A stretch of DNA of 64,000 nucleotides, from sequence record PV764602.1; one strand, written 5' to 3'. Every line of letters begins with the position of its first letter. Positions within the stretch are counted from its first letter, which is position 1. The translations under genes were made by a program, and so were the position numbers. Below the pieces are notes generated by a model, which did not search any database, had not been told where the DNA came from, and saw only the letters and a list, made by a program, of their open reading frames with translations. Positions 1 through 64,000 of the stretch are shown in pieces.

Positions 1-264
1 TGGTTGGCTGGCGGTAATGCAAGTGATTTTGACGTAGAAGGATTTAATCAGCAGATCGCAGGTAACGGTCAAACCTCGGGCACGATGAATCGTCAGAATT
101 TGGGTGGTTCTCCCCGATGGTCATGTTCCGCTGCAACCCGATTTGGTTTTGTTGATTCTTCCATGTCATTTGGCTGCCGAATCTACCAAGCGGGTACTGG
201 TAACGTTATCGCTACAGCGAATTTCAGTATTTATGCCGCCGCCTCAGATGGTAGCATCGGATAG
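1..264 (+). CDS. 5'-truncated ORF, likely C-terminus of a tail/virion protein
   Basis: Frame is open from base 1 (WLAGGNAS...) to TAG at 262-264; Gly/Ser/Thr-rich beta-type composition; lies upstream of baseplate genes. Confidence 0.55.
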   Translation, partial: WLAGGNASDFDVEGFNQQIAGNGQTSGTMNRQNLGGSPRWSCSAATRFGFVDSSMSFGCRIYQAGTGNVIATANFSIYAAASDGSIG

Positions 265-319
265 CAACTCCATCTTCTAGTAACAACCAAAACGTTTGAC
301 ACAACAAGGGAGAAGAAAC

Positions 320-997
320 ATGTTCCAAGAAAGGGACCAAACTACAGCCAAATGGAATCCCCTCTGCCACGAACAGGTCAACTTGATTAACTCTTCGCTG
401 ATCGCGCGCCTCAAGGCGAAGGCAGATGAGTATCCGGTTAACCCTTACGGTTGTGGGTGGGATAACGGCGTTCCACTGGACCTTACTGCACCAACGGCCA
501 GTGACGCGTCGCCAGAAGCTGCGTTGATTCACGACACCCGAACACTCATCGCAGAATGCGTCCACCGCCTAGCAGGCTTCTATCCATTCGATTTGTATTT
601 CAAGGATGCGGCCTTTGTTGTTCCTGCCCCACAACCTTCTTCGGTACGCTTAGTGCGACTCGCTATGGGTGCGAAGCTTAATCCGCCCCACGCTGGTACG
701 GCGGTTGCTCCCGGCGCCACGAATCGCATTGATCTGAATACGCATAGTCAGGCTCATCAGAAGATTCATATGATGATCCCGCTCTCTGCTTACGAAGGTA
801 ACGACGTGTTCTTCCCCTTCTTCGATCCGAACTTGCAGGAATGGAAAGACGTGTCGCCCACCATCACTAACGCACGGGCTGACTGGACAGGCATCACGTT
901 GTCATGGCCTGCGTGGCGGTTGTGTAGGTTCAGTCCCGTCGAGGACGGCGAAGCCTACCTCCTGCTAGTCACGTTGTACGGACCTCGCTTCCAGTAA
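320..997 (+). CDS. hypothetical protein (virion region)
   Basis: ORF track 296..997; ATG at 320 follows AAGGGAG RBS. Confidence 0.75.
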   Translation: MFQERDQTTAKWNPLCHEQVNLINSSLIARLKAKADEYPVNPYGCGWDNGVPLDLTAPTASDASPEAALIHDTRTLIAECVHRLAGFYPFDLYFKDAAFVVPAPQPSSVRLVRLAMGAKLNPPHAGTAVAPGATNRIDLNTHSQAHQKIHMMIPLSAYEGNDVFFPFFDPNLQEWKDVSPTITNARADWTGITLSWPAWRLCRFSPVEDGEAYLLLVTLYGPRFQ

Positions 998-1023
998 GTG
1001 CCCACATCTAATTCGGAACCAAC

Positions 1024-1428
1024 ATGGCAACCACCAACAACATCCTGTTTAGTGACTTCAACACGCTAGTCGGGTTGAATAACAAGCAAGCCATCGTCAT
1101 CAATGATGATGCAGTTGCCAATGTGGTGCTCAACATTGTTCTGATCCAGAAGCGCAGCCGTAAGTTTCGGATTGGGTATGGAGCATCAAGTCACTTCTTC
1201 CTGCAAAAGCAGGTGACTGCTGAGAACGCGGAGAAGTACAGGATGACCCTCTACCAAGACCTGACCAAATGGGCCGGGTCTGTAGCCAAGTTTGATATGG
1301 CGGGCATCCAAGTGAAGCCTCTCCAGAATTACGACGGTTACGGAGTGGTCATCCTGTACAAGTCCAACCTTTCGGGTTACTACAATCAGGTTTCAGTCCA
1401 GCTGCCGTCCACCTCGGTGGCACGCTAA
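1024..1428 (+). CDS. baseplate wedge subunit, gp25-like
   Basis: 134 aa; pattern DDAVANVVLNIVLIQKRSRKFRIGYGAS resembles the gp25/GPW family; directly precedes the gp6/J-like gene. Confidence 0.65.
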   Translation: MATTNNILFSDFNTLVGLNNKQAIVINDDAVANVVLNIVLIQKRSRKFRIGYGASSHFFLQKQVTAENAEKYRMTLYQDLTKWAGSVAKFDMAGIQVKPLQNYDGYGVVILYKSNLSGYYNQVSVQLPSTSVAR

Positions 1429-1503
1429 TACCGAAAATAGGGCCAAAATAGGCCCACAGCACCCTCTACCCACAGGGCGCCAAATTTAGAGGCTCCAGCT
1501 TCC

Positions 1504-1551
1504 ATCTACGACCCCAATCCTTGCGTCAAAACGCATAGTTGGGGCGTAGAT
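1504..1551 (+). other. long imperfect stem-loop in 5' leader of baseplate gene
   Basis: ATCTACG/CGTAGAT, CCCCAA/TTGGGG and TGCGT/ACGCA nested arms with a CAAA loop. Confidence 0.6.
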
Positions 1552-1613
1552 TTTGGCTACATTTTCCACTCCCCAACCCTCATTTTCCTATGGCCACTGA
1601 CCGGAATTCAACC

Positions 1614-3371
1614 ATGACAACTGTAACCGCGTTGTCCAATATCCGCCCTGACTTCGATGACATTGCAGCACAGCTGGGATCGAGTCTGACGCGCAAGGCG
1701 AACTGGGCTCCGCTGCTTCCTACTCAGACTGCAAGCCTCTTGATTGAAGGCGTGGCCGCCGCCACTGCGTTCCTGCAAACCGGTGTGCAGAACAGCTTTG
1801 AAGAAACGTTCCCTCAGACCGCCCGTATGCCTTCGAGCCTGCGGGCGTCTGCGCGTCGGCTCGGTGTCCGTCTGACGCGCAAGTCCCCTGCACAGACTCG
1901 GGTACGGCTCACGCGAGCCACCGCAGCCACGTCCGTCCTGATCCCTGAGTTCTCGGCCTTCCAAGCGCCGGGTGTGTCTCTGTTCAACCGCTCTGCCATA
2001 CTGTTCCCCGTCGGTACCCTCTCCGCTGAATTCGACTTGTACGAAGGCTTTATCACTCAGGTTTCGTACACGGGTCAAGGTGCTGACAGTCAGATGATCG
2101 TTGTATCTGTCCCCGGCTTCACCATCAGCAACATGGACGTGCGGGTCACTGTCAGTGGCCGTCCGCTGCAAGTGGTGACTGATGGCATCTGGCACTACCC
2201 CATCACGAACAGTGGCGATCCTAACTACGTGGTATCGGACAACACGCTGCCTACGGGCGAGCTTCTGCTTGAGTTCGGTAACACTCAGTTCGGCATGATC
2301 CCTCAGCGTGGTGCGCAGATTCTTGTGTCCTATGCTGTGACCAATGGTACCTCCGGCAACAACGTACAGTTTGAGAATCAGCGCATCACGTACTCGGCCA
2401 ACGGTGTTGAGTTCACTGGCAGCGCGCTTACTCCACTCACCGGAGGTACTGACGAACTTGACGCAGAGCAGTACCGCGATAGTCCGTTGATCTACGCGTC
2501 CTACGAGCGCGCGGTTGCTATTCCAGACATGCCTGCTATTGCTACGAAGTATCCCGGCGTTGTCGATGCCATCTTCCTTGGTCAGAAGGACATTGCTCCG
2601 AATCTCAAGGAATTCATGAACGTTGTCTACACCTACGTTCTGATGGATACGGGTTCTCAGATTTCTGCTACGCAGTACACGGACTTCCTCAAGTGGTGGC
2701 AGCCTCGCTCGATGCCCCTTGAGTACGTCCGCCAAACCGCCAAGCAAATTGCAGTAGACGTTGCAGGCACCATCTACATCACGGGTCAGGGCGATCCGGA
2801 TTCCATCTTGGCCAAGGCGCGCGCAGCAGTTGCCAAACTGTTCACTGCACGCCAAGGTTACTTGGGTCGCGATCTGTACGTGGACGACCTTATTGACTCC
2901 ATCCGTACTTCGGACCCTTACGTTGACCACGTTACCCTGACTTCACCCACCGCTGACGTTATCTGTAAGATCAACGCACCGCAGGCCCCTACTGTTACTC
3001 CGGCTACTGGCGGTACGCTCCCCAACGGTACGTACATCTATTCGGTGTCTGCTGTCTCCAATCTCAGCCCTGTGCAAGAAACGTTCGCTTCGGTGAATGG
3101 TGCGGTGACGCTGACGGGAACGAACAACGCCGCACGTATCAAGTGGAATGCAGTGGCAGGTGCTGTGCAATACAAGGTGTACGGGCGCACTGCTTCCCAA
3201 GAAATGTTCCTGCTTGCCACGGTCAGCGCATCTTCTGCGCTTGAATTCTTGGACACGGGTTCTGTTACTACTGGCGCTGCTGTCAACAAGATCAACACTG
3301 CGGGTATCTCTTACGTTACCCTCAACAATACGAACTTGCAGGTGGCGTTCACTGATCGAGTAGGTGTCTGA
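1614..3371 (+). CDS. baseplate wedge protein (T4 gp6 / P2 gpJ-like) with C-terminal FN3-like domain
   Basis: TARMPSSLRASARRLG, GGTDELDAEQYR and RAVAIPD motifs typical of gp6/J; APTVTPATGGTLPNGTYIYSVSAV...WNAVAGAVQYKVYGR FN3-like insert; ATG 1614 chosen for its GGA RBS. Confidence 0.85.
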   Translation: MTTVTALSNIRPDFDDIAAQLGSSLTRKANWAPLLPTQTASLLIEGVAAATAFLQTGVQNSFEETFPQTARMPSSLRASARRLGVRLTRKSPAQTRVRLTRATAATSVLIPEFSAFQAPGVSLFNRSAILFPVGTLSAEFDLYEGFITQVSYTGQGADSQMIVVSVPGFTISNMDVRVTVSGRPLQVVTDGIWHYPITNSGDPNYVVSDNTLPTGELLLEFGNTQFGMIPQRGAQILVSYAVTNGTSGNNVQFENQRITYSANGVEFTGSALTPLTGGTDELDAEQYRDSPLIYASYERAVAIPDMPAIATKYPGVVDAIFLGQKDIAPNLKEFMNVVYTYVLMDTGSQISATQYTDFLKWWQPRSMPLEYVRQTAKQIAVDVAGTIYITGQGDPDSILAKARAAVAKLFTARQGYLGRDLYVDDLIDSIRTSDPYVDHVTLTSPTADVICKINAPQAPTVTPATGGTLPNGTYIYSVSAVSNLSPVQETFASVNGAVTLTGTNNAARIKWNAVAGAVQYKVYGRTASQEMFLLATVSASSALEFLDTGSVTTGAAVNKINTAGISYVTLNNTNLQVAFTDRVGV

Positions 3372-4987
3372 TGACTATCTATAACGGCGATGATCCGAAT
3401 ACCTTGTTGCCTAATGCTTCATCCATCAACCCACTAATCACCTACGGCTTCCATCAAGTCTATGGCAAGATGGACGGGAATGGCGTTGTTGTGGATACGA
3501 TGGGCATCATGCTGCCAGAAGGTTTCCGTGATCTTGACGTGTGGCGAGACTTCGCTGATAGCGTCGATGAGGTGATGAACAGCGAGATTGCAACGCAGAT
3601 CGAAAGCCTGATGAGCACGAACGACCCGTATGCGTCTTCGGTGAATCCTGCTATTGACCGCCGTACCCTCCTGTACCTCATTGGTGCAATCGGATTCAAG
3701 TACAAGCAAAACGACGTGTTTGACATTGATGATTTGAAGCGGTTCGTTCGGCATACTCCGCAATTTTGGGGTGAGAAGGGCAACCGCTTCTTCATTCAGT
3801 ACATGAGCTATGTCGTTAACGCCCAGCTTCAAATGCAATACCTGTGGACGCAGGACTACAAGGTGTTCGTACCCGAGGGTAGTCCGCTGATTGGTCGCCC
3901 TGTGTGGGAGTCCGCAGTAAATGCCACTGCCAACGTGGTCCCATTCGGTACAGGCGATGGGGCTCAGACTGTGTTTCCCCTGATGGTGATGAACTCCACC
4001 ATCGACAGCGTTTCGGGGACCCCTACGATCTACCGCGTTGACTGGGCAGGACAAACGCGCCTATACAACACACCACGCACCAACCGCATTAGGCGAAGTG
4101 TGGAAATTGGTAGCTCAGCATGGACCAATAGCAGTCCTACCAATCTGATAGTGCAGACCACTTCGGCCTTGGCACCCGACGGTAGCGCGACGGCCTCCGT
4201 GCTCAAGCCCATGACTACGGGAGCCAATGCAGCTTCGCTGCTCGATGGTAGCGCGGTGACGCCCGGTCCTGTGACTTGTAGCGTTTACCAGTCTTCTGAG
4301 GGACTGGCCGCAGGGCAAAAAGTTCGATACGCGCTATGGAGTGTGAATTCCAGCAATGTCACCACTCTAGTTGGTCAGACAGATTTGGAGTGGACGGGCA
4401 CTCAGATGCGCGTGGCGGCGTATAGCGGCGTTGCTTCTAGCGTCCTACAGTCTTTGGGTGACGGCTGGTACCGGATTGAGTATACGGGTACAACTGACGT
4501 TGGTGCACGCCTTTCAATCCAGCCGGGCCTAACCCACACCAATCCTGTTACGGTGTGGGGTGCTCAATTGGAGCAGGGTAGTTCCGCTACTCGCCTCATC
4601 AAGACTTATGGCGTTGAAGTAACCACCACGGATTTCGCCTTCACTAACAGTAATCGGAGTATCACCCTGTCGTCACCTCTACCTGTAGGCGCAAGCCTTA
4701 GCTGGAGCGGAACGTACAATCAGGCAGGCACTTGGTACCCAACAAGTCACGTATACATCGTCTATGACGTTGATAAGTTCCGAGGCTCAGTCTCGAATAA
4801 TTTCAATAGTCAAGACAGCTTGGCTGCATTTTTCTACACCATCGCTCCAATTGAACTGGTGATCCAGTCCTTCGTTCTCAACGTCAACTTTGATCCTACG
4901 ATTCTACAGTTGGCGGGTGACGTGCAGATTAGCGTGTATACGCCGATGGAAGTGGAAGCTATTACTCCGATGAACACTAGGGCTTGA
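3371..4987 (+). CDS. baseplate wedge protein (gp7 / gpI-like) with inserted carbohydrate-binding-like domain
   Basis: WGEKGNRFFIQYMSYV ... WYPTSHV conserved flanks; central TN...APDGSATA...WGAQLEQGSSAT domain; overlaps the gp6-like stop. Confidence 0.7.
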   Translation: MTIYNGDDPNTLLPNASSINPLITYGFHQVYGKMDGNGVVVDTMGIMLPEGFRDLDVWRDFADSVDEVMNSEIATQIESLMSTNDPYASSVNPAIDRRTLLYLIGAIGFKYKQNDVFDIDDLKRFVRHTPQFWGEKGNRFFIQYMSYVVNAQLQMQYLWTQDYKVFVPEGSPLIGRPVWESAVNATANVVPFGTGDGAQTVFPLMVMNSTIDSVSGTPTIYRVDWAGQTRLYNTPRTNRIRRSVEIGSSAWTNSSPTNLIVQTTSALAPDGSATASVLKPMTTGANAASLLDGSAVTPGPVTCSVYQSSEGLAAGQKVRYALWSVNSSNVTTLVGQTDLEWTGTQMRVAAYSGVASSVLQSLGDGWYRIEYTGTTDVGARLSIQPGLTHTNPVTVWGAQLEQGSSATRLIKTYGVEVTTTDFAFTNSNRSITLSSPLPVGASLSWSGTYNQAGTWYPTSHVYIVYDVDKFRGSVSNNFNSQDSLAAFFYTIAPIELVIQSFVLNVNFDPTILQLAGDVQISVYTPMEVEAITPMNTRA

Positions 4988-4989
4988 CC

Positions 4990-6132
4990 ATGACCCAACT
5001 TTACATCACTGAGGCAGGCATTGCCGCTGCCAACTCGTCCAGTCCTAACGGACCGATGATTCAGATCGTGTCGTTCGCTCTAGGCAGCGATTACGGATAC
5101 ACCCCTCCGCCGTCCTCTGTGTATCCGGGCGCTAACAGCGTCGTTACTTCGCAGAGTGCTCTACGGGGTACGGTACGCTATCCAGTAGGCAATCAGCGTG
5201 CTGTGCCCAGTAACTACCACCTTGCTGCTGATGGCATCACAGGCGTGTTCACGCTGGTAGTTGGTCTGGACGTGGGCGACTTCTCGTTTGGTGAAGTCGC
5301 TCTCTACATGCCCGGCAACGTCATGTTCGGTATCGCAGTTCTTCCGCAACTGCAAACCAAACTGACCACTACGCAGAGTCAGACGGGCAACATCATCAAC
5401 ATGACGGTCAGTTTCCAGCTGAACGGCGTCAAGCCCAACATCACTGTGCAAAATGTCACGACCGCACTAGCAGATATTCGCACGGTCGGTACCGTTGACG
5501 TGATGAGCCCTCCGTCGGCCAGCCCTACCAACAATGCCATTTCTTTGCAGGTTGATGAATACAACCGCAGCAATTTGATGACGAAGCGTGACACCGACCT
5601 GTGGCAGTCACAACAGTATGACTGGGTTGTGCATGAAGGTGTTGTGCAGGTATCGGGCGATAAGACTCTGAGTGATGCGACTCTGGCTACGTCGCCTATC
5701 TACGTTGCACCGGGCCGCTACATTCTGCAATTCACCAGTGGTGCGTTGAAGGGTCAGGTTCGCCAAATCACGGCCTTCCCTGTATGGGCTGCGAGTGTAG
5801 TGCGTCGTGTGGGTGACGTTGTTCAGCCGACCAACAATCCCAACGTTCTGCTTAGGTGCACCACCGCTGGTACTTCGGGCACTGCCCAGCCGTCGTGGAA
5901 CACTGGCGCTTCGGGTGCCACCACTACTGATGGCACGGCGGTGTGGACGTATACGCCCAACCGGGACTCCCCGAATACCACGCTTTCGTGGGCAGGCTCT
6001 ACCTCGTCCAATGCGCTGAACGGCGTTACTTACACCGTGTATCGTGCTGCATCCTTCAGTGGCATTCGTCAGTACATCGGCGAATACATGCTGGACGCAA
6101 TGCCCATCAACTATTACAATCAACACCACTGA
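4990..6132 (+). CDS. tail-fibre collar/attachment protein with CBM-like repeat
   Basis: N-terminus LYITEAGIAAA...VGDFSFGEVALY resembles P2 gpH-like fibre N-termini; WAASVVRRVGDVV...RCTTAGTSG...TDGTAVW module. Confidence 0.7.
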   Translation: MTQLYITEAGIAAANSSSPNGPMIQIVSFALGSDYGYTPPPSSVYPGANSVVTSQSALRGTVRYPVGNQRAVPSNYHLAADGITGVFTLVVGLDVGDFSFGEVALYMPGNVMFGIAVLPQLQTKLTTTQSQTGNIINMTVSFQLNGVKPNITVQNVTTALADIRTVGTVDVMSPPSASPTNNAISLQVDEYNRSNLMTKRDTDLWQSQQYDWVVHEGVVQVSGDKTLSDATLATSPIYVAPGRYILQFTSGALKGQVRQITAFPVWAASVVRRVGDVVQPTNNPNVLLRCTTAGTSGTAQPSWNTGASGATTTDGTAVWTYTPNRDSPNTTLSWAGSTSSNALNGVTYTVYRAASFSGIRQYIGEYMLDAMPINYYNQHH

Positions 6133-6144
6133 GGATTTCCCAAC

Positions 6145-6492
6145 ATGGCTTTCACTCCTTCCTCCGGCGTCCTCGGTCAGATCAGGCCCTCGGGCGCAAC
6201 TGAGACTGTTCTCTACACCTGCCCCGCTGATGCACGCGCCTCTGTCAGCATTACCTGCTGCAACACGGATAGCGGCTCTACCACTGTAACGGTCAAGGTG
6301 AGGTCAGGTTCCACGTCCACTGCTCTTGTGAGCGGTGCTCAGTTGGCACCCGCAGGTGAGCAGGGACACTCAATCGACATTCGCGCTCTAATTCTTGGGC
6401 CGGGCCAATCGGTAGCAGTCACTAGCTTCAGCGGTACTGTAGATTTCAGTGCAATCGGGTACACGGCGCCTTCCAACGTCGTTGCGTTCTAA
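6145..6492 (+). CDS. small tail-fibre-associated protein
   Basis: 115 aa; TETVLYTCPA...ITCCNT motif; sits between fibre genes. Confidence 0.65.
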   Translation: MAFTPSSGVLGQIRPSGATETVLYTCPADARASVSITCCNTDSGSTTVTVKVRSGSTSTALVSGAQLAPAGEQGHSIDIRALILGPGQSVAVTSFSGTVDFSAIGYTAPSNVVAF

Positions 6493-6502
6493 GAGGTGAC
6501 CG

Positions 6503-8788
6503 ATGATTACCCATCAGGATACACTGTTCTCCAACATCCTATACGGAAATAATTGGAGTGCAGCTACCTACCAAGCCGCAAATCGGTTCACCATCCAAGG
6601 TGACAAGCGAACTTCGTATGAGGTAGGTACCCAGGTTCAGATTCTCACGTCTGCTGTAGCTACTATGCAGTACAGCTACGTTAGTGCAGTTACGTTCGCC
6701 TCCAACGTTACTACGGTGACGGTGAGCGACGGTCTATTCGCTTCGGGTCAGAAGATCAACGTTCGTGCATCGCCGTTTGGTGCCAACAACATGCCCCTCG
6801 GCCGACGCTTCAAAGAAATCAGCGTGTTCGGTGCGAACGGCCTGACGATCTCGAATGCGAGTCCGAAGTTCACCCTGTTCGTTGAAGGCGTTGGTGCGGG
6901 CAAGGTCAACACGTTCACTTTCCAGCCGGGCTCGGATGGTATCTCGTTCAAGGTTGGCCGTGATGCAATCGGTCTCGATGCCATGCGCATTGACGCCACT
7001 TCGACTGCCATCACCAAGGTGACGTTGTTCTCGCCCCTGACCTTTGGCGCGACGTATACGGGCGCCCTGACTTCGCTGACCGACCTTCTGACGATTGGTC
7101 AATACGCACTGACCTATTCGGCTACGGGTTCTTCGACCGGCAGCAATCGTCTGTATATCTCCGGCCCTAATGGCGGCGAGTTCACCGTTGGTCCTACCAA
7201 CGATGCTCAGGTATTCCGTCGTATTCGACTGCGTGCTACTGACGTTGTGGTCGAGAACAATCCCGGCGGTTCCTCGCAAGCAGGCTCGATCTGGCATAGC
7301 CTCAACTTCGATCCTGACACCCGTGTTACCAAGGGTCAGAATGGTTCTTGGATGGATTCGGCTTACACTGCGATCAACAACCTTAACAACGCTCAGGGGT
7401 ATTTCAACCAGTGGGCATCGGGCGCCGCACAGGCTCCTGTTGCAGGTTCGACGGGTGTTGTGCAAACCATGCACAGTGCGGGTGGCAACAACTTTAACCC
7501 TGTGGCTGGTGCTTCGCTGGTGCAGACGGCTTATGTCACCAATGGCACCGCACCTGCCCTGTATGTGCGACGCAACGTAGGTGCTTCGGGTTGGTCTGCA
7601 TGGACTAAGCTGTATACCCAAGCAGATTTCTCGCTTGGCGATTACGTCAAGATCGCAGGCGGTGATACCATCCAGTCCCCGATCACTGTACGTACTGCCT
7701 TGTCCGTTGGCACGACTGCGGATGCAACGTCCACCCTGAACTTCGGTACCTCGGCCAGTCCCAACGGTCCTGCTGCTACCATTTCTGTTACGGGCGGCGC
7801 AGCGACCACGGGTCGTGGTGCAATGACTATCAACGCGCAGTCCATCGCGCTGCCTGCACTGAACGTCAACGGTACGATGAACGTTTCGGGCGCTGCTTCG
7901 ATGGCGGGCCCACTGACCATCACTACTGGCTCCATACTGCTGGGTAACGGCACGTATGGGGAATCGCGTATTAGCAATACCTTCGACGACTGGTATTTGT
8001 ATTCCAGTCCTACGGGACTTGGCTGGTACAGTATCAGTAAGGGTAGTGCTTTCTCACTGGACAAGAACAGCAAGGCGTTCACGTTCAATGGTGCGGGTAC
8101 CATCAACGGTCAGACTACCATCAATGGTGGTCTGAACGTGGCGAGTGGTAGCGGTATCATCACTTCGGGCAACGTTGTTGGTGCCAACGGCAACTTCTCC
8201 AATGACGTGTTTGCTCCGGGCGCTTTCCGTGGTGCTCGCCTGCACATTTACGCAGGCTGCATTGCCTACGGTCAGGGCTTCCTGCCTAGCTGGAACGACT
8301 ACGGTGATGGCGCAACGGTCCTGACTAACGCACGCGGCGGTGGTACGGGCGGTTTCAAGTTCCGTCAGATGAATAGTGACGGTGGTGGTCAGGTTTTCCT
8401 TGCCTTCATCAACCCGAACGGTACCATCGGTTCGGCGTCGGACGAACGCATGAAGGAATTCGGTAAGGTACTCGACCTGTCTGACGCTCTTCGGTTCATC
8501 CGTGAGCAGCGAGTCAAGCATATCAAGTGGAAGCACACCGGCGAGGAGGATATTGCGTTTGGTGCGCAGAGCATCTTCAAGACCACTAGGTTCCTGGCCC
8601 ACTATGACAAGGGTGCTGACTTCTGGCAGCTGTACTACCCGAAGGTCGCTCTGTATCATCACGAAGCTCTCTTCCATATCCTTGAAGTGCAGAACAATCA
8701 CGAAGCCGACATTCAGATCCTGATTCGCAAGAACGAAAATCTGGAAGAGGAAGTGAAGCAGCTGCGCGAACGGTTGGATTCTCTCTAA
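6503..8788 (+). CDS. tail fibre with C-terminal intramolecular chaperone (peptidase S74)
   Basis: Gly/Thr-rich shaft; SGWSAW repeat; GSASDERMKE autocleavage motif followed by a C-terminal coiled coil. Confidence 0.85.
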   Translation: MITHQDTLFSNILYGNNWSAATYQAANRFTIQGDKRTSYEVGTQVQILTSAVATMQYSYVSAVTFASNVTTVTVSDGLFASGQKINVRASPFGANNMPLGRRFKEISVFGANGLTISNASPKFTLFVEGVGAGKVNTFTFQPGSDGISFKVGRDAIGLDAMRIDATSTAITKVTLFSPLTFGATYTGALTSLTDLLTIGQYALTYSATGSSTGSNRLYISGPNGGEFTVGPTNDAQVFRRIRLRATDVVVENNPGGSSQAGSIWHSLNFDPDTRVTKGQNGSWMDSAYTAINNLNNAQGYFNQWASGAAQAPVAGSTGVVQTMHSAGGNNFNPVAGASLVQTAYVTNGTAPALYVRRNVGASGWSAWTKLYTQADFSLGDYVKIAGGDTIQSPITVRTALSVGTTADATSTLNFGTSASPNGPAATISVTGGAATTGRGAMTINAQSIALPALNVNGTMNVSGAASMAGPLTITTGSILLGNGTYGESRISNTFDDWYLYSSPTGLGWYSISKGSAFSLDKNSKAFTFNGAGTINGQTTINGGLNVASGSGIITSGNVVGANGNFSNDVFAPGAFRGARLHIYAGCIAYGQGFLPSWNDYGDGATVLTNARGGGTGGFKFRQMNSDGGGQVFLAFINPNGTIGSASDERMKEFGKVLDLSDALRFIREQRVKHIKWKHTGEEDIAFGAQSIFKTTRFLAHYDKGADFWQLYYPKVALYHHEALFHILEVQNNHEADIQILIRKNENLEEEVKQLRERLDSL

Positions 8789-8821
8789 GGACATTGGGCA
8801 CAGGGACGTGCTCCCTTTTTA
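8786..8821 (+). promoter_or_regulatory. paired CsrA/RsmA-like sites (TAAGGACA + GCAC-AGGGAC-GTGC hairpin) followed by U-tract
   Basis: ACAGGGACGT matches (A/U)CANGGANG(U/A); the first site overlaps the fibre stop codon. Confidence 0.65.
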
Positions 8822-8831
8822 GGTAGAGGCT

Positions 8832-10223
8832 ATGTGGATCACCCCTCAGAATCAAACTCTTGATGACACGTTCGATCCATACTTTCCGGGTACAACTCGG
8901 TGGTATGGTTACACCGGCATCCTCATCAACAATACGCAAGACACCTACGATCGGTACGCTCCTTTGCAGTATGGCAGGCAAGCTCCATCCACGGCGATCC
9001 TTGCGCAGAATCAGGTAGACCTGAATCAGATTTACGCAGCCCGAGGTACAGCCGGCTACCTGCAAGGTATCTCTATCCCAAATTGCTACGTGGGCTGCTC
9101 TGGCGTTACCATCAACGATCTTCTCGCTGCTCGATGCACCATCATCATCAAGAACGACGGTACGTGGCAGCAGTGGTTCTATTCCACCAACTACAAGACG
9201 GATAGCCCGGGTGCATATGCACCTCCTAATCGTGGCATCCCTCGAACCGAAACCAACTTCAGCAACGGACGCATGAACGCCGCCGGTAACTGGGCACAGA
9301 TTCCGTTCGCTGGTGTGGGTAACAACTACGAGACTTTCTGCCACGCTCCTTGGGCTCCATACGAAAGCAAGAACCCACCTGATCTAGATTGGGGTACTGC
9401 CGATCACTATAATCGGTATGATGCTGCACTCATCAACTATATCTGGCACAACTTTAAGGGCCAAGGACAGTTCGGTAGTGCTAGTGATCCATACGTGGTG
9501 CAGAACACTACACAGAACCCTAATGAAGACATTCCAGATGGTCGGGTATATCGCATCGACCGCGATATTCGGTTCACCCTTGGCTTGACTGCACAGGGAC
9601 GCAACAACGTTCGTTGGAACTACGATGACAACGGTGCTCTGTCATGGTACAACCGAGCCAACTTTTCGGTGTACATTCAGACACCCGGCGGCGGTCAGCG
9701 TGTAGGTGCCACCTGCCTTATGACCAATGAGATTCGTTGGAATGCGTGGAATTGGACGGGTGGTAGTGTCGGCGGCGGTGGTGGCGGTGGTGGCGGTGGT
9801 TGCGTTGCTGCTACCAGCTATGTTGACTTCCAAAAGACCGCAGGCACTGTTGAGGCAGGCGACTACCTCATGGGTATGACGGATGATCTGCAATTTATGG
9901 AGCTACACGTCCTGAGTGTGCGTCGTCAAGTGCAACCGTGTGTCCGACTCTACTCAAAGAGTGGCGTCACCCTTGTGTGCTCAAAGTCCACGCCGCTGAC
10001 CCTACAGAACGGAGATTGCGTGCTGGCAGGCGAAGCACGAGCAGGTATCAAGCTTCCGGTACGATTCTTCGCGGCTGATCCTGAGTGGGAAACCATCGTC
10101 AAGATCGAGGAGGTTGGCAACCGGGAAGTGATGCTCATCAACTGCGGTGGACAGAGCTATGCTGCCGGTGAGTTGCCGGGCCGCTATATCTACACCCACA
10201 ACAACAACCAGCAGAAGATGTGA
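8832..10223 (+). CDS. putative tail-tip adhesin with poly-Gly linker and C-terminal Hint domain
   Basis: Three N-terminal repeats ending DLNQIYAARGTA; G10 at 9771-9800, then CVAATSYV (block A, Cys at 9801) and IYTHN (block G, 10197-10202). Confidence 0.75.
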   Translation: MWITPQNQTLDDTFDPYFPGTTRWYGYTGILINNTQDTYDRYAPLQYGRQAPSTAILAQNQVDLNQIYAARGTAGYLQGISIPNCYVGCSGVTINDLLAARCTIIIKNDGTWQQWFYSTNYKTDSPGAYAPPNRGIPRTETNFSNGRMNAAGNWAQIPFAGVGNNYETFCHAPWAPYESKNPPDLDWGTADHYNRYDAALINYIWHNFKGQGQFGSASDPYVVQNTTQNPNEDIPDGRVYRIDRDIRFTLGLTAQGRNNVRWNYDDNGALSWYNRANFSVYIQTPGGGQRVGATCLMTNEIRWNAWNWTGGSVGGGGGGGGGGCVAATSYVDFQKTAGTVEAGDYLMGMTDDLQFMELHVLSVRRQVQPCVRLYSKSGVTLVCSKSTPLTLQNGDCVLAGEARAGIKLPVRFFAADPEWETIVKIEEVGNREVMLINCGGQSYAAGELPGRYIYTHNNNQQKM

Positions 10224-10642
10224 TGATTGGTTCTGACCAACTCTCAGAAGTAGGTGTACCTGTCGGAGAGCTCTCCATTGGGAGGACTCTCGACGTATAT
10301 GCGGTGGACGATCTACACTCGGTCATCCGCCTGAAAGGAACCGTCTCAAATCGGGTCCTGCGCAGTGCAGAAGTAGTAACCATCACAACTGCCTCCGGCG
10401 CTTCCGTTGTGGTGGCTGCCCAAAGTCGCCTCCCTGTCTATAGCGGACAGACAGCGCTGGCTAAGAATGTTGGTGCCAACATGATTGCTGTGATGGCCCC
10501 TAATGGCGCTTTTCGGTGGGAGCGGGTTGCCACCATCGAGGCTGGTACTGAGGCCGTAGTGGACCTCAAGTGTGAAGGCTACATAGTAGCCGGTAACGAT
10601 CCTAAAACCGGGCTAATCTTGGTGTCTGGATCGCTGCCGTGA
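10220..10642 (+). CDS. stand-alone degenerate Hint-like protein
   Basis: Aligns by eye with the upstream Hint domain (V.ITT.SG..V..S...LP; WE.V..IE.G...V.DL.C.G...AG) but lacks the catalytic Cys and HN. Confidence 0.6.
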   Translation: MMIGSDQLSEVGVPVGELSIGRTLDVYAVDDLHSVIRLKGTVSNRVLRSAEVVTITTASGASVVVAAQSRLPVYSGQTALAKNVGANMIAVMAPNGAFRWERVATIEAGTEAVVDLKCEGYIVAGNDPKTGLILVSGSLP

Positions 10643-10656
10643 CAGTCAATTTTACG

Positions 10657-10685
10657 TAAGGACATAAGGCTACGGATAGCAGCCT
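10657..10685 (+). promoter_or_regulatory. paired CsrA-like sites TAAGGACA and GCT-ACGGAT-AGC hairpin
   Basis: Two ANGGAY cores 14 nt apart in the leader of the 10722 gene. Confidence 0.5.
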
Positions 10686-10721
10686 CACATAAAGACACTT
10701 CCCAACAAATAAGGAACGATC

Positions 10722-11399
10722 ATGCAACTCCAGGTTCTTCTCTCCTCTGTCGAAGCTCTCAAGTACGTTGCCGGCCTGCGGCTGCCTGCTGTCAAGGCGT
10801 TCAAGGTCAGTTCATACCTGCAACGTGCTCAGGTCCATATTGACGCATGGCAGGCAACTGGCCGGACTCTGGCCCAGCGCCACTACGGCGAAGACCAGCA
10901 GCCGCTGTCTCCCGAAGACGCCGTACAGTTCAAGGCAGCCACTGACGAAGTGCTTGCTTCGGACGTCGAAGTCGATACTGTCAAGCTCCTGAGCTACCCG
11001 GCAGACTTCAAGGAGGAAAGTTTCATCCCCCTGAACATGGCCATCCTGTCTGAGCACTTTGTTGACGTTACCAAGCCCGAAGCTACTGGTGTCACTAAGA
11101 TTAGTCGGGGTAAGCTGATTGGTGCCTACATGTCCCTGCAACAGCTGGGTCAGCAGGAACTGCCGAAGGCCGTTGGCGAAAATTTGCTGTTCAACCTGAT
11201 GACGGTCCGAGACCTACTGAATTCGTTCTCGGAACGCGACGGTGAACTGACTAAGCAGGGCGATGCGAAGGCTCTGGAGGAATATCGTTCCGAGGAAGTG
11301 GAGGTCAACTTCTATCCCATCAACATCAATGCGTTTGGTGATGTTGAAGTGGCTCCGGCACTTCTCGTAGATGCCGCGTGGCTCATCACTGAGGAATGA
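10722..11399 (+). CDS. hypothetical protein with two tandem copies of a DUF1617-like domain
   Basis: Halves share L...LP.....L...L.......EVEV pattern; AAGGA RBS. Confidence 0.6.
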   Translation: MQLQVLLSSVEALKYVAGLRLPAVKAFKVSSYLQRAQVHIDAWQATGRTLAQRHYGEDQQPLSPEDAVQFKAATDEVLASDVEVDTVKLLSYPADFKEESFIPLNMAILSEHFVDVTKPEATGVTKISRGKLIGAYMSLQQLGQQELPKAVGENLLFNLMTVRDLLNSFSERDGELTKQGDAKALEEYRSEEVEVNFYPININAFGDVEVAPALLVDAAWLITEE

Positions 11400-11402
11400 T
11401 TC

Positions 11403-11948
11403 ATGGCTGAGTTTGACATTGCCTATAGGCAGCAGAACATCGAGTCGGATTTGATTGATGATCCTACTGACCCTGGGGCTGTGACAAACTATGGTTGGAA
11501 CCTTGGCTCCCTCCGCTTGGTGGGAGTCGAGGCCGACTACGAATTCGTCAAGAGTATGACGGCGGCAACTGCCAAGGAATTGTATCGTCAGTATTTCTGG
11601 CATCCACTTTGGACCGAACTCAAATGTCAGCAGGCGGCAAACAAGCTGTTTACCCTCGCTGTGACAACGTGTGCACCCAACAACTTCAACTTGGCTACTC
11701 GCTGTTTGCAGAGGGCCTTGTGGGCATCGGGCGCTTACGTGCATGAGGATGGAAAGCTTACAGAGGATGTAATAAGCGCGGCTAACGCCGTTGAGTGTTC
11801 GGCCCTAAGCTCTGCCATGCGTAGTGAAATGGCCTCCTACTACAGGACGCTTAACGCGGAGTATGAACTGAGGGTCAAGTACAAGCTGCCCGTGGTAGTC
11901 CCCGTGAATCGTTACATTCGCGTGTGGCTTCACAACTCCTATCGTTGA
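11403..11948 (+). CDS. glycoside hydrolase 108-like lysozyme (divergent)
   Basis: ESDLIDDPTDPGAVTNYG resembles GH108 EGGYxxxPxDPGGETxYG; LQRAL...DG peptidoglycan-binding segment. Confidence 0.75.
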   Translation: MAEFDIAYRQQNIESDLIDDPTDPGAVTNYGWNLGSLRLVGVEADYEFVKSMTAATAKELYRQYFWHPLWTELKCQQAANKLFTLAVTTCAPNNFNLATRCLQRALWASGAYVHEDGKLTEDVISAANAVECSALSSAMRSEMASYYRTLNAEYELRVKYKLPVVVPVNRYIRVWLHNSYR

Positions 11949-11958
11949 AGAGGATGGC

Positions 11959-12684
11959 ATGACCATGAGCACGGAAACCGTTCTGATCGGTCTTGGCTGT
12001 CTACCTGATAACGCTCAAGCCCTTGAGGGGGCGTGCATTCGGTACGGCATCGAGACTACGTGGCACAAGTCCATTTTCATCGGACAGATCGCTGTAGAAA
12101 CAGGTGGCTTCCGTGCCACCCGCGAAAGCATGAATTACAGCGTTGAAGGTCTTATCAATGGTTTTGGCCGTCACCGTATCAGTGTGGCGGACGCTCAGAA
12201 ATACGGGCGTATTGATAAGGTCGTGAACGGCAAGAAAACTGTTATCCGAGCAGCTAACCAAGTAGCCATCGCCAACATCCTGTACGGCGGTGAGTGGGGA
12301 CGCAAGAATTTGGGTAATACCGAGTTGAACGACGGATGGAATTTCAGGGGCGGCGGTGACAAGCAATTGACTGGCCGCGCTAATTGGACCAACTACAGCA
12401 TGGACACCTATGGTGACTTGCGTGTGCTGGAGAATCCTACTCTGATCGAACTCTATCCCGACAAGAGCTACACTGCTGGTTGGTTCTGGCAACGCAACAA
12501 GCTGGGTGACATTGCTTCGCAATATGTGCTCCCTGATGATCCCAAATCTCCGGAGTACGATTCCATCCTGCGTTCTACTGTTACGGTAGTTACCAAGAAG
12601 GTCAACGGCGGTGACAAGGGTTTGGAGGATCGCATCATGTGGACGAAAAAGGCCCTGCAAGGCTTCAATCAACTCGTACTGTGA
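11959..12684 (+). CDS. endolysin, glycoside hydrolase family 19
   Basis: FIGQIAVETGGF, DGWNFRGGGDKQLTGRANW, VTKKVNGG..GLEDR motifs. Confidence 0.9.
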   Translation: MTMSTETVLIGLGCLPDNAQALEGACIRYGIETTWHKSIFIGQIAVETGGFRATRESMNYSVEGLINGFGRHRISVADAQKYGRIDKVVNGKKTVIRAANQVAIANILYGGEWGRKNLGNTELNDGWNFRGGGDKQLTGRANWTNYSMDTYGDLRVLENPTLIELYPDKSYTAGWFWQRNKLGDIASQYVLPDDPKSPEYDSILRSTVTVVTKKVNGGDKGLEDRIMWTKKALQGFNQLVL

Positions 12685-12690
12685 CTAACG

Positions 12691-12720
12691 TGCTGGGAAC
12701 ATTAGTTCCCAGCATTCTTC
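12691..12720 (+). terminator. Rho-independent terminator
   Basis: TGCTGGGAAC-ATTA-GTTCCCAGCA followed by TTCTTC. Confidence 0.7.
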
Positions 12721-12736
12721 GTATAGGCCCCTGACT

Positions 12737-13102
12737 ATGAGAATTTTAGCCAATAGCACCAAGGTACGCGAAGGGGATTTCTCCAAGCTTCGTATCCCAA
12801 AAGCAAAGCAAGTCAAGGTGCACACGCATGACGCATGGCAGGGCCGAAAGAATCATCACCTGTCCTACGATTTTACTGCACCTAGCACTAGCATGCACCA
12901 TCAAGCAGTCGGGAAGGCCATCCATGAGCATCTTGCGTCTCATGGCCTGTCTCCACACAAACGCTCCAGTTCGGGCAACACGGTTACCATTGAGTACAGG
13001 CACCCATCGGGTCACCGCGCCGTTGTCAAGATGAAGCGTACAAAGCTCGCAGGCGATCCCAACCATCACGTGGAATTCGCCGTAGAGAAGACCGGTAACT
13101 AA
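12737..13102 (+). CDS. His-rich basic protein, homologous to modules of the 23416 protein
   Basis: AIHEHLASHGLSPH...EYRHPSGHRAVV resembles HIHTKLHEAGFQPH...YRDASGHEARV. Confidence 0.7.
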   Translation: MRILANSTKVREGDFSKLRIPKAKQVKVHTHDAWQGRKNHHLSYDFTAPSTSMHHQAVGKAIHEHLASHGLSPHKRSSSGNTVTIEYRHPSGHRAVVKMKRTKLAGDPNHHVEFAVEKTGN

Positions 13103-13122
13103 CACTTCAATGAGGTAACGTC

Positions 13123-13464
13123 ATGCCCTTGTGGTTGACTGCATGGTTTGCGAAAATGTGGGCCAAGTGCTCGCAGTATGTCATTGCCGCTGGCTCCATA
13201 TTGGCGGCAATTGCTGGTATCTTCCTGTACGGTCGCTTCAAGGGTAAGTCCGCCGCCGATGCAAAGCATGCGGAGCAGGATGCGAAACGAATTGAGGCTG
13301 AAACCAAGATCGTTGAGAAGATCGACCAAGCTCACGAATCTACCCGTGAGCAGGTCGAGGAAAAAATCGAGAAAATCCCTGCTCCAACTACGGATCCTAA
13401 CGAGACAGTTAGGGTGGGGGATGCACCTAAAGATTCGGCCGCAGGCAAATTGAGGGGCTGGTAA
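13123..13464 (+). CDS. inner-membrane spanin (Rz-like)
   Basis: N-terminal TM (YVIAAGSILAAIAGIFLYG) followed by a coiled coil; coupled to a lipoprotein gene. Confidence 0.8.
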   Translation: MPLWLTAWFAKMWAKCSQYVIAAGSILAAIAGIFLYGRFKGKSAADAKHAEQDAKRIEAETKIVEKIDQAHESTREQVEEKIEKIPAPTTDPNETVRVGDAPKDSAAGKLRGW

Positions 13465-13691
13465 TGAAAACTCTCCTGATTATCGCCATCGCCTTACTTG
13501 CAGGCTGCGCAACTACTCCACAAGTGGTGGCTCAAACCGACATTTGCGCTGGCTGGAAGGCCATCAAGGTCAACGAAAACGACGAATTCACGGATGGAAC
13601 TGCCAAGCAGATTCTAGCGCACAATTGTCAAGGCGCAGCCTTGAAGTGCTGGGCCTATCCGAGGAATGATCCCCAAATTTGTGAACGCTAA
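13464..13691 (+). CDS. outer-membrane spanin lipoprotein (Rz1-like)
   Basis: Lipobox LLAGC; additional Cys residues; TAATG overlap with the i-spanin. Confidence 0.8.
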   Translation: MKTLLIIAIALLAGCATTPQVVAQTDICAGWKAIKVNENDEFTDGTAKQILAHNCQGAALKCWAYPRNDPQICER

Positions 13692-13700
13692 GAGGTAACA

Positions 13701-16085
13701 ATGCCGCTGCCCACTTCCATCCAACCCATCATTGAGAATACTCCGGACATTCTCAAAGCATGTGTTGAAGTCTATCAGTCCATGTCTCTGCTACAGGACC
13801 GGGGCTTCATGTTCTTGAACGAGCAGATTGAATTGCTCACGTCTACGGGTCAGGTGGCACACGTCACCACTGCGTATGGTACTCAGGTTGAGTTGCCCAC
13901 GTATCATACTCTGGCAGCCACCTCGAACGCCTCTACGGAATTGGTGCAGCAGTTTCAGCGCCAAATCTACGACGTGTTCACTAGCAACAACCCGACGGTA
14001 ATCATTAGTGACGGTCTTGGTAACGACACTCAGGTGATCGGCTATCAGACCATGAACGACAAGGTTAACGCTACGTCGGACGTGGCTTCTATCGCCAACA
14101 CCAACGCGCTCAACGCGCTGGGTAAGGCCACCGAAGCGCTGAACCGTGTTACCAACTCCGAGCTCAACGCCAACGTGGCTTTGGCGAACGGCACACCACC
14201 CACCTATCAGACGCGTTCGGTTCTCGATACTGTTACGACGATGCAACGCAATAGTATCGCCTACGTGATCGCTGATCCGGTTCCCACCAACAACACCATC
14301 TACCAGTACAACGGTACTGCATGGACTCCTCAGTATGATCGGCTGCTGACCGCCCTAGGTAGTCCGCGTGGCTATCTGGCCCCACTCACGGGCGCTATCT
14401 ACCGTACCTATCAGAGCAAGCTAGAATCACTGGTTACTCCTGAAGACGTGGGGGCCAAGGGTGACGGCACTACTGATGACGGTCCCGCCTTCATCGCCGC
14501 CGCTGCGAACGGGCGCCTGATTGTGCTGTCCCCCAACAAGACCTACCGTATCACCTCCAACGCCACTGTAGGCAGCATCATGCCTAATGGCTCCAAGATT
14601 TCCATCGGTCCGGGCGCTACCCTGACTTTTGATGGCCTGATCGTGGACGATGCTACGGTTGTGTTTACGGGTGAGGGCAACGCCGTCAGCAGCACTAGCG
14701 TCTACAGCGTTGGCTGGTTCGCAGGTGATAGCTTTAACGCCAAGTGGCTCGCCATGAAGCGTGGTTTCACCCAGCAGGTAGTCAAGTACGTCACGCTGCC
14801 GATGCCGCACCGCACCGATCCTGCGGCAACTACCGCAGCTTCGGACGGTCAGGCACGTTGGAAGCTTACGGACTCTGTGGTCTTCAACAATACGGAATCT
14901 AACCTGATCGTCAATGCGCTGGGCGAATTCCTTGTGGACCAGTCCGCCTCGCTGTCGGCAGGTGCTTTCATCCTTGGCGAGCTGACTGCCCCCTCCAGCA
15001 TCAACTTCCCGAACGGCTTGCGCGTCCTGTGTAACGGTAGTGCAACTTATGGTCTGCGCGTTCGCGGCGGTAGCAGCATCAGTTTTGAAGAACTACTGGT
15101 TCTGGACAGTGCAACCAACTCCGGCATCCTGTGGGACAACTATAACGGCCCGAGTCATCGCATTAGCTTCGACCGCGTGCGTATCGACGGCTTTGGTGTG
15201 GCAGGCGTAACTATCCAGCCGCAGGGTGGCCCGAGCTATCCGAACCAATCGCCTCCGATCACTTCGTGTTCGATCAATTCGCTGCAAACGCGAGGCGGTC
15301 GTAGCGGCTGCACGAACTTCGTCAAGATCGCGGGTAACGTGGATGGCCTGACCATCACCAACGTCCTTGAAGATCGTCCGTCGGGTAGCCTGCTGTTCGA
15401 CTGGAGCGATTCCATGTTCTCGCTGACTAACACTCAGTACGGCACGATTGGTCGCTCCGGTTTGGAGATTGGTCACATTCAGGCGACCAGCACCCAGCTG
15501 CCCATCATCCGTGCGTTCGACAGCACTTCCGCTGCTGACCCTGCGAATGGCAAGATCACGTTCTCGGTAGAGCACATCTATCAGGCGTATCAGCAGAACA
15601 TCGTTCCGGTCATCATGGAATACTCGAAGAACTGCACCATCGGACGTATCAACGCAGGACGCCCCACCTCTAGTCAGGAAGTGCTTGTCCGTATCTTCCG
15701 CGACTGCGAGGGTATTTCTCTGACCGGTACACACTACACCGCTGTTCGTAGTCAGGCCCTGCGTACTCAGTTTGACGGACGCTTCGGCATGGTGGACGTG
15801 GTGCAGCAGAACTCTGCGATCTTCACGGATCTAAACACTGCGGCACTGACGTTCAAGTTTGACCTAATCTGCCTCACCTCCGCGTCTACTTACGCTTCGG
15901 GTTGGGCAGGCGCCAACGCTCTCGATATTCCCACGTCGCTGACCAAGAATATCAACGTTGCCCAGGGTCCGCTGGAAGGAACGACCGGCCCTGAAAGCAC
16001 CCTCAGCATCAGTGCTGCGGAAAACAAGTTCTTTGTGGAAAACCGAACCGGACAGAATCAGCTCGTTGCGGTTCTCATGTCCTAA
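13701..16085 (+). CDS. tailspike / polysaccharide depolymerase (beta-helix)
   Basis: VTPEDVGAKGDGTTDDGPAFIAA pectate-lyase-3-type start, then beta-helix-like repeats. Confidence 0.8.
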   Translation: MPLPTSIQPIIENTPDILKACVEVYQSMSLLQDRGFMFLNEQIELLTSTGQVAHVTTAYGTQVELPTYHTLAATSNASTELVQQFQRQIYDVFTSNNPTVIISDGLGNDTQVIGYQTMNDKVNATSDVASIANTNALNALGKATEALNRVTNSELNANVALANGTPPTYQTRSVLDTVTTMQRNSIAYVIADPVPTNNTIYQYNGTAWTPQYDRLLTALGSPRGYLAPLTGAIYRTYQSKLESLVTPEDVGAKGDGTTDDGPAFIAAAANGRLIVLSPNKTYRITSNATVGSIMPNGSKISIGPGATLTFDGLIVDDATVVFTGEGNAVSSTSVYSVGWFAGDSFNAKWLAMKRGFTQQVVKYVTLPMPHRTDPAATTAASDGQARWKLTDSVVFNNTESNLIVNALGEFLVDQSASLSAGAFILGELTAPSSINFPNGLRVLCNGSATYGLRVRGGSSISFEELLVLDSATNSGILWDNYNGPSHRISFDRVRIDGFGVAGVTIQPQGGPSYPNQSPPITSCSINSLQTRGGRSGCTNFVKIAGNVDGLTITNVLEDRPSGSLLFDWSDSMFSLTNTQYGTIGRSGLEIGHIQATSTQLPIIRAFDSTSAADPANGKITFSVEHIYQAYQQNIVPVIMEYSKNCTIGRINAGRPTSSQEVLVRIFRDCEGISLTGTHYTAVRSQALRTQFDGRFGMVDVVQQNSAIFTDLNTAALTFKFDLICLTSASTYASGWAGANALDIPTSLTKNINVAQGPLEGTTGPESTLSISAAENKFFVENRTGQNQLVAVLMS

Positions 16086-16091
16086 CGTGGT

Positions 16092-16116
16092 GGTCACATG
16101 GACGTGACCCTTTCTT
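16092..16116 (+). promoter_or_regulatory. CsrA/RsmA-like hairpin GGTCAC-ATGGAC-GTGACC
   Basis: ACATGGACGT is a perfect Rsm consensus in a 6-bp stem, just upstream of the lipoprotein RBS. Confidence 0.65.
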
Positions 16117-16126
16117 GAGGTGCACA

Positions 16127-16270
16127 ATGAAGCTATTGGTATTGATCGGAGTGCTAGCTCTGGCAGGCTGCAACTCGATGCCTACGCCGTCCAAGCCGCT
16201 GAACACTGGGGACGAAACGCAACCTCCTCCGGGTTGTGTGGAACTACGTAAGCAAGGAGGCAAGTGCTAA
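16127..16270 (+). CDS. 47-aa lipoprotein (absent from ORF track)
   Basis: Hand translation MKLLVLIGVLALAGCNSMPTPSKPLNTGDETQPPPGCVELRKQGGKC; lipobox LAGC; GAGG RBS. Confidence 0.8.
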   Translation: MKLLVLIGVLALAGCNSMPTPSKPLNTGDETQPPPGCVELRKQGGKC

Positions 16271-16692
16271 TGGCCCTGTCGGTACAAGATTACACGGCAC
16301 TGCGACGCATCCACTCCAAGGCAATGTCTGCCTTCAAGTATGTGTCGGACAAAACCAAATGGGGACTGGTAGAGTATTGGGAACCCGAGGACGTACTGTT
16401 CCCCGTAGGTGCTAGGTTTACGGGAGATTGCGAAGAATTCGCTAGAGTGTGCATGCAGGAAAGCATCAAGGCCGGTTACAAAGCACGGCTCGTTGCATGC
16501 CTTACTGAAGGTGGCGAAGGCCACTGCATCTGTGAGGTGGCGGATGAGGAAGAAACGGGATCGTTCTTCTTAGACAACCGCAAGACCAACATCGTTACCA
16601 AACTGGGATTGACTGGCTACAAGTTCTACAGCGTGTCGCCTTGGAATCCCCAATTTAGCGAGACTCGGCCGTGGAGGCTGGTCAAGGAGTAA
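16270..16692 (+). CDS. bacterial transglutaminase-like cysteine proteinase (BTLCP / LapG-like, peptidase C93)
   Basis: WGLVEYW, GDCEEFA, GEGHC and LDNR give the Cys-His-Asp triad; AAGGAGG RBS before ATG 16270. Confidence 0.85.
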   Translation: MALSVQDYTALRRIHSKAMSAFKYVSDKTKWGLVEYWEPEDVLFPVGARFTGDCEEFARVCMQESIKAGYKARLVACLTEGGEGHCICEVADEEETGSFFLDNRKTNIVTKLGLTGYKFYSVSPWNPQFSETRPWRLVKE

Positions 16693-16695
16693 GGT

Positions 16696-16914
16696 ATGTC
16701 GCTGGTTCCAACCAACACACCACGGCAAAAGATCGCTGCCAAATACAATCCTAGAATCACTAGGATTCGGAAGCAGAAAGCGCAACTGCGCAAGTCCTTG
16801 AAGAACGCCAATACGGCACAGCGCAAGGTCATCGGTAACAAGATTCTGGCCATGAGTAATCAGATCGCTTTGCTTACGGTACAGCGCAACCGCGAGTTGC
16901 AGCGCCTCCGATAA
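16696..16914 (+). CDS. small basic coiled-coil protein
   Basis: 72 aa, K/R-rich; AAGG RBS. Confidence 0.65.
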   Translation: MSLVPTNTPRQKIAAKYNPRITRIRKQKAQLRKSLKNANTAQRKVIGNKILAMSNQIALLTVQRNRELQRLR

Positions 16915-16924
16915 GCCAAAAGAA

Positions 16925-16960
16925 AAGGGCCACCCCTTTCGGAGCGGCCCTTATGTTGTT
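16925..16960 (+). terminator. Rho-independent terminator
   Basis: AAGGGCC...GGCCCTT followed by ATGTTGTT; A-tract upstream suggests it is bidirectional. Confidence 0.65.
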
Positions 16961-17026
16961 GGGTTGGACTGCAAGGATGCTAGTGTCCAGGAGTTAAGGG
17001 GAGCACGATGCTCCCCTTCTTTTTTA
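16951..17026 (+). ncRNA. candidate GGA-rich Csr/Rsm-type small RNA
   Basis: Non-coding gap with four GGA motifs, including GC-AAGGAT-GC, ending in a hairpin plus U-tract. Confidence 0.35.
16996..17025 (+). terminator. Rho-independent terminator (also ends the minus-strand island)
   Basis: AAGGGGAGCA-CGA-TGCTCCCCTT followed by CTTTTTT. Confidence 0.75.
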
Positions 17027-17728
17027 TCAGCCCTCGTACTCGTCAGCGTCAACCGGAGACGACTGCTTACGCAGCATCTGGCGTTCAGCCCAGCGGGCCA
17101 GCTTATCGAAGTTCTTGATCTTGCTGGCTTCCTCGAATACATAACGGTAGTCGGCCGCAGACAGACGTTCATCGCCACAGTTCTTGATGGACGCGTGCAC
17201 TGCATCCATGTTCATATCCTTGGCCTGAACCATGATGTTCAAGATGACCGGATTGATCTGATTGGCGATCACCACGTCGTTCTCTGCATCCGGGTTGCGA
17301 ATCGGCTTGCGGTTGCGATCACCCAGCGCTGCCGGGGTCTTGCCACTGCCACCGTTCTCAATGCCCATCGACGCATTGATGACCTCGTTACGGATGTTCT
17401 GAATACGTGCATGCTCCGCACGTGCATCGCTGCGCTCCATGAACTTGTTGGCCGCTTCCGGGTCGATGATGAGCAGCAGACCGCTGTTGACCGCACGCTT
17501 GAACGGAGCCGAATTGACGATCACGTCACGGTCGCCGATTTCAACAAGGTTCTGAGGAATGAAGGAAGCTTCAATCATCAGTCGGTTGTTGTCGTCGATG
17601 TGCAGGGACACGCGCGAGCTATCCGAGTGTGCATTCACCGCCATGCGGTTTACGTTCAGCACCCACAGTTCGTCGTGCTCCGAACGAATGGCGTCCATGA
17701 TGGTGATGGCGTGGTTTTCAAGACTCAT
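17027..17728 (-). CDS. hypothetical protein
   Basis: 233 aa; 4-nt overlap with the upstream minus-strand gene; ends at a terminator. Confidence 0.75.
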   Translation of the reverse strand: MSLENHAITIMDAIRSEHDELWVLNVNRMAVNAHSDSSRVSLHIDDNNRLMIEASFIPQNLVEIGDRDVIVNSAPFKRAVNSGLLLIIDPEAANKFMERSDARAEHARIQNIRNEVINASMGIENGGSGKTPAALGDRNRKPIRNPDAENDVVIANQINPVILNIMVQAKDMNMDAVHASIKNCGDERLSAADYRYVFEEASKIKNFDKLARWAERQMLRKQSSPVDADEYEG

Positions 17729-18228
17729 GAGAAATCTCCGATGGGTTTAAGGATTTGATACTCCGCCTTTGTCAGGTTCAATACCCTGCGCAGGCGGTGA
17801 TTGTGGGCATTGAGGAAAGCCAAGTCGCCTTCCTCTAACTTTTTGATTCCCGACAGGAATGCCTTCCAGTTCTTTCTAGACAAGGCAGCTATGAACTTGC
17901 TGACGGACCATTTCGATTGGCTAAACCAAGGCGAAGCTAGTTTGTCTCTGCACAGCTGCTCAATGTCATCCGGTAGCACTGTCGTGGCATACGGCACGCG
18001 CTCTAGGAATGTTGCATACTCATCGAGAATCAGGATGCGGGCTATTCTTAACTTACCTCTCTCCCGAGAGGTACGCAGGGCAGCTAACGTGATGCCCTTG
18101 GTGGTTGCAATGAGCTTCGGGGTAGTAACACCTTTGATGCACATTCCCTGAGCCCAATACATGCAGGAGAAGTTCCCACATGATCCTGTATAAGAAGTAC
18201 CGATAAGTGGACAGCGAAGCTTTGTCAC
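17725..18228 (-). CDS. hypothetical protein with N-terminal Cys cluster
   Basis: CP...C...C......C pattern; coupled by 4-nt overlaps on both sides. Confidence 0.7.
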   Translation of the reverse strand: MTKLRCPLIGTSYTGSCGNFSCMYWAQGMCIKGVTTPKLIATTKGITLAALRTSRERGKLRIARILILDEYATFLERVPYATTVLPDDIEQLCRDKLASPWFSQSKWSVSKFIAALSRKNWKAFLSGIKKLEEGDLAFLNAHNHRLRRVLNLTKAEYQILKPIGDFS

Positions 18229-19463
18229 TTTCTCCCTTTCCGACTAATAGCTTTGAGTAGCTTGTTCAAAGTTGCCTTGGTGAATTGGTAGTGGGGCAGG
18301 CTGTAATATAGCTCGGACGCATACACACCAATAAGCATCGCATCAATAACGTGAGGCTCTTGATCCGTTTGCTTGTATACGTCCTCAAGGTTGAACTTGG
18401 CGTTGAATGCGTTTTTCCACTGCGACGCAGGGAATACCACAGTCGGTTCTTTCGTTCGTACCATGAATGCCCCGATCATTGCGTTCACTGCTTCCATCGT
18501 GGTGCCGTTCAAGCCCATGCGATACATGAACCTTTCCGCCGCCCACGCAGAAGCACCGAACTCCTGACCTAGTGACTCAATCTCATTCAAGAAGCTCAAT
18601 ACTTGCATTCGATGTTCGCTTCCGACCATCGACTTAACTGTGCTGTTGATCTTCCCTGATCCACGTACTACTGGAAGTTTTCCATACTCCACGTTGAGGC
18701 ATGCCCATGCACAGTTGGACGTACCTGGGTCGAGACTGAGAATGGTCATCATTGGCCGCTCAACACGGCGAATGATTCCCGCAACCCAATCGAACCCTGA
18801 TCTGAACCACCCTTCGGGAAGCTCATAGGCATTGCGTCCCTTGACCACAAAGACGCGCAGCTTTTTCTTCTTTCCAGCTTTAGCCAAACTGACGAACTTG
18901 TCCCATTCCGAGTACAGCTTGTTTACGCTCACTGCACAGATGGGGGCGCCGTTGGCCATAGCAGACGGAACATAGTGGCGGACGATCTTGTCAGTGGTAA
19001 AGGCGATGGAATCCCCATCCCTAGCCGCCGTGATCTTGCCACGTATACAATTAGTCGGAAGGCGTCCTGAGCGATATTTGGCAGGTGGGGCCTTGCATTT
19101 GGGGCAGCTGTCGAACTTGGTAGCCGCAGCCCAATTATGTGCCGCCACGAACTGCTTGTTGCACACCTTGCACAGGTAACGCCGTCCTTTAGCCTCAATC
19201 CGAATGGGTAGCACACGGTCGAATTTCTTGATGACCCGAGCTATCCATTCGGCTTGCTGCTGGCCTCCTGCATACATGCAAGCCTGACACTTGCCTGCAC
19301 TCGACAACATAACCCGAGGGCTACGATTGAACGTCTTGCCACACCCCACGCACTTGTGGGCTATGGCTATGTCCCTGCCTCGATACTTACCCAGCATCAA
19401 GTTGGAACCAAATCGCTTAGTCAGCGCCGCAGTGTAGGCCGCTGCCTTAGCCCCTTTTGCCAC
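18225..19463 (-). CDS. ruvC: Zn-ribbon repeat protein fused to RuvC-like Holliday junction resolvase
   Basis: CxxC pairs (CVGC/CQAC, CKVC/CPKC); C-terminal ILSLDPG, AAERF, HVIDA acidic triad. Confidence 0.75.
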   Translation of the reverse strand: MAKGAKAAAYTAALTKRFGSNLMLGKYRGRDIAIAHKCVGCGKTFNRSPRVMLSSAGKCQACMYAGGQQQAEWIARVIKKFDRVLPIRIEAKGRRYLCKVCNKQFVAAHNWAAATKFDSCPKCKAPPAKYRSGRLPTNCIRGKITAARDGDSIAFTTDKIVRHYVPSAMANGAPICAVSVNKLYSEWDKFVSLAKAGKKKKLRVFVVKGRNAYELPEGWFRSGFDWVAGIIRRVERPMMTILSLDPGTSNCAWACLNVEYGKLPVVRGSGKINSTVKSMVGSEHRMQVLSFLNEIESLGQEFGASAWAAERFMYRMGLNGTTMEAVNAMIGAFMVRTKEPTVVFPASQWKNAFNAKFNLEDVYKQTDQEPHVIDAMLIGVYASELYYSLPHYQFTKATLNKLLKAISRKGRK

Positions 19464-19629
19464 AAATCCTCCGAAATTGGCGGTTAAACGTGCTATAGCT
19501 GGGATTGTCTAGATAGCCCCAGCAGTTAATTTTAGATGACAGGCAAGCTCCCCTTGAACGTAGCGGGACGCTTCCTACGCCTATTATTTACAGTATTGCC
19601 CTGAACCGATTTCCTCATAAGAGTTGCTC

Positions 19630-20862
19630 ATGGCCACTAGAGTTTCACGGCCGAAAAGGCCATATCTACCTCCCAAGAATAATCGGTTGGTGAGTGTAGG
19701 GCAGCGTAATCTACAAGCCCTGCATCACAACAATCGACAGAACGTAATCAACGCCATCAGCGCTACCGGGTACCCCATCACCCTCTACAACACTCTGAGG
19801 ACGGGCATCAAATGTAGCTGCATGTTCGTACAGCAACCTCCGAACCAACTCCTAGATCAAGAGGGGAAGCTTTCGGAAAGCAATATGAACGCGCTTCTTG
19901 AGCCTAGCTCTGGCCTACTTGATTACGGACAAGACACGCTACCCTCTGAGAACCTGCAATCGGTTCTTCCGGTGGAGCGAATCGCGCTCAACGATACTTC
20001 GCGTCCGATCCTGAATCCATACGAGCGCGCCGAACGCACTCAATTTGACCACATCGACACATCCACTGCACAGATGGATCGGATGGTGGACGATTGGGAT
20101 ACGCTCGAAATGGATACGGAGTTTGACGCAGTGCTGACCCCTGAACGCTTCATGGCTAATCAGGGACGCGCCTGCGCCGTGTGCTTCGGTACGGGTTACG
20201 TGGGTGGGTACGAACTGCTGCATGGCACTCGACTCATCCTGACGCCTCTGCATCCACATGAGCGCTCGGACACGATTGTACTTGATCGCAACGCCAGTCC
20301 TAACACGTTTGACAGCATGACGGAAGGTTGGGTTCGTTTCCAAGTCACGCTGCCGCGAGGCACTGACTACGCCCTATTCCCCCGACTGTTCAACAACACG
20401 ATCCCCATCCCCTACAAGGAATGGAAGCTGTTGGATAACGAGGGCATTCGGATGGACCCTGCACGTATCAAGGAATTGTGCATTGGTAAACCGATCTTCA
20501 TTGAGGTACACGTAGGTAAGCTAGTGTTCACCCATCTGGAGATTCTTCTCAGCGGTCGGCCTCAGAATCAGCCGCTCAAAGCAGACAGTCCTGAAATCCA
20601 GACGATCACTGACGTGAACCGAATGGACGCCAAGACGCCTGTTACGTGGATTCTCGGTGGCACCTACAATATCTCCAAGCGCGCTGTGGTGATTGACCAC
20701 TTGCCGGGAATGAGTAGGCACTGGCGAGTCAACGACATTCAAGCCCGTCGGGATAACCTCAACTGGATTTACGAAGAGACTCTATCGAGTCGATTGGTTG
20801 ATCTGTACGAAATCACCCAACTCCTACGTCCTGTCCGTTATGAAACGGCCCCACTAGACTAA
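19630..20862 (+). CDS. virion structural protein (neck/head-completion-like) with Zn motif
   Basis: CSC and CAVCFGTGYVGGY motifs seen in large-myovirus virion proteins; first gene after a divergent promoter gap. Confidence 0.55.
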   Translation: MATRVSRPKRPYLPPKNNRLVSVGQRNLQALHHNNRQNVINAISATGYPITLYNTLRTGIKCSCMFVQQPPNQLLDQEGKLSESNMNALLEPSSGLLDYGQDTLPSENLQSVLPVERIALNDTSRPILNPYERAERTQFDHIDTSTAQMDRMVDDWDTLEMDTEFDAVLTPERFMANQGRACAVCFGTGYVGGYELLHGTRLILTPLHPHERSDTIVLDRNASPNTFDSMTEGWVRFQVTLPRGTDYALFPRLFNNTIPIPYKEWKLLDNEGIRMDPARIKELCIGKPIFIEVHVGKLVFTHLEILLSGRPQNQPLKADSPEIQTITDVNRMDAKTPVTWILGGTYNISKRAVVIDHLPGMSRHWRVNDIQARRDNLNWIYEETLSSRLVDLYEITQLLRPVRYETAPLD

Positions 20863-20870
20863 AACAACTT

Positions 20871-22178
20871 ATGAACAAGCTAAAGCGTCTCGGTCAGTCT
20901 ACGGTGACTGCTCTCACTGATTATCAGTTCCGCACTGTGGGTGAAGTGGAAAAGGTTCTGGCAAGCATGCCGCTGCCTACGATGGAAACTGCCACGTCCC
21001 TGCGTCGTCTCCCCATCTCCGACTCGAAGGAAGAAGTCCCCGTTGAGGACAACAAGCCAGAAGGTTGGACGCCGGGCCAGCGCCTGTCCACCAACAAGTT
21101 CAAGCATACTGGTGTTCCGGGTGAGCCGGTCAAGTTCAATCAGCGTGAATCGCGCGAGATTCGGGCCCTGACCAACCTGCACCACGACTTGGCGGATCAG
21201 GGCGAGAAGATCAACTCTCTCAAGGTCAACGCCCTAAATTCGTTCAAGGGTTCCAAGTTTGAATCTCAGATGGAACGCGCTCTTGGCCTGTTCGACAAGC
21301 GCGAGCGCGAACTGCTGGAACACGAACTGGACGCACACGGTCGCCTGCACGAAATCGCAGAGAATGCGATCCCCGAGGACGCCCGTGTCACGTTCAACAA
21401 GACGGTCAACCCCATCGTCAAGAATCTGGCAGGCAAGTACAAGTCGCTGACCCGTCGCTACACCGTGACTCTGCTGCCGTCGGATCAGAATGTGGTGCAG
21501 TTCCAGCTGATCGTCTCGCTGGAGAAGCTCAAGAATGACAAGGGCTTTGTTTACCCGCACTTCTACATGATTGTCACCTGTATCATCGACAATCGGAATC
21601 ATTACCACTACTACGTGGACACTTCGACGGCCAAGCCGGTTCCCAATGTGACTCCTATCGAGCACGAAAGCCGTGGCTTCTCCTTCACCAAGGCTGATGA
21701 CGGTCGCCGCCTGCTGCAATCGCACCTGCTGGTGGACGAAAGCATCGACCTGAGTATCCCGACTGAACTGCCGCGCAGTAAGGAAGAGATTGAGGGCACC
21801 AAATTCCGTAACGACAATATCCGCACGGTCAAGGTCAACGCTGACGATCACACGATCACGTTTACCACGGATAAGGATGTTGGTCCTAAGCTGGTGGACA
21901 AGGTGGTAAAGGACATTCTCGCCGATCTTGCTGGTCTGTTCCTGAGCAAGAACCTGCATGAGAAGATGAAGCACAAGGTAACCAAGCTGAGCACCGGCGG
22001 TTACAAGGTGGTGGTGTGGGTTGGTACTCCGACCGCTCGTATTGGTAAGGAGTATCAGGCAGACAGCCATCGTCTCGACGTGTTGCAGCACGACCTGGGT
22101 CTGGATGAAACTCAGGTCAATCAGATTCGCCGCATGCTGCGTGGCCGCTCGCAGATTCGTATTCCGGATCATGAGTAA
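20871..22178 (+). CDS. hypothetical virion protein
   Basis: 435 aa; strong codon bias; METAT motif near the N-terminus. Confidence 0.75.
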   Translation: MNKLKRLGQSTVTALTDYQFRTVGEVEKVLASMPLPTMETATSLRRLPISDSKEEVPVEDNKPEGWTPGQRLSTNKFKHTGVPGEPVKFNQRESREIRALTNLHHDLADQGEKINSLKVNALNSFKGSKFESQMERALGLFDKRERELLEHELDAHGRLHEIAENAIPEDARVTFNKTVNPIVKNLAGKYKSLTRRYTVTLLPSDQNVVQFQLIVSLEKLKNDKGFVYPHFYMIVTCIIDNRNHYHYYVDTSTAKPVPNVTPIEHESRGFSFTKADDGRRLLQSHLLVDESIDLSIPTELPRSKEEIEGTKFRNDNIRTVKVNADDHTITFTTDKDVGPKLVDKVVKDILADLAGLFLSKNLHEKMKHKVTKLSTGGYKVVVWVGTPTARIGKEYQADSHRLDVLQHDLGLDETQVNQIRRMLRGRSQIRIPDHE

Positions 22179-23409
22179 GCTTCGGCAGGTGCTGGTAGTG
22201 CAGGCGGACAGGGGCAACAATGTAGATGACCCCAACATTACTCAGGACAGCACGGCGCTAGATAATCACGAACTGGCAATCTTCGGATTCGGCAAGAAGG
22301 CAGCGCATGAACGCAAGCGCACTGCTTTCTACAAGCACCAAGACTCCGAAGTCGAGCACCTGAAAAATCACGCACGCTCTACCGGCTTCAACGGACACAT
22401 CATGCGCGGTGGCAAGTTCACCAAACGATACATCGCGCACATCAAGAAAGTGAATGACCCTGCCATCGCCCACCGGGTCATTCAATTCCATCACAAGAAC
22501 CAGCTTGGTGTGAAGCATCGCCTTGGCTATCATCATGGCTTTACTACCGCAGTAGTAGACGCCGGACCTGATCCGCACACGGATGACTTCCACGATCTAA
22601 ACGCGGAGCATTCCATGACTGAGAAGACTGAAAACGCTGCACTGTGGAACGGTGAAGCAACGCACACGATGGGCGACAATCTTGGCGAGATTATGGATGG
22701 TCGCCAGTTTGTCGGTACCCTGCTCGACTACGAGTTCAATGAAGTGCCGGTGTGGTATCAGCCGCGCAACAACACGCACTTCCGAGGTTCCTCCACGCTG
22801 GTGATCCCTGATCGCACAGTGGCCTACGGTAACTGGAAGGTGCTGTCTACCAACGGCAAATTCCACGTGCGCAAGCTGCGTGCTTTCCTCGACAAGCAGC
22901 TGCCGCCCGACCGCCGTACCCCTGACTACAAGGCGCTCAAGATCGAAATCAATCCGTCGGAGCTGGTCAAGTCTGTGGATACCACGATCCAGCCCAAGAC
23001 TCAGGTAGACTTGACGGGCGGCACGATGAAGGTCACACAGGATCGCCGCCTGTGGGATGATGAAACTTCGGTACTGGCGAACGAACAGATCGACATGCTG
23101 CTCACTCAGATGCACGCTGCTGGCTTCAGTTTCGTTCGGAGCTACTACAGCGTGCATTACGCGTTCTACGATGCCAAGCTGGACTCGCACGTGCTGTTCA
23201 ACCTCAGCACTTCGCGCACCAAGAGCATCGCAGAAATCGAGAATGCCCTTGCTGCGATCAGCTGGAACTTCCAGCCGCTCGAATACCAGTGGCCTTCCTA
23301 CAATGGTGTGGCTCCGACGTGGCGTGGACACACGCAGCTTGCGAATGGTAAGCGTCTTGTGATGGCCCTTGATTACGCCAAGAGCACGCTCACTTTCGAT
23401 CTTCGGTAA
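22171..23409 (+). CDS. modular putative internal head protein
   Basis: ATG at 22171 overlaps the upstream stop; His-rich module shared with the 23416 protein. Confidence 0.7.
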   Translation: MSKLRQVLVVQADRGNNVDDPNITQDSTALDNHELAIFGFGKKAAHERKRTAFYKHQDSEVEHLKNHARSTGFNGHIMRGGKFTKRYIAHIKKVNDPAIAHRVIQFHHKNQLGVKHRLGYHHGFTTAVVDAGPDPHTDDFHDLNAEHSMTEKTENAALWNGEATHTMGDNLGEIMDGRQFVGTLLDYEFNEVPVWYQPRNNTHFRGSSTLVIPDRTVAYGNWKVLSTNGKFHVRKLRAFLDKQLPPDRRTPDYKALKIEINPSELVKSVDTTIQPKTQVDLTGGTMKVTQDRRLWDDETSVLANEQIDMLLTQMHAAGFSFVRSYYSVHYAFYDAKLDSHVLFNLSTSRTKSIAEIENALAAISWNFQPLEYQWPSYNGVAPTWRGHTQLANGKRLVMALDYAKSTLTFDLR

Positions 23410-23415
23410 TGTGCC

Positions 23416-25608
23416 ATGGACCAGCAGGAAGGTGAACACCCCTTCGACTATCATCTTCGGATGATAGTTCACGCTGCCAAGGAGGCTAGGGATGCACACG
23501 AACGCGGAGATCACGTTCGTGCACGTCAATGCCACCAGCAGGTCATGCACCATATCCAAGAATCGAAGAAGCACAAGCCGCCACTGCCTCCACCGTCGCT
23601 CTCTTCTGCGAGTACAGCCATGCCCACTTCTCTACGGGTGCACGCCACAACGCTTCAAGATGCGCACCGCATCGTCAACGATCATGCTTCGGACATCCAT
23701 GGCGGTGACGATCATGCAGACGTGTCAAAGCGTCGATTCACTAAGTACCAAGTAAATGGCGGTGACGCCGAACGCGCCTTGCATGAATTGAAGGCAGCCG
23801 GTTTCAAGCCTGCCAAGAACCATGCACCTCGGGCTCAGCATCATCTGACCAACGGACGCACTCACGTGATGTTCCGTCATCCTGAGGGACGCAACGAAAT
23901 GCACGTAGTACACGTTCAACACGCCACCATCAACACTTCTGAGACCGACAACATGTCCCTTTCCGCACGCGCGCAGGCCAACCTCGCTTCCATTGAAACC
24001 GCTGCAAAGATGACCGAAGAACAGAAGCAGCACTCTGCTTTCAAGCGCGGCTTCAAGGAAGGACACAGTGGCAAGCATGATAGCCGTTCGGGTATCAGTA
24101 ACGCCCACGCCGACCACTTTGAGCAGGGCCGCAATGCTGGTACGCATGCACGTGCTGCGGGTGCATCGTTTGATGCCTCCCATGCCAAGGCCCATCATGA
24201 CTACTTCAACAAGGGCAAGAAAGTTGACCGTCATGTTTCTCCCGAACAGAAGAATCGTATTGACCTTGAGAAGAAGGCTTCTCACTACTCCGACAAAGTA
24301 GCCAAGCACGCCCAGAACACTGGCTACACCGGCAAGACTCACGATTGGGATGGTTGGGTTCACGACGACGCTGTGAAGCACGTCAAGAAGCTTCCTAAGG
24401 ATCATCCGGCTCACAAGGATTTGGAGAAGTTCCATCACTACGATAAGCTGAATCAAGCTGAGGCATCTGTAGCCGAAGAGGCTGCCTATGGTGACTACAA
24501 GGGTTATCATCCGCACCGCGCCCTTCATGACGAAGCTCGCCATATGCTGGAATCGCGTGGTCACAAGACCGGCCGCAGTTCGGAACGTATGAGCGCTCCT
24601 GCCGGTGGTAAGGGTATGCGCATCGATCATCAGGTAGGTAGCAACGCCCACAACCTGCCTCGCCATGAGCAGCACGCCGAACATATGGCTGCCACGCAGG
24701 AACTCCATAAGCTGGTTCAGAAGCATGGCTTCCAGCATACGGAAGGTGGTACGTACCACCACCCTGAAACGGGCGCAAAGGTTCACATCCATACTCCGCG
24801 CGTAGGCAAGTCGGGGGATGGTTATCAGGATCACCACGATAACCATACCAACATGAGCATCACCCACAGTCTCAGCAAGCCGAAGCACACCGCAGGAATG
24901 GAAGAAGAAACTGCTCTGTTCAACAAGGGTCCGAAGTTCGGCAAGAACTGGAAGGATCATGAGAAGATTGACGACCACAAGCATCACATGAAGCATGCTG
25001 GCAAGCATCTTGCTGAGTACAACCGTGCTACGCAGAAGTGCAACGATGCTCGGGATGCTGGCCGCAGCGAAGAAGCCAACAAGTTCGCCGATCTGGCAGA
25101 ACGCCACCTTGGTTGGAACCGGCAGCACCTTTCCAGTGCTCGCCGCATCTACCACAAGTCGATGGCCTCTTTCGACGCGGAAGTCGCCTCTCTGACGATT
25201 GAGGAAGCGGCGGCTGCACCGAAGACTGTGCGTGGTGAACCCAAGCACATCAGTCCGTGGGACAACCGCCATCTGCACGCAGCACCGGGTGCAAACAATT
25301 CGTCGTCTGCTATCGCCAAGAAGGTGCTGCCGAAGACGGGTACTCACACCAGCAACGGTGAAATCAACACCCATCACGTGAGCACCCCTTCCTCTGCGGA
25401 AGATGCGGTTCACATCCATACGAAGCTCCATGAGGCTGGCTTCCAGCCGCACGGTTCGGTTCACAAGTGGAAGTCCGCTGGCGTCACCCACATGCACCAC
25501 ACCTACCGCGATGCATCGGGTCATGAAGCTCGCGTGCACCATTCCGTTAGCCCGTCGCCCAAGGGTGATCGTCACAACGTAAGCGTGCACATCTTGAAGC
25601 ACAGCTAA
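23416..25608 (+). CDS. His-rich multi-module putative internal head protein
   Basis: 730 aa; repeated H..L...GF...Y.HP.G modules separated by ETAA/EEAA/ETAL/EVAS. Confidence 0.75.
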   Translation: MDQQEGEHPFDYHLRMIVHAAKEARDAHERGDHVRARQCHQQVMHHIQESKKHKPPLPPPSLSSASTAMPTSLRVHATTLQDAHRIVNDHASDIHGGDDHADVSKRRFTKYQVNGGDAERALHELKAAGFKPAKNHAPRAQHHLTNGRTHVMFRHPEGRNEMHVVHVQHATINTSETDNMSLSARAQANLASIETAAKMTEEQKQHSAFKRGFKEGHSGKHDSRSGISNAHADHFEQGRNAGTHARAAGASFDASHAKAHHDYFNKGKKVDRHVSPEQKNRIDLEKKASHYSDKVAKHAQNTGYTGKTHDWDGWVHDDAVKHVKKLPKDHPAHKDLEKFHHYDKLNQAEASVAEEAAYGDYKGYHPHRALHDEARHMLESRGHKTGRSSERMSAPAGGKGMRIDHQVGSNAHNLPRHEQHAEHMAATQELHKLVQKHGFQHTEGGTYHHPETGAKVHIHTPRVGKSGDGYQDHHDNHTNMSITHSLSKPKHTAGMEEETALFNKGPKFGKNWKDHEKIDDHKHHMKHAGKHLAEYNRATQKCNDARDAGRSEEANKFADLAERHLGWNRQHLSSARRIYHKSMASFDAEVASLTIEEAAAAPKTVRGEPKHISPWDNRHLHAAPGANNSSSAIAKKVLPKTGTHTSNGEINTHHVSTPSSAEDAVHIHTKLHEAGFQPHGSVHKWKSAGVTHMHHTYRDASGHEARVHHSVSPSPKGDRHNVSVHILKHS

Positions 25609-25611
25609 TCC

Positions 25612-26451
25612 ATGATCGGTGAACGTCTCGCGTACCCAACTGGATATGGCTTCCAGTTGGGTATTCGCACAAGTGAACGTACCATGTGGTCAGATGACGG
25701 GCGCACTGTTCCTCTGGATCATAAGCCGCAGGTAGTTGCCAATCCTATCAACTGCCCGCATCCAATCCCCGAGGATCAATTGATCCCTGCTGATTGGCGC
25801 AATCTGCTCACGGCCAAGCTTCGGTGTCCTGCTTTTGGTACGCAACTTCTGTACGGCATGTGGGCGACCATCGCTCACCTGAGCAACTTCAAAGCTGCAC
25901 AGACGCCGTTGATCGAAATCACGGATGATCTACCTGCGCATAACCTTGGCAACTTCAACATTGTCCACGGTCGGCCTCGCATACAGGTAGCCAAGTCGCG
26001 CATCTACACTTACGCGGCGCTGGCGTCGATTATCGCCCACGAAACTGCGCACCAAATTCAACGCACCGTGTTCAACTCTTCGGAAGAGTCCCACGGCGAA
26101 CTGTTCGACAAGATTTGTAGGGAGATTACCTCCCGGACTGGCATTGCGATCCATCGTAGTGTCGATTTTGTTGGGGACAGGTCATTCGCTGTTAGCGATC
26201 CCCTGCCTAGCAAGTACCCCATTTACTACATCATCGCTGATGGGCGGGTATCGTACACGGATAGTCATAGTGAAGTGACGGAAATAATCACTGCTCCTGA
26301 CGCTATTGATGCAGACCTCCAAGTCTACAAGAGCCACGACATTAGCTTGATTGACTGGCTCCGTCCTGAAACTGACCTGAAACGATTTACCCGAGTTCGC
26401 CCGGACGTGCTAAAGGTCATCGCACACAGAGGCACACGCATTTACCCATGA
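25612..26451 (+). CDS. SprT-like zinc metalloprotease
   Basis: AHETAHQ (HExxH) followed by HGELF. Confidence 0.8.
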   Translation: MIGERLAYPTGYGFQLGIRTSERTMWSDDGRTVPLDHKPQVVANPINCPHPIPEDQLIPADWRNLLTAKLRCPAFGTQLLYGMWATIAHLSNFKAAQTPLIEITDDLPAHNLGNFNIVHGRPRIQVAKSRIYTYAALASIIAHETAHQIQRTVFNSSEESHGELFDKICREITSRTGIAIHRSVDFVGDRSFAVSDPLPSKYPIYYIIADGRVSYTDSHSEVTEIITAPDAIDADLQVYKSHDISLIDWLRPETDLKRFTRVRPDVLKVIAHRGTRIYP

Positions 26452-28454
26452 GCAACATTCACGATTTCATCAAGACCCAGCTGCTGGCTGCTGCCCATTT
26501 CCAAGAAACGCTGGATGCGGGTGGCAAGAAGTGGCTCAAGAGTGGTGGTATCGCCGACGGTCGGAAGTTCCTAGAGGAACGCAAGTTCCCTAAATCGGTC
26601 ATCAAGGCATACGATACTGCCATGAAGAACGTCCTTGCAGGTAAGGACTTTGAGGAAGACGTTGATCCGCATTTGCAGGAAGTACAGAATGCAGTGAAGG
26701 AGCGTCTGCCCAAGCTGACCAAGGACACTTCTATTCCGATCGCAGACATCAAGACTCTGAAAGACGTGAGTCTGATCCTGCGCACTGAATCGGACTCTGC
26801 ATGGGCACGTGTCGAGAAGGACATTGGCCGACTGCGTGACGAAGACCTCAACCGCATCATCGCTCCTGCTGTGGAATCCTCCAGCAAGTACGTCAAAGAC
26901 CTCAAGGCAGCGTTCAAGAAACTGACGGGCAAAGATGGTACTGACTTCCGTGACCTAGAAGAACTGGCTGATCTTGATACTGATGAGTATCGGGAAGCAG
27001 TCAAGAAGATCATGGGCAAGAAGCCGGCTGCTGCTAAGGAATTCACCAAGGCACGGAGCGAGTACACCAAGGCCAGCAAGAAGGCCCACATGGCTCATGT
27101 GCGTGCTTCTGGCAGCCACCTGATGGACGTGGAGACGGCCAAGAAACACCTTGAGTCTAAGGGTTTCCGTCATTCCATTCCTGAAGGCTTCAAGGGCAAG
27201 CTTGACGAGAACGGACGTATCCATACTGTGCATGGGGAGCCCATCGCTGGTGGTATCTCTGGCACCGTCAAGATGAATCCGAAGTACGAGAAGGGTTCTA
27301 GCGTCAATGTCCTGACCTACTATCCTCCGGGTGCTAAGACGCCGCAGTACCTGTTCACCGCAGGTGCCAAGGCTAACGCCATCCAGAAGAAGAGTCAGAA
27401 GGTTGACGAACTGTCCGATAAGATTGGTGACCTGCGTAAGAAGTGGGGCGCTGACCTGAACAGTAAGGACCCGAGCACTCGCATCGCTGCTGCCATCCTC
27501 GAAGCCTGCTACCACACGTCTGCACGTATCGGTAACCTGAGCAACAAGAATGACGGCATGACGACTTTGAAGGGCAAGAATGTCAAGGTCAACGGGGATA
27601 CGGTCACCTTCAGCTACACTGGTAAGTCGGATCAGCATCAGAAGCACGTAATGAAGGGTGATGATCCCATTTCCAAGAAGGCTGTGGAAATCATCAAGGC
27701 CCTCAAGGAAAACGCGAAGCCTGACGACCTGCTTTTCCGCAACAAGAATCGCCGCGTCGGTAGCCGTCAGGTCAACGATTACTTCACCTCCCTCGGTTCC
27801 CCCACCACGGTGCACAAGATGCGCCACGTTCGCGGCAACGCGATCATGAAGGAAGAACTGAAGAAGAAGCCGAAGACTGACGACGACAAGAAGATCACGG
27901 CCTTCCTGACTGCGGCTCTGGCCAAGGTTGGTGAGCAGCTGGGTCACTTCAACAAGGGCGAGGTCACCTTCGCCACTGCCCTGCAATCCTACGTCTCTCC
28001 GTCAATCGTTGAGAAGTATTATGACAGCTACAACATTCGTCCGCCCGCACGCATTCAGAAGGTTATTGACCAAGCCAAGAAGGACAATGGTGAACCGACT
28101 ACTAAGTTGCAGGACTTGCCGCATCACGGCGACGTGGCGGAAAAGCCTAAGGTACCTCGGGCGGTTAAGCGTGTAGCAAAGGAAGAAAAGGAAGCACCGA
28201 AGCCGCGTGTAGTGAAAAAGGTGGAGAAGCCTGCACCGAAGCCGCTGCGTCAAGTCAAGAAGGTGGAGAAGCCTGAACCCAAGGAACGCAAGCCCACACG
28301 CACGGTCAAGCACATTGAGCTGGGTCCCCTGTCTGCACAGCCTGTGAAGACGCCAGCTTGGTTCCAGAAGTTGAGCGGTAACGCACAGCGGACTTACATC
28401 AAGGAAAATCCGCACACCAAGTTGAAGCCCACCAAGCTGCCGGGCTCGAAGTAA
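26448..28454 (+). CDS. DNA topoisomerase IB with long N-terminal extension and Lys/Pro-rich tail
   Basis: Catalytic pentad by hand count: R360 (ARIG), K393 (YTGK), R459 (KMRH), H500 (LGH), Y515 (SYV). Confidence 0.85.
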   Translation: MSNIHDFIKTQLLAAAHFQETLDAGGKKWLKSGGIADGRKFLEERKFPKSVIKAYDTAMKNVLAGKDFEEDVDPHLQEVQNAVKERLPKLTKDTSIPIADIKTLKDVSLILRTESDSAWARVEKDIGRLRDEDLNRIIAPAVESSSKYVKDLKAAFKKLTGKDGTDFRDLEELADLDTDEYREAVKKIMGKKPAAAKEFTKARSEYTKASKKAHMAHVRASGSHLMDVETAKKHLESKGFRHSIPEGFKGKLDENGRIHTVHGEPIAGGISGTVKMNPKYEKGSSVNVLTYYPPGAKTPQYLFTAGAKANAIQKKSQKVDELSDKIGDLRKKWGADLNSKDPSTRIAAAILEACYHTSARIGNLSNKNDGMTTLKGKNVKVNGDTVTFSYTGKSDQHQKHVMKGDDPISKKAVEIIKALKENAKPDDLLFRNKNRRVGSRQVNDYFTSLGSPTTVHKMRHVRGNAIMKEELKKKPKTDDDKKITAFLTAALAKVGEQLGHFNKGEVTFATALQSYVSPSIVEKYYDSYNIRPPARIQKVIDQAKKDNGEPTTKLQDLPHHGDVAEKPKVPRAVKRVAKEEKEAPKPRVVKKVEKPAPKPLRQVKKVEKPEPKERKPTRTVKHIELGPLSAQPVKTPAWFQKLSGNAQRTYIKENPHTKLKPTKLPGSK

Positions 28455-28461
28455 GTAATAC

Positions 28462-28495
28462 CCCACCGACTAACCCTCGGTGGGTTCTGTCTTTG
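28462..28495 (+). terminator. probable terminator
   Basis: CCCACCGA/TCGGTGGG stem followed by TTCTGTCTTT. Confidence 0.55.
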
Positions 28496-28514
28496 CTTTG
28501 TAGGAGAATCAACA

Positions 28515-29474
28515 ATGCCTGTTCGTATGCTGCAAGGTATCGCCAAGAAAGCGGGTACCACGCACGACCACGCAGAGAAGATTTGGGACGATAGCAAGAA
28601 AATCGTTGATAAGAAGTTCTCGGAAGATGACCCGAGCTACTACCCATACCTGACAGGGATCGTCAAACGTCGCCTAGGCTTGTCGAAAGGTGAGAAGGCG
28701 ATGTTCGACTCCCAAGACTCTACTAACGAGGAAGCTGACGTGGAAGAAACCGCAAAGAAGAATTGGAGTCAGGAAGTAACGGACAACGAAAAGTTCCATC
28801 CAAAGGAAGGTATCTTCAAGCAGAGCTCGGAGAAGATCGCCAAGTATCTGCTTAGTAAGGGTAAAGGAAAGGCCATGAGCCGCCTCACCTTCTACATCAA
28901 CCGGGCTGGCAAGTCGCTGAGTCCCGAAGATCGTAATCGTCTTGAGCGTGCCAAGAAGATTATCTCCAATGCTACTGGCAAGGAAACGGCCAAGGCGCAC
29001 GACTATACCCCGCAGTACAAGACGCCTGAACAAATCGACAAGGGCCTGCGTATTACGGACAAGTTCTTCCGCACCATCTACTTCCCCAAGCTGGATAGCG
29101 ACGGCAAGATCGTTGGCTACGATGAAGAACAAGTCAGTTCGGTGGACTTCGTGTTCCTGCAATCTGATCCCGACACTGATCCTGTGTGGACTGATCCCCA
29201 CACCAGTGCGGTTGTCAAGGCGAGCACCCTGCATCACTACATGGTTCACCACGCAACCCCTAACGCACAGCGCCGTCGTCGGAACCTGCTGCAAGCTTAC
29301 GCATCGGCAACCAACTTCAATGGCCCGATCATGAGCAACGGTTCTGTCACCGCTGAGTTCATGTGTCACATGCACGGCCATAGCAGCATTGCTATGGCCG
29401 AAGTAAGCCGCTCCTTTGAGTACCACAACCGAGTTCATGCTGGCGTGGATGACGATCTGATTGCCTCCAGCTGA
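28515..29474 (+). CDS. modular protein containing a DUF3175-like domain
   Basis: KKNWS...AMSRLTFYINRAGKSL...RLERAK matches my recollection of DUF3175; flanked by ETAK motifs. Confidence 0.7.
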   Translation: MPVRMLQGIAKKAGTTHDHAEKIWDDSKKIVDKKFSEDDPSYYPYLTGIVKRRLGLSKGEKAMFDSQDSTNEEADVEETAKKNWSQEVTDNEKFHPKEGIFKQSSEKIAKYLLSKGKGKAMSRLTFYINRAGKSLSPEDRNRLERAKKIISNATGKETAKAHDYTPQYKTPEQIDKGLRITDKFFRTIYFPKLDSDGKIVGYDEEQVSSVDFVFLQSDPDTDPVWTDPHTSAVVKASTLHHYMVHHATPNAQRRRRNLLQAYASATNFNGPIMSNGSVTAEFMCHMHGHSSIAMAEVSRSFEYHNRVHAGVDDDLIASS

Positions 29475-29519
29475 TACGGATGAATCCTCATAGTAGGGAG
29501 TGGCCAACCTAACTTTTTA

Positions 29520-29906
29520 ATGAGGAGACCGATGTTCGACCTGTCCATGATCGAAACGCTGAACAACTTCCTTGAGACGCCGACCGCTGCGCGCGCAATC
29601 GCCTTCGGTATGCTTATCTCTTGGGGTGGTACGCAACTCGTCAAGTTCAATCCGCTGGTTCGGAAGCTGCTGAATCATCTGCCGCCCGAAATGGGCCGGA
29701 CGGTTGTGCAAGCAATCGCTTTCCTGCTGGCATTCATTCCTACGTTCCTGCTGTGGCCGGGTATGGGTACGGTCAAGGTACTGGGTAGCATTGTTGTAGG
29801 CACGTGGTCCCCCAAGGCGTATCAAAAGGCGACGGTGGTTCTCTACCACTTCTTCCCTTACCTTGAGCCCAAGCTGAGTGCCACCCCTGTTCCGAAGGAG
29901 AAGTAA
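29520..29906 (+). CDS. membrane protein, holin candidate
   Basis: 128 aa with 2-3 hydrophobic segments and a basic C-terminus; GAGGAG RBS. Confidence 0.55.
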   Translation: MRRPMFDLSMIETLNNFLETPTAARAIAFGMLISWGGTQLVKFNPLVRKLLNHLPPEMGRTVVQAIAFLLAFIPTFLLWPGMGTVKVLGSIVVGTWSPKAYQKATVVLYHFFPYLEPKLSATPVPKEK

Positions 29907-29965
29907 TCCTACTTGGAAGGTAGGAGTAGCAACAACATGGATGTTCCACCTACTACTAATGGAGA
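29907..29965 (+). promoter_or_regulatory. GGA-rich structured leader with CsrA-like hairpins
   Basis: TCCTAC-TTGGAAG-GTAGGA, AAC-ATGGAT-GTT and a GGAG RBS. Confidence 0.55.
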
Positions 29966-29971
29966 TTCGCC

Positions 29972-30226
29972 ATGTATAGCATCACCAATCTCGGCTTTGA
30001 ACGTCTCGTTGTTGGCAGCCTGGGTTTCGAGCCGCAGGTTGCCCACCCGATCAGTGATCTGGACTTCGCCCGCCTGTCGGTAGAGGAAAAGTCCCTGATT
30101 AACGCCAAGGTTGCCGAGGGCACCTTCTCCGTGGTGCACACCGCTGAAAAGCAGCTGGTCTTCTCTCCGGCTCCCCTCTCGGCTGGCCTCGGTCCCATCG
30201 TTGCTGCGGAAAATCCGCAGGGCTGA
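29972..30226 (+). CDS. small virion protein, paralogous to N-terminus of next gene
   Basis: MYSITNLG..LVVGSLGFEP versus MYVFTNTS..MTFGDLTLAP. Confidence 0.65.
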   Translation: MYSITNLGFERLVVGSLGFEPQVAHPISDLDFARLSVEEKSLINAKVAEGTFSVVHTAEKQLVFSPAPLSAGLGPIVAAENPQG

Positions 30227-30249
30227 TCCACACTTAGAGGTTCTCCAGT

Positions 30250-31047
30250 ATGTATGTGTTTACCAACACCTCAGCTAATCAGATGACGTTCGGCGACCTG
30301 ACGCTGGCCCCGAACGCCACCACTGAATTCCCTGACGATCGGGTGGCTGCTCTGAGCACCCACAACCTGAAAGCGCTCAACGATTTTGCCAACGGCAATC
30401 CGCTGATCCTGAAGGTCGAGTATCAGGCTTCGGTTCCGCCGGTCACCATCGGTCCTGTATCCGCCGCTCCTGCCATTTCTACTCCGTTCGGTAACAAACT
30501 GATGCAGGCTGCTGATGCAGATGCTGCTAAGGAACTGCTCGGGGAAGGTCAAGGTAGTGGCTATACGTTGCCTGTCGCTACGGGCTCGGTCCTTGGTGGC
30601 GTCAAGATCGGTGCGGGCCTTAGTGCTACCGCCGATGGCACCCTGAGTCGCAGCGCCCTTGTTGCCGGAGACATTCCAGATTTGGACGCCGCCAAGATCG
30701 CCTCCGGCACTCTGGCGGTTGCGCGTTTGGGTACTGGCACTCCAAGTGCTGCTAACGTGCTTTTGGGTTCGGGCGCTTTTGGCGTACCTCCGACTGCTAC
30801 TAAGGCAACCGCTCTGGCTACGGGCCGTACCTTCACTCTGAGTGGCGGGGCTTCCGGTACCACCGCCTCTCCGTTCGATGGCTCTGCTAACGCCACCCTC
30901 AACGTTACGCTGGCTACTCCGACAAGTGCTCTCCGTGGCGGTGTCCTCCAGCAGGCCGCCATTGCTGACTTGACCGCCGCTCCTACCCAGCAGGATTTCA
31001 ACGCCCTGCTGGCAGCCCTGCGTGCAGCCTCGGTAATCGCTTCCTGA
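30250..31047 (+). CDS. head fibre / decoration protein
   Basis: YTLPVATGSVLGGVKIG repeat; C-terminal QAAIADL...DFNALLAALRAA head-fibre motif. Confidence 0.7.
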   Translation: MYVFTNTSANQMTFGDLTLAPNATTEFPDDRVAALSTHNLKALNDFANGNPLILKVEYQASVPPVTIGPVSAAPAISTPFGNKLMQAADADAAKELLGEGQGSGYTLPVATGSVLGGVKIGAGLSATADGTLSRSALVAGDIPDLDAAKIASGTLAVARLGTGTPSAANVLLGSGAFGVPPTATKATALATGRTFTLSGGASGTTASPFDGSANATLNVTLATPTSALRGGVLQQAAIADLTAAPTQQDFNALLAALRAASVIAS

Positions 31048-31055
31048 CAACAACC

Positions 31056-31071
31056 GGGCCAAGGACGGCCC
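31056..31071 (+). promoter_or_regulatory. CsrA-like hairpin GGGCC-AAGGAC-GGCCC
   Basis: Its 14-nt core GGCCAAGGACGGCC is identical to the one at 41943. Confidence 0.6.
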
Positions 31072-31178
31072 ACTAGTCGGGTAAACCTTTCAAATTAGCC
31101 GGGTAAGGGTGCCTCAAATACGGTACTTGGCAGCTAATTTTACTGTGAAGGCGAGGGCTATTCCTCCGTGCTTTTCAG

Positions 31179-32525
31179 GTGCAGGGATTCACCACTTCCT
31201 ATGGCCTCAACTCAATGTCAGCCTTTCCTAATGTAATCAATGACGCTGTTGTCGGACAACAAGTCGTAGCCAACGCGAGCTTCTTCATTGCTCCTAACAC
31301 GGATACGACCGGATTGATTGCCCGGTACAGTATCGTAGACGCAGACGATGCGGAGTGGACTTCCGGCATCGCCACAAACATTGTGGTGTCGCCTCTAGGT
31401 TCGCGCTCCAAGGTGAATGCCTCGGCTTCGGTCGATATTCCCTACACGCTACCTGTCGAGTTCTACGGTACCAAGTATCAACTGGCGTGGACCCTTGAAA
31501 CTCAAGATGGTACATTCGTTTCCAGTTATATCGAGTCGTTCAACGTCAAGCCTGTCATGCAGGGTGGCGTGTTCGGCGTACCGGACATCGTAGAAGCAGC
31601 AACAGACAAAACGATTCTCAAAGCGGTACTGCCTTCCAACGATCAAGTGGAAGTGCTGGTGTTCAAGGGCAACGCCTGCCTTAACAACGGCAGCCCTGTC
31701 ATCCTGCAACCGGGTGACAAGGTATTCAACGGTACGCAGTATCTGGGTAGTTTCAACCATGCTACCCTGCGTAACCCCGGAGCGTCCCCTCCCCCGAATT
31801 CTGCGTTGGGGATCAACCAGCCGTCCCCTGCTCTCATACAAGCGATGGCAGCAGCGCGCGGCTTGAACCCCGCCGACATTACAGCCAGCAATGAATCGCT
31901 GACTCCTTCACTTGAGCCCTATAACTTGTGGTGGCAATACAAGGATGAGGATTCGGGTGAGGTAGTTGTCGAGGATAGCTATCTGTATCATGTGACTCCA
32001 ATGATCCTACAGGCAGGACGGGAGCTACAACAGTTTGTGAACCGCGCTAACAACGAAGGCCGGTTGCAGGAACTGACCATCGACCTGAACGTAATCATTC
32101 ACTTCCTGAAGCAAGGCGGCGACTACTTCAACAGTGTCGGTATGCCAACCTTCTTTGACTTCACCTGTGCTAATGGACCCTTCCGTCAATTCTGGGTCAT
32201 GTGCAGTGCAGTGCGTCTCCTCCGTAGTCAGTACCTTCTGGAGGCCGAACGTAGTATGGTGATGCAGGGCCAGAGCGTTACACTGGACATTGACATTACT
32301 GCGTACTACGAAACTGCGGCATCGGATGCCCAAGCATTCGTTGACCAATACTTGCCGGAGTTCAAGCAGAATATCACACGCAAGGGTCTGCTGACCGGCG
32401 ACGGTGACTACGGCAACGGCGGCATCATTTCGAGGAACGTGGGTGCTATGGGCATTCAGTTGTCCGCGACCACCAACCTGTTCTTCGGTTGGCGTAATCA
32501 GTACGCACGCCGTGGCCTGTTCTAA
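31179..32525 (+). CDS. virion structural protein (neck / head-tail-like)
   Basis: 448 aa; start uncertain (GTG 31179 or ATG 31215); genomic context only. Confidence 0.6.
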   Translation: MQGFTTSYGLNSMSAFPNVINDAVVGQQVVANASFFIAPNTDTTGLIARYSIVDADDAEWTSGIATNIVVSPLGSRSKVNASASVDIPYTLPVEFYGTKYQLAWTLETQDGTFVSSYIESFNVKPVMQGGVFGVPDIVEAATDKTILKAVLPSNDQVEVLVFKGNACLNNGSPVILQPGDKVFNGTQYLGSFNHATLRNPGASPPPNSALGINQPSPALIQAMAAARGLNPADITASNESLTPSLEPYNLWWQYKDEDSGEVVVEDSYLYHVTPMILQAGRELQQFVNRANNEGRLQELTIDLNVIIHFLKQGGDYFNSVGMPTFFDFTCANGPFRQFWVMCSAVRLLRSQYLLEAERSMVMQGQSVTLDIDITAYYETAASDAQAFVDQYLPEFKQNITRKGLLTGDGDYGNGGIISRNVGAMGIQLSATTNLFFGWRNQYARRGLF

Positions 32526-32539
32526 GGGAAGGGACGATA

Positions 32540-33037
32540 ATGGATAACACAACGGCCGACTACGCGCGCGCTGTGTTTGAGTACCTCATCCAGCGGTTTC
32601 CGAAGGTGTGGGGTAAATGCAAGTACAGCACGAACTTCCTTGGTGGAGGGGCCACTAGATACAGATTGTTTTCCTCTACTCCCGACACCTGCGTGACCTA
32701 TGGCAGCAGTTACTTCCAAGGTTATGCCTACCATGAAGTCATCCTCGACCACACGGTAAAGGGTGATTGCGAATGCCTGCTTTACACAGCACGGTCTATT
32801 TACGAAGACACAGGAAATAACAGCAGCACCACCTATCCGGTAGACATCGCTGCTGTCAAGGTTGACATGAGCAAACCCAGTTCGGAAACGGCACAACAGA
32901 TCGCTACCGAAATCTTGGAGTCTTTGCATGCCAATGCCGCACAGATTGAGGACGTGCCCAATGAAAGCTTTGTTCACGCCTGCGATTGGCACGCAAAGCA
33001 GTTGTATAGCGTGTCACCGGAGCAGACTGGTGGCTAA
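32540..33037 (+). CDS. hypothetical protein
   Basis: 165 aa; GGGA RBS. Confidence 0.7.
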   Translation: MDNTTADYARAVFEYLIQRFPKVWGKCKYSTNFLGGGATRYRLFSSTPDTCVTYGSSYFQGYAYHEVILDHTVKGDCECLLYTARSIYEDTGNNSSTTYPVDIAAVKVDMSKPSSETAQQIATEILESLHANAAQIEDVPNESFVHACDWHAKQLYSVSPEQTGG

Positions 33038-33045
33038 TTTCAAAC

Positions 33046-33519
33046 ATGCCAAGACTTCAACTAATGTCCGAAGATGCTAACACTCGGACTGCTGTCGAGT
33101 TGGCGCAGGTACGCCGCGACCTTGATACCCTTCTCAAGATCGTTCGGGATGGCAACGGTACGGCGGCCCTCATCAACCGAATGCAGTCTGTAGAAAAAGA
33201 CCTTACTCACCTTGTAGCCCGTGACAAGGAAGCAAAAGAAGAGCTTGAAAAGCTCAAGGTGCAGTACGCGGAGTTGTCAAAGACTCTAATTGACGTAAAC
33301 CATTCTGTCGGCACCATCAGCGCAGATTTTGCTCGCTTTGTTCAGGAGTTCAAGATCAGCGAGGATGCACGCGACAAGGCGCGCATCAAGAAGACCGATC
33401 TGCTGTGGGGCATGATTACCACGGTTGTCGTTTCCCTCGTTGTTAACTACGTGCTCAACCACAAGGTTGTTCCTTCCCAGCCCTCTGTTCCCACCACCGC
33501 TGAATCGCGGTCCAAGTAA
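33046..33519 (+). CDS. coiled-coil protein with C-terminal transmembrane helix
   Basis: Heptad-rich body; LLWGMITTVVVSLVVNYVL. Confidence 0.7.
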   Translation: MPRLQLMSEDANTRTAVELAQVRRDLDTLLKIVRDGNGTAALINRMQSVEKDLTHLVARDKEAKEELEKLKVQYAELSKTLIDVNHSVGTISADFARFVQEFKISEDARDKARIKKTDLLWGMITTVVVSLVVNYVLNHKVVPSQPSVPTTAESRSK

Positions 33520-33535
33520 TTCACTGGAGATAAAC

Positions 33536-34396
33536 ATGAACGCAAGCTTCAATGACCGCATCGGTGCTCGTCTGGCCCAGCGCACTAACGGCATCAAGCC
33601 GCACGCTGACATTCTGAGCTACGAACTGGTTAGCCCGACCGTGGCTAAGGTTGTCGTCGCCCACTCTCACCGTGGCACCACTGCTGAGAATCGCGCCGCT
33701 CTGGCTTCGCTGCTGGAAGGCCGTGGCAACGTCATACCGCACAGCTTCCGCGAAATCGAAACGGACAACGCCCACCAGCGCCGTATGCTGTCGGTCGGTT
33801 TCGTTGGCGCCAACGTCCTGTCTGAGGAACTGAGCGAAGAACGCGCCAGTCAGCTGAAGGAGATTGCCAAGAACGTGCTGATGGACGACACCGACAACAG
33901 CATGTGGCAGGTTACGCAGGCTTCGGACGGCCGCAAGTTCATCCGCCGTCAGCACAACGAAGACCTTGCGGAGCTGATGACCGCTACCGCTTCGGTGAAC
34001 CCGGCCGCCATCGTGCCGAAGCACTTCACCGAAATCGCTGGCACCACCGTCGATACCTCGGGCCCGTTCACCTATGCTGCTTACGTGGACGCTGACACCC
34101 ATCAGGTGCGTTTCGGTTACGTGGTGGAACACGCTACCGTCTACAACGGCTACAAGCACACCATTCTGCCGCGTGACGCTTCGGAAGTCGAGTACGTGTC
34201 TGCCTCCCTGATCGTGGAAGCCGCCTACAACGTCGATCCGAACAACCGTCTGACCACCGCTCGCAACCGCTTGATGGAAACCGCCGGTATTCCGGACATT
34301 GATGCGGTCAAGAGCTACTTCCGTAAGGAATTCGGCTACGGCCCTGAGTTCCTGCGCGAACTGGAAGCCGAGATTGACGAGCACGCTGTCGCCTAA
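33536..34396 (+). CDS. virion/head protein
   Basis: ATG 33536 after GGAG; very strong codon bias suggests high expression; METAG near the C-terminus. Confidence 0.7.
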   Translation: MNASFNDRIGARLAQRTNGIKPHADILSYELVSPTVAKVVVAHSHRGTTAENRAALASLLEGRGNVIPHSFREIETDNAHQRRMLSVGFVGANVLSEELSEERASQLKEIAKNVLMDDTDNSMWQVTQASDGRKFIRRQHNEDLAELMTATASVNPAAIVPKHFTEIAGTTVDTSGPFTYAAYVDADTHQVRFGYVVEHATVYNGYKHTILPRDASEVEYVSASLIVEAAYNVDPNNRLTTARNRLMETAGIPDIDAVKSYFRKEFGYGPEFLRELEAEIDEHAVA

Positions 34397-34403
34397 CGAG
34401 CCT

Positions 34404-34433
34404 AGCCGCCCCTGAAAGATGGGGCGGCTTTGT
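34404..34433 (+). terminator. Rho-independent terminator
   Basis: AGCCGCCCC-TGAAAGAT-GGGGCGGCT followed by TTG. Confidence 0.65.
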
Positions 34434-34475
34434 GCCATCCACAACATTGATCCCAAGAAACACTGAGGACTGCAC

Positions 34476-34964
34476 ATGCCTTCCATTACCACCAACCGTT
34501 CCAAGGCAACCCTGCTCGGTACCTACTTCCGCAAGGAAACGGTCATGGAGCCGAACGGTTTTTCGATTGCCCTCATCACTTCGGCTGGTGTCAGCACCAA
34601 CCCGGGTGAGCAGGTTGCCCCCACTCCGTCGAACTGCCTGACTTGGTCCGACTGCTCGCAGAACGAAATCCCGGCCGGTAACGGCTACGTGGCAGGCGGC
34701 ATCGCCATTCAGCGTGGCACCGCCGACTGGACCTCGCTGACTGAGGACCCGACCAACAACCGTGCGTTCGTTACCCTCAAGAACGTTTCGTGGACTGCTA
34801 CCGGCGGTAACCTGCCCGCCAGCGGCCCGGGTGCAGCCTATGCCGTGCTGATGGACGACACTGCGAATCGCAACGTGCTGATCGTGCTGGACCTCGGCGG
34901 TGCACGTACTGTTTCGGACACCCAGCAGCTGATCCTCCAGAACGTCCAGTACATCGCAACCTAA
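34476..34964 (+). CDS. conserved phage structural protein
   Basis: NE...GNGYVAGG ... VSWTATGG..PA..AVL motif common in virion proteins upstream of fibres. Confidence 0.7.
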   Translation: MPSITTNRSKATLLGTYFRKETVMEPNGFSIALITSAGVSTNPGEQVAPTPSNCLTWSDCSQNEIPAGNGYVAGGIAIQRGTADWTSLTEDPTNNRAFVTLKNVSWTATGGNLPASGPGAAYAVLMDDTANRNVLIVLDLGGARTVSDTQQLILQNVQYIAT

Positions 34965-34976
34965 TAGGAGTAACGC

Positions 34977-35330
34977 ATGACCGAGATTACGACTACGTTT
35001 GATGCTGACGCCGAACTTCCGGTGTGGGCATCCATCGTGAACGACTCCGACGGTCTTACCAAGGTTCGTGTGGATAGCGAGAAGGCATTCCCTGCTACTC
35101 TCCGCGAGCTTGACGGTGCAGTGCGTGACCAGTATTGGGTTGCCATCGCTCGGTACGTTATCGGGGAAGACCTCCGTCACCTCCTTGGTCCGGGTCTGAA
35201 CATCGTCTTCTCTGCCGCGCCCCAGTATGCCAATGCGGCAATGCCGCGTGGTAAGGGTGAGGAACAAGGCCAGCAGGACGCCCCGTTCGCTTACATCCGC
35301 CTTCAGCAGAAGCGTGAAGGAACCAACTAA
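34977..35330 (+). CDS. hypothetical protein
   Basis: 117 aa; AGGAG RBS. Confidence 0.7.
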   Translation: MTEITTTFDADAELPVWASIVNDSDGLTKVRVDSEKAFPATLRELDGAVRDQYWVAIARYVIGEDLRHLLGPGLNIVFSAAPQYANAAMPRGKGEEQGQQDAPFAYIRLQQKREGTN

Positions 35331-35342
35331 GAGTACCCCATA

Positions 35343-37820
35343 ATGAGCGTCCTGTTTTCTAACAACGCATTGACGGTGTTGGCAGCAGCGGTCGGTCAGA
35401 ACGAGGTTACCTCGACTATCACTGTAGCAACTGGTGCGGGGCAGCGTTTCGCTGCCCCCACCAACGGTGACTATCAGGTCATTACGCTCTCCGATCCCCT
35501 GTATACCCGATTTGAAATCTGCCATCTAACTGCGCGCACGGGCGATACCCTCACTGTGTTGCGAGGGCAGGAAGGTACTACCAAGCAAGCGTGGGACGTT
35601 GGCGACCGCATTTATGCGTCCTTCACTGCTTCCACGGTCGGTCTCTTCCTGCGCGCTGACACTCCTGCGTCAATTAGCGGGCTGTGGGACTTCAGTACGC
35701 CGCCGCTAATCAATGGTAACAACATTTGGCATTCCGGCAACGTCACGCCTGCTGATCGTACCAAGGCGCAGACTATCTCCGGGCTCTGGACGTTCACGAC
35801 GCTGCCCAAGTTCAACGCATTTAATTTCGTGACGACTCAGGGCGCAACTATGGTTGGGCCCTTTTTGCTTTATGGGTCCCCGACTCAGGACAATGAGGCT
35901 GCCACCAAGCTGTATGTGGACAACCTCGCCGCCGGTCTGCACGATAAGGAAGCAGTGGTCGCAGCCAGTACCGATGCCGGTGGTAATGTCAATATCACCA
36001 GCGCCCCGAGTACGCTGGACGGTGTGACTCTTGTGGCAGGAAATCGCATTCTGCTCAAGAATCAGACGAACAAGACCCAGAATTTGATCTACGTGTTCAA
36101 CGCAGTTGGCCAGCCCCTTACCGCTGCTTCGGACAGTGATGAGACGGGTGATCTAAAGGCAGGTAGTACCGTATTCGTCACAGGCGGTACCGTCAACAAG
36201 AACTCACGTTGGACCGTCATCACCACTGACCCGATCACCATTGGCACCACTCCCATCGAGTGGACTCAGACGTCGGGTGCTGGTCAGATTCGTTCTGGCC
36301 CCGGCATCAAGATCATTGGTGACCAAATCAGCGCAGACGTTCCCGCTGCTGGCGGCCTGACGGTATCAGTTGCAGATGGCATTGGCTTGTCTGTGATGCA
36401 AGACCTAGTGGTCAACACCGGAGCTGCTGCCGCTGGAACCACGGGTGCCTCCTTGCGCTACAACAGCATCACGGTGGACAAGTTTGGTCGGGTAGTTAAC
36501 GCTACCAACCTACCTTATGCTCTGACCACTGGCGCAGTGTTTACGGGAGCCCTCACTCGCACTTCGACTCCTTCTTCCGGCAACGACATTACCACCGTAG
36601 ACTTTGTGCAGAATGCCATTGTCTCTATCAGCACCATGCGTCAGCCGGTTGCTGCGGTGGCTACGTCCAACGTTTCCCTAAGTGGCCTAGGCTTTATTGA
36701 CGGGTATCAGGTCAAACTCGGCGAGCGTGTTCTCGTTGCAGGACAGACTACGCAGACTGCCAACGGTGTTTATGTCACCACGGCTAACGCGTGGGTGCGT
36801 GCTTCGGACTTTAACAGCACTTCGTCCCTCGCCGCTGGCGTCATGTTCCCGGTTCAGAACGGTACCACGTTCAAGAATCAGATATTCATGCTGTCCACTC
36901 AGGGCACCATCAGTATCGGTACTACCCCTATCACCTTCCAGCGTGTGACGGGTACGGGGCTGATTAACAAGGCGTCAGGTGGCGGCATTGATATTGTCAA
37001 TGACTCCATCGGTCTCGAAACGCAATCGGGACTGACCGCAGGCACCTACAACACTGCTCGCGTCACTGTGAACAGTAAGGGCATTATCACTGGCATCGAG
37101 GCAGGCTCCTCGGGCGTGACCTCGTTTAATGGCCGTAGTGGCGTTGTGATGCCCGCTACGAACGATTACACCTTCGCTATGTTGGGTGGCAAGCCCACCA
37201 CCCTCGCAGGCTACGGCATTACCGACCCGGTCATGCTCCGCACTGGCGGCACGATCACTGGTGTTGTGTCCATTGACTACGGCAATCCAGCTGCAACGGA
37301 CGGTCCGTACCCACTGCTGTTCATGCGTCTTACCGAAGGTGAGCGCAATACCAACAAGGTTGGTATGAACATCATCAAGGAGGATCGCAATTCTTGGGCC
37401 ATCGCTGCTGTAGCTGGTTCGGATGTAGTCAACATCACTAACGGCAGCAAGTTGAATCTGCGGTTCCAAACCGCAATGGTTAACGACGCTGAGATTCTCA
37501 CTGACGCCAACTTTGATGCGTGGACTGCCGTTGCGTTCTCTACGGGTAACACCACTCGTAACGCGGTCGCGCGTGGGTGCTACATGGTAGACACTACCTC
37601 CCTTGCTGGTACGCTGGTACTGCCCTCCAATCCTGCTCCGGGCACAGCTGTTCGTGTTCTCGATGCTGGTGGTACGTTCGGTACCAAGAACCTGACTATC
37701 TCGCGCAACAACGCTAGGATCGTAGGCGCGCTGGAAGACTTGGTTTTGGACAAGAATAACGGTGGCGTCACGCTGGTTTACTACAACGCTGCACGTGGTT
37801 GGGTCCCGTTCTTTAGTTGA
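35343..37820 (+). CDS. proximal long tail fibre
   Basis: FSNNALTVL...GTT..AW N-terminus; two ATKLYVD / V..G.RILLKNQT....N..Y repeats; gp34-like C-terminal DTT...LP..P..G..V...D..G.F module. Confidence 0.85.
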   Translation: MSVLFSNNALTVLAAAVGQNEVTSTITVATGAGQRFAAPTNGDYQVITLSDPLYTRFEICHLTARTGDTLTVLRGQEGTTKQAWDVGDRIYASFTASTVGLFLRADTPASISGLWDFSTPPLINGNNIWHSGNVTPADRTKAQTISGLWTFTTLPKFNAFNFVTTQGATMVGPFLLYGSPTQDNEAATKLYVDNLAAGLHDKEAVVAASTDAGGNVNITSAPSTLDGVTLVAGNRILLKNQTNKTQNLIYVFNAVGQPLTAASDSDETGDLKAGSTVFVTGGTVNKNSRWTVITTDPITIGTTPIEWTQTSGAGQIRSGPGIKIIGDQISADVPAAGGLTVSVADGIGLSVMQDLVVNTGAAAAGTTGASLRYNSITVDKFGRVVNATNLPYALTTGAVFTGALTRTSTPSSGNDITTVDFVQNAIVSISTMRQPVAAVATSNVSLSGLGFIDGYQVKLGERVLVAGQTTQTANGVYVTTANAWVRASDFNSTSSLAAGVMFPVQNGTTFKNQIFMLSTQGTISIGTTPITFQRVTGTGLINKASGGGIDIVNDSIGLETQSGLTAGTYNTARVTVNSKGIITGIEAGSSGVTSFNGRSGVVMPATNDYTFAMLGGKPTTLAGYGITDPVMLRTGGTITGVVSIDYGNPAATDGPYPLLFMRLTEGERNTNKVGMNIIKEDRNSWAIAAVAGSDVVNITNGSKLNLRFQTAMVNDAEILTDANFDAWTAVAFSTGNTTRNAVARGCYMVDTTSLAGTLVLPSNPAPGTAVRVLDAGGTFGTKNLTISRNNARIVGALEDLVLDKNNGGVTLVYYNAARGWVPFFS

Positions 37821-37825
37821 TTCAC

Positions 37826-37857
37826 AGGCAGGTCCACCACGGGCCTGCCTTTCCTTT
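37826..37857 (+). terminator. terminator-like hairpin
   Basis: AGGCAGGTCC-ACCAC-GGGCCTGCCT followed by TTCCTTT. Confidence 0.55.
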
Positions 37858-37870
37858 GGTGGACTATCCA

Positions 37871-39808
37871 ATGACGATTCTTCAAACGCTGTACCCAATC
37901 CCGGATAACGTCCCACGAACTGATGCTTCGTTCAACACCTTCACTGGGGTCAACCGATTCACTAGGGTGGTGGCAGGTAATTCAACCCCGAACGAAGCAT
38001 ACGATCTATGTGCTGGGACTACAAAGATCGGAAGCACCCTAACCGTTATTGGCGATACTACGCTCAACATTGCCAAAGCTGCGTTACTGACAATTACGGG
38101 TAGTAACGCCATGATCTTCCAAGGCTTTGGAAGCTCTCAGGGCCGTATCACCCTGTTCGGTTGGCTAGGTGTCGATTCCGGCGATACTCTGGCCATCATC
38201 GACCGCGTAGGTATGTCCAACTATCGCTGGGCGCTCAGTGCAAGTCAGATGACGCTCAACGATAATGCTGTGTGGCATGCAGGCAACTTCAATCCCGATC
38301 TGTACCTCAAGGTCGCTGACGCGTCTTCTACTTACGTCAAGCTTGCCAACAGTAACAACAACATCACGGGCACGGTGTGGGGACTTCGCTCGGTCACTGC
38401 ATCGGGCTCCGACACCTTGTCCATACAGATTCAGTCGGGCGGTGCCTATCAGTACGGACGTGGCGCTGTATTGGAATTGAATGGCAAGAACGCAACTGGC
38501 AGCAACGCTGGCGGCTTCCGTCTGCTCAGTGACGGTCCCTCGGCGATCAATTCGTACTCCGGCACTCTATCCCTAGCTGCCTCGGGCGGTGGTCAGATTA
38601 CGTTCAACAGCTCCGGCCTGTCTCTGCAAGGGGCCACGAGTGTTGCAGGTGCAACCACATTTGCCTCTACGGTAGCAGTTACTGGCCTCATCACTGCCAC
38701 TGGCCAACTAAAGGTTGGGCCTGCTTCCGGCGAAGCGCGTATCAACTTTGGTCTGGACACGGGCTACATCTACAGTAGTGCCACCTCAATTGGCTACTAT
38801 TGGCCCGGTAGTAGCGCTGTCAACTTGTGGCGTCTTATTAAACCGGGCCAAAGCGAAGGTGTTTACCCTGCCTTGTCTATGATCGTGTCGGGAGGGGGTT
38901 ATTTCGACGGTATTGTTCGGGCTACCTCTAGTCTCATCAGCATCCACCCGGACGCCCTGCGTATGCGGCAATCCGCCCGCACCGTTATTCACCGCTTTGA
39001 CGGCAACGCTTATTACTGGCTTCGTACTGCGGCTGACGACCCCGATGGTGTCTGGGATTCCGCACGTCCTATGACCTATAATGTTGGTGGGGACCAGTTG
39101 ACGTTCAACCCTGCTGGTGGCGTAACCATGCAGACCCAGCTGACACTTTCCTTTAATGCGCCATTCCGACTCACGGGCTTTGGTGCAGCAGGCGCTATAT
39201 ACATTCACGGTACCAATGGTGCAGGCGATGACGTTTGCAGCATCTTACGCAACAATGCCAACTCTAACTACACGCTGACGTGGAACGGTGGTGTCACGAT
39301 CACTGGTGCTCAGACAGTAGCAGGCGAAGCTTACTGCAACAATTGGTTCCGCAGCAATAGCTCCGGCACTGGCTGGTATCATCAGGTACATGGCGGTGGT
39401 TGGTACATGTCGGATAACGATTACGTGCGTTCGTACAATCAGAAGGCAGTGGCTGGCTCTGATTTCGTGATTTGGTCTGATCGCCGTTCCAAGACCGAAG
39501 ACCGTGACTTGAACATTACTGACGTTCTTCCCAAATTCATGGGACTTGCCCCAAAGTGGTATGTCAAGAATGGCACGAAGGCCGAGTACGGCATGTTCGC
39601 ACAGGACGTGCGCGCACTGTTCCCCGATATGGTCAGCCTGACCAACAACGAAGGATATGACGATTACCACTTCCTCTGGATTAACATGCTTCATGCTCCC
39701 CACATTCTTGTGACCCAGGATAACGTGCGCCGCATCGAAGAACTGGAGGGTATCGTGGCCTCGCAGCAGCATCAGATCGCGCAGCTGCAATCTAGGCTTG
39801 AGGTGTAA
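37871..39808 (+). CDS. distal tail fibre A with S74 chaperone
   Basis: Starts MTILQTLYPIPDNVPR; NNWFRS...GWY...GGGWYM.D repeat; WSDRRSK motif followed by a coiled coil. Confidence 0.85.
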   Translation: MTILQTLYPIPDNVPRTDASFNTFTGVNRFTRVVAGNSTPNEAYDLCAGTTKIGSTLTVIGDTTLNIAKAALLTITGSNAMIFQGFGSSQGRITLFGWLGVDSGDTLAIIDRVGMSNYRWALSASQMTLNDNAVWHAGNFNPDLYLKVADASSTYVKLANSNNNITGTVWGLRSVTASGSDTLSIQIQSGGAYQYGRGAVLELNGKNATGSNAGGFRLLSDGPSAINSYSGTLSLAASGGGQITFNSSGLSLQGATSVAGATTFASTVAVTGLITATGQLKVGPASGEARINFGLDTGYIYSSATSIGYYWPGSSAVNLWRLIKPGQSEGVYPALSMIVSGGGYFDGIVRATSSLISIHPDALRMRQSARTVIHRFDGNAYYWLRTAADDPDGVWDSARPMTYNVGGDQLTFNPAGGVTMQTQLTLSFNAPFRLTGFGAAGAIYIHGTNGAGDDVCSILRNNANSNYTLTWNGGVTITGAQTVAGEAYCNNWFRSNSSGTGWYHQVHGGGWYMSDNDYVRSYNQKAVAGSDFVIWSDRRSKTEDRDLNITDVLPKFMGLAPKWYVKNGTKAEYGMFAQDVRALFPDMVSLTNNEGYDDYHFLWINMLHAPHILVTQDNVRRIEELEGIVASQQHQIAQLQSRLEV

Positions 39809-39809
39809 C

Positions 39810-41936
39810 ATGACGATTCTCCAGACTCTGTATCCCATCCCCGATAATGTTCCACGTCTGGACGCAACTGGCGTGCAGACTTTTGCCAACACGGTTCGTT
39901 TCGGTCGAGTGCTAGCAGGAACTAGCGTGGCGGAAGAATCGGGCTTCGGCCTAATCACCACCAACGCCAAGGTCACAGGCTATCTTAACGTAGCCTTAGC
40001 CGCCACACTGACCAGCACGTCTAACGTGTTCGGTGGCTTCTCGGTCGCAGGTAACGCAATCTTTGGTGGCAGCAGCTTGCAGATCGTTGGTGATGGCAAC
40101 ATTTATCTGACCTTCCGCACTACCTCGAACCAAACGGACACTCAGTTAATTACGGACCGGGGTGCTAAGGGTTTCATCATCCGTAATTGGGTGACTCTTG
40201 GTACTGGTTCGTACACCGACTTCTCATTGAATGCGGCAACGGGTGCTCTCAAGTGGGGCGCGCAGGATATTTACCACTCGGGTACCTTTAACTGGAAAAC
40301 CTTCGCGGTCAAAGATGATCGAAACCGCTTCTCCATTCTAGACCTAGCCTCTTACGTTAGTTGGGGTACTCTCCGATTCCTTGACCCTGCTGACCTGTCA
40401 GCCACTGGCCTTCGCTATTACGTAACTACCGATACTACCTCGTGGGCTTTGAACACTGCGAATGATGATGGGAACTGGCGACGCACTCGTTTTCGCGTTC
40501 CCCGAGATAGTGCCTCACCTGTGCAAATCGACGGCGGAGCTGCTTGGTTCGTTGGAAATCTTCCGTCCCCTGCTGATACGACCAAGGCTGCCATCATTGA
40601 AAGCAGCAGCTTCGCTTGGGAATTCCGCGCTGCTCCTGTACCCCAGGAAGTTAACAGTTGGCAGTGGGGCCCCTTCGTACTGCGAGGTTATGACTCCGCG
40701 GGCAATAACGTGCGTTCGTTTGCACGACGGGCGGAGGCGGGTACGGATGCGTCTTCCATCGCTACGGGTCTTCGGAGTCAGCTAGGTGGTGTCAATCGTG
40801 CATGGATTGAGTGGTATCTCAATTCCTTCCGTATCTGTGGTGCTGATGGTACGATTTCGGCTTCTTTTAGCGACTCTGCCATCTGGCTACAGAAGCCGCT
40901 TACTTTCAGTTCTACTGCGCTGTTCAACGGCGTGGCCACCTTCTCCTCCGTCATAAGTTCACGCACCGGCACTCCTAATACTCAAATGATTTTCCACTCG
41001 ATCGGGTGGAATAATGGTGTGCAGCGTTGGGCGCAGGTGATGGAAGCGACGGGTGCTTATGTGTGGTACTGCTACAATGCCACTGGCGGTAATCCTACTT
41101 CTGTGTTGTCGATGACTAACCCCGCCAACGGGCTCGGGGGCAATAACCCCGGCATCGGCGTGGCAGGTTCGATCTATGTAACCCAAGGCATCATTGCGCC
41201 TAACTGGGGCTTCACTACCAACGATGCCAACAAGGCGTCGTTCATCGCTACCGGTAGTTACGGTGGTGGTTTCATGTGTCAAGATAACGCAGGTGCTGGT
41301 ATCTACTACGGAGGTATGTATGCTGCAAGCGGCTGGGTCGGTATTGGCCTAACCGCTGCCAACTCGGTTGGCCTTAACAAGATTCTACGACTTACGCAAG
41401 AACAGTACATGACGGTACAGACTGAAGGTGGCTTCGCCGCCCGAGGTGGCTCCGCTGTCATGGTTGTAGAGGAGCGCAGTAGCACCAACGTGCAGTTCCA
41501 TATGTACGCTACAGGTGGTGCGTGGCGTGTTTGGGATAACGTTACCGGTGCCGACAACCTCACTTGTTATCGGACTACCGGTGACTTGTATATTCGTAGT
41601 TGGGGTTACGCGGCCAACTTTGCTATCAACTCGGATCGTCGAATCAAGACGTGGATTTCTGATTTGGACCCCGAGGAAGAACTGGACAAGGTGGTGACGC
41701 TGGTTCCACGCCTGTACCTCAAGGACAACAAGCTGGAATCTGGCGTGTACGCGCAGGACGTGCAGGAACGGTGGGCCCACATGGTTACCGTGAGCGAGTC
41801 AAATCCCTATGGCATTGACGGACTCCTGACTGTGGCCCACACCATGCTACACGCTCCACTGGTTGCGTCCATCCAAGCCTTGCACGCTCGCATCGAAAAG
41901 CTGCAAGCCCGACTGCAAGAGCTTGAACCCCGATAA
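39810..41936 (+). CDS. distal tail fibre B with S74 chaperone
   Basis: Same N-terminal 16 aa as fibre A; NSDRRIK motif followed by a coiled coil. Confidence 0.85.
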   Translation: MTILQTLYPIPDNVPRLDATGVQTFANTVRFGRVLAGTSVAEESGFGLITTNAKVTGYLNVALAATLTSTSNVFGGFSVAGNAIFGGSSLQIVGDGNIYLTFRTTSNQTDTQLITDRGAKGFIIRNWVTLGTGSYTDFSLNAATGALKWGAQDIYHSGTFNWKTFAVKDDRNRFSILDLASYVSWGTLRFLDPADLSATGLRYYVTTDTTSWALNTANDDGNWRRTRFRVPRDSASPVQIDGGAAWFVGNLPSPADTTKAAIIESSSFAWEFRAAPVPQEVNSWQWGPFVLRGYDSAGNNVRSFARRAEAGTDASSIATGLRSQLGGVNRAWIEWYLNSFRICGADGTISASFSDSAIWLQKPLTFSSTALFNGVATFSSVISSRTGTPNTQMIFHSIGWNNGVQRWAQVMEATGAYVWYCYNATGGNPTSVLSMTNPANGLGGNNPGIGVAGSIYVTQGIIAPNWGFTTNDANKASFIATGSYGGGFMCQDNAGAGIYYGGMYAASGWVGIGLTAANSVGLNKILRLTQEQYMTVQTEGGFAARGGSAVMVVEERSSTNVQFHMYATGGAWRVWDNVTGADNLTCYRTTGDLYIRSWGYAANFAINSDRRIKTWISDLDPEEELDKVVTLVPRLYLKDNKLESGVYAQDVQERWAHMVTVSESNPYGIDGLLTVAHTMLHAPLVASIQALHARIEKLQARLQELEPR

Positions 41937-41956
41937 GGATACGGCCAAGGACGGCC
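41934..41956 (+). promoter_or_regulatory. paired CsrA-like sites TAAGGATA + GGCC-AAGGAC-GGCC
   Basis: The first site overlaps the fibre B stop; the second lies 12 nt downstream in a hairpin. Confidence 0.65.
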
Positions 41957-41989
41957 TCAATTTTAGGGTAGCCCTATAGAGAGTATGAC

Positions 41990-43675
41990 ATGCTACTCAA
42001 CGGTACTCCGTTTAACTTTGTTCCATTCAACCAGCCCGAGTTGGCGCCGTTGGGAGTTTTCATCAACGATACCCAGCCGGTGCAAATGTCGGTGTCAGGC
42101 ATTGGCTACCTGACAACCGCTATTATCCCGATTCAGGATAATCAGGCCATCCGCACCTCGACCACGTTCAAGCTGGTCATCCCGTATCACTTCACCACTG
42201 AATCTCCTGTTGTTGGTATCGGTCTGCTGCAAGGCACTACCATCAACTACGGCTGGAAGATGCCCACTGCTGATCCGGTCCTTGGCGTCGGCCTGTTGCA
42301 GTACCCCAGCAACATCATCGGTCAGCACTTCGAGAGCCAAGGCGAAACGGGCATAGGCATCACGCAAGAAGCGACTGTTCGCATCAACTTCCACGAGGAA
42401 GCTGGATTCAGCGATTACGCCGTTGGTAAGCTGCAAATCTCTACAGTCAAGCTCGGCTACCGTGGCGAGTCTGACTACATGCAGGGCTATGGTATCACGC
42501 AGACTACATACACCTCTGTTGGTACGAACATTATCTCGTTTACGGGTGCTGGTCGCATCGTCACCAGTATCGGGCCTGTGTTCGCCGTGTTCTATAGCGG
42601 TATCCGAATCTCTCCTGATCCAGCATTCGTTAAGCTGACCACTATCGAGGACCAACCCCGTGTTATCCTTGGTACGGTCACGCCGCGTAACCTTACTCCA
42701 CGCATCCACACGTCCACCTCGTTCAGTGCGAGTCCGGTACTGTCTACGGTGCGGCCGCGCCTCAAGCCTTCGCATATCATCACGAAGGCCGAGGCCTCCG
42801 TCAAAATCTACAAGCGCCCTGAGCCTCTAATCATCGCTGCTTCCGCTGGTCAGCATAGCGTGATTACGAAGGCGGGTAATGTGGTGGTGCATCAGGCTAC
42901 GCTCAAGCTTTCTCCCCAGCAAGCCCCTGCCATCGCCACTGCCCCCTCGGGCGGTACGTTCTTCACTACAGCTATCGTCGAGCCTGCACCTGCAACGATG
43001 CACCTCAAGGCCCTGCGTGGTACGGAGTTCCAAGAAGTGGTTGTCGAAGGCGCTGCCTCCATGCAGACCTCGGCTTCCGCTGAAATCAAGTGGGCTCCTT
43101 ACATTGTAGACCAGCAAGTCACCGTCCAGACTAACGCAAACTTCGGTCTGTACGTTGGCTCCATCGTGGTTGATGTAGGTGTGATCCCCCCTGTCTCTAT
43201 GAAGGTTGGGTTGGAAAAGGTGGTGCAGACCACGCTGACTATCGAAGACCACGTAACGTCCGCTACGTCGGCGTCGGGCGATGGCTTGATGGGAAGCATG
43301 GCGTTCTCTTACGAAGCGTCTGCGCAGGTATCGGTTGCTAACGATCCTGTGTTCCTGACTACGGCAGTTCTTAAGCCGGAGCCTGCTTCGATTACTACCA
43401 GTGCAGGTGGCCCCAAGATTCAGATGCCGCCCTTGGTTCTCGACAATGAGTTCCAAGGAAGCGTTCAAACTGACTCCGAAGGCGATGTACTGCTCGGTAC
43501 AATCAATGCAAGTTTCGTCTCTGCCAAGATCAAGACGACGGCCGAAGGTCAATTTAAGAGAGGAACGGCAAGCCCCTATAAGGGCGGTCCTGTTGTAGAT
43601 ACGGATGATCGACACATACTCAACGTTGAACCATTGAACAAACCCGGATTGAGAAGTATTAACATCCAGAACTAG
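41990..43675 (+). CDS. virion structural protein (beta-rich)
   Basis: 561 aa; LLNGTPFNFVPFN N-terminus typical of tail-associated proteins. Confidence 0.6.
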   Translation: MLLNGTPFNFVPFNQPELAPLGVFINDTQPVQMSVSGIGYLTTAIIPIQDNQAIRTSTTFKLVIPYHFTTESPVVGIGLLQGTTINYGWKMPTADPVLGVGLLQYPSNIIGQHFESQGETGIGITQEATVRINFHEEAGFSDYAVGKLQISTVKLGYRGESDYMQGYGITQTTYTSVGTNIISFTGAGRIVTSIGPVFAVFYSGIRISPDPAFVKLTTIEDQPRVILGTVTPRNLTPRIHTSTSFSASPVLSTVRPRLKPSHIITKAEASVKIYKRPEPLIIAASAGQHSVITKAGNVVVHQATLKLSPQQAPAIATAPSGGTFFTTAIVEPAPATMHLKALRGTEFQEVVVEGAASMQTSASAEIKWAPYIVDQQVTVQTNANFGLYVGSIVVDVGVIPPVSMKVGLEKVVQTTLTIEDHVTSATSASGDGLMGSMAFSYEASAQVSVANDPVFLTTAVLKPEPASITTSAGGPKIQMPPLVLDNEFQGSVQTDSEGDVLLGTINASFVSAKIKTTAEGQFKRGTASPYKGGPVVDTDDRHILNVEPLNKPGLRSINIQN

Positions 43676-43687
43676 GACCATTGACTC

Positions 43688-44416
43688 ATGCGCGGCATCT
43701 ACATTTCGACCTTCGCTACACAGAAGACGCAGGACCGTCTTTCCTATCTTCTCGCGCAGGCAGCCTCCGCTGGCATTCCCGCCCTGCTTCCGAACGATAT
43801 TCACGTCACCCTAGCGCACGATAGGGATACCTTGCACACGCCGCCGGAGTTGTCCGCAGAGTCCGATCCTCTGCGCATCTACACTGCACGTGTGTTGATG
43901 GTGGAGCAATGGGAAACCGGAAACGGCAATCCCATTCTCGTCGCTTCACTGTTCTGCCCTGAACTGCACGAACGTTGGGAATACTGGCGATCCCTCGGGT
44001 TGGAGTGGGACTTCCCCACCTTCCGTCCACACTTCAGTCTCACCGACGGAATCAAGGGTATTCCGCGAAAGGATGTTGCCAAATGGTGCCGCATCTTCAA
44101 CGAAGCCCTGCAAGATTTTGAGTTTGAATTCACCCACGAATACGTGCAATACATTCGTGCTGACGCCTTCAAGGACCCGACCGATGACGACGAGGAAGAC
44201 CTTGACGGCGATGAGCATCCTGTAGAGTCGAGCACTTCGCACAAGACGAAAGGCGGTAAGAAGAGCACCATCCCGCTTGAGGGAGTGCCTGTTCACCGGC
44301 CCAAGTTGAGTGACCATGAAGCTCGCAGCATGAAGAAGTTTGGCTTCAACGCACACGGTATCATGGATCGTGTCCATGACCTAAGGAACGATGATGACGA
44401 AACCGAAGAAGAGTAA
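43688..44416 (+). CDS. acb1: 2H phosphoesterase, anti-CBASS Acb1 / T4 gp57B-like
   Basis: GIYI, IHVTL and LG...DF..F.PHFSL motifs align with T4 57B (HST / PHIT). Confidence 0.8.
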   Translation: MRGIYISTFATQKTQDRLSYLLAQAASAGIPALLPNDIHVTLAHDRDTLHTPPELSAESDPLRIYTARVLMVEQWETGNGNPILVASLFCPELHERWEYWRSLGLEWDFPTFRPHFSLTDGIKGIPRKDVAKWCRIFNEALQDFEFEFTHEYVQYIRADAFKDPTDDDEEDLDGDEHPVESSTSHKTKGGKKSTIPLEGVPVHRPKLSDHEARSMKKFGFNAHGIMDRVHDLRNDDDETEEE

Positions 44417-45191
44417 GCTCAAGAAAATTCCTCTTCTGCTGGGAACCGGAGAAGCACAGGTGAGTGCTTCTGCCTTCGACCTCGGGGCGCTTAAGCGCCC
44501 CGAGGTGGTAAAGAAGAAAAAGAAAAAGGAGGTTGCCGAGGAAGAGCCTGTCAAGAAGAAGCGGAAGAAGAAATCGCAGGCCAATTTTGCTCCCGAAGAG
44601 AGTGCGATGGCTGAGGTGCGTGAACGCGCCGAGCAGCTGCCTGCCTTGAAGCACCACGAACCCAACGATCTTGAACTGCAAAAGCTGCGCGATGCTAAAC
44701 GGTCTATGCGCAACCTTGAAGGCACGTTCAAGAAGTATTCACCCGAAGCTGCCATGCTCATTGAACGTGAGCAGATCGGTAGTAGCGCACAGCTGATTCA
44801 GCGAGGCATGCTGATGATGCTGCTAGACAGTATCCCGATTGCAGAAGACGCGTACCACTCGCGGCCTAGCCAGAGTAACGCCATTGCCTTGCAGGCCCTA
44901 ATCAATACGGGTCGAGACGTGCTGGCTGAAATCGAGCAAACCAACGACGGTACGGAACTCCTGTCTGCTCTCATGAACGAAGTGATGCTCCCCAACTTCC
45001 ATGAGATTGCACACCACCTTGTTATGGCCCTGTTCCACCTACGTGAGCAGGTGCAGAACGTAGTGCCGGACAACATGCGGCGCGTGGTTGACGGAAAGTT
45101 CAACGACATTGCACAAGAGATCCGAGTCTACCTCAGTGAGAAATTCGTTGACCTGCGCGAGCGTACTATGGAACGCTTGAAGGAAGGTTAA
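44391..45191 (+). CDS. helical protein, possible terminase small subunit
   Basis: Lys-rich N-terminus and helical/coiled-coil body; sits next to an HNH gene; function is a guess. Confidence 0.4.
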   Translation: MMTKPKKSKLKKIPLLLGTGEAQVSASAFDLGALKRPEVVKKKKKKEVAEEEPVKKKRKKKSQANFAPEESAMAEVRERAEQLPALKHHEPNDLELQKLRDAKRSMRNLEGTFKKYSPEAAMLIEREQIGSSAQLIQRGMLMMLLDSIPIAEDAYHSRPSQSNAIALQALINTGRDVLAEIEQTNDGTELLSALMNEVMLPNFHEIAHHLVMALFHLREQVQNVVPDNMRRVVDGKFNDIAQEIRVYLSEKFVDLRERTMERLKEG

Positions 45192-45193
45192 GC

Positions 45194-45568
45194 ATGCCCA
45201 TACGGAAAACGGGAACGGTCAAGGTCAACCGCCGCTCTGGAGGAACCCACCGAATCGTTCGGGGCAAGTACACGGGCACTAAGGAAGGGTGGCGCTCCCT
45301 GTCGGACAAGATCAAGAAAAGAGACGGCTGGTGCTGCCGCAAATGTGGCAGGAACAAACTGGCTGTGCGCGCCCGAGGTGACTTCCTAGAGGTTGACCAC
45401 ATCATCCCGATTTCCAAGGGCGGCACTGATTCTCCCAGCAATCTATGGACGCTTTGTAGCACCTGCCACGGAAAGCGTCCCGGCCATAAACACCTGCAAA
45501 AACGTAGGCAACCAAATGCGAATTCTCCAAAACCTGCGCCATACCGGATCGGCTCCTACTCAGGATAG
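45194..45568 (+). CDS. HNH endonuclease
   Basis: CRKC...EVDHIIPISKGG....NL..LC..CH. Confidence 0.9.
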   Translation: MPIRKTGTVKVNRRSGGTHRIVRGKYTGTKEGWRSLSDKIKKRDGWCCRKCGRNKLAVRARGDFLEVDHIIPISKGGTDSPSNLWTLCSTCHGKRPGHKHLQKRRQPNANSPKPAPYRIGSYSG

Positions 45569-46082
45569 CCCCGAAACCGCCTCCTTGCGCCGTCTCACCA
45601 ATACTGTAAAGAAAGGGGAAGTGCAGAAAAACCCAATTTCGCCCAAGCAGCTAGAGGTTCTCTCCGTAGAGGCTCCAGTTGCTTTCGACGTTATCGAGCC
45701 TCCGGCATCTGACCTTACCCCGCTGCCTACTGTATATGGGCCGCCGGTCATCCCGGAAGGTGACGTGGTTCCTGTCTTCAAGAAGCGCAATCTTGCGAAC
45801 GAGAATCGGAGAGAGATACGCCTGCTGAAAGAGCAGCTGCGTGACCTGTCTGAACCCTCCGAGGACGAACAGCTTGATCGTATCCTCGACTGGCTCAGTT
45901 CCAAGAATCTGGATGACGGATTCAACTACGCGCAGACGTTCTACAACACCACGTTCCTTGAGAGTCTGGACAAGAGCTTCGCCATCCGACTCGCTCAGAA
46001 CCTATACGCCATGTTCGCCAGTCAGGGGCGCGTTTACGCTCCGTGGGCGGACTTCGTTTCACATACTCCGGTGCTGGCATGA
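45516..46082 (+). CDS. hypothetical protein
   Basis: ATG 45516 in frame with track ORF 45393..46082; PETAS motif. Confidence 0.6.
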   Translation: MRILQNLRHTGSAPTQDSPETASLRRLTNTVKKGEVQKNPISPKQLEVLSVEAPVAFDVIEPPASDLTPLPTVYGPPVIPEGDVVPVFKKRNLANENRREIRLLKEQLRDLSEPSEDEQLDRILDWLSSKNLDDGFNYAQTFYNTTFLESLDKSFAIRLAQNLYAMFASQGRVYAPWADFVSHTPVLA

Positions 46083-49000
46083 AAGAGATAGCGGCAACGC
46101 TGACTAACAACCCCATTGAACGTCCGGAAGGCATTGACGAAACTTACCTGTATCCGCTGCTGCATGATGGCGAGGCGGTGCAGTCGGTCCTTGGCCTGCT
46201 GGTCGCCGGTTGGAAGGGCTACTTGGCGGAAAGCGCCAAGAAGACGGGTAAGTATGCAGTCAACCTTCTAGATCGTAAGGACCCCGATCGCAGCCTGTTC
46301 ATGCCTGATGAAGACTATCTGGCAGACTTGGGCGAGAACATCGGTAGCATCGAAAACTCTGCGCGCGTGCAGGTGCGTCGTGAGGGTAAGGGCTTCACGC
46401 TTTCCTTCCCGATCCTTGCTATGCACAAGGAAGACTACAAGAACAACACGCTCTCCCCGACCTCCCTGAGCAACCTTGCCAAGACCTTTCCCGCTACGGG
46501 AGACACGGGTTCCGCGATGGTGTCTCATAGCTCGCCGGAGAGCTATCAGCATTTCTACGAACTGCTGACCAAGGTGATCCCGAAGGCTTCGCAGGCTCAG
46601 TTCTTCAACCCTGCTGAACCCATCGACATTTTCATCCCGGTTGACGTGACCAAGGAACACATTGGTTACACCCCGAAGCTGGAGGCGCAGTTCGTTAGCG
46701 CTGAAACTCTACGGGCTGCTGAGAAGTACATCAAGGGCTATCGTCTGATCGGTCCACCGATTCCTTCCCGTCATCAGTACCTTGGCGAACTGTCGGTTAC
46801 GCACGACGACGAAGAGACTCGCTACACCCCGACGTCCATCAAGGACGTGGTTAACAAGGGTGACTACGCAACTTGGGTTGCGATGAATCGTGAAGTCTTT
46901 GTCTACGCCGATCTGCACCTGCCGGAAGACTTCGCCAAGTTTGTTGGCCAGAGCCACAACCCGTCGCCGTCCATGATCTTTGTGTGGTTCATGGCGTGGA
47001 TGCGTTATTGGGTTGGCGACAGCGCGAATGCTCACGTTGAGGCCGTCCGGCCCATGTCGTCCATTCGTGATGAGAACCTGCATCGTCCGAACAAGCCCAA
47101 AGTCAACAAAGACGGCTTGATGATTTCTCCGGATGGGTACATCTACTACATCCCGACCGTGGATAACGTAGACCTATACGAGCAGGCATTCCACGAATTT
47201 GTGGAACGCGACGGTGGCGTGTTCACTCTTGCGGACATGCGTAGCACGGTCAAGCCGACCAAGAAGCTGCCTGCCAACAAGCTGATCTACACCGATTGGG
47301 AGAACAACAAGATCGCCTACTCCAACTCGGATGGTTTGGTCAACATCCTGAATCTGGACGGCTATCAGCCTGTGACTTCTACGCAGGCCCGCAACTTCCT
47401 CGACCTGCCGATCATGAAGGTGCAGCAGCGCACTCGCGTCAAGCATCTGGCTTCGGTACTTACCTACACCCTGCGCAACCGTGTGCCTGAGCGTCAGATC
47501 ACGGATATGTCGGAGGAGACTCGCCGTGGGTTGGTCGCCCTGAACGTTAGCTCCCACCAAGTCGGTGGTGCCTACGTGAATGGCGAAGTCGGTCCGTTCA
47601 TGGCCACCTTGGACAAGTCGGTCAAGGTGCTTGGCGAAATGTATGCACAGGCACCTAACAGCGTTCCTGCTTTGTTCCGTGACTACGCTGACACCTACGG
47701 TCACGAACTACAGGACGTGAAGTTCCACAACCTGTTCGACTTTGCGCCTATCAAGTGGATCGGTAACGCTCTGCAAGGTGCCTTCCAAGCAGTTTCTCCG
47801 TCGCTTGTTCTGGCCGAACACGCCAGCGAGCACGATCAGGAAGCCATCGTCAACTTTATCGAGTCGCGCTACCCGCTGTCGGGCATGGAAGAACTAGGCA
47901 CCCTCATCGCCCTAGTCAAGTACGGCACGAACTACCCGAAGATCGTTTCCTACGATCTGGCACGTCGCCGCCAGTACCTTGAGCCTGTGATTCCGGGCTA
48001 TGACTGGCAGCCCAAGCCGCTTCCCTACGTCGCTGAGAACCGAGCCTTGATGCCGCATCAGGCACGCATCGACGGCATCCTGACGCTGAACAAGCCGGAC
48101 TGGACGATCCTTGACGTTGACGCTGGTGGTGGTAAGACGGGCATTGGCCTGCGTTACATCATCACCCTGCTGGAAGGTAAGGACGTGAAGCGGGCGTGTA
48201 TCACTTGCCCCAGCTTCTTGGTGAAGAACTACATCGAAGAGAACGTGTACTTCTACGATGGCCGGATCAACATGATCGTCATTAGCACGGACACCCTCAA
48301 CACCTACGGTGAGGATGGCCTGCGCACGATGATTGAGAACTCGCCTCCGAACACCATCCTGCTGACTGACTTTGGGTTCCTGTCCAACCATCACCGCAAC
48401 CGCGTCGTGTTCTACGGCAGCGGCGAAGTGACCATCAACCTCAATGCGGAATTCCTGACCACGCTGGGCATCGACTACATGATCGTAGACGAATCGCACG
48501 GCCTGCGCAACGAGGAAAGCAACAAGAGTCAAGCAGCCCGTAAGCTCGCCCTGACGATGGACAAGAAGGCCATCGCTACGGGTACGTTCATCAACAACCA
48601 AATCAGCGACACCGCTGGCCAGTTCGCCCTGTTTGATCCCTCGGTCTTCGGCAACAAGCAGGACTTCATTGACGAATTCGCAGAAGTGATCGTCGGTGGC
48701 AAGGTGGTCAAGTGGAAGGACAATGCTGAGGCCGAGATTCGTAAGCGCATTGGTGCACAGTCGTGTCTCATCAGCGCACGTCGTAAGGAATGGGGCGCAA
48801 TGCTTCCGCATCTACGCGAGAGCATCATCCCTATCTATCAGGACGAACTGAACCCCGATTGGGTCGCTGCGTATCAAGCCATTCTGGAAGAAACGATTGA
48901 GGCCATCAAGGCCAACAAGTCGTTGGTAAAGCAGCTGCAAGATGACAACGTAGACGAATTGGACTTGGCAGGTGCGCTGAATCCATACCTCGCACGCCTC

Positions 49001-50950
49001 GAAATGTTCATGACCGCTCCCGGGTCTGACCCGCTGGGCGCGAAGGTGCTAAAGGGTGACGCTGCTATCGGTCCCAAGGTCAAGGTGGTGGCTCAGATTG
49101 TTGATGAGCACGTGACTGATCCGGAGGCTAAGGACGGCAAAATCCTCATCATCACGAACTACCATGCGTCCGCAGATGCGCTCTACAACAACCTGCCTGC
49201 ACACCTCAAGTCCAAGTTTATCCGCTACCACGCGGAGAACAAGGATCGGGATATCAGCAAGTTCAAGCGTGACCCAGACATCATCGGCATGATCGGTGTG
49301 GAAGACAGCCTCGGTACGGGCCACAACTTCCAGTTCTGCTCGCGCATCGTGCGTATCGAAACCAAGTGGAACCCCGGTGATTTGGAGCAGGCCAACGCGC
49401 GTATCTGGCGTCCTGATCCGAAGAACATCGGCAGTGAAGCACGTACTGTGTTCATTGATTGGGTGGTGGTTGATCGCACCATCGACGTGTGCAAGTTTGC
49501 TCGTCTGATTTCCAAGGTCATTTCCAAGGTCAAGTTTGACGAAGCAGACAATCCGAAGTACGACGATCTGGAAGCGCTCCCGATCATCAAGATGAACCTT
49601 GACACGATCCGGTCGCTCAACTCGATCACGAAGCATCTGGCCGCGTATCACCAAGAATACACGACGTACAAGAACATCTACAACAAGGAAATGAAGGAGT
49701 TCCGCGAGAAGCACAAGGATACCTTCAAGTTCAAGCCCATTGAGAACAGCGGTGAACCGCTGCCGGGCGGCGCAATGATGCGTCACGTTACCTATGTCCC
49801 TGAAATGCACCTGCCGGATACCAAGCAACTTGGCATCGTGCGCTACTCCGACTATGTGGATTCCCACGCAGGCGAGAATCAGGGCATCGTTGACTTTGAC
49901 ACCGTAGGCAAGTACGTCCATACGGAATTCGGCGACGGCAAGATCATCGGCATGAGCGGCTCGACCTTAAAGGTCAAGCTGAAAGATGGAACTCTCATCA
50001 AGAGCATCAACAAGCTCAAGACGTTCATCATCCCCGACAAGAAGACCTATGACGCCGACGGAGACACCATCCGGGATCGCATGGCTCACTTGATCGGTGT
50101 GCCCATGAAGAAGGCGAAGAAGAAAAAGGAAGTGCCTGTCGAGGAAGCTCCGAAGCCTGTGCAGAAGGTCAAGCGACTCAAGACGGTTGAAGAACCTGTC
50201 GAAGAGAAGCCCAAGAAGGCCAAGAAGCAGGAAGAGGAAGCTCCTAAGCTGCGCACGCTCAAGCCTAAGAAGGCGCCGCCTGCCCCTAAGGTCAAGAAGA
50301 AGCCAGAGGTCGATGCTGAACTGGAGTTCTTTGTTGAGGTGGCCTACGATCAAGTCACCCTCGGTACGTACAAGGATGAAGCGGACGAGGATGAAGCCGC
50401 AGTTGGCGTGCTGGAGTCGCTTGGTTTCAAGGATACGGGTGCGTACTCCTTCGCTATCATCAAGACTCGGAAGCACTTGGTTAACTTCCTCGAAGTGCTG
50501 CAAAGTAAGTTCGTGGTGAAGCCGGACTTCCTTGAACGACTGGAAGACCTGCAAGCCTTCTTCAACAAGGGACCGAAGAACGCATTCAACGCTCGCAGTG
50601 CGCTCAAGGCAATGGACGTGCGTAACTTCTGGCGCATGAAGCGCAACAAGGCGGGTGCCAACGAAGTCAGGCCGTATGCTGTCGTGCTCAACCACGAACT
50701 GCACATTGCCTTCGCGTTGTCTTCCAACCAGCCCGCAAATCGCAAGGTGGCACGTCAAGTGCGTGTGCCGGGCGTCAAGTGGGATTCCTCGGATGGCGAT
50801 TACATCAAATTCCTGCCCAACAAGGGCGCTGTAACTTCCACCCTTTCTGAACTGTCCAAGGCAGGCATCACCGTTGCCAACCTCAAGGACGTGAAGAAGG
50901 TACTCTCGGAGCTCAAGCTCCACACCCCAGCCAAGAAAGAAGAGGAGTAA
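46079..50950 (+). CDS. giant SNF2-family helicase/ATPase
   Basis: LMPHQ (Q motif), DAGGGKT, IVDESH, ATGTFINN, WNPG..EQA..RIWR; SH3/Tudor-like HTEFGDG segment. Confidence 0.9.
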   Translation: MKEIAATLTNNPIERPEGIDETYLYPLLHDGEAVQSVLGLLVAGWKGYLAESAKKTGKYAVNLLDRKDPDRSLFMPDEDYLADLGENIGSIENSARVQVRREGKGFTLSFPILAMHKEDYKNNTLSPTSLSNLAKTFPATGDTGSAMVSHSSPESYQHFYELLTKVIPKASQAQFFNPAEPIDIFIPVDVTKEHIGYTPKLEAQFVSAETLRAAEKYIKGYRLIGPPIPSRHQYLGELSVTHDDEETRYTPTSIKDVVNKGDYATWVAMNREVFVYADLHLPEDFAKFVGQSHNPSPSMIFVWFMAWMRYWVGDSANAHVEAVRPMSSIRDENLHRPNKPKVNKDGLMISPDGYIYYIPTVDNVDLYEQAFHEFVERDGGVFTLADMRSTVKPTKKLPANKLIYTDWENNKIAYSNSDGLVNILNLDGYQPVTSTQARNFLDLPIMKVQQRTRVKHLASVLTYTLRNRVPERQITDMSEETRRGLVALNVSSHQVGGAYVNGEVGPFMATLDKSVKVLGEMYAQAPNSVPALFRDYADTYGHELQDVKFHNLFDFAPIKWIGNALQGAFQAVSPSLVLAEHASEHDQEAIVNFIESRYPLSGMEELGTLIALVKYGTNYPKIVSYDLARRRQYLEPVIPGYDWQPKPLPYVAENRALMPHQARIDGILTLNKPDWTILDVDAGGGKTGIGLRYIITLLEGKDVKRACITCPSFLVKNYIEENVYFYDGRINMIVISTDTLNTYGEDGLRTMIENSPPNTILLTDFGFLSNHHRNRVVFYGSGEVTINLNAEFLTTLGIDYMIVDESHGLRNEESNKSQAARKLALTMDKKAIATGTFINNQISDTAGQFALFDPSVFGNKQDFIDEFAEVIVGGKVVKWKDNAEAEIRKRIGAQSCLISARRKEWGAMLPHLRESIIPIYQDELNPDWVAAYQAILEETIEAIKANKSLVKQLQDDNVDELDLAGALNPYLARLEMFMTAPGSDPLGAKVLKGDAAIGPKVKVVAQIVDEHVTDPEAKDGKILIITNYHASADALYNNLPAHLKSKFIRYHAENKDRDISKFKRDPDIIGMIGVEDSLGTGHNFQFCSRIVRIETKWNPGDLEQANARIWRPDPKNIGSEARTVFIDWVVVDRTIDVCKFARLISKVISKVKFDEADNPKYDDLEALPIIKMNLDTIRSLNSITKHLAAYHQEYTTYKNIYNKEMKEFREKHKDTFKFKPIENSGEPLPGGAMMRHVTYVPEMHLPDTKQLGIVRYSDYVDSHAGENQGIVDFDTVGKYVHTEFGDGKIIGMSGSTLKVKLKDGTLIKSINKLKTFIIPDKKTYDADGDTIRDRMAHLIGVPMKKAKKKKEVPVEEAPKPVQKVKRLKTVEEPVEEKPKKAKKQEEEAPKLRTLKPKKAPPAPKVKKKPEVDAELEFFVEVAYDQVTLGTYKDEADEDEAAVGVLESLGFKDTGAYSFAIIKTRKHLVNFLEVLQSKFVVKPDFLERLEDLQAFFNKGPKNAFNARSALKAMDVRNFWRMKRNKAGANEVRPYAVVLNHELHIAFALSSNQPANRKVARQVRVPGVKWDSSDGDYIKFLPNKGAVTSTLSELSKAGITVANLKDVKKVLSELKLHTPAKKEEE

Positions 50951-50955
50951 TACCA

Positions 50956-51576
50956 ATGCTGTCCAAATTCCAAGTTACCAAGGTGCAGCAGGCGCTGGTC
51001 AACCTCGGCCTTGTGGTTGAAGGTTACCTGCCGGAGGGTGAGTGGGACGCCATGACCAACACTCTGTACTGGCGTTACGCCACCAACACCCCACCTTTCG
51101 TGGCAGCCAACGCTATCGGCTTTGTGCCGGGTGACGTGTATCTGCTGCATCCGGGTGTCGTGGAAGCGGTAGGCGGTGCTGAGGCGTTCTACGATGAGAA
51201 TTTCGTCGCTCCCGTCTCGGATGAGGAACTGGATGACACCCCAGCTCTCGATCCTGCCGTCTTCGCAGCCCTGAACGCCGCTGTGCCGGAAGCCACTGAC
51301 CTGCCTCCGGCTGACGATCAGCTGACCGCATCACAGACCGACCTCAGCAACGAAGCCACGTCGAGCGCGGAACCGGATGCTGCCCCGCCGCCGGTGAACG
51401 CTGATGCACAGGACGCTGGCACCCAGCAGGAAGAGGCAGAGGAAGAAGAGTACGACGATGAATCGGATGATGAAGAGGAAGAGGACGAGTCGGAAGATGA
51501 AGGCAGCACCAAGGATGAGGTGACCGAGCCGGTTGCTCCGCCGACTGGTGCTAAGAAGAAAAAGAAGAAGCGCTAA
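50956..51576 (+). CDS. acidic low-complexity protein with PG-binding-like N-terminus
   Basis: VQQALVNLG...EGEWDAMT; D/E tract; C-terminal KKKKKKR. Confidence 0.65.
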   Translation: MLSKFQVTKVQQALVNLGLVVEGYLPEGEWDAMTNTLYWRYATNTPPFVAANAIGFVPGDVYLLHPGVVEAVGGAEAFYDENFVAPVSDEELDDTPALDPAVFAALNAAVPEATDLPPADDQLTASQTDLSNEATSSAEPDAAPPPVNADAQDAGTQQEEAEEEEYDDESDDEEEEDESEDEGSTKDEVTEPVAPPTGAKKKKKKR

Positions 51577-51594
51577 CCCTTCGGGTTAAGCATT

Positions 51595-51622
51595 GAAAGG
51601 GGCGTCTTAGGGCGCCCCTTTC
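51595..51622 (+). terminator. Rho-independent terminator
   Basis: GAAAGGGGCGTC-TTAG-GGCGCCCCTTTC. Confidence 0.7.
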
Positions 51623-51692
51623 TCGTTGCTGGAATCCTGTAAACGATAACTGTAGTGTGTATGCAAGCGTACCATCCTAACAGGAGTTTTGA

Positions 51693-54600
51693 ATGCCCTT
51701 TCAACGGGTGAAAACCACCAAGTTCAAGAACAAGGTTCCTGCGCATTTGCGGGAACTGCATTGTTCACCGTTTGACCTGAGTGTTCCGTATGAGCCCTCG
51801 ACCAAAGGCAAGCGGTGTCTGATTGTAACGGGTCACGTTTCAAGGCACGACCTTGAAGCGAATCGCTTGCTTTCCAGCGCTGAGGACAAGCACGCGCTGT
51901 CGGTAACTCTCGAAATGGCCCGCAAGTGGGCCAAGCACTTTGCCAAGGATGGGCAGTCGGTAGAGAACTACTCGTTCTCCACTATCAACTTCAACTACCA
52001 CAAGAACTATCACCTGTCCTCCGAGCACCACGCTGAGTCTGTCCGCCTGTCGGTCAAGCGTGTGAAGGAGTACATCGAAGAGGTGAAGCCGGACATCATC
52101 TTGGTAATGGGCGACTCTGCATCGCGTCATCTGCTCAAGACGAAGACCGGTCACATCAACCACGGCCTTGTCCACAAAATCTCTGTCGGGGATACTGACT
52201 ACAAGGCAATCCCTACGATTGAACTGTCTACGCTCACTATGGATCCGTATATGGAGAATGGTGAGAAGTACGAGATTGCCAAAACCAATCTCTTCATGTA
52301 CGCGGTTCGGACGATCTCCAGCATCTACCTCGGCAAGCCGTGCGTAAGCTTGAAGGGCGTGAAGCCCAACGCGGTATTCGTCAATACGATGAAGCGCTTC
52401 AAGAAGATGATGACCGAGGTGTACGCAGCCTCTGCCGTCTCTGTCGATACTGAAACCATCGGCTTGAAGGTGCTGGACAACGACATTCTGACCATTCAGT
52501 TTGCCACTAGCTCCGAGAAGGGTTACGTCCTCGCGCTCAAGCACAAGGACTGTCCGTTCAACGCCAAGGAACTGAAATACATCTACGCGGAGCTGCGCAA
52601 GTTCTTCTCGCAGAAGCGACTGCCGCATAAGAAGTGGAAGAAGCAGCCGTATCTCATCATGCAGAACGGCAAGTTTGACTTGCGCGTGCTCCGAGAAGAC
52701 CTCAAGGTTCCCTGCATCCAGATGCCGGTATGGGACGTGCTCGCTGGCGAGTTCGTGCTGGATGAGAACCTCATCGACCTCCGAATCCACACTGACCTCA
52801 AGGGTGCGTGGGGCTTGGAAGTTATGTCGGCCCGATACAACAACACGTGGTATCAGACCGCTGAATTCGGTAAGGCAGATCGCGTCACCATCAAGGAAGT
52901 GTCGCTGAACCAAGCGGAACTTGACTACTGCGCAATGGACGTGCAGATGCCGTTCGCTATCCATCTGGCCCAGCAGAAGATCGCACAGGCAATGGAACAC
53001 GAAGGCGGAAACTATCTGGCGGACTACCGCCGCATGATGCTTGTCCAGATGAGCAACATGGTGCACCAGCTTTCATCCATGAAGCAGCGTGGTATGCCGC
53101 TGGATATGAACTACCTCATGCTGCTGCGTAGCAAGGCCAGTCCGCTCCGCAAGATGATTGTTGAGGTGGAGAAGAAGCTCAAGGAAATGCCGAACGTAAA
53201 GAAGGCCAACTCCATGTTGCTTTCGGAACGGGGCGCACCCTCCAAGGGCCTGTTTGGTGCAGTCACTAGCTGGATGTTCGACCTCGGCAAGTCTGCTCAC
53301 AAGATTCTTCTCTTCATCGACTTGCTCAAGCTCAAGCCCGTCAACTATGGCAAGGATGGCACGACGCCTGCGATTGACAAGGTGTTCCAAGGTGTCTACG
53401 CCGACGTGCCGGAAGTCGCAGTGCTGACTGAACGCTCGAAGATCAAGAAGCTGGATGACAGCTACGGTAAGGGCATCTGGAATCAGGTCAAGGCAGACCC
53501 TGACGTGAAGAAGGACGGACGTATTCGACCCGAGTACGGCTTCCTGCTGGTGACTGGCCGTACTAATTGTACCGGTCCTAACCTACAGCAGATTCCGGAG
53601 CACGGTAAGCTGGCGCCAATCATCAAGCGCCTGTTCTACGCACCCGAGGGCACGCTGCGCATCAAGTTCGACTTCTCGGTGCACGAAGTTCGCGGCTGGG
53701 GTATCGTGGCTAACGATAACGTCCTCCTGAGCACCTTCAACAACATCAACGATCTTGTGCTGCGCTTCCGTAAAAAGAAGAATCCCACTGAGGCAGACAA
53801 GACCGAGGTGGAAGTCAAGGGCGACATGCACAAGCTGAACTACTCGGCGTTTACTGGCGTGCCGGTGGAGAAGGTAACGAAGGAAGAACGTCAGGGCGCG
53901 AAGGGTATTACCTTCGGTTCGATTTACGGCCAGTCGGTGAAGGCTCTTGCCGAGACGTTGAAGAAGACTGTCAAGGAAGCGCAGGAACTGACTGATCGGT
54001 TCTTCAAGAAGTTCAGCATGGCGAAGAAGTGGCTGGATCGAGTCGGTGAACAGGCGGTCAAGCGTGGTTACGTTACGAGTCCGCTGGGCCGTCGCCGTAA
54101 CATGTGGGCAGGCATCCTCGGCTACGAGCGTCTGCACAATGCGTTGAAGCGTCGTGGTCAGAACAGCCCGATTCAGGGTATGTCGTCTGACATTGCAATT
54201 GACGCAGCCCGATTGATGGAAGAAGCGATCTACGATTTCCTGCTTGATATGGATGAACTGCCGGAAGAGTGCAGCCGTCCGCCGATGGGTGTGTGCGCAA
54301 TGGTGCATGACGCCACGGAAGCCGAAGCCCAGTATCGTCACGTGATGGCGCTGATTTGGATGATGGAATACTTCGCCATCCACGGTGTCCGCAAGTTCCT
54401 CAAGGACGTGTTCGACCTTGAAACGCATGTGGACTTCGCAATCGAATTCGCCGTTGGCGCACTCGGTAGCGAAATGCGCAAGTGGGACTGGACCCAGGAG
54501 TGTCTATACGACATTATCTATAAGGCATTGCAGGATCAGAAAAACGAACTCAAGTTCAAGGTCGATCCTGACACCGAGATTCTCAACATCTACAAGTGGG

Positions 54601-54761
54601 GTGCCAAGTATGCGCCGGAACTGCGCAAGCGCTTCCCACTGCCTGTAGAACCGGACTTCGATTATCCTACCAAGCGTAAGGAAGCCAAGAAGGCTACCGA
54701 CAAGCTGCTGGACAAGGTAAAGAAGGGCAAGAAGGACAAAAAGAAGAAGGAGAAAGCATGA
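51693..54761 (+). CDS. polA: family A DNA polymerase with N-terminal UDG-like domain and 3'-5' exonuclease
   Basis: Exo motifs VDTET, NGKFD, YCAMD; polymerase motifs DFSVHEVR, RQGAKGITFGSIYG, VHDA; KPDIILVMG UDG-like region. Confidence 0.92.
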   Translation: MPFQRVKTTKFKNKVPAHLRELHCSPFDLSVPYEPSTKGKRCLIVTGHVSRHDLEANRLLSSAEDKHALSVTLEMARKWAKHFAKDGQSVENYSFSTINFNYHKNYHLSSEHHAESVRLSVKRVKEYIEEVKPDIILVMGDSASRHLLKTKTGHINHGLVHKISVGDTDYKAIPTIELSTLTMDPYMENGEKYEIAKTNLFMYAVRTISSIYLGKPCVSLKGVKPNAVFVNTMKRFKKMMTEVYAASAVSVDTETIGLKVLDNDILTIQFATSSEKGYVLALKHKDCPFNAKELKYIYAELRKFFSQKRLPHKKWKKQPYLIMQNGKFDLRVLREDLKVPCIQMPVWDVLAGEFVLDENLIDLRIHTDLKGAWGLEVMSARYNNTWYQTAEFGKADRVTIKEVSLNQAELDYCAMDVQMPFAIHLAQQKIAQAMEHEGGNYLADYRRMMLVQMSNMVHQLSSMKQRGMPLDMNYLMLLRSKASPLRKMIVEVEKKLKEMPNVKKANSMLLSERGAPSKGLFGAVTSWMFDLGKSAHKILLFIDLLKLKPVNYGKDGTTPAIDKVFQGVYADVPEVAVLTERSKIKKLDDSYGKGIWNQVKADPDVKKDGRIRPEYGFLLVTGRTNCTGPNLQQIPEHGKLAPIIKRLFYAPEGTLRIKFDFSVHEVRGWGIVANDNVLLSTFNNINDLVLRFRKKKNPTEADKTEVEVKGDMHKLNYSAFTGVPVEKVTKEERQGAKGITFGSIYGQSVKALAETLKKTVKEAQELTDRFFKKFSMAKKWLDRVGEQAVKRGYVTSPLGRRRNMWAGILGYERLHNALKRRGQNSPIQGMSSDIAIDAARLMEEAIYDFLLDMDELPEECSRPPMGVCAMVHDATEAEAQYRHVMALIWMMEYFAIHGVRKFLKDVFDLETHVDFAIEFAVGALGSEMRKWDWTQECLYDIIYKALQDQKNELKFKVDPDTEILNIYKWGAKYAPELRKRFPLPVEPDFDYPTKRKEAKKATDKLLDKVKKGKKDKKKKEKA

Positions 54762-55312
54762 TTGCTCCAATGACTGTGCGCGTAGGGGATGAGGAATTCC
54801 CGATGCGCGACCTGTTTGCCAGTGAACAGTCGGTGTTTCAGCAGCAGATTGATGCAGTTACCTCAGCGTTGCAGGTCACGGAATTCGACCTGCTGCGTCG
54901 AGCAGAGACTCTGTTCAATCAACGCTTGCAGCACCGATTCTCCAAATCGCAGAACCTCAGCTACGAAAAGCGAGTGTACCCTGCTTTCGGTCCAGAAGAA
55001 TTCATGAAAGTGGCTGCTACTGGCTGGGCTGACGCGGACAAATCCCTGTGGATGGAAGCCGCCCGGAGGGCTTACCTAAACGATGCCATCAATGCGCTCG
55101 GTGGGGTGAACTACTCCAACGTTCCGTGCCCGCACCCTGATCCATTCGTCACCTACACGCACGGCGCGAATACGGGCGGATGGTCTACCAACGGTGACCG
55201 GTACTGGACAGACTTCCATTGCCATGCGTGCCTCAAGAGTTGGCGCATGGAGGAAACCTACAATCCGAATCGCCATTCGAGGTACGGCCTAGATGAAAGC
55301 ACAGCTGTCTGA
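54758..55312 (+). CDS. hypothetical protein
   Basis: 184 aa; AAGGAG RBS; C-terminal CP...CHAC. Confidence 0.7.
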   Translation: MIAPMTVRVGDEEFPMRDLFASEQSVFQQQIDAVTSALQVTEFDLLRRAETLFNQRLQHRFSKSQNLSYEKRVYPAFGPEEFMKVAATGWADADKSLWMEAARRAYLNDAINALGGVNYSNVPCPHPDPFVTYTHGANTGGWSTNGDRYWTDFHCHACLKSWRMEETYNPNRHSRYGLDESTAV

Positions 55313-56192
55313 AATCTTCCTGAGTGTTGAGGGTGAAGGCCCTTTGCTTGGATGCCCCATGTTGTTCATCCGAACTTGGAGTTGTAATCTGACGTGTCCG
55401 GGATTCGGTGGACATACAGGTAAGCAGCAGTATGAAAGCGTTGCTTCACTGAATGACGTGGTGCCTGCCGCTACCGGGTGTGATAGTGCGTATGCATGGC
55501 ATCCTTCCTTCAAGAATCTTCGGCAGCCCATCACTGTCGAGGACATGGTGCAGCAGATCATCGCTGCACTGCCGGGAGGCAAGTTCTTCTACCCAAGTGG
55601 CACTCCGATCGTTCTGTGCTGGACTGGTGGCGAGCCCCTCATGTGGCAGCCCTTCATTCAAGCAGTGATGACGCATCCAGATATGCCGCCTGTGGATAGG
55701 GTGCTGTTTGAAACCAACGGTACACTGCTGTGGTCGATGGATCACAACAACTGGTCGGGCTATCCCACTGTCCAACTCAGCATCAGCCCCAAGTTGACCA
55801 ATAGCGGAGAGACGTGGGAACGTCGGTACAAGTACAAGGCGTTGATGAGTTACGTTGAGCACATTCCGCCTAACGATATTTACCTCAAGTTCGTCAGCAA
55901 TGGCAGCGAGGAATCCTTCGAGGAAATCAATCGTTGGCTGGATCAGGTCAAGACTGACGTGCATGCGCAGATGGACATTGCGGGCATTGGCGAAGAACAC
56001 GAAATGTATGATGACTTCCACACGCACATGCACGACCGCAGGATACTGCCCGTGTACGTGATGCCGGAAGGGGTCTACAAGGAACAATGCAGGGAGGTGC
56101 AAGGCAAGGTTGTGCAAATGTGCATGCAGCACGGGTACAACTTCACCCCACGCGCTCATCTTGAACTATTTTCAGAGCTAATTGGGACTTAG
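55293..56192 (+). CDS. queE: 7-carboxy-7-deazaguanine synthase (radical SAM)
   Basis: EIFLSVEGEG, FIRTWSCNLTC...GCDS, TGGEP, FETNGT, ISPKL, PRAH. Confidence 0.85.
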   Translation: MKAQLSEIFLSVEGEGPLLGCPMLFIRTWSCNLTCPGFGGHTGKQQYESVASLNDVVPAATGCDSAYAWHPSFKNLRQPITVEDMVQQIIAALPGGKFFYPSGTPIVLCWTGGEPLMWQPFIQAVMTHPDMPPVDRVLFETNGTLLWSMDHNNWSGYPTVQLSISPKLTNSGETWERRYKYKALMSYVEHIPPNDIYLKFVSNGSEESFEEINRWLDQVKTDVHAQMDIAGIGEEHEMYDDFHTHMHDRRILPVYVMPEGVYKEQCREVQGKVVQMCMQHGYNFTPRAHLELFSELIGT

Positions 56193-56193
56193 T

Positions 56194-56682
56194 ATGAAGC
56201 TGTCAATGATCGCCGCCGTGTCAAAGAACGATTGGGTTATCGGGCAGGATGGTCAGTTACCTTGGCACATCCCCTCGGACCTTGAGTTCTTCAAGGAGTA
56301 CACGCAAGGTAAGGCCGTAATCATGGGTAGGCGCACGGCTCAAAGCCTGCGCCGTGCATTGCCCAAGCGAACCAACGTCGTTATCTCTTCGGGATACGAA
56401 CGCGAAGGATTCACTACGGTCCGTAATTTCCTTGCAGCCTTAGATGCCGTCCCTGCTGGTCAAGACGCAGTGATTATCGGTGGCCATCACGTATACGCCA
56501 CCGCGATGCCTGTAGTGTCAGAAGTGTGCATCAGTTGGGTCCACCACGTTCGTCCGTCCGCACCGGATGCTTTCTTCCCTGACACCTTCCGTGATTTCAA
56601 GTGGAAGGCTATCTCTGAGGAACTCGTCCGAGACACGCGTGACGAATTCCCATATACTCGGACGATCTACCGCAAGGTGTGA
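56194..56682 (+). CDS. folA: dihydrofolate reductase
   Basis: IAAVSKN.VIG..G.LPWHIPSDL.FFK, IMGRRT, LPKRTNVV, IGG, DAFFP. Confidence 0.95.
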   Translation: MKLSMIAAVSKNDWVIGQDGQLPWHIPSDLEFFKEYTQGKAVIMGRRTAQSLRRALPKRTNVVISSGYEREGFTTVRNFLAALDAVPAGQDAVIIGGHHVYATAMPVVSEVCISWVHHVRPSAPDAFFPDTFRDFKWKAISEELVRDTRDEFPYTRTIYRKV

Positions 56683-56729
56683 CGTTCCCTGTCCTGTAAA
56701 TATAGATACATGCAACAACTGGAGAAGTC

Positions 56730-57797
56730 ATGCAGGCTACCGTCGGTGTAAAAGAACTCACCAAAGCAATCTCGCAAGTAAAGAACCTGACTGGCGCGGA
56801 ACACATCAGCATGATCGCGGACCCCGCTGGTCTGCATGTGTGCGCGGCTGGTAATGGTGTCAACGTGTCACTGACGCTTGAAGCCGAAGTGCGTAACAAT
56901 GGCAAGGTCACTCTGGATCACCTGCTGCTGTCGGGTGTCATCAAGGGACGCAAGAAGGTCGAAATGACCTTGAAGTCCAGCGACCTGAGCTTCAAGGAAG
57001 TGGATGGTCGGAAGTACAGCGGCAACATCGTTGTGCTGCCGTTTGAAGACGTGATGGTCAACGACGCGTCGAGCAAGCCGATCAAGATCAGTTCGGACGC
57101 ACAGGCTACCCTGAATCAGGCGGTGGAACTGGTCGGCCTGACCAACATCTACACTGATGATCCGATGTATGTGTGGGTCATCAGCACGAAGAAGGCGACT
57201 ACGGTTACTTGCTTCGATGACTTCCACATGGCGCACTACCACAACCCGAGTATGTCGCTGGGTCAAGTGGAGTTCCAGCTGTCTCTCGCCACGTTCAAGA
57301 CGCTCAACACCCTGAGCAACGGCAAGAGCTACAAGCTGGAATTGAACGATGGTACGCTGACGGCATACAACGATGCGTTCAAGGCCAACATGCCGCTGAC
57401 GCAGAGTGAATCGTCGCTGACCCCGGATCAGGTGAAGCAGCTGCTGTCGAATCTCAAGACCGATGGTTACTTCGAGGTTGAGCGCGATACCTTCCAGACC
57501 ATTCTGGAGAACGCCGCTAGTGCGTATGAAGGCAACAATACCCCGCTGACCATTTCGTCCAACGCCAAGAAGAAGCTGGAACTGGCGATCAAGGGCAACT
57601 ACGTCAACATGCGGGAAGTGCTGCCGAACAAGCACAAGATCAAGAAGCCGCTACAGCTGGACCCGTCCCTGATGCTGGACATTATGGAGCATGTGGAAGC
57701 CAAGGAAGTGAAGGTGGAAATCGTCACCGACAAGTCGCTGTTCATTCGTCAAGAGCTTGGTGCTGCTACCGTCGTGTACGCGGGCTCCCTTATCTAA
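56730..57797 (+). CDS. DNA polymerase sliding clamp (beta-like)
   Basis: 355 aa, close to beta-clamp length; three-domain alternating pattern; located in the replication cluster. Confidence 0.6.
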   Translation: MQATVGVKELTKAISQVKNLTGAEHISMIADPAGLHVCAAGNGVNVSLTLEAEVRNNGKVTLDHLLLSGVIKGRKKVEMTLKSSDLSFKEVDGRKYSGNIVVLPFEDVMVNDASSKPIKISSDAQATLNQAVELVGLTNIYTDDPMYVWVISTKKATTVTCFDDFHMAHYHNPSMSLGQVEFQLSLATFKTLNTLSNGKSYKLELNDGTLTAYNDAFKANMPLTQSESSLTPDQVKQLLSNLKTDGYFEVERDTFQTILENAASAYEGNNTPLTISSNAKKKLELAIKGNYVNMREVLPNKHKIKKPLQLDPSLMLDIMEHVEAKEVKVEIVTDKSLFIRQELGAATVVYAGSLI

Positions 57798-57798
57798 G

Positions 57799-58200
57799 AT
57801 GATAGACCTGTCAGTTGCTACATTCCAAACTGACTGCTTCTATAGGATCGGTGCTTACTACGTCCTCCTTAACGTACCCTGCGCGCTACCTGTCCACGTC
57901 CAACCCAGCCCGCATTTGCAGCTGGGTTGGGTTCGTGTGAATACGCTGCACCTCGGTGAAGGCGGGATGCAGGTAGGGTATGCCATCGAGGCTACGGGTA
58001 AGGTAAAGCGAGACACCTATTTCCTTTTGGCGGCTAGAAAGTCAGTAGCTAAGGTTCCGATCAAGGAACTAGAGAAGCAGAAAGGATACCCGGAGCTACG
58101 TTACAAGCTACCCGGCATCAAGATTCTGACCACACCCCATACAGTGCTTTTCCTGAGCACAAAACCTTTAGACATTACGGAACATTTGGACAACCCATGA
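57799..58200 (+). CDS. hypothetical protein
   Basis: ATG at 57799; overlaps the folE start. Confidence 0.6.
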   Translation: MIDLSVATFQTDCFYRIGAYYVLLNVPCALPVHVQPSPHLQLGWVRVNTLHLGEGGMQVGYAIEATGKVKRDTYFLLAARKSVAKVPIKELEKQKGYPELRYKLPGIKILTTPHTVLFLSTKPLDITEHLDNP

Positions 58201-58877
58201 GCAAGACTCTTGCTGGAATTCCAGCTACGAAGGAACAGTTGAAGGATGCGTACACGGTGATCGTCAATCACCTGCGCAGTAACACCAAGAATCCGGAACT
58301 GCTGGCGAATTTTGTTGGCACCGAAGATCGCGCTGTACGCGCTCTGATTGAAACCTGTCTGAGCGATGATGAAATCTCCAAGCTGCTCGCTCCGATCGTG
58401 GCTGTGGAATTCCCGGTCAGCCGTCATAAGCCCAAGGCACGTGGTCAGCGTGTCCCCGCCGGTTCCGTTACTCAGGGCCCGATCACTGTCAACTCCTGCT
58501 GCCCGCACCACCTGATGCCGGTTCGATACCATGCACACGTGGCGTACATTCCGGGTGACAATGGCGGCGTGCTTGGGCTGTCCAAGCTTGCTCGCATCTG
58601 CAAGCTGCTGGGTCGCCGCCCCGTCCTGCAAGAACAGCTTGCCGAAGACATTGCGGATGTGCTGTATCTGACTAACGGCGAAGGCGCATTCCCCTCCCTC
58701 GCAAGTGCTGGCGCGGCTGTGTCACTGGTCGGTATGCACACCTGCATGGCCTGCCGTGGCGTTGAAGAGAACGCGCTCACCTCGGTCACTGCTCTGCGCG
58801 GCGACTATTGGGAGCCTGAAATGGAACAGAAGTTCCAGAACTCGGTGCAAGGTATCAAGACCACCAATCTGCGGTGA
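58197..58877 (+). CDS. folE: GTP cyclohydrolase I
   Basis: CPHHL, GLSKLAR, LQEQL, HTCMACRGV. Confidence 0.92.
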   Translation: MSKTLAGIPATKEQLKDAYTVIVNHLRSNTKNPELLANFVGTEDRAVRALIETCLSDDEISKLLAPIVAVEFPVSRHKPKARGQRVPAGSVTQGPITVNSCCPHHLMPVRYHAHVAYIPGDNGGVLGLSKLARICKLLGRRPVLQEQLAEDIADVLYLTNGEGAFPSLASAGAAVSLVGMHTCMACRGVEENALTSVTALRGDYWEPEMEQKFQNSVQGIKTTNLR

Positions 58878-58882
58878 CCAAC

Positions 58883-59431
58883 ATGGCCGGTAAGCGCAAG
58901 AGCACGAAAGGCATCAAGTTCAAGCCGCAGCCCGTGGCGAAAGCCCCTGCTGGGTTGGAGGACGATGCAACGTATCAGAAGTACACCCGAGTCGTTAAGA
59001 ATTGCACCCTTGACATTCCGGCCCTGTACGCCGAGTTGACCACCATCCACTCCTCGCGTCCCATGCGTACTGCTACTACGCCGGGACCGAAGAAGGCTGC
59101 CAAGTTCTCCATGCAAGAGACGGCCCATCGTAGCCGTCTCGTTGAAATGCGTCAGCTGGCTGCATACGAATTCGCGGTCCTTGATATGGGCCACGGTGCG
59201 ATTCAGGATCACATTACCCACAAGCACCCCGACCTGATCGGCGGTCGTACCGTGGATGATCGGAATCGAGCTATGCGCCGTCTGCTACATAAGGGCGAGC
59301 GCAGGTTGAAGGAATTGGAAGCAGTCATCGAAGCTATTGATTTTGTGATCGAAGACATTGATAAGGCCGGCTTCTCCCTGCATCGGACCATCGAGGCTTT
59401 GGCCATCACGAATCGAGGAGAGTACACCTAA
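58883..59431 (+). CDS. hypothetical helical protein (possibly UvsY-like)
   Basis: Coiled-coil C-terminus; lies upstream of the UvsW-like helicase. Confidence 0.55.
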   Translation: MAGKRKSTKGIKFKPQPVAKAPAGLEDDATYQKYTRVVKNCTLDIPALYAELTTIHSSRPMRTATTPGPKKAAKFSMQETAHRSRLVEMRQLAAYEFAVLDMGHGAIQDHITHKHPDLIGGRTVDDRNRAMRRLLHKGERRLKELEAVIEAIDFVIEDIDKAGFSLHRTIEALAITNRGEYT

Positions 59432-61044
59432 TGGGTAAGAAGATTCCCTCGGTAACCGTAGTGGCGCTCGACCGCTTCTATGTGCCGGAGAATCGGGTTG
59501 ATCCTGAGAAGCTAGAGAGGCTGTACCACAAGACGGTGTTCAATGACAACGGGTGTCGCAAGTGTGAGTTCCGGGAGGAACGCCTCACTGACGAATGCCT
59601 TGATTGTGAGAACCTCGTTGGCGACTTCACTTTCTGGAATACCAAAGAAATTGATGGGAAGCCGCACATCGGACTTCCTGTTGGGCACCACAAGGCCCTT
59701 AGTGAGTTGATGGATGGGTACCGTCTCATCCTAGACGAACGACGTGCCAAGGGGCGCAAGCTACATCCCGATCTTAGCTTCGACTACAAGCTGCTGCACA
59801 AGTTCCAGAAGGGTGCTATCAAAGACCTGAAAAGCACAGGGCACGGTCAGCTGGAGAGTCCGCCGCGTTCGGGCAAGACGGTCATGGGCACTGCGCTGAT
59901 TTTCAAGAAGGGCCGAAAGGCCCTAATCCTCGTTCACCAAGAGGATTTGGCCGAGCAGTTCATTGAAACGTTCCGCAGCAAGAAGCCGAAGTTCACCAAC
60001 ATCGCTGACATTGAGAAGATGGAGAAGCGGGAACTGGTGGGCATCGCACGCAAGTACGAGCAGTTCAAAAAGTATGACATTGCGGTAGCTACCTATCAGA
60101 CGTTCCTGTCGCCGGGTGGTCGCAAGTTGCTGCGCAAGATTCGCCGCCTGTTTGGCATTGTCATGGTGGATGAGGTGCACCGTGCAGGTGCATCAGGTTA
60201 CGCCAAGGTCATCAACTCGTTTGAGTCTCGCAGCCGCTATGGACTGTCGGGTACGATTGAGCGAAAGGATGGCCGTCACGTGCTGCCTCGTTATATCATC
60301 GGTCCTGTCGCGCACAAGACTGAGGTGGAGACGATGGCACCGAAGATCGACGTGATGGACTCGGGCTTCTCAAGCAACAAGAACTACAATCTCTGGACCT
60401 ACGCCATGAAGGCGTTGGAAAAGGATGCGAAGCGGCAAGCCTTGATTGTGAACGAGGCGATTGCGATGATGAAATCCGATGGTGGGCGTAGCATCCTGAT
60501 CCCGGTCACGTTTGTCAATCAAGCAATCCAGATTCGTGATGCGATCAATCGTAAGATGGGTAAGAAGGTCGCAATCGAATTCACGGGGCGACAGGGCAAG
60601 AAGCAGCGTCGTCAGATCATTCTGGACGCCCGGGAGGGTAAGTACAAGTGCGTCATTGCGATGCGACAGCTGCTTACGGGTGTGAACGTTCCCATCTGGA
60701 GTGGCCTGCTAGAGTGCATGCCTATGAACAATCCTCCGAACTTCGTGCAGGAGTTCAATCGAGTTTGTACGCCGCACCCAAGCAAGCCTGCCCCGGTTGT
60801 CAAATTCCTCATTGACGACTTCTCGCCGTCTCGGAATTGCGTCATCAACATGTTTGACGTTCTTGTAAACTACAGTCAGCAACGGAAGGCTAAGAAACAA
60901 AAGCCGCTTGACTTCACGCCGCAGGGCCTTGACGTGATCGCACGTCATCGGGCACTGAAAGGCAACAGGTATCAAGCCAAGTTGAAGAGAGCGGGTCAGT
61001 GGGATCAGGTAGACAACCCACGCCCGTACCGTACCGATTACTAG
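59431..61044 (+). CDS. SF2 DNA helicase, UvsW-like
   Basis: PPRSGKT, VDEVH, GLSGTIERKDG, GVNVP; N-terminal CxxC pair. Confidence 0.85.
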   Translation: MGKKIPSVTVVALDRFYVPENRVDPEKLERLYHKTVFNDNGCRKCEFREERLTDECLDCENLVGDFTFWNTKEIDGKPHIGLPVGHHKALSELMDGYRLILDERRAKGRKLHPDLSFDYKLLHKFQKGAIKDLKSTGHGQLESPPRSGKTVMGTALIFKKGRKALILVHQEDLAEQFIETFRSKKPKFTNIADIEKMEKRELVGIARKYEQFKKYDIAVATYQTFLSPGGRKLLRKIRRLFGIVMVDEVHRAGASGYAKVINSFESRSRYGLSGTIERKDGRHVLPRYIIGPVAHKTEVETMAPKIDVMDSGFSSNKNYNLWTYAMKALEKDAKRQALIVNEAIAMMKSDGGRSILIPVTFVNQAIQIRDAINRKMGKKVAIEFTGRQGKKQRRQIILDAREGKYKCVIAMRQLLTGVNVPIWSGLLECMPMNNPPNFVQEFNRVCTPHPSKPAPVVKFLIDDFSPSRNCVINMFDVLVNYSQQRKAKKQKPLDFTPQGLDVIARHRALKGNRYQAKLKRAGQWDQVDNPRPYRTDY

Positions 61045-61051
61045 GTGACAA

Positions 61052-61657
61052 GTGAAGCTAACCCTAAAGAAAAGTGAGCTTCGGAATCTGCGGCTGGAGC
61101 GAGTGCCCCTGCCGCAGTTCTCCACCCTCGACGTAGACGCGGAACGCATCGTCTCCAAGTCAGGAAATGGCAAGGTTCGTACCATCAAGCCAAAGGCACA
61201 GTTGGACGCGCTCGCCAAATTCGCTCCGCAACTAATTTCAAACTATACGTTCTGCATCAGCGGCACTGGCACCGACAGCACTGCCAAGTTCGTTGCTGCA
61301 TGGATGTACGCCCAGCTTCTGACCGCCTACAAAGAGCTTGCATCCAAAGAGGCGTTCGCCTTTGGCAAGCCGGTGTGGCACACCCTGACAGGCAGCTTTA
61401 AGGATGAGTACCGTGATGAACGCAGGCATGGCAAATCCAAGCCAAGTGCTTTCATCCTGACCAACGTTCCATCCGATAGTAGCCAGATCAAGATCGAGAA
61501 GCTGCGAGACATTCTGGAACTGTATAACGACGTGCCTCGCATTGTCGTTACAACGGGTATGGACCCCGTTGAATTCTTCACCAACAAATTGCACTTCCCC
61601 TTGAATGGCGGCATCATGGTTGCCAACAAGAGCCGGCGTGTTACTGAGTCCATCTAA
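61052..61657 (+). CDS. degenerate AAA+ helicase-loader-like protein
   Basis: Degenerate Walker A (ISGTGTDSTAK); PRIVVTT; directly upstream of DnaB. Confidence 0.5.
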   Translation: MKLTLKKSELRNLRLERVPLPQFSTLDVDAERIVSKSGNGKVRTIKPKAQLDALAKFAPQLISNYTFCISGTGTDSTAKFVAAWMYAQLLTAYKELASKEAFAFGKPVWHTLTGSFKDEYRDERRHGKSKPSAFILTNVPSDSSQIKIEKLRDILELYNDVPRIVVTTGMDPVEFFTNKLHFPLNGGIMVANKSRRVTESI

Positions 61658-61706
61658 GTAGTAACTACGTCTATGCGCACCAAACGAGGATAAGACAATT
61701 AGACTT

Positions 61707-63083
61707 TTGACGTTGATCGGAGAGAAGCAGGCACTGAAAGGCATCTGCTCGGATAATGAGAAGGTGTCGAGTCAGCTGCTCGGTACACTACGCGAAGAAC
61801 ACTTCCACAGCGGGCCATGTAAGGAAGCGTTTAAGCGAGTGCTGAACGTTGTACGCAAGAAGGGTGAAGTGCCTGAGTTCGGTGAACTGTGCACTGACCC
61901 AGCCCTGTCGGAGAACACACGCAAGATTCTGACGAAGGAACTGAACAACAAGAAGAGCAAGATACCGAAGGACAAAGCTGCTGCACGCAACTTGATCGCT
62001 ACGCTGGATCAGTATCGCAAGATGCGCGGCCTGTACTTCAACGCCAAGGAAGTGCTGGAGAAGCTGGACGGTGACAAGGTTGACATTGACGAAATGATCG
62101 ACTCGTCTGCCGACGTTATCACCGGGCTGCGTAGTAGCGCAGGTGCCACGGCCAAGGTGTATCACCTTGGTGTCGGTAACAACATGGATCGCCTCATCAA
62201 GAACATCCTGTACGGTGAGAAGGCGTCCATCATTCCGACTGGCTACCGTGCATGGGATGACGTAAACGGTGGCATCCTGCGTGGCTCGTTCTTTGTTATG
62301 TCGGCAACTACGGGTGGTGGTAAATCGACCGTAGCCAATCAGACCTTGATGAATATGGCCGAACGCGGTCATCGTGTCTGCCTCGTCGCGCTGGAAATGA
62401 CCAGCGAGCAAACGATGATGCGAACGATTGCGGCAGAGACCGGTATCGAAGTCAACAAGATCGCCCAGCAGAAGCTATCGAAGGGCGAGAAGAAGAAGAT
62501 CGAAAAGGCGTACAAGAAGAAGCGCGGTCACTTCAAGGAAATCAATGCTCGGTACAGTATCTTCTCTCCCGAAGAGGATATGTCACTGGAAGAGATTCTG
62601 TTCACGCTCAAGCCGCACAAGTTCGACGTTATCTGTATCGACTATATCTCCCTGTTGAAGGGCGTGGATGCAGATGAGAACTCGGTCAAGCAGCTGGGTG
62701 CTATCTCGCGTGCGGGCAAGATTTGGGCGAACAACACTGAGACTGTGCTCATCATGCTGGCGCAGCTTTCGGAAGAAGGCAAGATCAAGTACGCACGATC
62801 CATCGCAGAAAACGCTGACGTTGCATGGCTGTGGGTGTACACCGATGAGTCGCGTGAGACAGGCATCATCGACATCCGAACTACCAAATCTCGAAACCTT
62901 ACCCCAATCAACTTCCAGCTGCTCACCGACTACAGCATCATGAAGGTTACAGACCTTGAGGATGCAGATGGTAATCGGGATGAGCGTGCGCCTGAGCCTA
63001 CCAAGAAGGGCGACAAGCGACGTGCAGAACTGGATCGTCTGACGGAAGAGATTAACCTTCCCGACGATGGAGACGACGACTAA
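61707..63083 (+). CDS. dnaB: replicative helicase
   Basis: IPTGY..WD...GG, ATTGGGKS, LEM, IDYI, LAQL, ENAD, KSRN. Confidence 0.9.
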   Translation: MTLIGEKQALKGICSDNEKVSSQLLGTLREEHFHSGPCKEAFKRVLNVVRKKGEVPEFGELCTDPALSENTRKILTKELNNKKSKIPKDKAAARNLIATLDQYRKMRGLYFNAKEVLEKLDGDKVDIDEMIDSSADVITGLRSSAGATAKVYHLGVGNNMDRLIKNILYGEKASIIPTGYRAWDDVNGGILRGSFFVMSATTGGGKSTVANQTLMNMAERGHRVCLVALEMTSEQTMMRTIAAETGIEVNKIAQQKLSKGEKKKIEKAYKKKRGHFKEINARYSIFSPEEDMSLEEILFTLKPHKFDVICIDYISLLKGVDADENSVKQLGAISRAGKIWANNTETVLIMLAQLSEEGKIKYARSIAENADVAWLWVYTDESRETGIIDIRTTKSRNLTPINFQLLTDYSIMKVTDLEDADGNRDERAPEPTKKGDKRRAELDRLTEEINLPDDGDDD

Positions 63084-63094
63084 CCGGAGCCAAC

Positions 63095-63361
63095 ATGAAA
63101 GTACGAGCCGAAGTAATTACCCGTGAGAACGTTGATGTTGAAATCAACGTCAACGACGTGTTCACCAACATCCTGTCCAAGCTGCGTACCGAGAGTAACG
63201 TTCCCTCTGACGCCTATATCAACAACAATGGGGAGTGGGAATCTTGGGATGACCTTGGGGGCCGTGGCAGTGGTCTTACCACCGTACACCGTCCGGCGAC
63301 CGCTACTGAGCGCTCCCTGTACGAATCCATTGCACAGGTTCGGTCCTACACTAACGCATGA
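63095..63361 (+). CDS. hypothetical protein
   Basis: 88 aa; GGAG RBS. Confidence 0.7.
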   Translation: MKVRAEVITRENVDVEINVNDVFTNILSKLRTESNVPSDAYINNNGEWESWDDLGGRGSGLTTVHRPATATERSLYESIAQVRSYTNA

Positions 63362-64000
63362 GTACCGAAGCGGGCGGCGAGGTTACACCGTTTCAGCCTC
63401 GTGACCATTCGCCCCTCCTAGCGGAACTAGGAAGTCTGGACGCAGCCGCTCTCATGGAGCGGTTGGGTTCGGGAAGCATGGTGCGGGCAGATGAGGATGA
63501 ATACAAGACGCAGAGCAAGCCAGTTCGGTCTCCCAACGTCTACTGGCAGGCTCCAACCGATTGTTGGATTTTCCTTTCCGGAAAAGCCGCCGATCAATTT
63601 GATGTAACAGGGCAGCGCGTCTGGAAGACTGAGGAAGAACGCCAGCAGGCCCTCATGCGCGAGCTAGTCATTGACGAACTGGATGTCTCTGACGAAGACA
63701 AGGAATCATTTACCAAGACGTTGGAGCAAAGCTCCAACGCGTTCTACAGGGAGCTACTGCGACTGTGTGCGGTCCAACTCGGATACAACTCCGCGACGGA
63801 CAAGATCATGCAGACGATGCAACTGCTCCTTGACGATCCGCATTTCACATTGAAGGACGTACAGATCAAGTCTACCCTACGCGACCTCGTAGACCTCAAG
63901 TTCACGGAAGCTATAGCCAAGCAGCTTAGGCTAGGCGACGTTAACGGGGTTTTGAACGCACGCATGGCAGCCTTGGCTCAATTCATTCCAAGAAATCCTG
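63358..64000 (+). CDS. 3'-truncated hypothetical protein (absent from ORF track)
   Basis: ATGA overlap with the previous stop; MSTEAGGEVTPF... stays open to the window end. Confidence 0.75.
   Translation, partial: MSTEAGGEVTPFQPRDHSPLLAELGSLDAAALMERLGSGSMVRADEDEYKTQSKPVRSPNVYWQAPTDCWIFLSGKAADQFDVTGQRVWKTEEERQQALMRELVIDELDVSDEDKESFTKTLEQSSNAFYRELLRLCAVQLGYNSATDKIMQTMQLLLDDPHFTLKDVQIKSTLRDLVDLKFTEAIAKQLRLGDVNGVLNARMAALAQFIPRNP

Follow-up and report, generated by a model that had tools for sequence, protein, structure and literature searches.

Conserved ANGGAY hairpins in the late-gene spacers of the jumbo phage PhiXhv-15 as candidate docking sites for a CsrA-family protein

Xanthomonas phage PhiXhv-15 (PV764602.1) is a virulent jumbo phage with a genome of 228.7 kb, and the window analyzed here is its final 64 kb. 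An earlier note, made from the letters of this window, called attention to seven small hairpins with an ANGGAY loop in the spacers of the late genes, and proposed that they form a network that wires the late transcripts into a Csr/Rsm system. The locus raises the question of whether these hairpins constitute a family of RNA elements, and if so, which protein would recognize them and with what effect. No description of the RNA biology of PhiXhv-15 was found in the literature search.

The hairpins and their counterparts in related phages

The seven strings were all found at the coordinates reported for them (7/7); by the GenBank annotation of PV764602.1, all lie in non-coding spacers and on the + strand, the one that encodes the flanking genes. 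A covariance model recognizes nine members in the genome, seven of them in the window; a set of related sites is present, but network is a generous term for only nine sites in 228.7 kb. Their assignment to late-gene spacers holds for most members, but two of the nine are located outside the late genes, one 3' of the gene for the small subunit of ribonucleotide reductase and the other 3' of csrA.

The pattern was counted genome-wide as a hexaloop A.GGA[CT] with a minimum stem length of 3 bp or 4 bp, using 1000 dinucleotide-preserving shuffles as background. With stems of at least 3 bp, eight hairpins were found in intergenic sense DNA, against a shuffle mean of 0.78 and a maximum of 4 (0/1000 shuffles reached eight); raising the minimum to 4 bp left five, against 0.28. 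On the antisense strand of the spacers 0 or 1 hairpin was found, depending on the segment set (the single hit came with the 3-bp minimum). For stems of at least 4 bp, the density was 0.34/kb in intergenic sense DNA, 0.023/kb in coding sense DNA, 0.009/kb in coding antisense DNA, and 0 in intergenic antisense DNA; intergenic sense DNA carries about 9-15 times the hairpin density of coding DNA. Five control hexaloop patterns gave 0-2 matches each in intergenic sense DNA. The comparison of intergenic, coding and antisense DNA, which the earlier note had proposed, places the hairpins above chance and with a bias to intergenic sense DNA.

Six of the seven sites, designated A to F, occur at matching gene junctions in metagenomic relatives (L007, L009, L010, L012, L013, L016 and L017) with 39-86% protein identity. 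The features described below are on the + strand and are given in window coordinates. Site A (8796..8813, GGGCAC-AGGGAC-GTGCTC) is the extended form, with six stem pairs, of the hairpin at 8798, and is present in the MFE and centroid folds. It is placed 7 nt past the stop codon of a 761-aa gene (6503-8788) and 18 nt ahead of the start of a 463-aa gene; the sequence TAAGGACA (8786..8793) includes the stop codon and a second GGA, 15 nt 5' of the loop GGA. The ortholog in L017, AGGCGC-ACGGAC-GCGCCT, carries compensatory stem changes. Site B (10669..10680, GCT-ACGGAT-AGC), a weak site with three pairs, is within the leader of a 225-aa gene (10722-11399) whose Shine-Dalgarno sequence is AAGGAA. Its centroid fold keeps the GGA looped, and an alternative fold has a 5-pair stem with the GGA retained in a 9-nt loop. 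A single-stranded GGA in TAAGGACA (10657..10664) is located 14 nt 5' of the loop GGA, the equivalent place being occupied by TAAGGACA in L016 and by TCAGGACA in L017, and a promoter-like AATTTTA motif is found 5' of the site (10648..10654), as well as at the equivalent place in L016. The orthologs of site B are GCT-ATGGAT-AGC (L016) and GGC-AGGAC-GCC (L017, with a 5-nt loop).

Site C (16092..16109, GGTCAC-ATGGAC-GTGACC) has six pairs, appears in the centroid fold, and is located 6 nt past the stop codon of a 794-aa tail-spike-like gene (13701-16085); its orthologs are GCCCAC-AAGGAC-GTGGGC in L016 and GGGGAC-ACGGAAC-GTCCCC, with a 7-nt loop, in L017. Site D (16971..16980, GC-AAGGAT-GC) lies in a convergent spacer flanked by two terminator hairpins; its stem is weak in PhiXhv-15 (two pairs), and the core is kept as CAAGGACG in L016 and as TGCC-ACGGAC-GGTG in L017. 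Site E (31056..31071, GGGCC-AAGGAC-GGCCC), with five pairs and present in the predicted fold, is 8 nt past the stop codon of a 265-aa head-fibre-like gene (30250-31047), and is retained 5' of the connector gene in L007, L009, L010, L012 and L013; between the site and the connector gene there is an AATTTTA promoter-like motif (31136..31142), which is also found in L007. Site F (41943..41956, GGCC-AAGGAC-GGCC), with four pairs and likewise in the predicted fold, is 6 nt past the stop codon of a 708-aa tail-fibre gene (39810-41936) that includes an S74 chaperone domain. Here TAAGGATA (41934..41941) contains the stop codon and a second GGA, 12 nt 5' of the loop GGA, and another AATTTTA motif is located 2 nt 3' of the hairpin (41959..41965); the orthologs are GGGCC-ACGGAT-GGCCC (L009) and GGGC-ACGGAC-GCCC (L010). 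The remaining candidate, AAC-ATGGAT-GTT (29934..29945), has three AU-rich pairs; the string is present, but its membership in the family could not be sustained, given that it is absent from the predicted fold, scores 14.6 bits with the covariance model, and has no counterpart in L010. The folding energies of the spacers showed nothing unusual.

The observation that the stems differ around a constant loop holds within PhiXhv-15 and also among the orthologous sites of the relatives, where compensatory stem changes were detected; by reading of the strings, at least 9 stem positions are altered on both sides and none is broken. No recognisable conservation was observed in the surrounding spacer sequence between relatives. 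In an alignment of 20 members, the loop positions A6, G8, G9 and A10 never vary, all four bases occur at N (A 9, C 8, T 3, G 1), and the last position, X, is C or T in 19/20 hairpins and G once. The closing C-G is retained in at least 90% of the alignment; among distinct rows it is present in 17/19, and the other two, which belong to site B, have U-A. The proportion of paired cells in this alignment (A1) is 84% (60% in shuffles), with a covariation score of 0.61 (against 0.21), values that are inflated because its members were partly picked for pairing.

Loop motif and the phage csrA gene

The high-affinity motif of CsrA and RsmE is an ANGGAX hexaloop placed directly on a C-G-closed stem, and RsmZ SL2 and the ribosome-binding-site RNA of hcnA are examples of such target stem-loops (PMC4005645). 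A typical phage site has a stem of 4-6 bp, mostly G+C and closed by C-G, with the hexaloop A-N-G-G-A-Y, and it resembles the described targets in loop length, in the invariant A and GGA, in the C-G closing pair, and in the variable N and X. The phage family also includes pentaloop or heptaloop variants (site B in L017, site C in L017, and the csrA leader), and its penultimate pair is mostly C-G or A-U. In known CsrA mRNA targets the GGA is usually over the Shine-Dalgarno sequence or the start codon, whereas most of the phage hairpins are located 6-21 nt past the preceding stop codon; overlap with the Shine-Dalgarno sequence is the classic mode of repression by CsrA.

The search for a csrA homologue suggested in the earlier note was positive, since PhiXhv-15 encodes CsrA outside the window, 38 kb upstream of it (record 126012-126248, minus strand). 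The product matches Pfam PF02599 with 66.9 bits (cut-off 27, E=1.5e-18) over profile positions 1-52 of 53, its residues 1-56 align with the solved CsrA/RsmE chains 7yr6, 2bti, 1y00 and 2jpp (E ~1e-16), and it retains the arginine of the V-x-R-x-E segment. Judged from its sequence, the gene is intact and its product is a bona fide CsrA-family protein. As in CsrA autoregulation, the leader of the phage csrA has a GGA hairpin (TTTC-ACGGA-GAAA) that covers the Shine-Dalgarno sequence, together with several further GGA motifs; unlike it, the GGA density of the leader is not above background, and an additional hairpin, AGGGCC-ACGGAG-GGCCCT, is found 15 nt past the stop codon. The promoter-like motif 5' of csrA differs from the late one.

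No csrA was found on the long contigs of the relatives, and the nearest homologues of the phage CsrA are on Mu-like phages; therefore, the hairpins probably predate the phage csrA, and would depend on a host protein. In two other csrA-bearing phages that were examined, no such hairpins were found.

The proposed tie of the late transcripts to Csr/Rsm draws support from the fit of the motif, its strand specificity, its conservation and the phage csrA; the part that did not hold is site 29934. The location of the sites after stop codons, the promoter-like motif between hairpin and next gene in four cases, the negative search for csrA on the contigs of the relatives, and the two csrA-bearing phages that lack such hairpins also count against this tie. 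On balance, we lean towards considering the hairpins, most of which lie in late polycistronic mRNAs, as candidate high-affinity docking sites for a CsrA-family protein.

Position of the hairpins and alternative explanations

Fifteen of 22 sites begin 6-21 nt past a stop codon, most of them behind fibre or spike genes. Most hairpins are 15-33 nt ahead of the next start codon, and most do not overlap the Shine-Dalgarno sequence of the following gene, which includes a GGA only in a minority of cases (all three copies of site B, C in L017, F in L010, and after csrA). A second GGA is present 12-18 nt upstream in 10/22 sites, against roughly 16% expected by a rough estimate. A promoter-like motif separates the hairpin from the next gene at four sites, namely window sites E and F, the L007 copy of E, and record 67449; transcripts begun there would lack the hairpin.

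The position past the stop codons would also be accounted for if these were generic 3'-end hairpins (terminators, exonuclease barriers or processing stops) whose loop would be constrained by some factor other than CsrA, such as an RNA-binding protein or nuclease of the phage, an explanation to which we assign a modest chance. It is favored by the stem-loop-then-promoter layout of the four cases, by the three window sites that pass a simple terminator scan, and by the maintenance of the hairpins in relatives on whose contigs csrA was not found. Intrinsic terminators and the stem-loop-plus-promoter modules of large lytic phages likewise show a G+C hairpin at the gene end, sometimes with a T-rich sequence and a promoter-like motif. 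Unlike them, the phage hairpins have short stems, a fixed loop and no conserved U-tract; five or more T within 10 nt past the stem occur in just 6/22 sites, and orthologs disagree in this respect, so that an intrinsic (Rho-independent) terminator was rejected. Terminator-like sites in the window do not outnumber those in shuffles, and the evident terminators of PhiXhv-15 have stems of 8-12 bp and varied loops. A purely structural hairpin has no use for a fixed loop, yet only N varies here, with the A, the GGA and the closing C-G held constant, and we know of no other protein with specificity for A-N-GGA hairpins. A T4 RegB-type cleavage site, defined by the tetranucleotide GGAG within a spacer or a Shine-Dalgarno region, was also rejected, given that GGAG occurs in only 1/20 loops, the one after csrA.

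It is unlikely that the loops are Shine-Dalgarno mimics that pair with the 16S rRNA tail, as ribosome standby sites or decoys between cistrons. GGA is the core of many phage Shine-Dalgarno sequences (AAGGA, GAGG and GGAG are common), and the short distance of most hairpins to a start codon agrees with this idea. However, the variation of N indicates that pairing beyond GGA is not kept up, and X is a pyrimidine in nearly all loops, where a purine would extend the pairing with the rRNA tail. In addition, every downstream gene is equipped with a Shine-Dalgarno sequence of its own, no gene follows site D on the same strand, and a promoter-like motif parts window sites E and F from the next gene.

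Quite unlikely is a repeat that acts at the DNA level, that is, a small palindromic element that duplication or recombination has spread at the borders of gene modules, or the site of a DNA-binding protein. Three members (record 67449, window 31056 and window 41943) are nearly identical over 14-16 nt, and the hairpin-plus-promoter modules resemble the stem-loop/promoter modules known in T4-type phages. Nonetheless, the strong strand bias, 8 sense versus 0-1 antisense in the phage and 11 versus 2 in the relatives, is not expected of a palindromic DNA site, the stems belong to at least three unrelated sequence classes, and the orthologs keep the pairing through two-sided changes around a fixed loop, which is a signature of RNA structure.

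Chance hairpins in GGA-rich spacers, suggested by the 1.4-fold excess of GGA on the sense over the antisense strand of the spacers, which the ribosome-binding sites cause, and by the trivial stems at two of the seven sites (16971 and 29934), have an almost negligible probability, being refuted for the family by the shuffles and by the conservation of orthologous positions in five independent relatives, and possible for 29934 alone.

Proposed role and related systems

If the hairpins are docking sites for a CsrA-family protein, either the phage CsrA or the host RsmA, or the two of them, would bind the loops, and in about half of the sites a single dimer could also hold the second GGA 12-18 nt upstream. 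Once bound, the protein would act in cis on the message that carries the site. The effect that we prefer is that a protein-capped 3' hairpin would confer stability on the fibre or spike cistron upstream of it; the capped hairpin may also insulate this cistron from the following one, and over short spacers (15-33 nt to the next start) it might dampen the entry of ribosomes into that following cistron as well.

Like the Csr/Rsm sponges (CsrB, RsmY, RsmZ) and the titrating mRNA leaders, the phage hairpins present GGA in stem-loops of abundant RNAs and could sequester CsrA. In the sponges, many sites are packed in one small non-coding RNA, whereas the phage sites are single or paired and scattered over mRNAs. 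The Rfam search of the window and of the csrA vicinity gave no sponge family and one tRNA match only, and the identity of a sponge RNA was rejected. Given isolated, scattered sites and a phage that supplies its own CsrA, the abundant late mRNA may titrate CsrA, although more as a by-product than as the main role.

Other mobile elements that supply their own CsrA, as PhiXhv-15 does, include plasmid pQBR103 with RsmQ (PMC9928087), Pseudomonas phages with rsmM-type genes (PMC7366521), and phage PTXU04 with a csrA homologue (PMC11879866). The targets discussed for these proteins are host transcripts or host sponge RNAs, and in the literature searched on mobile-element CsrA no conserved set of cis sites within structural operons of the element itself was found. 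Tentatively, this jumbo-phage lineage may have a cis-regulon of its own, made up of high-affinity CsrA hairpins that end the fibre and spike cistrons, with csrA captured later in the branch of PhiXhv-15 and its close kin. If true, it would represent a self-contained viral Csr circuit for setting the stability or stoichiometry of the receptor-binding proteins, whatever the level of host RsmA.

Hairpins with an A-N-GGA-Y loop in the spacers of PhiXhv-15

The seven hairpins quoted in the earlier note are all found at their coordinates in the window, which matches positions 164726-228725 of Xanthomonas phage PhiXhv-15 (PV764602.1, 228,725 bp) letter for letter, and, as that note held, all seven lie in non-coding DNA, in annotated spacers of the GenBank record and on the coding strand of their neighbours. 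The stem is solid in site A (8796-8813, GGGCAC-AGGGAC-GTGCTC, six pairs), site C (16092-16109, GGTCAC-ATGGAC-GTGACC, six pairs), site E (31056-31071, GGGCC-AAGGAC-GGCCC, five pairs) and site F (41943-41956, GGCC-AAGGAC-GGCC, four pairs); sites A, E and F form in the minimum-energy fold of their spacers, and site C in the centroid fold. Site B (10669-10680, GCT-ACGGAT-AGC) has three pairs and site D (16971-16980, GC-AAGGAT-GC) only two. The seventh candidate (29934-29945) has three AU-rich pairs, is missing from the predicted fold and has no counterpart in L010, a locus of a metagenomic relative; this candidate is unsupported. The folding z-scores of the spacers showed nothing out of the ordinary. 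The convergent spacer around site D also holds two strong terminator hairpins (16925-16952 and 16996-17018) that look crossed, with the T-run of each on the far side; therefore, transcripts from opposite strands would overlap across site D.

The published description of PhiXhv-15, a jumbo myovirus with a virulent lifestyle that infects X. hortorum pv. vitians, mentions neither promoters, terminators nor CsrA (PMC13340338). Four further isolates are 99% identical to it. The sequence of OQ603359.1, a record named 'Erwinia phage Ep032' with Erwinia sp. YA1 as host, agrees with the Xanthomonas phages at 99% identity across the 10 kb that were compared; its host label therefore deserves a check.

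Counts were made genome-wide on the whole annotated genome of PhiXhv-15; a home-made gene caller, which recovered 56 of the 61 annotated stop codons in the window, was applied only outside it. The core C-A-N-GGA-N-G has 21 matches in intergenic sense DNA (1.44/kb) and three in intergenic antisense DNA, part of the 21 matches being ordinary ribosome-binding sites or gene-call errors, and some of the "intergenic" matches outside the window being annotated genes owing to the limits of the gene caller. In coding DNA its density is 0.55/kb on the sense and 0.35/kb on the antisense strand, and the sense bias of plain GGA is only 1.4-fold. The hexaloop A.GGA[CT] on a stem of at least 3 bp is enriched over shuffled background, with eight hairpins in intergenic sense DNA against a mean of 0.78, and never above 4, in 1000 dinucleotide-preserving shuffles; for stems of at least 4 bp, five were observed against 0.28. 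Intergenic antisense DNA holds none (one at a stem of at least 3 bp with a slightly different segment set), and the intergenic sense density is ~15 times that of coding sense DNA for stems of at least 4 bp and ~9 times for at least 3 bp. Five control loops gave 0-2 matches in intergenic sense DNA.

A scan of the genome with R1, a covariance model of the hairpin family, returned nine members, seven of them in the window and two outside it, at record 67449, after the gene of the small ribonucleotide-reductase subunit, and at record 125990 (minus strand), after csrA. Further strong members were sought with the same model and none was found, the sole new match (16.3 bits) being in coding antisense DNA; an Rfam search returned tRNA only.

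Conservation in relatives and fit to the CsrA/RsmE motif

Relatives were reached via protein database matches followed by contig look-ups; single-protein scans of IMG/VR for them gave no matches. Metagenomic relatives of the connector protein (window 31179-32525) are 86, 72, 68, 63, 62 and 57% identical to it, and those of the 794-aa spike-like protein 74 and 39%. Site E, which precedes the connector gene, is kept in the loci L007, L009, L010, L012 and L013 and is absent only in L014, the most distant. In L013 (10001-10040) the connector gene start is called ~40 nt too far upstream, engulfing the conserved hairpin. The connector of the database cluster has 436 aa and that of GenBank 448 aa (GTG start at window 31179; region 31179-31214); translation may in fact begin 12 codons after the annotated GTG.

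The other sites also have orthologs: GCCCAC-AAGGAC-GTGGGC and GGGGAC-ACGGAAC-GTCCCC for site C, AGGCGC-ACGGAC-GCGCCT for site A, GGGCC-ACGGAT-GGCCC and GGGC-ACGGAC-GCCC for site F, and GCT-ATGGAT-AGC and GGC-AGGAC-GCC for site B; site D retains its core in both relatives, and its stem has four pairs in L017. The observation of the earlier note that stems differ while the loop is kept extends to these relatives: the loop A, G, G and A are invariant in a 20-member alignment of the phage and its relatives, stems vary between orthologs, and, reading the strings, at least nine stem positions are altered on both sides and none is broken. The closing C-G is present in at least 90% of the members, any of the four bases is found at N, and 19 members have C or T at X. 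Pairing and covariation exceed those of all 500 shuffles and of slid controls, in an alignment whose members were partly picked for pairing. The remainder of each hairpin-bearing spacer has no recognisable conservation among orthologs. The loci of the relatives contain 11 such hairpins in 4.2 kb of intergenic sense DNA against 29 in 128.8 kb of coding sense DNA.

The high-affinity motif of CsrA/RsmE is an ANGGAX hexaloop on a C-G closing pair, with N and X looped out and variable, and pentaloops and longer loops are bound more weakly; the phage family matches this motif position by position (PMC4005645). A second GGA lies 12-18 nt upstream in 10 of 22 instances, often as TAAGGAYA spanning the stop codon. 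Binding of a CsrA dimer to two sites requires a certain spacing between them, and 12-18 nt suits a dimer with two RNA-binding faces.

Placement after stop codons and neighbouring signals

The genes upstream of the hairpins encode large fibre-type proteins: a 761-aa protein of the fibre cluster with no function assigned, a 794-aa tail-spike-like protein, a 265-aa head-fibre-like protein (PF11133) and a 708-aa tail fibre with an S74 chaperone domain. The stem starts 6-21 nt past a stop codon in 15 of 22 instances. In most, the next start is 15-42 nt away; for site E this gap reaches 107 nt in the window and 141 nt in L007. In both of these, AATTTTA and ~100 nt of extra DNA separate the site E hairpin from the gene, with no such addition between stop codon and hairpin; site F and record 67449 likewise have a promoter-like motif 3' of the hairpin. 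Since the extra DNA and the promoter-like motifs fall 3' of the hairpin, the hairpin travels with the end of the upstream gene. Intrinsic terminators were rejected as the primary identity of the hairpins, given that just 6 of 22 stems are followed by a T-run, which orthologs do not share; scans for sigma-70 promoters and terminators gave no excess over shuffles. Lambdoid boxB-type antitermination hairpins and RegB sites were also considered, and both were discarded solely for their loop length and sequence.

In intergenic sense DNA no word is more enriched than (T)CCTGTAAATA, which occurs in 14 spacers against 0.6 expected; its ~14 spacers genome-wide include those at window 51636 and 56693 and the one upstream of csrA (~26513 of L005, the record piece carrying this gene; minus strand), and it is a candidate promoter of a non-late gene class. 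The CTGTAAATA motif occurs in ~14 spacers, mostly in non-structural gene blocks, and the structural genes carry AATTTTA(G/C) instead. Upstream of structural genes, (C)TAATTTTA(G/C) is found at window 10648, 19528, 31136 and 41959 and at record 2240; it is kept at the same junctions in L007, L009, L010, L012, L013, L014 and L016, and is a putative promoter of late genes. A sigma factor is encoded at record 13734-14750.

Two further regions may be mentioned. One, outside the window, is the 676-nt divergent spacer at record 141052-141727 (L005:41052-41727), which separates the capsid genes from the minus-strand early block; it has four copies of a ~24-nt repeat and could be an origin or a regulatory hub. 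At window 63364-64000, one frame is open across all 212 codons and runs past the record end; PV764602.1 has no annotation there, where a gene or the beginning of one has probably been missed.

The phage csrA gene and the proposed role of the hairpins

The genome does contain a csrA homologue, in line with the phage-encoded Csr system that the earlier note had envisaged as an alternative to that of the host: a 'translational regulator CsrA' is annotated at record 126012-126248 (minus strand), 38 kb upstream of the window. The protein matches Pfam PF02599 with 66.9 bits (cut-off 27) over the whole domain; its residues 1-56 align with solved CsrA/RsmE chains (E ~1e-16), and the arginine of V-x-R-x-E is kept. 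The spacer upstream of csrA has 258 nt, with the CTGTAAATA motif at its start; the Shine-Dalgarno sequence of the gene is inside a TTTC-ACGGA-GAAA hairpin, and an ACGGAG hairpin of six pairs lies 15 nt past its stop codon. The ribosome-binding site of the helicase gene (record ~141059, minus strand; L005 ~41059; outside the window) is within TTTTCT-AGGAC-AGAGAA, a pentaloop CsrA-type site over the Shine-Dalgarno sequence.

CsrA homologues on plasmids and phages are already documented (PMC7366521, PMC9928087); about 1% of phage genomes are reported to carry csrA (PMC7366521), and the knock-down of one such gene leads to smaller plaques (PMC11879866). The long contigs of the relatives have no CsrA cluster among the best 120 homologues, and a 243-kb JGI contig is not among 74 metagenome CsrA matches, which suggests, and does not prove, that csrA is absent from them. 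As no csrA was found on these long contigs and the nearest homologues of the phage protein (63%) are on Mu-like phages, the gene looks like a recent capture by the PhiXhv-15 line; the hairpins are probably older. In the csrA-bearing phages VvAW1 and PSTCR8lys and in a Mu-like contig, R1 matches coding regions only; the two phages having no such hairpins, the pattern shows no sign of being general.

With slightly better than even confidence, we take the hairpins for sites on late messages at which a CsrA-family dimer docks. The structure, the conservation, the motif match and the phage gene are the observations behind this reading, and from them we infer binding, by phage CsrA, host RsmA or both, to the hairpin loops on late mRNA, as well as its effect. 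The bound protein would cap the 3' hairpin, and the fibre or spike cistron would be stabilised or insulated; this effect is favoured because the sites stay with stop codons. In short spacers, the capped hairpin could also limit ribosome entry to the following cistron. Titration of CsrA seems secondary, since the sites are single and few and the phage supplies CsrA. The placement at gene ends would also accommodate a generic 3' hairpin recognised by another factor, a less probable rival. A Shine-Dalgarno mimic, which the GGA might bring to mind, would constrain N, and N varies freely. DNA repeats face stems that change on both sides, and chance hairpins the shuffled counts.

The motif itself is already known; what is new is its placement after stop codons in the late operons of a lytic jumbo phage, alongside a phage-borne csrA, and the literature searched contained no description of a phage whose own structural operons carry conserved CsrA-type sites. 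Under the docking reading, the hairpins are conserved candidate targets on the phage's own late messages, adjoining fibre and spike genes, and this concrete set makes the question of what a phage CsrA does directly testable. Sites just past stop codons, on polycistronic RNA, are not a classical placement for CsrA and, if real, would add to the ways in which Csr control is known to work. Should CsrA prove not to bind, the fixed loop with its covarying stem is still the mark of an unknown RNA signal in this group of jumbo phages.

Follow-up and report, generated by a model that had tools for sequence, protein, structure and literature searches.

Conserved GGA-loop hairpins resembling CsrA ligands lie behind stop codons in a jumbo Xanthomonas phage that carries csrA

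The spacer behind a fibre-like gene of Xanthomonas phage PhiXhv-15 contains two GGA motifs, one overlapping the stop codon and one in the loop of a small hairpin, which raises the question of whether the two form a single regulatory site, and for which protein. PhiXhv-15 is a jumbo myovirus of 228,725 bp with X. hortorum pv. vitians as host, and the 64,000 nucleotides analysed here, referred to as the window, are identical to positions 164726-228725 of its sequence (PV764602.1), the last 64 kb. The fibre-like gene (6503..8788, 761 aa, based on its open reading frame and the GenBank annotation), for which no Pfam or PHROG match was found, ends with a TAA codon at 8786. This codon is part of TAAGGACA (8786..8793), the GGA of which overlaps the stop and precedes the loop GGA by 15 nt. 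The arms of hairpin 1 (8796..8813) span 8796-8801 and 8808-8813 and form six pairs, one of them G-U, in the minimum-free-energy fold, and its hexaloop AGGGAC (8802-8807) is closed by a C:G pair, so that CAGGGACG is read at 8801-8808. A T5 tract follows (8816..8820), and then the Shine-Dalgarno sequence AGAGG (8825-8829), without a GGA, and the ATG (8832) of a 463-aa coding sequence (8832..10223; homologues P0131 and P0132). From these elements, the preliminary description had proposed a two-part CsrA site, and all motifs that it quoted are indeed present in the sequence.

Three more hairpins of this design occur in the window, and all four, like the genes directly flanking them and the short motifs described here, are on the plus strand. 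Hairpin 2 (16092..16109; stem GGTCAC/GTGACC, hexaloop ATGGAC at 16098-16103) follows a tail-spike-like gene (13701..16085, 794 aa; PHROG 14558, tail spike, E = 1.6e-11) and is directly followed by CTTTCTT, a T-rich tail at 16110-16116. Downstream of it are a 47-aa lipoprotein-like coding sequence (16127..16270) and a gene annotated in GenBank as BTLCP family (16270-16692); the matches recorded for this lipoprotein-like/BTLCP entry are Peptidase_C93 (36.8 bits) and a weak match to an Rz-like spanin. Hairpin 3 (31056..31071; stem GGGCC/GGCCC, hexaloop AAGGAC at 31061-31066) lies between a fibre-like gene (30250..31047, 265 aa; PHROG head-fibre and tail-fibre families) and a portal-like gene, annotated as 'head-tail connector' (31179..32525), which served as the anchor for finding relatives. 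Hairpin 4 (41943..41956; stem GGCC/GGCC, hexaloop AAGGAC at 41947-41952, with CAAGGACG at 41946-41953) is located between a tail fibre gene with a C-terminal Peptidase_S74 chaperone domain (39798..41936, 712 aa) and a 561-aa coding sequence (41990..43675). As at site 1, a GGA overlaps the TAA stop of the fibre gene, in TAAGGATA (41934..41941), 12 nt before the loop GGA. The GGA-rich spacer at 10657..10685 is of another kind. Here an unpaired TAAGGACAT at 10657 is followed by a weak hairpin with a 5-bp stem and the 9-nt loop ACGGATAGC, and TACGGATA is found at 10671. This element falls outside the hexaloop class, is weaker and differently structured, and was not detected by the covariance model described below; in relatives, an A(A)GGAYA motif is retained, with a small hairpin behind it.

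To define the class, we searched for stems of at least four Watson-Crick pairs flanking A-N-GGA-N, without requiring a particular closing pair, and scanned the remainder of the PhiXhv-15 record in separate pieces. This yielded six hairpins genome-wide, the four in the window and two outside it, one behind the gene for the small subunit of ribonucleotide reductase (record position 67446) and one directly behind the stop codon of a csrA gene (record 125985-126002, minus strand). All six have a G+C stem of 4-6 bp, a C:G closing pair and the core C-A-N-GGA-N-G, and all six display the loop GGA in their minimum-free-energy fold. On the sense strand of the genome's 93 annotated spacers, 9.4 kb in total, these six hairpins compare with 0.11 in dinucleotide shuffles, and none of 196 shuffles contained even two; conditional on all hexaloop hairpins, the p value for the class is 2.8e-6. 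The density of the C-A-N-GGA-N-G core is 1.6 per kb in sense spacers, 0.57 in sense coding sequence and 0.2-0.3 on the antisense strand. Every hairpin, also the one within the minus-strand gene block, is on the transcribed strand and begins 6-9 nt past a stop codon, and in five of the six the next start codon is located ~17-40 nt downstream (107 nt, to the annotated start, for the copy at 31056). The upstream gene is fibre- or spike-like in four cases. The fold energies of the whole spacers were unremarkable (z from -1.7 to +0.8); the signal is the motif and its conservation, not bulk stability. Rfam gave only tRNA matches in the window and in L005, and at the sites themselves neither a Csr/Rsm small RNA nor any other family matched.

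Four other isolates share 97.5-98% identity with PhiXhv-15. In PhiXhv-12, PhiXhv-16 and Ep026 all four window sites are identical except that site 1 lacks 1 nt in its 3' arm, and these isolates carry no covariation information. More distant relatives were found in metagenomes by means of the portal-like protein (57-86% identity) and the 463-aa protein (51-57%), whereas single-protein scans of IMG/VR gave none. At the portal junction, GGCC-A[AC]GGA[CT]-GGCC is present in five of the six relatives (L015, L014, L013, L010 and L011), in spacers that are otherwise unalignable. The site 1 orthologues combine the stem GGCCU/GGGCC with the loop AUGGAC (L017:9970) and AGGCGC/GCGCCU with ACGGAC (L018:9967), the site 2 orthologue has GGGGAC/GUCCCC and a 7-nt loop (L018:19118), and those of the fibre-B site, hairpin 4, have GGGC/GCCC, a compensatory change (L013:20926), and GGGCC/GGCCC (L014:8602). 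The distance between stop codon and hairpin reaches 21 nt in the relatives. Among 15 aligned copies, the loop A, the GGA and the closing G are invariant, while the second loop base can be any of the four bases. The inner four pairs are paired in all of these copies, with double changes at three of the four, and the covariation score of 0.438, compared to 0.143 in shuffles, was matched by none of 500; since the copies were chosen by a hairpin-finding script these pairing statistics are partly circular, and since many copies share a GGCC stem they represent few independent changes, from about six lineages. Positional conservation is the stronger argument. A covariance model scored the six PhiXhv-15 copies at 24.5-28 bits (26.6, 25.4, 28 and 24.5 bits for hairpins 1 to 4), with the next best match at 18.8 bits. 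In 145 kb of relatives, all 10 matches of at least 21.9 bits are sense-strand spacers at orthologous junctions, and one of them, the site 2 orthologue with 21.9 bits, was not part of the training set.

As to the protein that could recognize such a loop, the optimum ligand derived from the RsmE-hcnA structure is (A/U)CANGGANG(U/A) (PMC5864733, PMC6849547). Sites 1 and 2 (ACAGGGACGU and ACAUGGACGU) fit all 10 consensus positions and the other four hairpins fit the eight-base core, and C-A-N-GGA-N-G with paired C and G is found in all six PhiXhv-15 hairpins and in 16 of the 17 overall, the exception having U-G. The hairpins thus resemble the RsmE/CsrA-bound ribosome-binding-site hairpin of hcnA (2JPP) in having the GGA at hexaloop positions 3-5, a conserved A two bases before the GGA with a variable base in between, a C:G closing pair and a short stem. 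Known RsmE/CsrA sites overlap or flank the Shine-Dalgarno sequence of the regulated gene, usually together with a second GGA site, whereas the phage hairpins immediately follow a stop codon and have no consistent second site. No GGA occurs in the downstream Shine-Dalgarno sequences (AGAGG, GAGG), so the phage junctions do not have the classic arrangement of one hairpin plus one Shine-Dalgarno site, except for the junction after csrA, where the hairpin is followed by a GGAGGA Shine-Dalgarno sequence 23-26 nt downstream.

This csrA gene lies outside the window (record 126012-126248) and is annotated as 'translational regulator CsrA' (XYR93187, 78 aa). Its product scores 66.9 bits against PF02599 (cut-off 27), aligns with E. 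coli CsrA over residues 1-56, and in a sequence search matched the RsmE chain of PDB 2JPP over residues 1-59 (E 4.1e-14). The RNA-binding regions of the family are residues 2-7 and 40-47 (PMC5864733), and the phage protein retains LLLTRR at residues 2-7 and the Arg44 equivalent, and carries a three-residue insertion. By these features, PhiXhv-15 encodes a bona fide CsrA. The Shine-Dalgarno sequence of csrA is TTCACGGAGAAAC, and there is strong structure in its 5' leader (z = -2.95). A CsrA-family gene is present in PhiXhv-15 and in its four close relatives; the paper describing PhiXhv-15 does not mention it. When genomes were scanned for the source of the phage protein, only relatives with at most 57% identity came up, and none from Xanthomonas, in a pattern-based search that could miss host rsmA. 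The gene has been catalogued in 30 of 2517 phage genomes, ~1% (PMC7366521), and a knock-down phenotype is known for csrA of phage PTXU04 (PMC11879866). Neither report names RNA targets, whereas here we propose a conserved set of candidate cis sites in the phage's own transcripts. The view that CsrA-type GGA hairpins follow the fibre and spike genes therefore holds: loop and closing pair fit the RsmE/CsrA consensus, the class is conserved and the phage encodes a CsrA. The hairpins are real and conserved and, by their sequence, of the CsrA-ligand type, from which we infer the binding itself.

The two-part design fared differently. An upstream GGA 9-25 nt away was found for seven of the 17 hairpins, compared to 31% expected, which is at chance level (p = 0.27), and is lacking in the other 10, among them the site 1 orthologues. 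In particular, neither L017 nor L018 has the stop-codon GGA at site 1, and neither L013 nor L014 has it at the fibre-B site. The 9-mer common to 8786 and 10657, which had been pointed out earlier, carries little weight, since shared 9-mers are expected thousands of times in 64 kb according to a rough hand estimate. What speaks for a second site is that all seven upstream GGAs lie 12-18 nt from the loop GGA, a spacing at which a CsrA dimer can bridge two GGA sites, and that TAAGGA overlaps the stop codon not only at 8786 and 41934 but also in one further relative copy (L018, minus strand), 12-16 nt before the loop GGA overall; for these reasons we call the second site unproven rather than disproved. 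The proposed function, an intrinsic terminator whose read-through is set by CsrA bound to the stop-codon GGA and to the hairpin GGA 12-15 nt further on, was based in part on T-rich tails behind the hairpins at 8796-8813 and 16092-16109, and these we could confirm. Also, an alternative hairpin at site 1 (AGGGA-CGTGC-TCCCT) adjoins the T5 tract. However, this hairpin is unique to PhiXhv-15 and the U-tract is not conserved either: it is present at 8816 and 16110, absent at 31072 and offset at 41957, so that only two of the four hairpins in the window have a usable one, and it is absent in the orthologues in L017, L018, L013 and L014, T-rich tails being found in some copies only. With both the stop-codon GGA and the U-tract missing in orthologues, neither the two-part site nor the terminator switch is supported. 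The short stems, unlike those of the clear terminators of the phage described below, also speak against a switch, and we consider it improbable. The hairpin, rather than the two-part site, is the real feature. Stimulation of stop-codon read-through was considered as well and rejected: past the TAA at 8786, translation would reach a TGA after only ~25 more codons, and the spacing between stop codon and hairpin is as long as 21 nt in relatives.

The hairpins might also be plain structural RNA with no role for CsrA, serving to stabilize 3' ends, to mark sites of RNase processing or, as weak intrinsic terminators, to divide the long late transcripts. Their location right after stop codons agrees with this, as do the A/U-rich single-stranded sequence 3' of several copies and the T-rich tails of the copies at 8796 and 16092, both of which came out as terminator-like in a consensus scan. 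A G+C stem-loop behind a stop codon with a T-rich tail (8816-8820, 16110-16116) is what the phage hairpins have in common with intrinsic (Rho-independent) terminators, but they differ from these in their short stems, the conserved loop, the lack of a conserved U-tract and the continuation of same-direction genes downstream. The convincing terminators of PhiXhv-15 have stems of 8-12 bp with UUCG-type tetraloops, compared to 4-6 bp here, and a stabilizer or terminator requires a stem, not an invariant A-N-GGA loop on a C:G closing pair, which makes a purely structural role unlikely. A further possibility is that the loops are ribosome standby or coupling sites for the next cistron and display Shine-Dalgarno-like sequences for pairing with the 16S rRNA 3' end, since AAGGA loops resemble the usual AAGGA(G) Shine-Dalgarno sequence of the phage and start codons lie 17-40 nt past the hairpins. 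However, since the base before the GGA can be A, C, G or U, many loops would pair over 3 nt only, neither the invariant loop A nor the C:G closing pair plays a part in anti-Shine-Dalgarno pairing, and every downstream gene has its own Shine-Dalgarno sequence nearer the start, so that we regard this role as very unlikely. Least credible is that the elements are double-stranded DNA sites, GGCC-N6-GGCC palindromes recognized by a DNA-binding protein, methylase or nuclease. GGCC arms are common to four of the six copies, but sites 1 and 3 and the orthologues have other arms that still pair, the orientation of the loop tracks the direction of transcription, also for the copy in the minus-strand block, and at the other six GGCC-N6-GGCC sites of the genome the spacer is unrelated or the strand is wrong.

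On balance, we think it probable, by a modest degree, that the hairpins act as inter-cistron operators for a CsrA-family protein and tune the translation of the next gene or the stability of the mRNA. The likely partner would be the phage CsrA, host RsmA, or both. A bound dimer would border the next ribosome-binding site on its 5' side, where it could lower or couple translation of the downstream cistron, or protect the upstream message against nucleases. The hairpin would be melted by a ribosome that terminates 6-9 nt before it, and occupancy of the operator would therefore depend on translation of the upstream gene. Of the six junctions, four follow fibre or spike genes, one follows the ribonucleotide reductase small subunit and one follows csrA itself. 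A more specific proposal, which we put forward tentatively and with less confidence, is a virus-run circuit in which the phage CsrA reads the six operators in its own mRNAs and sets the output of neighbouring cistrons during virion assembly, with upstream translation clearing the operator. If this is true, the six operators would form the first regulon to be defined for a phage CsrA, and they would put CsrA sites in a new position, beside stop codons instead of in 5' leaders.

Phage translational operators are known from the MS2 coat protein and T4 RegA, and these include the start codon or Shine-Dalgarno sequence. The elements described here are comparable in being small junction RNA elements, with a phage-coded RNA-binding protein as candidate partner, and placed where translation of the next cistron could be controlled, but the proteins and motifs are unrelated and the phage hairpins lie upstream of the start codon and Shine-Dalgarno sequence. 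A closer parallel in terms of host is RsmU of X. campestris, an RsmA-binding RNA that is processed from the comEA 3' UTR (PMC7694677). The host genus is the same and in both cases a coding region is directly followed by structured RNA with GGA motifs, a likeness in layout only. RsmU has three or four GGA motifs and is an RsmA-bound, sequestering small RNA, whereas the phage has a single hairpin per junction within polycistronic mRNA; for the same reason, the hairpins do not have the make-up of a Csr/Rsm sponge small RNA of the CsrB or RsmY/Z type. With these operators, the known range of CsrA-type sites would reach beyond 5' leaders to stop/start junctions inside operons, and the hairpins are the first concrete candidates for targets of a phage-encoded CsrA. 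These candidates are few, conserved and precisely located in a cultured phage-host pair, which makes the question directly testable.

As to how far hairpins and csrA occur together, a point that weakens the proposal, no csrA was found on the contigs of the relatives among the top 120 CsrA homologues, a limited search, and likewise limited searches did not find it in the relative loci examined or, in the metagenome scan, on a 243-kb JGI contig. Conversely, the csrA phages VvAW1 and PSTCR8lys and 74 metagenomic csrA loci gave no class hairpin under model R1, which is biased toward G+C-rich stems, and none was found in the ~40 kb of XacN1 that was scanned. The Xanthomonas phage LucasX, which does not carry csrA, has one class hairpin, 5 nt after a stop codon, and this leaves room for host RsmA as a partner. 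The host Rsm network controls virulence traits in Xanthomonas. If RsmA is the partner, abundant late phage mRNAs with such sites could shift this network.

Hairpin 1, a candidate CsrA-type hairpin at window 8796-8813, shares its site with an alternative hairpin, AGGGA-CGTGC-TCCCT (window 8802-8816), which directly adjoins a T5 tract. This fold and the loop-presenting fold of hairpin 1 are mutually exclusive, and if the alternative were to form, the GGA of hairpin 1 would be hidden inside its stem. No counterpart of the alternative hairpin was present in the orthologues of the hairpin 1 site. In the close isolates PhiXhv-12 and PhiXhv-16, one C is missing from the 3' flank of hairpin 1, near window 8814, and this is the sole difference across the four window spacers when PhiXhv-15, PhiXhv-12, PhiXhv-16 and Ep026 are compared. 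Genome-wide, by contrast, divergence is approximately 2%.

The gene for the CsrA homologue of PhiXhv-15 is located outside the window, on the minus strand (PV764602.1 126012-126248, corresponding to L005:26012-26248). Its leader, likewise outside the window (L005:26240-26506), is more structured than usual over 258 nt (z = -2.95), and contains four GGA motifs, one of which lies within the Shine-Dalgarno sequence of csrA itself. The jumbo Xanthomonas phage LucasX has no csrA and carries a minus-strand hairpin with loop ACGGAG, a 9-bp stem and a C:G closing pair (L079 25514-25537), which lies 5 nt past the stop codon of LUCX_298. The top-scoring non-member for the covariance model of the GGA hairpin class (18.8 bits), an antisense hairpin, GCGGGTGGC-ACGGAA-GCCACCTGT, on the minus strand within a glycoside hydrolase CDS (window 12098-12124), is probably a chance match.

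Unlike the short GGA hairpins, two strong convergent terminator hairpins at window 16922-17018, placed at the junction of the plus-strand and minus-strand gene blocks, have stems of 10-12 bp and T tracts. A recurrent palindrome, TGCCA-AAA/TTT-TGGCA, found outside the window in early-region spacers (PV764602.1 34207-34745, 41781-41973, 56362-56415 and 57506-57539), appears to represent a DNA operator family.

Between hairpin 3, another candidate CsrA-type hairpin, and the portal-like gene (window 31072-31178), the motifs CGGGTAA and CCGGGTAAGG are repeated, and the metagenomic relative L015 contains the similar motifs CCGGATAAG and CCCGGTAAG. The window repeats may constitute a promoter or regulatory region. 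Two other metagenomic relatives contain ORFs matching PF03496, an ADP-ribosyltransferase family (L013 6719-7855 and, weakly, L017 13881-14720).

Follow-up and report, generated by a model that had tools for sequence, protein, structure and literature searches.

Hint domains are known as self-processing catalysts, occurring in inteins, Hedgehog proteins, BIL domains and the toxin-releasing PT-HINT modules. Hedgehog autoprocessing follows a mechanism of thioester formation and attack by an acceptor (PMC7765530). A-type BIL domains, as far as the summary of Amitai 2003 and Dassa 2004 in PMC7765530 goes, carry Cys1 and His-Asn, have no nucleophile flanking them on the C-terminal side and sit on variable, non-conserved proteins. 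The literature that we searched describes neither Hint-tailed phage fibre proteins nor dead stand-alone Hint domains, and no inert Hint copy paired with a Hint-tailed gene. Such a pair is found in the jumbo Xanthomonas phage PhiXhv-15 (PV764602.1), within the window, i.e., the whole 64,000-nucleotide stretch of DNA that was analysed (Table 1). A Hint domain that stands alone, is kept by selection without its chemistry and lies beside an active copy would amount to a pseudoenzyme form of the Hint fold, and the two genes, ORF139 and its upstream neighbour, form a simple system in which to ask what role the Hint scaffold has apart from catalysis.

Table 1. Features of the Hint-tailed gene, ORF139 and their flanking genes in the window.
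Feature	Position	Strand	Remarks
Preceding tail-fibre gene, 761 aa	6503..8788	+	C-terminal Peptidase_S74-type self-cleaving intramolecular chaperone
Hint-tailed protein of the tail-fibre module, XYR93251.1, 463 aa	8832..10223	+	Synteny with tail-fibre genes
N-terminal domain, residues 1-313	8832..9770	+	Conserved in relatives; ends NEIRWNAWNW-x-GG
Poly-glycine linker, Gly314-Gly323	9771..9800	+	Directly before the Hint nucleophile; predicted Gly-Cys cleavage junction
Hint module, Cys324-Asn457	9801..10202	+	Invariant Cys/Ser1, S-x-S-T-P-L-T, W, YAAG, T-H-N
Six-residue tail NNQQKM after His-Asn	10203..10220	+	No Cys, Ser or Thr at +1
Stop/start junction ATGTGATG	10218..10225	+	Met463 codon and TGA of the upstream gene; A of TGA common to the ORF139 ATG
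ORF139, stand-alone complete Hint-fold protein	10223..10642	+	139 aa; stop codon 10640-10642
Conserved 225-aa gene	10722..11399	+	Followed by lysis genes: GH108, GH19-like enzyme, spanins

The mini-inteins NpuDnaB (4o1r), SspDnaB (1mi8/6fre) and gp41-1 (6riz) have the same horseshoe fold as both proteins of the pair (TM 0.7-0.75 with ORF139, 0.81 with the upstream module). Unlike these inteins, however, ORF139 interrupts no host protein, has no exteins, carries Met in place of Cys/Ser1 and lacks both T-x-x-H and His-Asn. Nor is the upstream module a splicing intein: Cys1 and His-Asn are present in it, but a +1 nucleophile and the block-B His are missing. Hedgehog Hog/Hint (1at0, 6tyy) is the top structural match of ORF139, and the upstream protein shares the Hedgehog layout of a cargo domain, a Gly-Cys junction and a C-terminal Hint domain; it differs in having no sterol-recognition region and a tail of only six residues, while ORF139 differs in having no nucleophile. 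The upstream module resembles A-type BIL domains (2lwy) in the residues summarised above and in the variable, non-conserved proteins on which it sits, and Foldseek matched both it and ORF139 to BIL structures. In contrast to the A-type, the block-B His of the upstream module is replaced by Thr, its hosts are proteins of phage tail-fibre modules and it has no Pfam Hint-clan match; ORF139 has none of the catalytic features of this type. PT-HINT domains of polymorphic toxins and phage tail (gpJ-like) proteins were neighbours of ORF139 in shape and features in the ESM Atlas, yet ORF139 gave no PT-HINT sequence-model match, is followed by no toxin domain, and is stand-alone and inactive.

Two further systems compare with the locus in function or position. 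The Peptidase_S74 chaperone has a function analogous to that of the upstream Hint module, as a C-terminal, self-cleaving part of a fibre protein, although fold and chemistry (a Ser-Lys dyad) are unrelated; we know of no stand-alone dead paralogue for S74. In phages RTH11 and LucasX, the Hint-tailed gene is directly followed by that of a tail assembly chaperone of phrog_1158, i.e., a protein of small size in the same slot as ORF139, but the two have no sequence similarity and ORF139 has the Hint fold. Thus, ORF139 shares with the tail-fibre chaperones its position directly downstream of a fibre-module gene (6/6 lineages) and not the Tfa sequence or fold.

The original prediction placed ORF139 at 10220-10642. 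The open reading frame exists, but its start is the ATG at 10223, 10220 being a GTG one codon upstream. GenBank likewise annotates hypothetical protein XYR93252.1 from the ATG at 10223, and, since all orthologues begin at that ATG (MI followed by A or G), we take 10223 as the true start.

ORF139 and the Hint module at the end of the upstream gene are ancient paralogues. A profile-profile comparison (hhalign) of the ORF139 family with the family of upstream Hint modules gave a probability of 98.4% and E 8.5e-15 over 123 columns, bearing out the proposed Hint-fold paralogy, and the four motif pairings listed in the original prediction are those of this alignment, which runs end to end along the C-terminal module. 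HMM matches between the two families were reciprocal. Pairwise similarity was weak, with BLASTP of ORF139 against the upstream protein giving 26% over 74 aa (E 0.003). When the ORF139 profile was searched against 1.84 billion proteins, the Hint-tailed proteins P0016, P0017 and P0020 were recovered (E 8e-5 to 5e-4), and the exhaustive search yielded only the six orthologue clusters and Hint-tailed proteins. Weak matches to P0015, P0018, P0019 and P0021 were rejected as spurious beta-hairpin similarity, the aligned segments being ~30-35 residues repeated inside Ig-repeat proteins; P0019 is made up of Kre9/Big domains. Against the PDB, a profile built from ORF139 and its orthologues alone matched 4o1r (E 0.0065) and 4o1s (E 0.027), and all further matches were inteins. 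ESM features pointed to Hint-clan families only. By contrast, the Pfam Hint-clan models (Hint, PT-HINT, Hint_2, Intein_splicing, Vint) gave no match at E up to 1 in the 17 family members, and the PHROG scan no relevant family for ORF139 or any of the 17.

The AlphaFold2 (AF2) model of ORF139 was confident (pLDDT 94.1, pTM 0.88); of the 17 rows of its alignment, 11 were active Hint modules, a composition that could favour the Hint fold, and the sequence-only evidence, which points to Hint homology, is independent of this make-up. Foldseek against the PDB returned the Hint superfamily throughout the top 50 matches (inteins, BIL, Hedgehog; TM 0.65-0.75), the best being Hedgehog and DnaB inteins (TM 0.72-0.75) with the Hedgehog Hint domain on top. 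Shape matches in the ESM Atlas (TM ~0.8) and BFVD were likewise Hint-bearing proteins. The fold is therefore predicted to be that of a Hint domain and not an unrelated one. ORF139 spans the Hint domain only: Met1 aligns with Cys1 and the C-terminal end with the terminal Asn. A 4-residue extension follows Val134-Ser135, and three orthologues stop exactly at the position of the terminal Asn.

The residues of Hint chemistry are gone from this scaffold. As had been noted earlier, ORF139 lacks Cys1 and the terminal HN, having Met1 and Val134-Ser135 at the corresponding positions. Met occupies the Cys/Ser1 position in 6/6 orthologues, and the His-Asn positions hold Val-Ser, Val-Gln or Val-Gly, the protein ending there or 2-4 residues later. 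Asp21 and the block-B-equivalent T-P-x-T are also lost; at the Thr and His positions of block B T-x-x-H, ORF139 has Ala and Ser, which are not conserved in orthologues. Indeed, none of the invariant polar residues of the active module has been kept. By intein standards, ORF139 thus lacks a nucleophile at position 1, block B, His-Asn with its +1 residue, and exteins. It also cannot autoprocess because there is no flanking polypeptide. No Lys or Cys is kept throughout the family: some lineages lack Lys128, and some lack Cys118.

In spite of this loss, ORF139 is a real, selected gene. Its family comprises six clusters, each from one lineage, all of 137-139 aa at 28-53% identity and with conserved motifs retained. 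An eroded, non-conserved duplicate is not what we found, given the constant length and intact frame in six lineages. Between ORF139 and the Ep026 copy there are five synonymous and two non-synonymous differences. The family forms a monophyletic group (100/100) whose branching parallels that of the partner, with the dead copy evolving 2-3 times faster than the active module. The best-conserved segments, residues 81-104 and 116-134, are the equivalents of blocks F and G that line the former active-site cleft, and the family has invariant residues of its own (Asn86, Gly95 and Gly130).

Co-occurrence across phage genomes had been suggested as a check, and a Hint-tailed ORF indeed lies directly upstream, with stop/start overlap, in 6/6 lineages; among proteins from the exhaustive search, the ORF139 family never occurs away from a Hint-tailed gene. 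This co-occurrence could reflect vertical inheritance within one syntenic clade of jumbo phages. A word-indexed search of proteins that started from ORF139 yielded nothing but the near-identical Ep026/Ep032 copy, a scan of IMG/VR with the family alignment found no relative, and among 50,697 phage records tblastn matched only five near-identical genomes. Short Hint-like proteins recovered with a joint profile (P0022-P0032) were considered as further dead copies and set aside; T-H-N is retained in them, and they seem to be active modules whose gene calls were cut short.

The upstream protein combines the parts listed in Table 1. Its N-terminal domain had no homologue in the PDB, Pfam or ESM Atlas, phrog_11610 (unknown function) matches residues 10-120, and AF2 modelled this domain with pLDDT below 50 and the Hint part with pLDDT 70-94. 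Its role is established as tail-fibre-module context only, and the label "adhesin" used in the original prediction is unsupported. A run of Gly precedes Cys/Ser1 in all Hint-tailed proteins found. Across at least 11 Hint modules, Gly-Cys/Ser and T-H-N are invariant and the +1 residue is variable, which agrees with the residue pattern of A-type BIL and Hedgehog-like domains; the block-B His is absent, Thr64 standing in its place. The module matched the gp41-1 intein both in Foldseek (TM 0.81, followed by DnaB inteins, BIL and Hedgehog) and in a profile search of the PDB (E 0.046), and from its invariant Cys1 and His-Asn only, we infer that it is apparently active. Lys is conserved near the C-terminus of Hint-tailed proteins, K462 being invariant in alignment A4. 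Scans of Pfam and PHROG gave no relevant family for the upstream protein. Poly-Gly linkers with a Cys...His-Asn Hint domain make up a family that has no annotation, escapes both Pfam and PHROGs, and caps proteins of tail-fibre modules. These Hint-capped proteins were found in Xanthomonas and Stenotrophomonas phages, and the module bears on the biology of receptor-binding proteins in phages under development for biocontrol (PMC13340338).

The overlap of ORF139 with the upstream stop, seen in the original prediction, is borne out by the sequence and amounts to one shared base. It is kept in 6/6 lineages in the forms TGATG, TAATG or ATGA. ORF139 lacks a Shine-Dalgarno motif of the GAGG type, which 9 of 11 neighbouring genes have. 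Most likely, ORF139 is translated by termination-reinitiation from the message of the upstream gene, and such coupling would tie the amount of ORF139 to that of the Hint-tailed protein.

The inactive copy had been proposed to be one half of a two-component autoprocessing system, as a regulator, dimer partner or acceptor-binding subunit. An obligate system of this kind is unlikely, because closely related Hint modules occur without a dead partner in XacN1, RTH11, LucasX and DLP_6; a partner is therefore not needed for Hint function as such. The modules of XacN1-type phages are 50-54% identical to that of PhiXhv-15 and, in the tree, nest inside the partnered clade. Furthermore, partnered modules are missing no residue that a partner would need to supply. 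For ORF231 of XacN1, the paper and its supplement make no statement on the virion proteome.

As the most likely reading, we hypothesise that ORF139 is a coupled-translated, non-catalytic binding partner, or an assembly or processing accessory, of the Hint-tailed tail-fibre-module protein, a proposal that we regard as evenly balanced. ORF139 would act by binding and not by chemistry, its binding surface would probably be the former splice-junction cleft, i.e., its best-conserved part, and its target would be the upstream Hint-tailed protein, in whose assembly or processing it may take part. A possible but clearly less probable explanation is that ORF139 is an independent component of the tail-fibre module that uses the Hint fold as a scaffold only, such as an adaptor, a small virion protein or a chaperone that acts in trans on a different fibre. 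Neither the upstream protein nor its processing would then be affected by ORF139, and the adjacency of the two genes would be a trace of origin by duplication. Hint modules that occur without ORF139 in other phages are consistent with this explanation, as are the strong divergence from the active module, the family's own invariant residues and the several fibre-like genes nearby. However, the overlap with the Hint-tailed gene is strictly kept in every lineage through three sequence forms, ORF139 has no ribosome-binding motif of its own, and it was never apart from a Hint-tailed gene among the proteins found. The same overlap, together with the position in a late tail-fibre and lysis block, argues against a function unrelated to virion assembly (host takeover or counter-defence, with the Hint fold reused), which we consider unlikely even though jumbo phages have many small accessory genes and ORF139 has no family or functional assignment.

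A more elaborate partnership, which we hold to be unlikely, would make the pair a two-protein, Hedgehog-like ligation device: the active Hint domain would convert the poly-Gly end of the fibre N-domain to a thioester, and the dead one would dock on it via its conserved cleft and control the timing and target of its resolution. If so, the outcome could be covalent attachment to another virion protein or a molecule of the host envelope as against simple hydrolysis, and ORF139 would be the first pseudo-Hint regulator of Hint chemistry. That ORF139 itself is the acceptor of such a ligation, or the subunit holding it, seems quite improbable; here the upstream Gly-Cys thioester would be resolved by a nucleophile on, or bound to, ORF139, leaving the N-domain covalently attached via its poly-Gly C-terminus. 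The upstream poly-Gly followed by Cys does resemble the Hedgehog Gly-Cys junction, there is a six-residue tail and no extension of the sterol-recognition type, the former active-site region is the best-conserved part of ORF139, and Hedgehog Hint is its top structural match. Yet partner-less Hint modules have the same junction and tail, and the lack of any invariant Lys or Cys nucleophile among the dead copies weakens the acceptor idea. Two simpler readings were rejected as highly improbable. A functionless, decaying duplicate or untranslated ORF would explain the missing catalytic residues and the faster evolution, but not an intact frame of 137-139 aa in six lineages down to 28% identity, with retained motifs, substitutions biased to synonymous and a confident predicted fold. 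Equally hard to credit is expression as a -1 frameshift fusion that would create a tandem Hint-Hint protein: the frame of ORF139 is -1 with respect to the upstream gene and programmed frameshifts are known in phage tail genes, but there is no conserved slippery heptamer, the ORF139 frame is open for just 3-5 codons before the ATG in lineages L016 and L003, and the conserved ATG, then Ile/Ala, starts every orthologue.

ORF139 is embedded in, and co-oriented with, the late block of tail-fibre and lysis genes. The Peptidase_S74 assignment of the preceding 761-aa fibre rests on matches of its orthologues to PF13884 (E 6.2e-8 in L016 and 5e-4 in L002), the window copy matching at the same position below threshold (E 0.065). 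The 225-aa protein encoded downstream had no family match and no similarity to the chaperone-like genes of RTH11, LucasX and XacN1; it could be the real fibre chaperone. Public sequencing runs contain close relatives of the phage, as assembler contigs of flat depth that indicate presence only and have no bearing on transcription. A scan for promoters and terminators gave counts at chance level, and one intergenic hairpin followed by a T-run was seen at 8796-8816.

The genome of Xanthomonas phage PhiXhv-15 (PV764602.1), a jumbo myovirus of 228.7 kb isolated on X. hortorum pv. vitians (PMC13340338), carries a gene, ORF139, that GenBank lists as hypothetical protein XYR93252.1. The original prediction placed its start at 10220, where a GTG lies one codon 5' of the annotated ATG. 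Since every orthologue begins at the ATG with Met-Ile/Ala, we retained the gene and moved its start to 10223. Its overlap with the upstream stop was correctly predicted: the 463-aa gene ends in ...AAG ATG TGA, and the A of TGA is the first base of the ORF139 ATG. In most neighbouring genes, a GAGG-type motif lies 5-10 nt 5' of the start codon; none precedes ORF139, where purine-poor sequence encodes the upstream Gln-Lys. The region is ~97.7% identical in Xanthomonas phage Ep026 (OQ603353.1) and 'Erwinia' phage Ep032 (OQ603359.1), which are nearly identical to each other and differ in recorded host genus. Near-identical phage sequence (window 7500-12500) also occurred in public runs (X1-X19) comprising wastewater, drinking-water, freshwater and honey metagenomes and several runs that carry one organism's label; these are assembler contigs only, i.e., evidence of presence and not of transcription.

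ORF139 is a Hint paralogue. Because its pairwise similarity to the neighbouring Hint module is weak (E 0.003), families were built for both. Searched exhaustively against 1.84 billion representative proteins, the ORF139 profile yielded six orthologue clusters, all of 137-139 aa, followed by the Hint-tailed proteins P0016, P0017 and P0020 (E 8e-5 to 5e-4). Aligning the profile of the six orthologues to that of eleven Hint modules gave a probability of 98.4% (E 8.5e-15) over 123 columns, starting from residue 3 in both, and an ORF139-only profile matched the inteins NpuDnaB (4o1r, E 0.0065) and TvoVMA (4o1s, E 0.027) among PDB sequences. All of its protein-language-model neighbours with a Pfam family belong to the Hint clan. 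The AF2 model (pLDDT 94.1, pTM 0.88) was built on an alignment mixing dead and active families, of which the sequence evidence is independent; its 50 best PDB matches were all Hedgehog, intein or BIL structures (TM ~0.7), and Atlas and viral-structure searches concurred. Thus, the Hint-like scaffold read from the sequence was borne out, as opposed to an unrelated fold.

The predicted absence of Cys1 and the terminal His-Asn likewise held in a joint alignment: Met1 of ORF139 aligns with Cys1 of active modules, and its last strand, Leu-Ile-Leu-Val-Ser, with Tyr-Ile-Tyr-Thr-His-Asn, placing Val-Ser on His-Asn. The C-terminus falls at the terminal-Asn position in three of six orthologues and 2-4 residues beyond it in the others. 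Asp21, Thr64, Pro65, Thr67, Gly106, Tyr120, Gly123, His133 and Asn134 are strongly conserved in the active but not the dead family. ORF139 is therefore catalytically dead and trimmed to the Hint domain; lacking a flanking chain, it has nothing to process.

We rejected the possibility that ORF139 is a decaying duplicate or pseudogene. Across six lineages at 28-53% identity, its length is kept, as are Thr-Thr-x-x-Gly, Asn-Leu-Val-Ala-Val, Asn-Gly-x-Phe-Arg-Trp-Glu-Arg-Val and Ala-Gly-Asn-Asp-Pro-Lys-x-Gly-Leu-Ile-Leu-Val. It differs from its Ep026 counterpart by five synonymous and two non-synonymous changes (pN/pS ~0.15 on few sites). Conservation is highest at residues 81-104 and 116-134, the equivalents of the strands and loop that build the splice-junction cleft of active Hint domains. 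A maximum-likelihood tree placed the dead family in a single clade (100/100) on a long branch apart from all active modules; its branches are 2-3 times longer than its partner's, and its internal topology parallels that of the adjacent active modules. The mirrored topology and long separating branch indicate an old duplication followed by co-inheritance.

Linkage of the pair was complete. In 6/6 lineages, the gene directly 5' of the ORF139 orthologue ends in a Hint module (HMM E 1e-46 or better) and overlaps it at TGATG, TAATG or ATGA. The window holds no further Hint-like ORF. Gene order is tail fibre, 115 aa, 761-aa fibre, Hint-tailed gene, dead Hint, 225 aa, GH108, GH19-like and spanins. 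Orthologues of the 761-aa fibre pass the Pfam threshold for the Peptidase_S74 self-cleaving chaperone, the window copy being sub-threshold (E 0.065); two consecutive fibre-module genes thus end in different, predicted self-cleaving modules. The hairpin between them is a possible terminator or attenuator; overall, site counts here are no higher than chance.

Features of the Hint pair and its surroundings (window coordinates unless stated)
Feature	Position	Strand	Remarks
Tail-fibre gene, 761 aa	6503-8788	+	C-terminal Peptidase_S74-type intramolecular chaperone, motif Ser-Asp-Glu-Arg-Met-Lys
Hairpin, then T-run	8796-8816	+	Gap between 761-aa fibre and Hint-tailed genes
Hint-tailed gene, 463 aa	8832-10223	+	XYR93251.1
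N-domain of 463-aa protein	~313 residues		Conserved; no assigned fold
Linker of 463-aa protein	After N-domain		Ten consecutive glycines
Poly-Gly-coding repeat	9759-9806	+
Active-looking Hint module	9801-10220	+	Cys324 to Thr-His-Asn457, 134 residues; coordinates include the six-residue tail
Tail of 463-aa protein	After Hint module		Six residues; no Cys, Ser or Thr at +1
ORF139	10223-10642	+	XYR93252.1; ATG at 10223
Lysis block	11403-13691	+	3' of the Hint pair
GH108	11403-11948	+
Second glycoside hydrolase	11959-12684	+	GH19-like in relatives
Rz/Rz1-type spanins	13123-13464; 13464-13691	+	Overlapping

A Pfam search of the 463-aa protein gave no match, and Pfam Hint-clan models matched no member of the active-looking module family. 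AF2 was confident over residues 322-457 (pLDDT 70-94), where Foldseek returned Hint-superfamily structures only (gp41-1 intein, TM 0.81, then DnaB inteins, BIL domains and Hedgehog); the profile of the 11 Hint modules also matched the gp41-1 intein in sequence (E 0.046). In layout, the nearest counterparts of the module are autoprocessing domains of the A-type BIL or Hedgehog kind (PMC7765530). Invariant among active modules are Cys/Ser1, Asp21, Ser61, Thr64-Pro65, Thr67, Trp96, Tyr-Ala-Ala-Gly and Thr-His-Asn, and a Lys (K462) is conserved in the 5-8-residue tail after His-Asn. From Cys1 and His-Asn we infer that the module would cleave itself, a prediction kept conditional since Thr stands in place of the canonical block-B His (Ser-x-Ser-Thr-Pro-Leu-Thr). 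The poly-Gly repeat was flagged as a break point of contigs from public runs; in two contigs of related strains the stretch includes 21 gap letters, which may point to a linker length that differs between strains.

The Hint module is portable, capping N-terminal parts that are unrelated. In XacN1 ORF231 and its metagenomic relatives it follows a Cys-rich domain of 140 aa. RTH11 and LucasX carry it on a 444-aa protein, and Stenotrophomonas phage DLP_6 on a 1,824-aa VrlC-like protein ('VlrC'; KU682439.2, 157096-162570) that ends in poly-Gly and the module; it also caps P0017, a collagen-repeat fibre-like protein of 988 aa. All of these have a Gly run ahead of Cys or Ser, with T/S-His-Asn and a short tail at the other end. 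The DLP_6 module ends in Ser-His-Asn; the next gene, likewise annotated VlrC, overlaps the stop codon.

Some modules lack a dead partner. That of XacN1-type phages, 50-54% identical to the window module and nested within the partnered clade, precedes a 55-aa ORF and a gene whose PHROG matches to tail assembly chaperones are weak, with no dead Hint; in RTH11 and LucasX, the same phrog_11610 N-terminal region and Hint module precede a phrog_1158 tail assembly chaperone. Partnered modules lack no obvious feature. These comparisons argue that the dead Hint is an accessory specific to its lineage, and an obligate two-component autoprocessing system is unlikely.

The role we favour for ORF139, at an even chance, is one without catalysis: co-translated with the Hint-tailed protein, it would bind that protein or serve as an accessory in its assembly or processing, acting through the conserved former splice-junction cleft. 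A chaperone-like role is plausible because ORF139 occupies the slot filled by fibre chaperones in other phages and its ancestor was a C-terminal module acting in cis. The main alternative, an independent fibre-module component, seems possible but rather doubtful. A role as ligation acceptor is less likely, as no Lys or Cys is invariant across the six dead lineages, which disfavours a covalent acceptor; an unrelated function or expression as a frameshift fusion is also less likely than the accessory role.

The Hint superfamily itself is well known. In the literature searched, we found no account of a catalytically dead Hint domain that is conserved, stands alone and is paired with an active copy, nor any of the present module on phage fibre-module proteins, and neither ORF139 nor the Hint-tailed protein is detected by current family libraries (Pfam, PHROG). 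The dead family is narrow: clustering at 50% identity gives six groups, all from one jumbo-phage clade. The metagenomic relative L002 (upstream protein 57% identical) encodes, after its endolysin genes, a 279-aa ORF (8881-9720, +) with a weak match to the PF03496 ADP-ribosylating exotoxin family; the window lacks a counterpart of this ORF at that position.

What the first reader, a model, noticed from the sequence alone, without database searches (positions are those of the whole stretch)
9771..10223. Tail-tip adhesin carries a poly-Gly-tethered C-terminal Hint domain that cannot splice
Seen: G10 linker, then C-V-A-A-T-S-Y-V; block B reads CSKSTP (the usual TxxH His is absent); ends IYTHN-NNQQKM. 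Established: Hint domains autoprocess at the N-terminal Cys; splicing needs C/S/T at +1, and here +1 is Asn with only 6 residues left. Inference: a BIL/Hedgehog-like module that cleaves after Gly, forming a thioester that could ligate the adhesin C-terminus to a nucleophile (another virion protein or a small molecule), or that acts as a removable folding chaperone, distinct from the S74 chaperone on the neighbouring fibre.
Basis: partly seen in the sequence, partly recalled or inferred. Interest (0 to 1): 0.75.

Follow-up and report, generated by a model that had tools for sequence, protein, structure and literature searches.

The report
Self-cutting Hint cap on phage fibre
The last 140 residues of a tail-fibre-region protein of a Xanthomonas jumbo phage fold like an intein/Hedgehog self-cutting domain, and they belong to a large, so far unnamed family that caps the ends of phage tail fibres and always carries a tiny lysine-bearing tail, which hints at an unusual self-removal or ligation chemistry.

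Summary
ORF 8832-10223 (463 aa, phage PhiXhv-15) ends in Gly10, Cys324, a 134-residue domain, His456-Asn457 and a six-residue tail.

A confident AF2 model (pLDDT 89) matches only inteins, Hedgehog HhC and BIL domains in the PDB (TM 0.6-0.73). HMMER alignments to two inteins put Thr387 where the block-B His normally sits.

The module is not a one-off. A profile search found about 1,100 protein clusters, and in the best 150 hits it lies at the extreme C-terminus of proteins of 90-4,560 aa. Their N-terminal parts are phage tail fibres or central fibres, and Pfam does not cover the module.

Across 157 copies:
- position 1 is Cys or Ser in 156;
- His-Asn is essentially invariant;
- the upstream 12 residues average 7.3 Gly;
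- +1 is rarely Ser or Thr and never Cys;
- all 151 short tails hold a Lys (19 expected by composition).

"Cannot splice" holds only for the canonical route. Type-A BIL domains have the same layout and splice weakly, and a ciliate BIL splices onto Lys.

My best reading is a self-excising C-terminal cap, with the thioester possibly resolved by the tail Lys. Processing itself is untested. I class it as a new variant of a known kind.

The parts
8832..10223 (+). Whole ORF, 463 aa (GenBank XYR93251.1, 'hypothetical protein' of Xanthomonas phage PhiXhv-15), last large gene of the baseplate/fibre block
   Evidence: neighbours hit baseplate wedge, tail protein and tail-collar fibre families
8832..9770 (+). 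N-terminal body, residues 1-313, beta-rich, fold unknown. It is shared only with two metagenomic full-length homologues; residues 10-120 hit PHROG 11610 (unknown function)
   Evidence: AF2 pLDDT below 50; no PDB sequence match
9771..9800 (+). Gly10 tether, residues 314-323. Gly323 is the -1 residue of the predicted scissile bond
   Evidence: family-wide the 12 upstream residues average 7.3 Gly
9801..10202 (+). Hint-fold autoprocessing domain, Cys324 to Asn457 (134 aa, 14.7 kDa)
   Evidence: AF2 pLDDT 89, pTM 0.83; the 50 best Foldseek PDB matches listed are all inteins, Hedgehog HhC or BIL domains; profile hit to the gp41-1 intein at E 5e-5; mass
9801..9803 (+). Cys324, predicted position-1 nucleophile
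   Evidence: Cys in 137 and Ser in 19 of 157 family copies
9981..10001 (+). Block-B equivalent, Ser384 to Thr390. Thr387-Pro388 sit where inteins have His-(Pro/Leu)
   Evidence: alignments to gp41-1 and PhoCDC21-1 inteins; Ser384 in 150, Thr387 in 141 (His in 1) and Pro388 in 155 of 157 copies
10194..10202 (+). Thr455-His456-Asn457, block-G equivalent; Asn457 is the predicted cyclising residue
   Evidence: His 157/157, Asn 155/157, Thr 132/157
10203..10220 (+). Six-residue tail (mini C-extein) with Lys462 at the penultimate position
   Evidence: 138 of 151 tails are 3-8 residues long, all hold Lys, and Lys is penultimate in 117
10223..10642 (+). Downstream 139-aa CDS whose ATG overlaps the stop (TGATG). 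Function unknown. It is conserved only in the closest lineage, so it is probably not a universal partner of the Hint cap

Best explanation
The ORF encodes a structural protein of the baseplate/fibre module of a jumbo myophage. Its C-terminus carries a self-excising Hint (Hedgehog/intein) domain on a flexible Gly10 tether. It belongs to a large, unnamed, phage-borne Hint family that resembles type-A bacterial intein-like (BIL) domains. Proposed chemistry, all steps inferred: (1) Cys324 attacks the Gly323 carbonyl in an N-S acyl shift and forms a Gly-thioester. The invariant Thr387-Pro388 stand in for the missing block-B His. (2) Asn457, helped by His456, cyclises and cuts off the hexapeptide tail. 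(3) The thioester is resolved by an amine of that tail, either the epsilon-amine of the always-present Lys462 or the freshly exposed alpha-amine, or failing that by water. The net result is that the 14.7-kDa Hint domain leaves. The mature 35.9-kDa body then ends in the Gly run, with or without the 0.76-kDa Lys peptide attached (36.6 kDa). Biologically the cap would act as a removable maturation module on the distal end of fibres, in the same position as the non-homologous S74 caps that two other fibres of this phage carry.
For: Shown: Hint fold with high confidence. Sequence-profile link to inteins. The module sits at the extreme C-terminus in 153 of 154 proteins examined. The N-terminal parts of relatives are phage tail proteins: Phage-tail_3, central tail fibre J, tail fibre PHROGs, and one gene directly after a tape-measure gene. 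Every element a two-junction reaction needs is kept across 157 copies from clusters at 50% identity: Cys or Ser at position 1 in 156, His 157, Asn 155. A Lys is present in 151/151 tails, although these proteins are Lys-poor (2.35% K, about 19 tails expected by composition). There is strong purifying selection: 30 nucleotide changes and 1 amino-acid change against Ep026. Precedents from the literature: type-A BILs with His-Asn and no +1 nucleophile cleave at both junctions and splice by aminolysis (PMC4031507; PMC7664689). The BIL2 domain of Tetrahymena forms a Lys isopeptide by splicing (PMC8616854). The same phage has S74-capped fibres, so removable C-terminal caps are in use in this virion.
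Against: No experimental evidence of processing exists for any member. The papers on XacN1, LucasX, DLP6 and PhiXhv give no peptide-level data for these proteins. The block-B His, normally needed for the N-S shift, is absent. The known rescue by a bulky -1 residue (PMC6333167) cannot apply with Gly at -1. The Lys lies at a variable distance from Asn (+1 to +9 in nearly all tails) but at a fixed distance from the C-terminus. That pattern could mean it is a recognition or anchoring motif rather than a nucleophile. A poly-Gly tether argues against a templating chaperone role like that of S74. I could not read model coordinates, so the Lys-to-thioester distance is unknown.
Confidence: 0.6

Rival explanations
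1. N-terminal cleavage only, in the Hedgehog or type-B BIL manner. The thioester is simply hydrolysed. The Hint domain leaves with its tail still attached, and His-Asn and Lys are kept for folding or for docking the C-terminus.
For: Cleavage products dominate for BIL domains (PMC7664689; PMC4031507). The Lys is fixed relative to the C-terminal carboxylate (penultimate in 117/151) and not relative to Asn. Two tandem-Hint relatives end without Asn or a tail.
Against: Asn is kept in 155/157 copies and His in 157/157. Hedgehog-type domains that only cleave at the N-terminus do not depend on a terminal Asn step (the mechanism description says only the first acyl shift is used). A universally kept Lys in a 3-8-residue tail is hard to explain by folding alone.
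Confidence: 0.2
2. Trans-ligation. The Gly-thioester is captured by a nucleophile outside the chain, such as a Lys of another virion protein, a host-surface amine or a small molecule, so that the fibre end becomes covalently attached.
For: A flexible Gly-rich acyl-donor tail resembles ubiquitin-like donors. BIL2 of Tetrahymena transfers its N-extein onto Lys residues of other proteins (PMC8616854). Hedgehog HhC transfers onto cholesterol. Foldseek matches both (1at0, 6y75).
Against: There is no adduct-recognition region, only 3-8 residues after the Hint domain. No conserved partner gene was detected next to distant members. The built-in Lys offers a cis acceptor that would compete. A thioester is unlikely to persist on free virions unless the precursor is held unreacted.
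Confidence: 0.1
3. A non-catalytic terminal domain. The Hint fold stays on the mature fibre as a binding or structural knob.
For: The block-B His and the block-F acidic position are not kept. Nothing shows cleavage.
Against: A purely structural domain would not keep a nucleophile at position 1 in 156/157 copies together with an invariant terminal His-Asn. The Cys/Ser alternation is the pattern of a catalytic nucleophile.
Confidence: 0.08
4. A decayed intein or selfish-element remnant left at a truncated gene end.
For: The best sequence match is a phage-type mini-intein, gp41-1.
Against: The same C-terminal architecture recurs in about 1,100 clusters on unrelated fibre bodies. There is no homing endonuclease, selection is strongly purifying, and two in-frame stops close the ORF.
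Confidence: 0.02

Closest known systems
Type-A bacterial intein-like (BIL) domains (e.g. Clostridium thermocellum BIL, PDB 2lwy)
   Same: Hint fold (TM 0.68/0.77). Cys at position 1, C-terminal His-Asn and no nucleophile at +1. Not a mobile intein: it sits in variable, surface-exposed proteins. It is expected to cleave at both junctions and possibly ligate by aminolysis.
   Different: No block-B His (Thr-Pro instead). Always the very last domain, with only a 3-8-residue Lys-bearing tail. A Gly-rich tether lies upstream. The carriers are phage tail fibre proteins rather than bacterial secreted proteins. No curated sequence model recognises it.
Hedgehog C-terminal autoprocessing domain (HhC, PDB 1at0)
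   Same: A C-terminal Hint domain after a Gly-Cys junction. It uses the acyl shift to release the N-terminal functional part. TM 0.70/0.77.
   Different: Hedgehog has a sterol-recognition region after the Hint core and keeps the block-B His. Here only six residues follow, and an invariant His-Asn is present.
BIL2 of the Tetrahymena BUBL locus (PDB 6y75, 6tmm)
   Same: A Hint domain whose thioester is resolved by a Lys epsilon-amine to give an isopeptide (PMC8616854). The N-extein ends in a flexible Gly-type tail. TM 0.67-0.70.
   Different: BIL2 is flanked by ubiquitin-like domains and is eukaryotic. Here the candidate Lys sits in a tiny tail, no Pfam family of any kind (a ubiquitin-like domain included) was found, and Lys attack is only inferred.
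Peptidase S74 intramolecular chaperone of phage fibres and tailspikes (PF13884)
   Same: A self-removing C-terminal cap on phage fibres. It is present on two other fibres of this same phage.
   Different: No homology: a different fold and a Ser-Lys protease chemistry. S74 is contiguous with the helix it templates, whereas the Hint cap hangs on a poly-Gly tether.
Class 1 mini-inteins (gp41-1, NpuDnaB, SspDnaB)
   Same: The best structural and sequence matches. Cys1 and a terminal His-Asn.
   Different: No +1 Cys/Ser/Thr, no real C-extein, no block-B His, and not inserted in a conserved host protein.
Pretoxin HINT (PF07591) of polymorphic toxins
   Same: A Hint peptidase near the C-terminus of long filamentous proteins, some with tail-fibre repeats (PMC3482391). 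One of 50 relatives hits the model at 4e-5.
   Different: PT-HINT sits in front of a toxin domain that it releases. Here nothing but a short tail follows.

Membership tests
Hint (Hedgehog/intein) superfamily | Hint beta-fold | tested here: met
   AF2 domain model pLDDT 89, pTM 0.83. The 50 best Foldseek PDB matches listed are inteins, HhC or BIL domains, E down to 4e-7, TM 0.6-0.73.
Hint (Hedgehog/intein) superfamily | Cys/Ser nucleophile as first residue of the domain | tested here: met
   Cys324. Family: Cys 137, Ser 19 of 157.
Hint (Hedgehog/intein) superfamily | Detectable sequence relationship to known members | tested here: met
   The domain profile hits the gp41-1 intein at E 5e-5 and the PhoCDC21-1 intein at 0.008. 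The single sequence gives only E 0.024. There is no Pfam or NCBIfam hit.
Class 1 intein | Cys/Ser/Thr at +1 of the C-extein | tested here: not met
   +1 is Asn458. Family: Ser 4, Thr 9, Cys 0 of 151, below the background share of these residues.
Class 1 intein | Block-B His | tested here: not met
   Thr387 aligns to the His of two inteins. Family: Thr 141, Ala 14, His 1.
Class 1 intein | Inserted in a host protein with a functional C-extein | tested here: not met
   Six residues, then two stops. The module is terminal in 153/154 proteins.
Class 1 intein | Terminal His-Asn | tested here: met
   His456-Asn457; 157/157 and 155/157.
Type-A BIL domain | Terminal His-Asn combined with absence of a +1 nucleophile (definition in PMC4031507) | tested here: met
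Type-A BIL domain | Sequence membership in the described BIL-A group | tested here: inconclusive
   None of the libraries searched returned a BIL-named model, and no BIL chain was found by sequence in the PDB. The BIL structure 2lwy is matched only by fold, at 14% identity.
Type-A BIL domain | Auto-cleavage at both junctions, weak splicing | not testable with these tools
   Biochemical property; inferred only.
Hedgehog HhC / Hog | Sterol-recognition region after the Hint core | tested here: not met
   Only residues 458-463 follow.
Hedgehog HhC / Hog | Gly-Cys scissile junction | tested here: met
   Gly323-Cys324. In the family -1 is Gly in 81/157 and -2 is Gly in 123/157.
Pretoxin HINT (PF07591) | Pfam model match and a toxin domain downstream | tested here: not met
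   No Pfam hit at E<=1 and no domain follows.
Peptidase S74 intramolecular chaperone | PF13884 match | tested here: not met
   No hit in this ORF or its neighbours. Hits in ORFs 37817-39808 and 39798-41936.
BUBL-type BIL (Lys-directed splicing) | Isopeptide formation with a Lys acceptor | not testable with these tools
   Only the universal tail Lys and the literature precedent.

The most novel reading that the evidence does not exclude
This is a new mechanistic class of Hint domain that carries its own acceptor. The obligatory Lys in a 3-8-residue mini C-extein attacks the Gly-thioester, giving 'isopeptide mini-splicing' that removes the cap quickly without water or thiols. In a bolder version, the uncleaved cap rides on the virion and arms the distal fibre tip with a latent Gly-thioester that captures an amine on a partner protein or on the host surface.
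Probability: 0.25. Interest if true: 0.85.

Novelty: new variant of a known kind. Interest (0 to 1): 0.68.

Why it matters
If the cap is processed as proposed, phages have a second, chemically unrelated way besides S74 domains to make self-removing ends on their host-recognition fibres. It would be used by roughly a thousand sequence clusters that are currently annotated as hypothetical.

It would change how mature fibre ends, and therefore receptor-binding tips, are read from phage genomes. It would also enlarge the Hint superfamily with a branch that works without the block-B His and with a Lys-bearing mini C-extein.

A compact 134-residue domain that cuts after Gly, and perhaps ligates to Lys, would also interest protein chemists. 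Even if only N-terminal cleavage occurs, a family model for this module would improve the annotation of many phage tail proteins.

Tried and rejected
**Searches that found nothing**
- Pfam, NCBIfam and PHROGs on the window protein gave no Hint family. The only hit was PHROG 11610 (unknown function) on residues 10-120.
- The full-length AF2 model left residues 1-321 below pLDDT 50, so the N-terminal fold stays unknown. A PDB sequence search of residues 1-313 found nothing.
- The profile built with the Gly-rich upstream region mostly hit scFv linkers in the PDB, which is noise. A domain-only alignment fixed this.
- Scanning bacterial genomes for loci failed three times because no 7-10-column stretch was conserved enough. 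Distribution in bacterial genomes and prophages was therefore not measured.
- No conserved accessory gene lies downstream of Hint-capped genes. BLAST found only lineage-local conservation.
- No published evidence of processing was found. The XacN1 text and supplement list ORF231 only as hypothetical. The LucasX, DLP6 and PhiXhv papers have no relevant mass-spectrometry data.
- Four literature searches for Hint or intein-like domains on phage tail fibres found no description of this module. The library lacks most subscription journals, so prior description elsewhere cannot be excluded.

**Readings rejected**
- PT-HINT toxin release: no downstream domain.
- Intein remnant: recurrent terminal architecture and purifying selection.
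- S74 on an adjacent ORF: none was found there.

In my private working notes I recalled, from memory, rough patterns of the conserved intein blocks and part of an intein sequence. None of this was used. The residue mapping in this report rests only on the HMMER alignments printed. The profile HMM and alignments my scripts wrote to /scratch are profiles of natural sequences.
Full report
**What is there**

The window is 100% identical, over the 1,392-base gene searched, to Xanthomonas phage PhiXhv-15 (PV764602.1, 228.7 kb). This is a contractile-tailed jumbo phage of X. hortorum pv. vitians (PMC13340338).

The finding lies at the end of ORF 8832-10223 (+), 463 aa, annotated as hypothetical.
- ten Gly (residues 314-323, bases 9771-9800);
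- Cys324, followed by V-A-A-T-S-Y-V;
- C-S-K-S-T-P at residues 383-388;
- I-Y-T-H-N ending at Asn457;
- a six-residue tail N-N-Q-Q-K-M;
- a TGA stop followed by a second in-frame TGA.

The next CDS starts with an ATG that overlaps the stop (TGATG).

**Context**

The upstream genes hit baseplate wedge (PHROG 219, E 4e-39), tail protein families and the tail-collar fibre N-terminal domain (PF12571). Downstream come a 139-aa ORF, a lysis cassette and a tailspike-like 794-aa ORF. The gene therefore belongs to the baseplate/fibre block.

"Tail-tip adhesin" is plausible but not shown. The N-terminal 313 residues have no recognisable family apart from PHROG 11610 (unknown function). They have no PDB relative and could not be modelled (pLDDT below 50).

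No S74 domain is detectable in the adjacent ORFs. Two fibre ORFs about 28 kb away, 37817-39808 and 39798-41936, do carry Peptidase_S74.

**Is it a Hint domain?**

Curated sequence libraries miss it: there are no Pfam or NCBIfam hits even at E<=1. A single-sequence PDB search gives only a weak match to the gp41-1 intein (E 0.024). A profile of eight domain-only sequences raises this to E 5e-5 and adds the PhoCDC21-1 intein at 0.008.

An AF2 model of residues 305-463, built with a 50-sequence alignment, is confident (pLDDT 89, pTM 0.83). Only the Gly run and the last residues are uncertain.

Foldseek against the PDB returns 59 matches at E<=0.001. The 50 listed are all inteins, the Hedgehog autoprocessing domain (1at0), the C. 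thermocellum BIL domain (2lwy) or the Tetrahymena BIL2 domain (6y75), with TM 0.6-0.73 and probability 1.00. The Hint fold is established as far as prediction allows.

The HMMER alignments to two inteins put Ser384 on the Thr/Ser position and Thr387 on the His position of block B, with Pro388 following.

**It is a family, not an oddity**

A word-indexed search found only eight relatives. Two are full length. Five share only the Gly run plus the C-terminal module, on a different 130-residue N-terminal part.

An exhaustive profile search of 1.84 billion cluster representatives found 1,141 proteins at E<=0.001 and 870 at E<=1e-10. Two of the top 150 match only the N-terminal part of the profile, so the module count is slightly lower.

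In the 154 proteins examined, the module ends within eight residues of the C-terminus in 153. The proteins range from 92 to 4,560 aa. Four carry two modules in tandem.

Where recognisable, the N-terminal parts are phage tail proteins:
- Phage-tail_3 (6 of 56);
- Rcc01698_C, Gp53-like_C and Mtd_N;
- PKD, Big_9, cadherin, fn3 and carbohydrate-binding modules;
- PHROGs "central tail fiber J" (7) and "tail fiber protein" (6).

One member sits directly after a tape-measure gene. Another lies in a large phage contig that encodes a Gp23-type capsid protein.

Among cultured phages, tblastn finds the module in PhiXhv-12/-15/-16, Ep026, Ep032, XacN1 (ORF231), RTH11, LucasX (LUCX_306) and Stenotrophomonas phage DLP6 (AAY80_267, "VlrC"). 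It is never annotated as Hint.

None of the 56 longer relatives scanned hits a Pfam Hint model at E<=0.001. Among the 50 shorter ones, one hits Intein_splicing (1e-5) and one hits PT-HINT (4e-5).

**What is conserved** (157 domain copies)

| Position or feature | Counts |
|---|---|
| Position 1 | Cys 137, Ser 19 |
| Position -2 | Gly 123 |
| Position -1 | Gly 81 |
| 12 upstream residues | 7.3 Gly on average |
| Ser384 | 150 |
| Thr387 | 141 (Ala 14, His 1) |
| Pro388 | 155 |
| His456 | 157 |
| Asn457 | 155 |
| Tail length 3-8 residues | 138 of 151 |
| +1 residue (of 151) | Pro 38, Ala 24, Leu 15, Val 15; Thr 9, Ser 4, Cys 0 |
| Lys anywhere in tail | 151 of 151 |
| Lys penultimate / last | 117 / 17 |
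| Pro as last residue | 76 |

Ser, Thr and Cys together make up 8.6% of +1 residues, against a 19% background.

These proteins are Lys-poor (2.35%). Composition alone predicts a Lys in about 19 tails. The copies are related, so this is not a true probability, but the contrast is extreme.

In the four tandem proteins, the short linker between the first His-Asn and the second nucleophile also always holds a Lys.

Against Ep026, the 453-nt module differs at 30 bases but at only one residue.

**How it most likely works**

Three things are conserved: a position-1 nucleophile that alternates only between Cys and Ser, an invariant terminal His-Asn, and an amine-bearing residue in a minute tail. These are what a two-junction Hint reaction needs, not a one-junction reaction.

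The literature supplies both precedents. Type-A BIL domains have the His-Asn pair and no +1 nucleophile. They mostly give cleavage products, and they can ligate when the amino group freed by Asn cyclisation attacks the thioester (PMC4031507; PMC7664689). The Tetrahymena BIL2 domain splices onto a Lys side chain to form an isopeptide (PMC8616854).

I therefore propose four steps, all inferred:
1. An N-S acyl shift at Gly323-Cys324.
2. Cyclisation of Asn457.
3. Resolution of the thioester by the tail's Lys462, by its new alpha-amine, or by water.
4. Release of the 14.7-kDa Hint domain.

The expected products are 35.9 kDa (body) or 36.6 kDa (body plus tail), from a 51.3-kDa precursor.

A built-in amine would make release fast and independent of external nucleophiles. 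That is an inference, not a result.

How the acyl shift is promoted without the block-B His is open. The rescue by a bulky -1 residue described in PMC6333167 cannot apply to Gly. The invariant Thr387-Pro388 pair is the obvious candidate.

The biological role is probably a removable cap on the distal fibre end, analogous in position to S74 caps. The floppy Gly tether argues against a templating chaperone. It may simply give three globular caps room at a trimer tip.

**Rivals**

- N-terminal cleavage only: confidence 0.2.
No recognition region and no conserved partner gene were found.
- An unprocessed structural knob: 0.08. This conflicts with the catalytic-type conservation.
- An intein remnant: 0.02.

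**Comparison and novelty**

It works most like a type-A BIL domain and meets that group's published definition. It differs in four ways: it lacks the block-B His, it is always terminal with a Lys-bearing mini C-extein, it hangs on a Gly-rich tether, and it lives on phage tail fibres.

It fails the defining tests for a class 1 intein (+1 nucleophile, block-B His, real C-extein), for Hedgehog HhC (no sterol-recognition region), for PT-HINT (no toxin downstream) and for S74 (no homology).

Four literature searches found no description of such a module on phage fibres. The held library is incomplete, so this is absence of evidence only.

I rate it a new variant of a known kind, with interest 0.68.

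**Limits**

- Nothing here shows that cleavage happens.
- Distribution in bacterial genomes could not be scanned.
- I also declare a slip. In my working notes I recalled intein block patterns from memory.

Noticed in passing
window 37817-39808 and 39798-41936 (+): Two overlapping fibre-like ORFs (663 and 712 aa) end in a Peptidase_S74 intramolecular-chaperone domain (E 8e-10 and 6e-5). The first also hits Gp34_trimer and Shufflon_N. The phage therefore uses two unrelated kinds of C-terminal cap.
   Followed up: partly
window 26448-28454 (+): A 668-aa protein with a eukaryotic-type topoisomerase IB catalytic core (PF01028, E 2e-19), unusual in a phage genome.
   Followed up: no
window 10221-10226 and 10223-10642: The Hint-capped ORF ends in two consecutive in-frame TGA codons. 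The next CDS starts inside them (TGATG). Its 139-aa product has a 30%-identical counterpart after the homologue P0003 but none after distant Hint-capped genes.
   Followed up: partly
window 11403-13691: A lysis cassette (two glycoside hydrolases and two spanin genes in the GenBank annotation) sits between the Hint-capped gene and a tailspike-like 794-aa ORF (13701-16085), so it interrupts the fibre genes.
   Followed up: no
family members P0029, P0073, P0110, P0116: Four relatives carry two Hint modules in tandem, joined by a 5-7-residue Lys-containing linker. In two of them the last module ends without Asn or a tail.
   Followed up: partly
alignment A4 (one member): One Hint-capped relative has a type IV pilin-like N-terminus (N_methyl and PilS Pfam hits), so the module may also occur on non-phage surface fibres. 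I did not identify which protein.
   Followed up: no
L011 (Stenotrophomonas phage DLP6) 1973-7447 and 7447-9114: DLP6 has two matches to the module. The 1,824-aa 'VlrC' protein after the baseplate wedge genes ends in it. The second match was not located; another 'VlrC' gene follows directly.
   Followed up: no
L015 / records OQ603353.1 and OQ603359.1: 'Erwinia phage Ep032' and 'Xanthomonas phage Ep026' gave identical match statistics to the query for this gene (95.6% identity, same bit score), despite different host labels. Both records are unannotated.
   Followed up: no
window 46043-50950 (+): A very large (1,635-aa) SNF2-family helicase-like protein lies next to a family-A DNA polymerase (51693-54761).
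   Followed up: no
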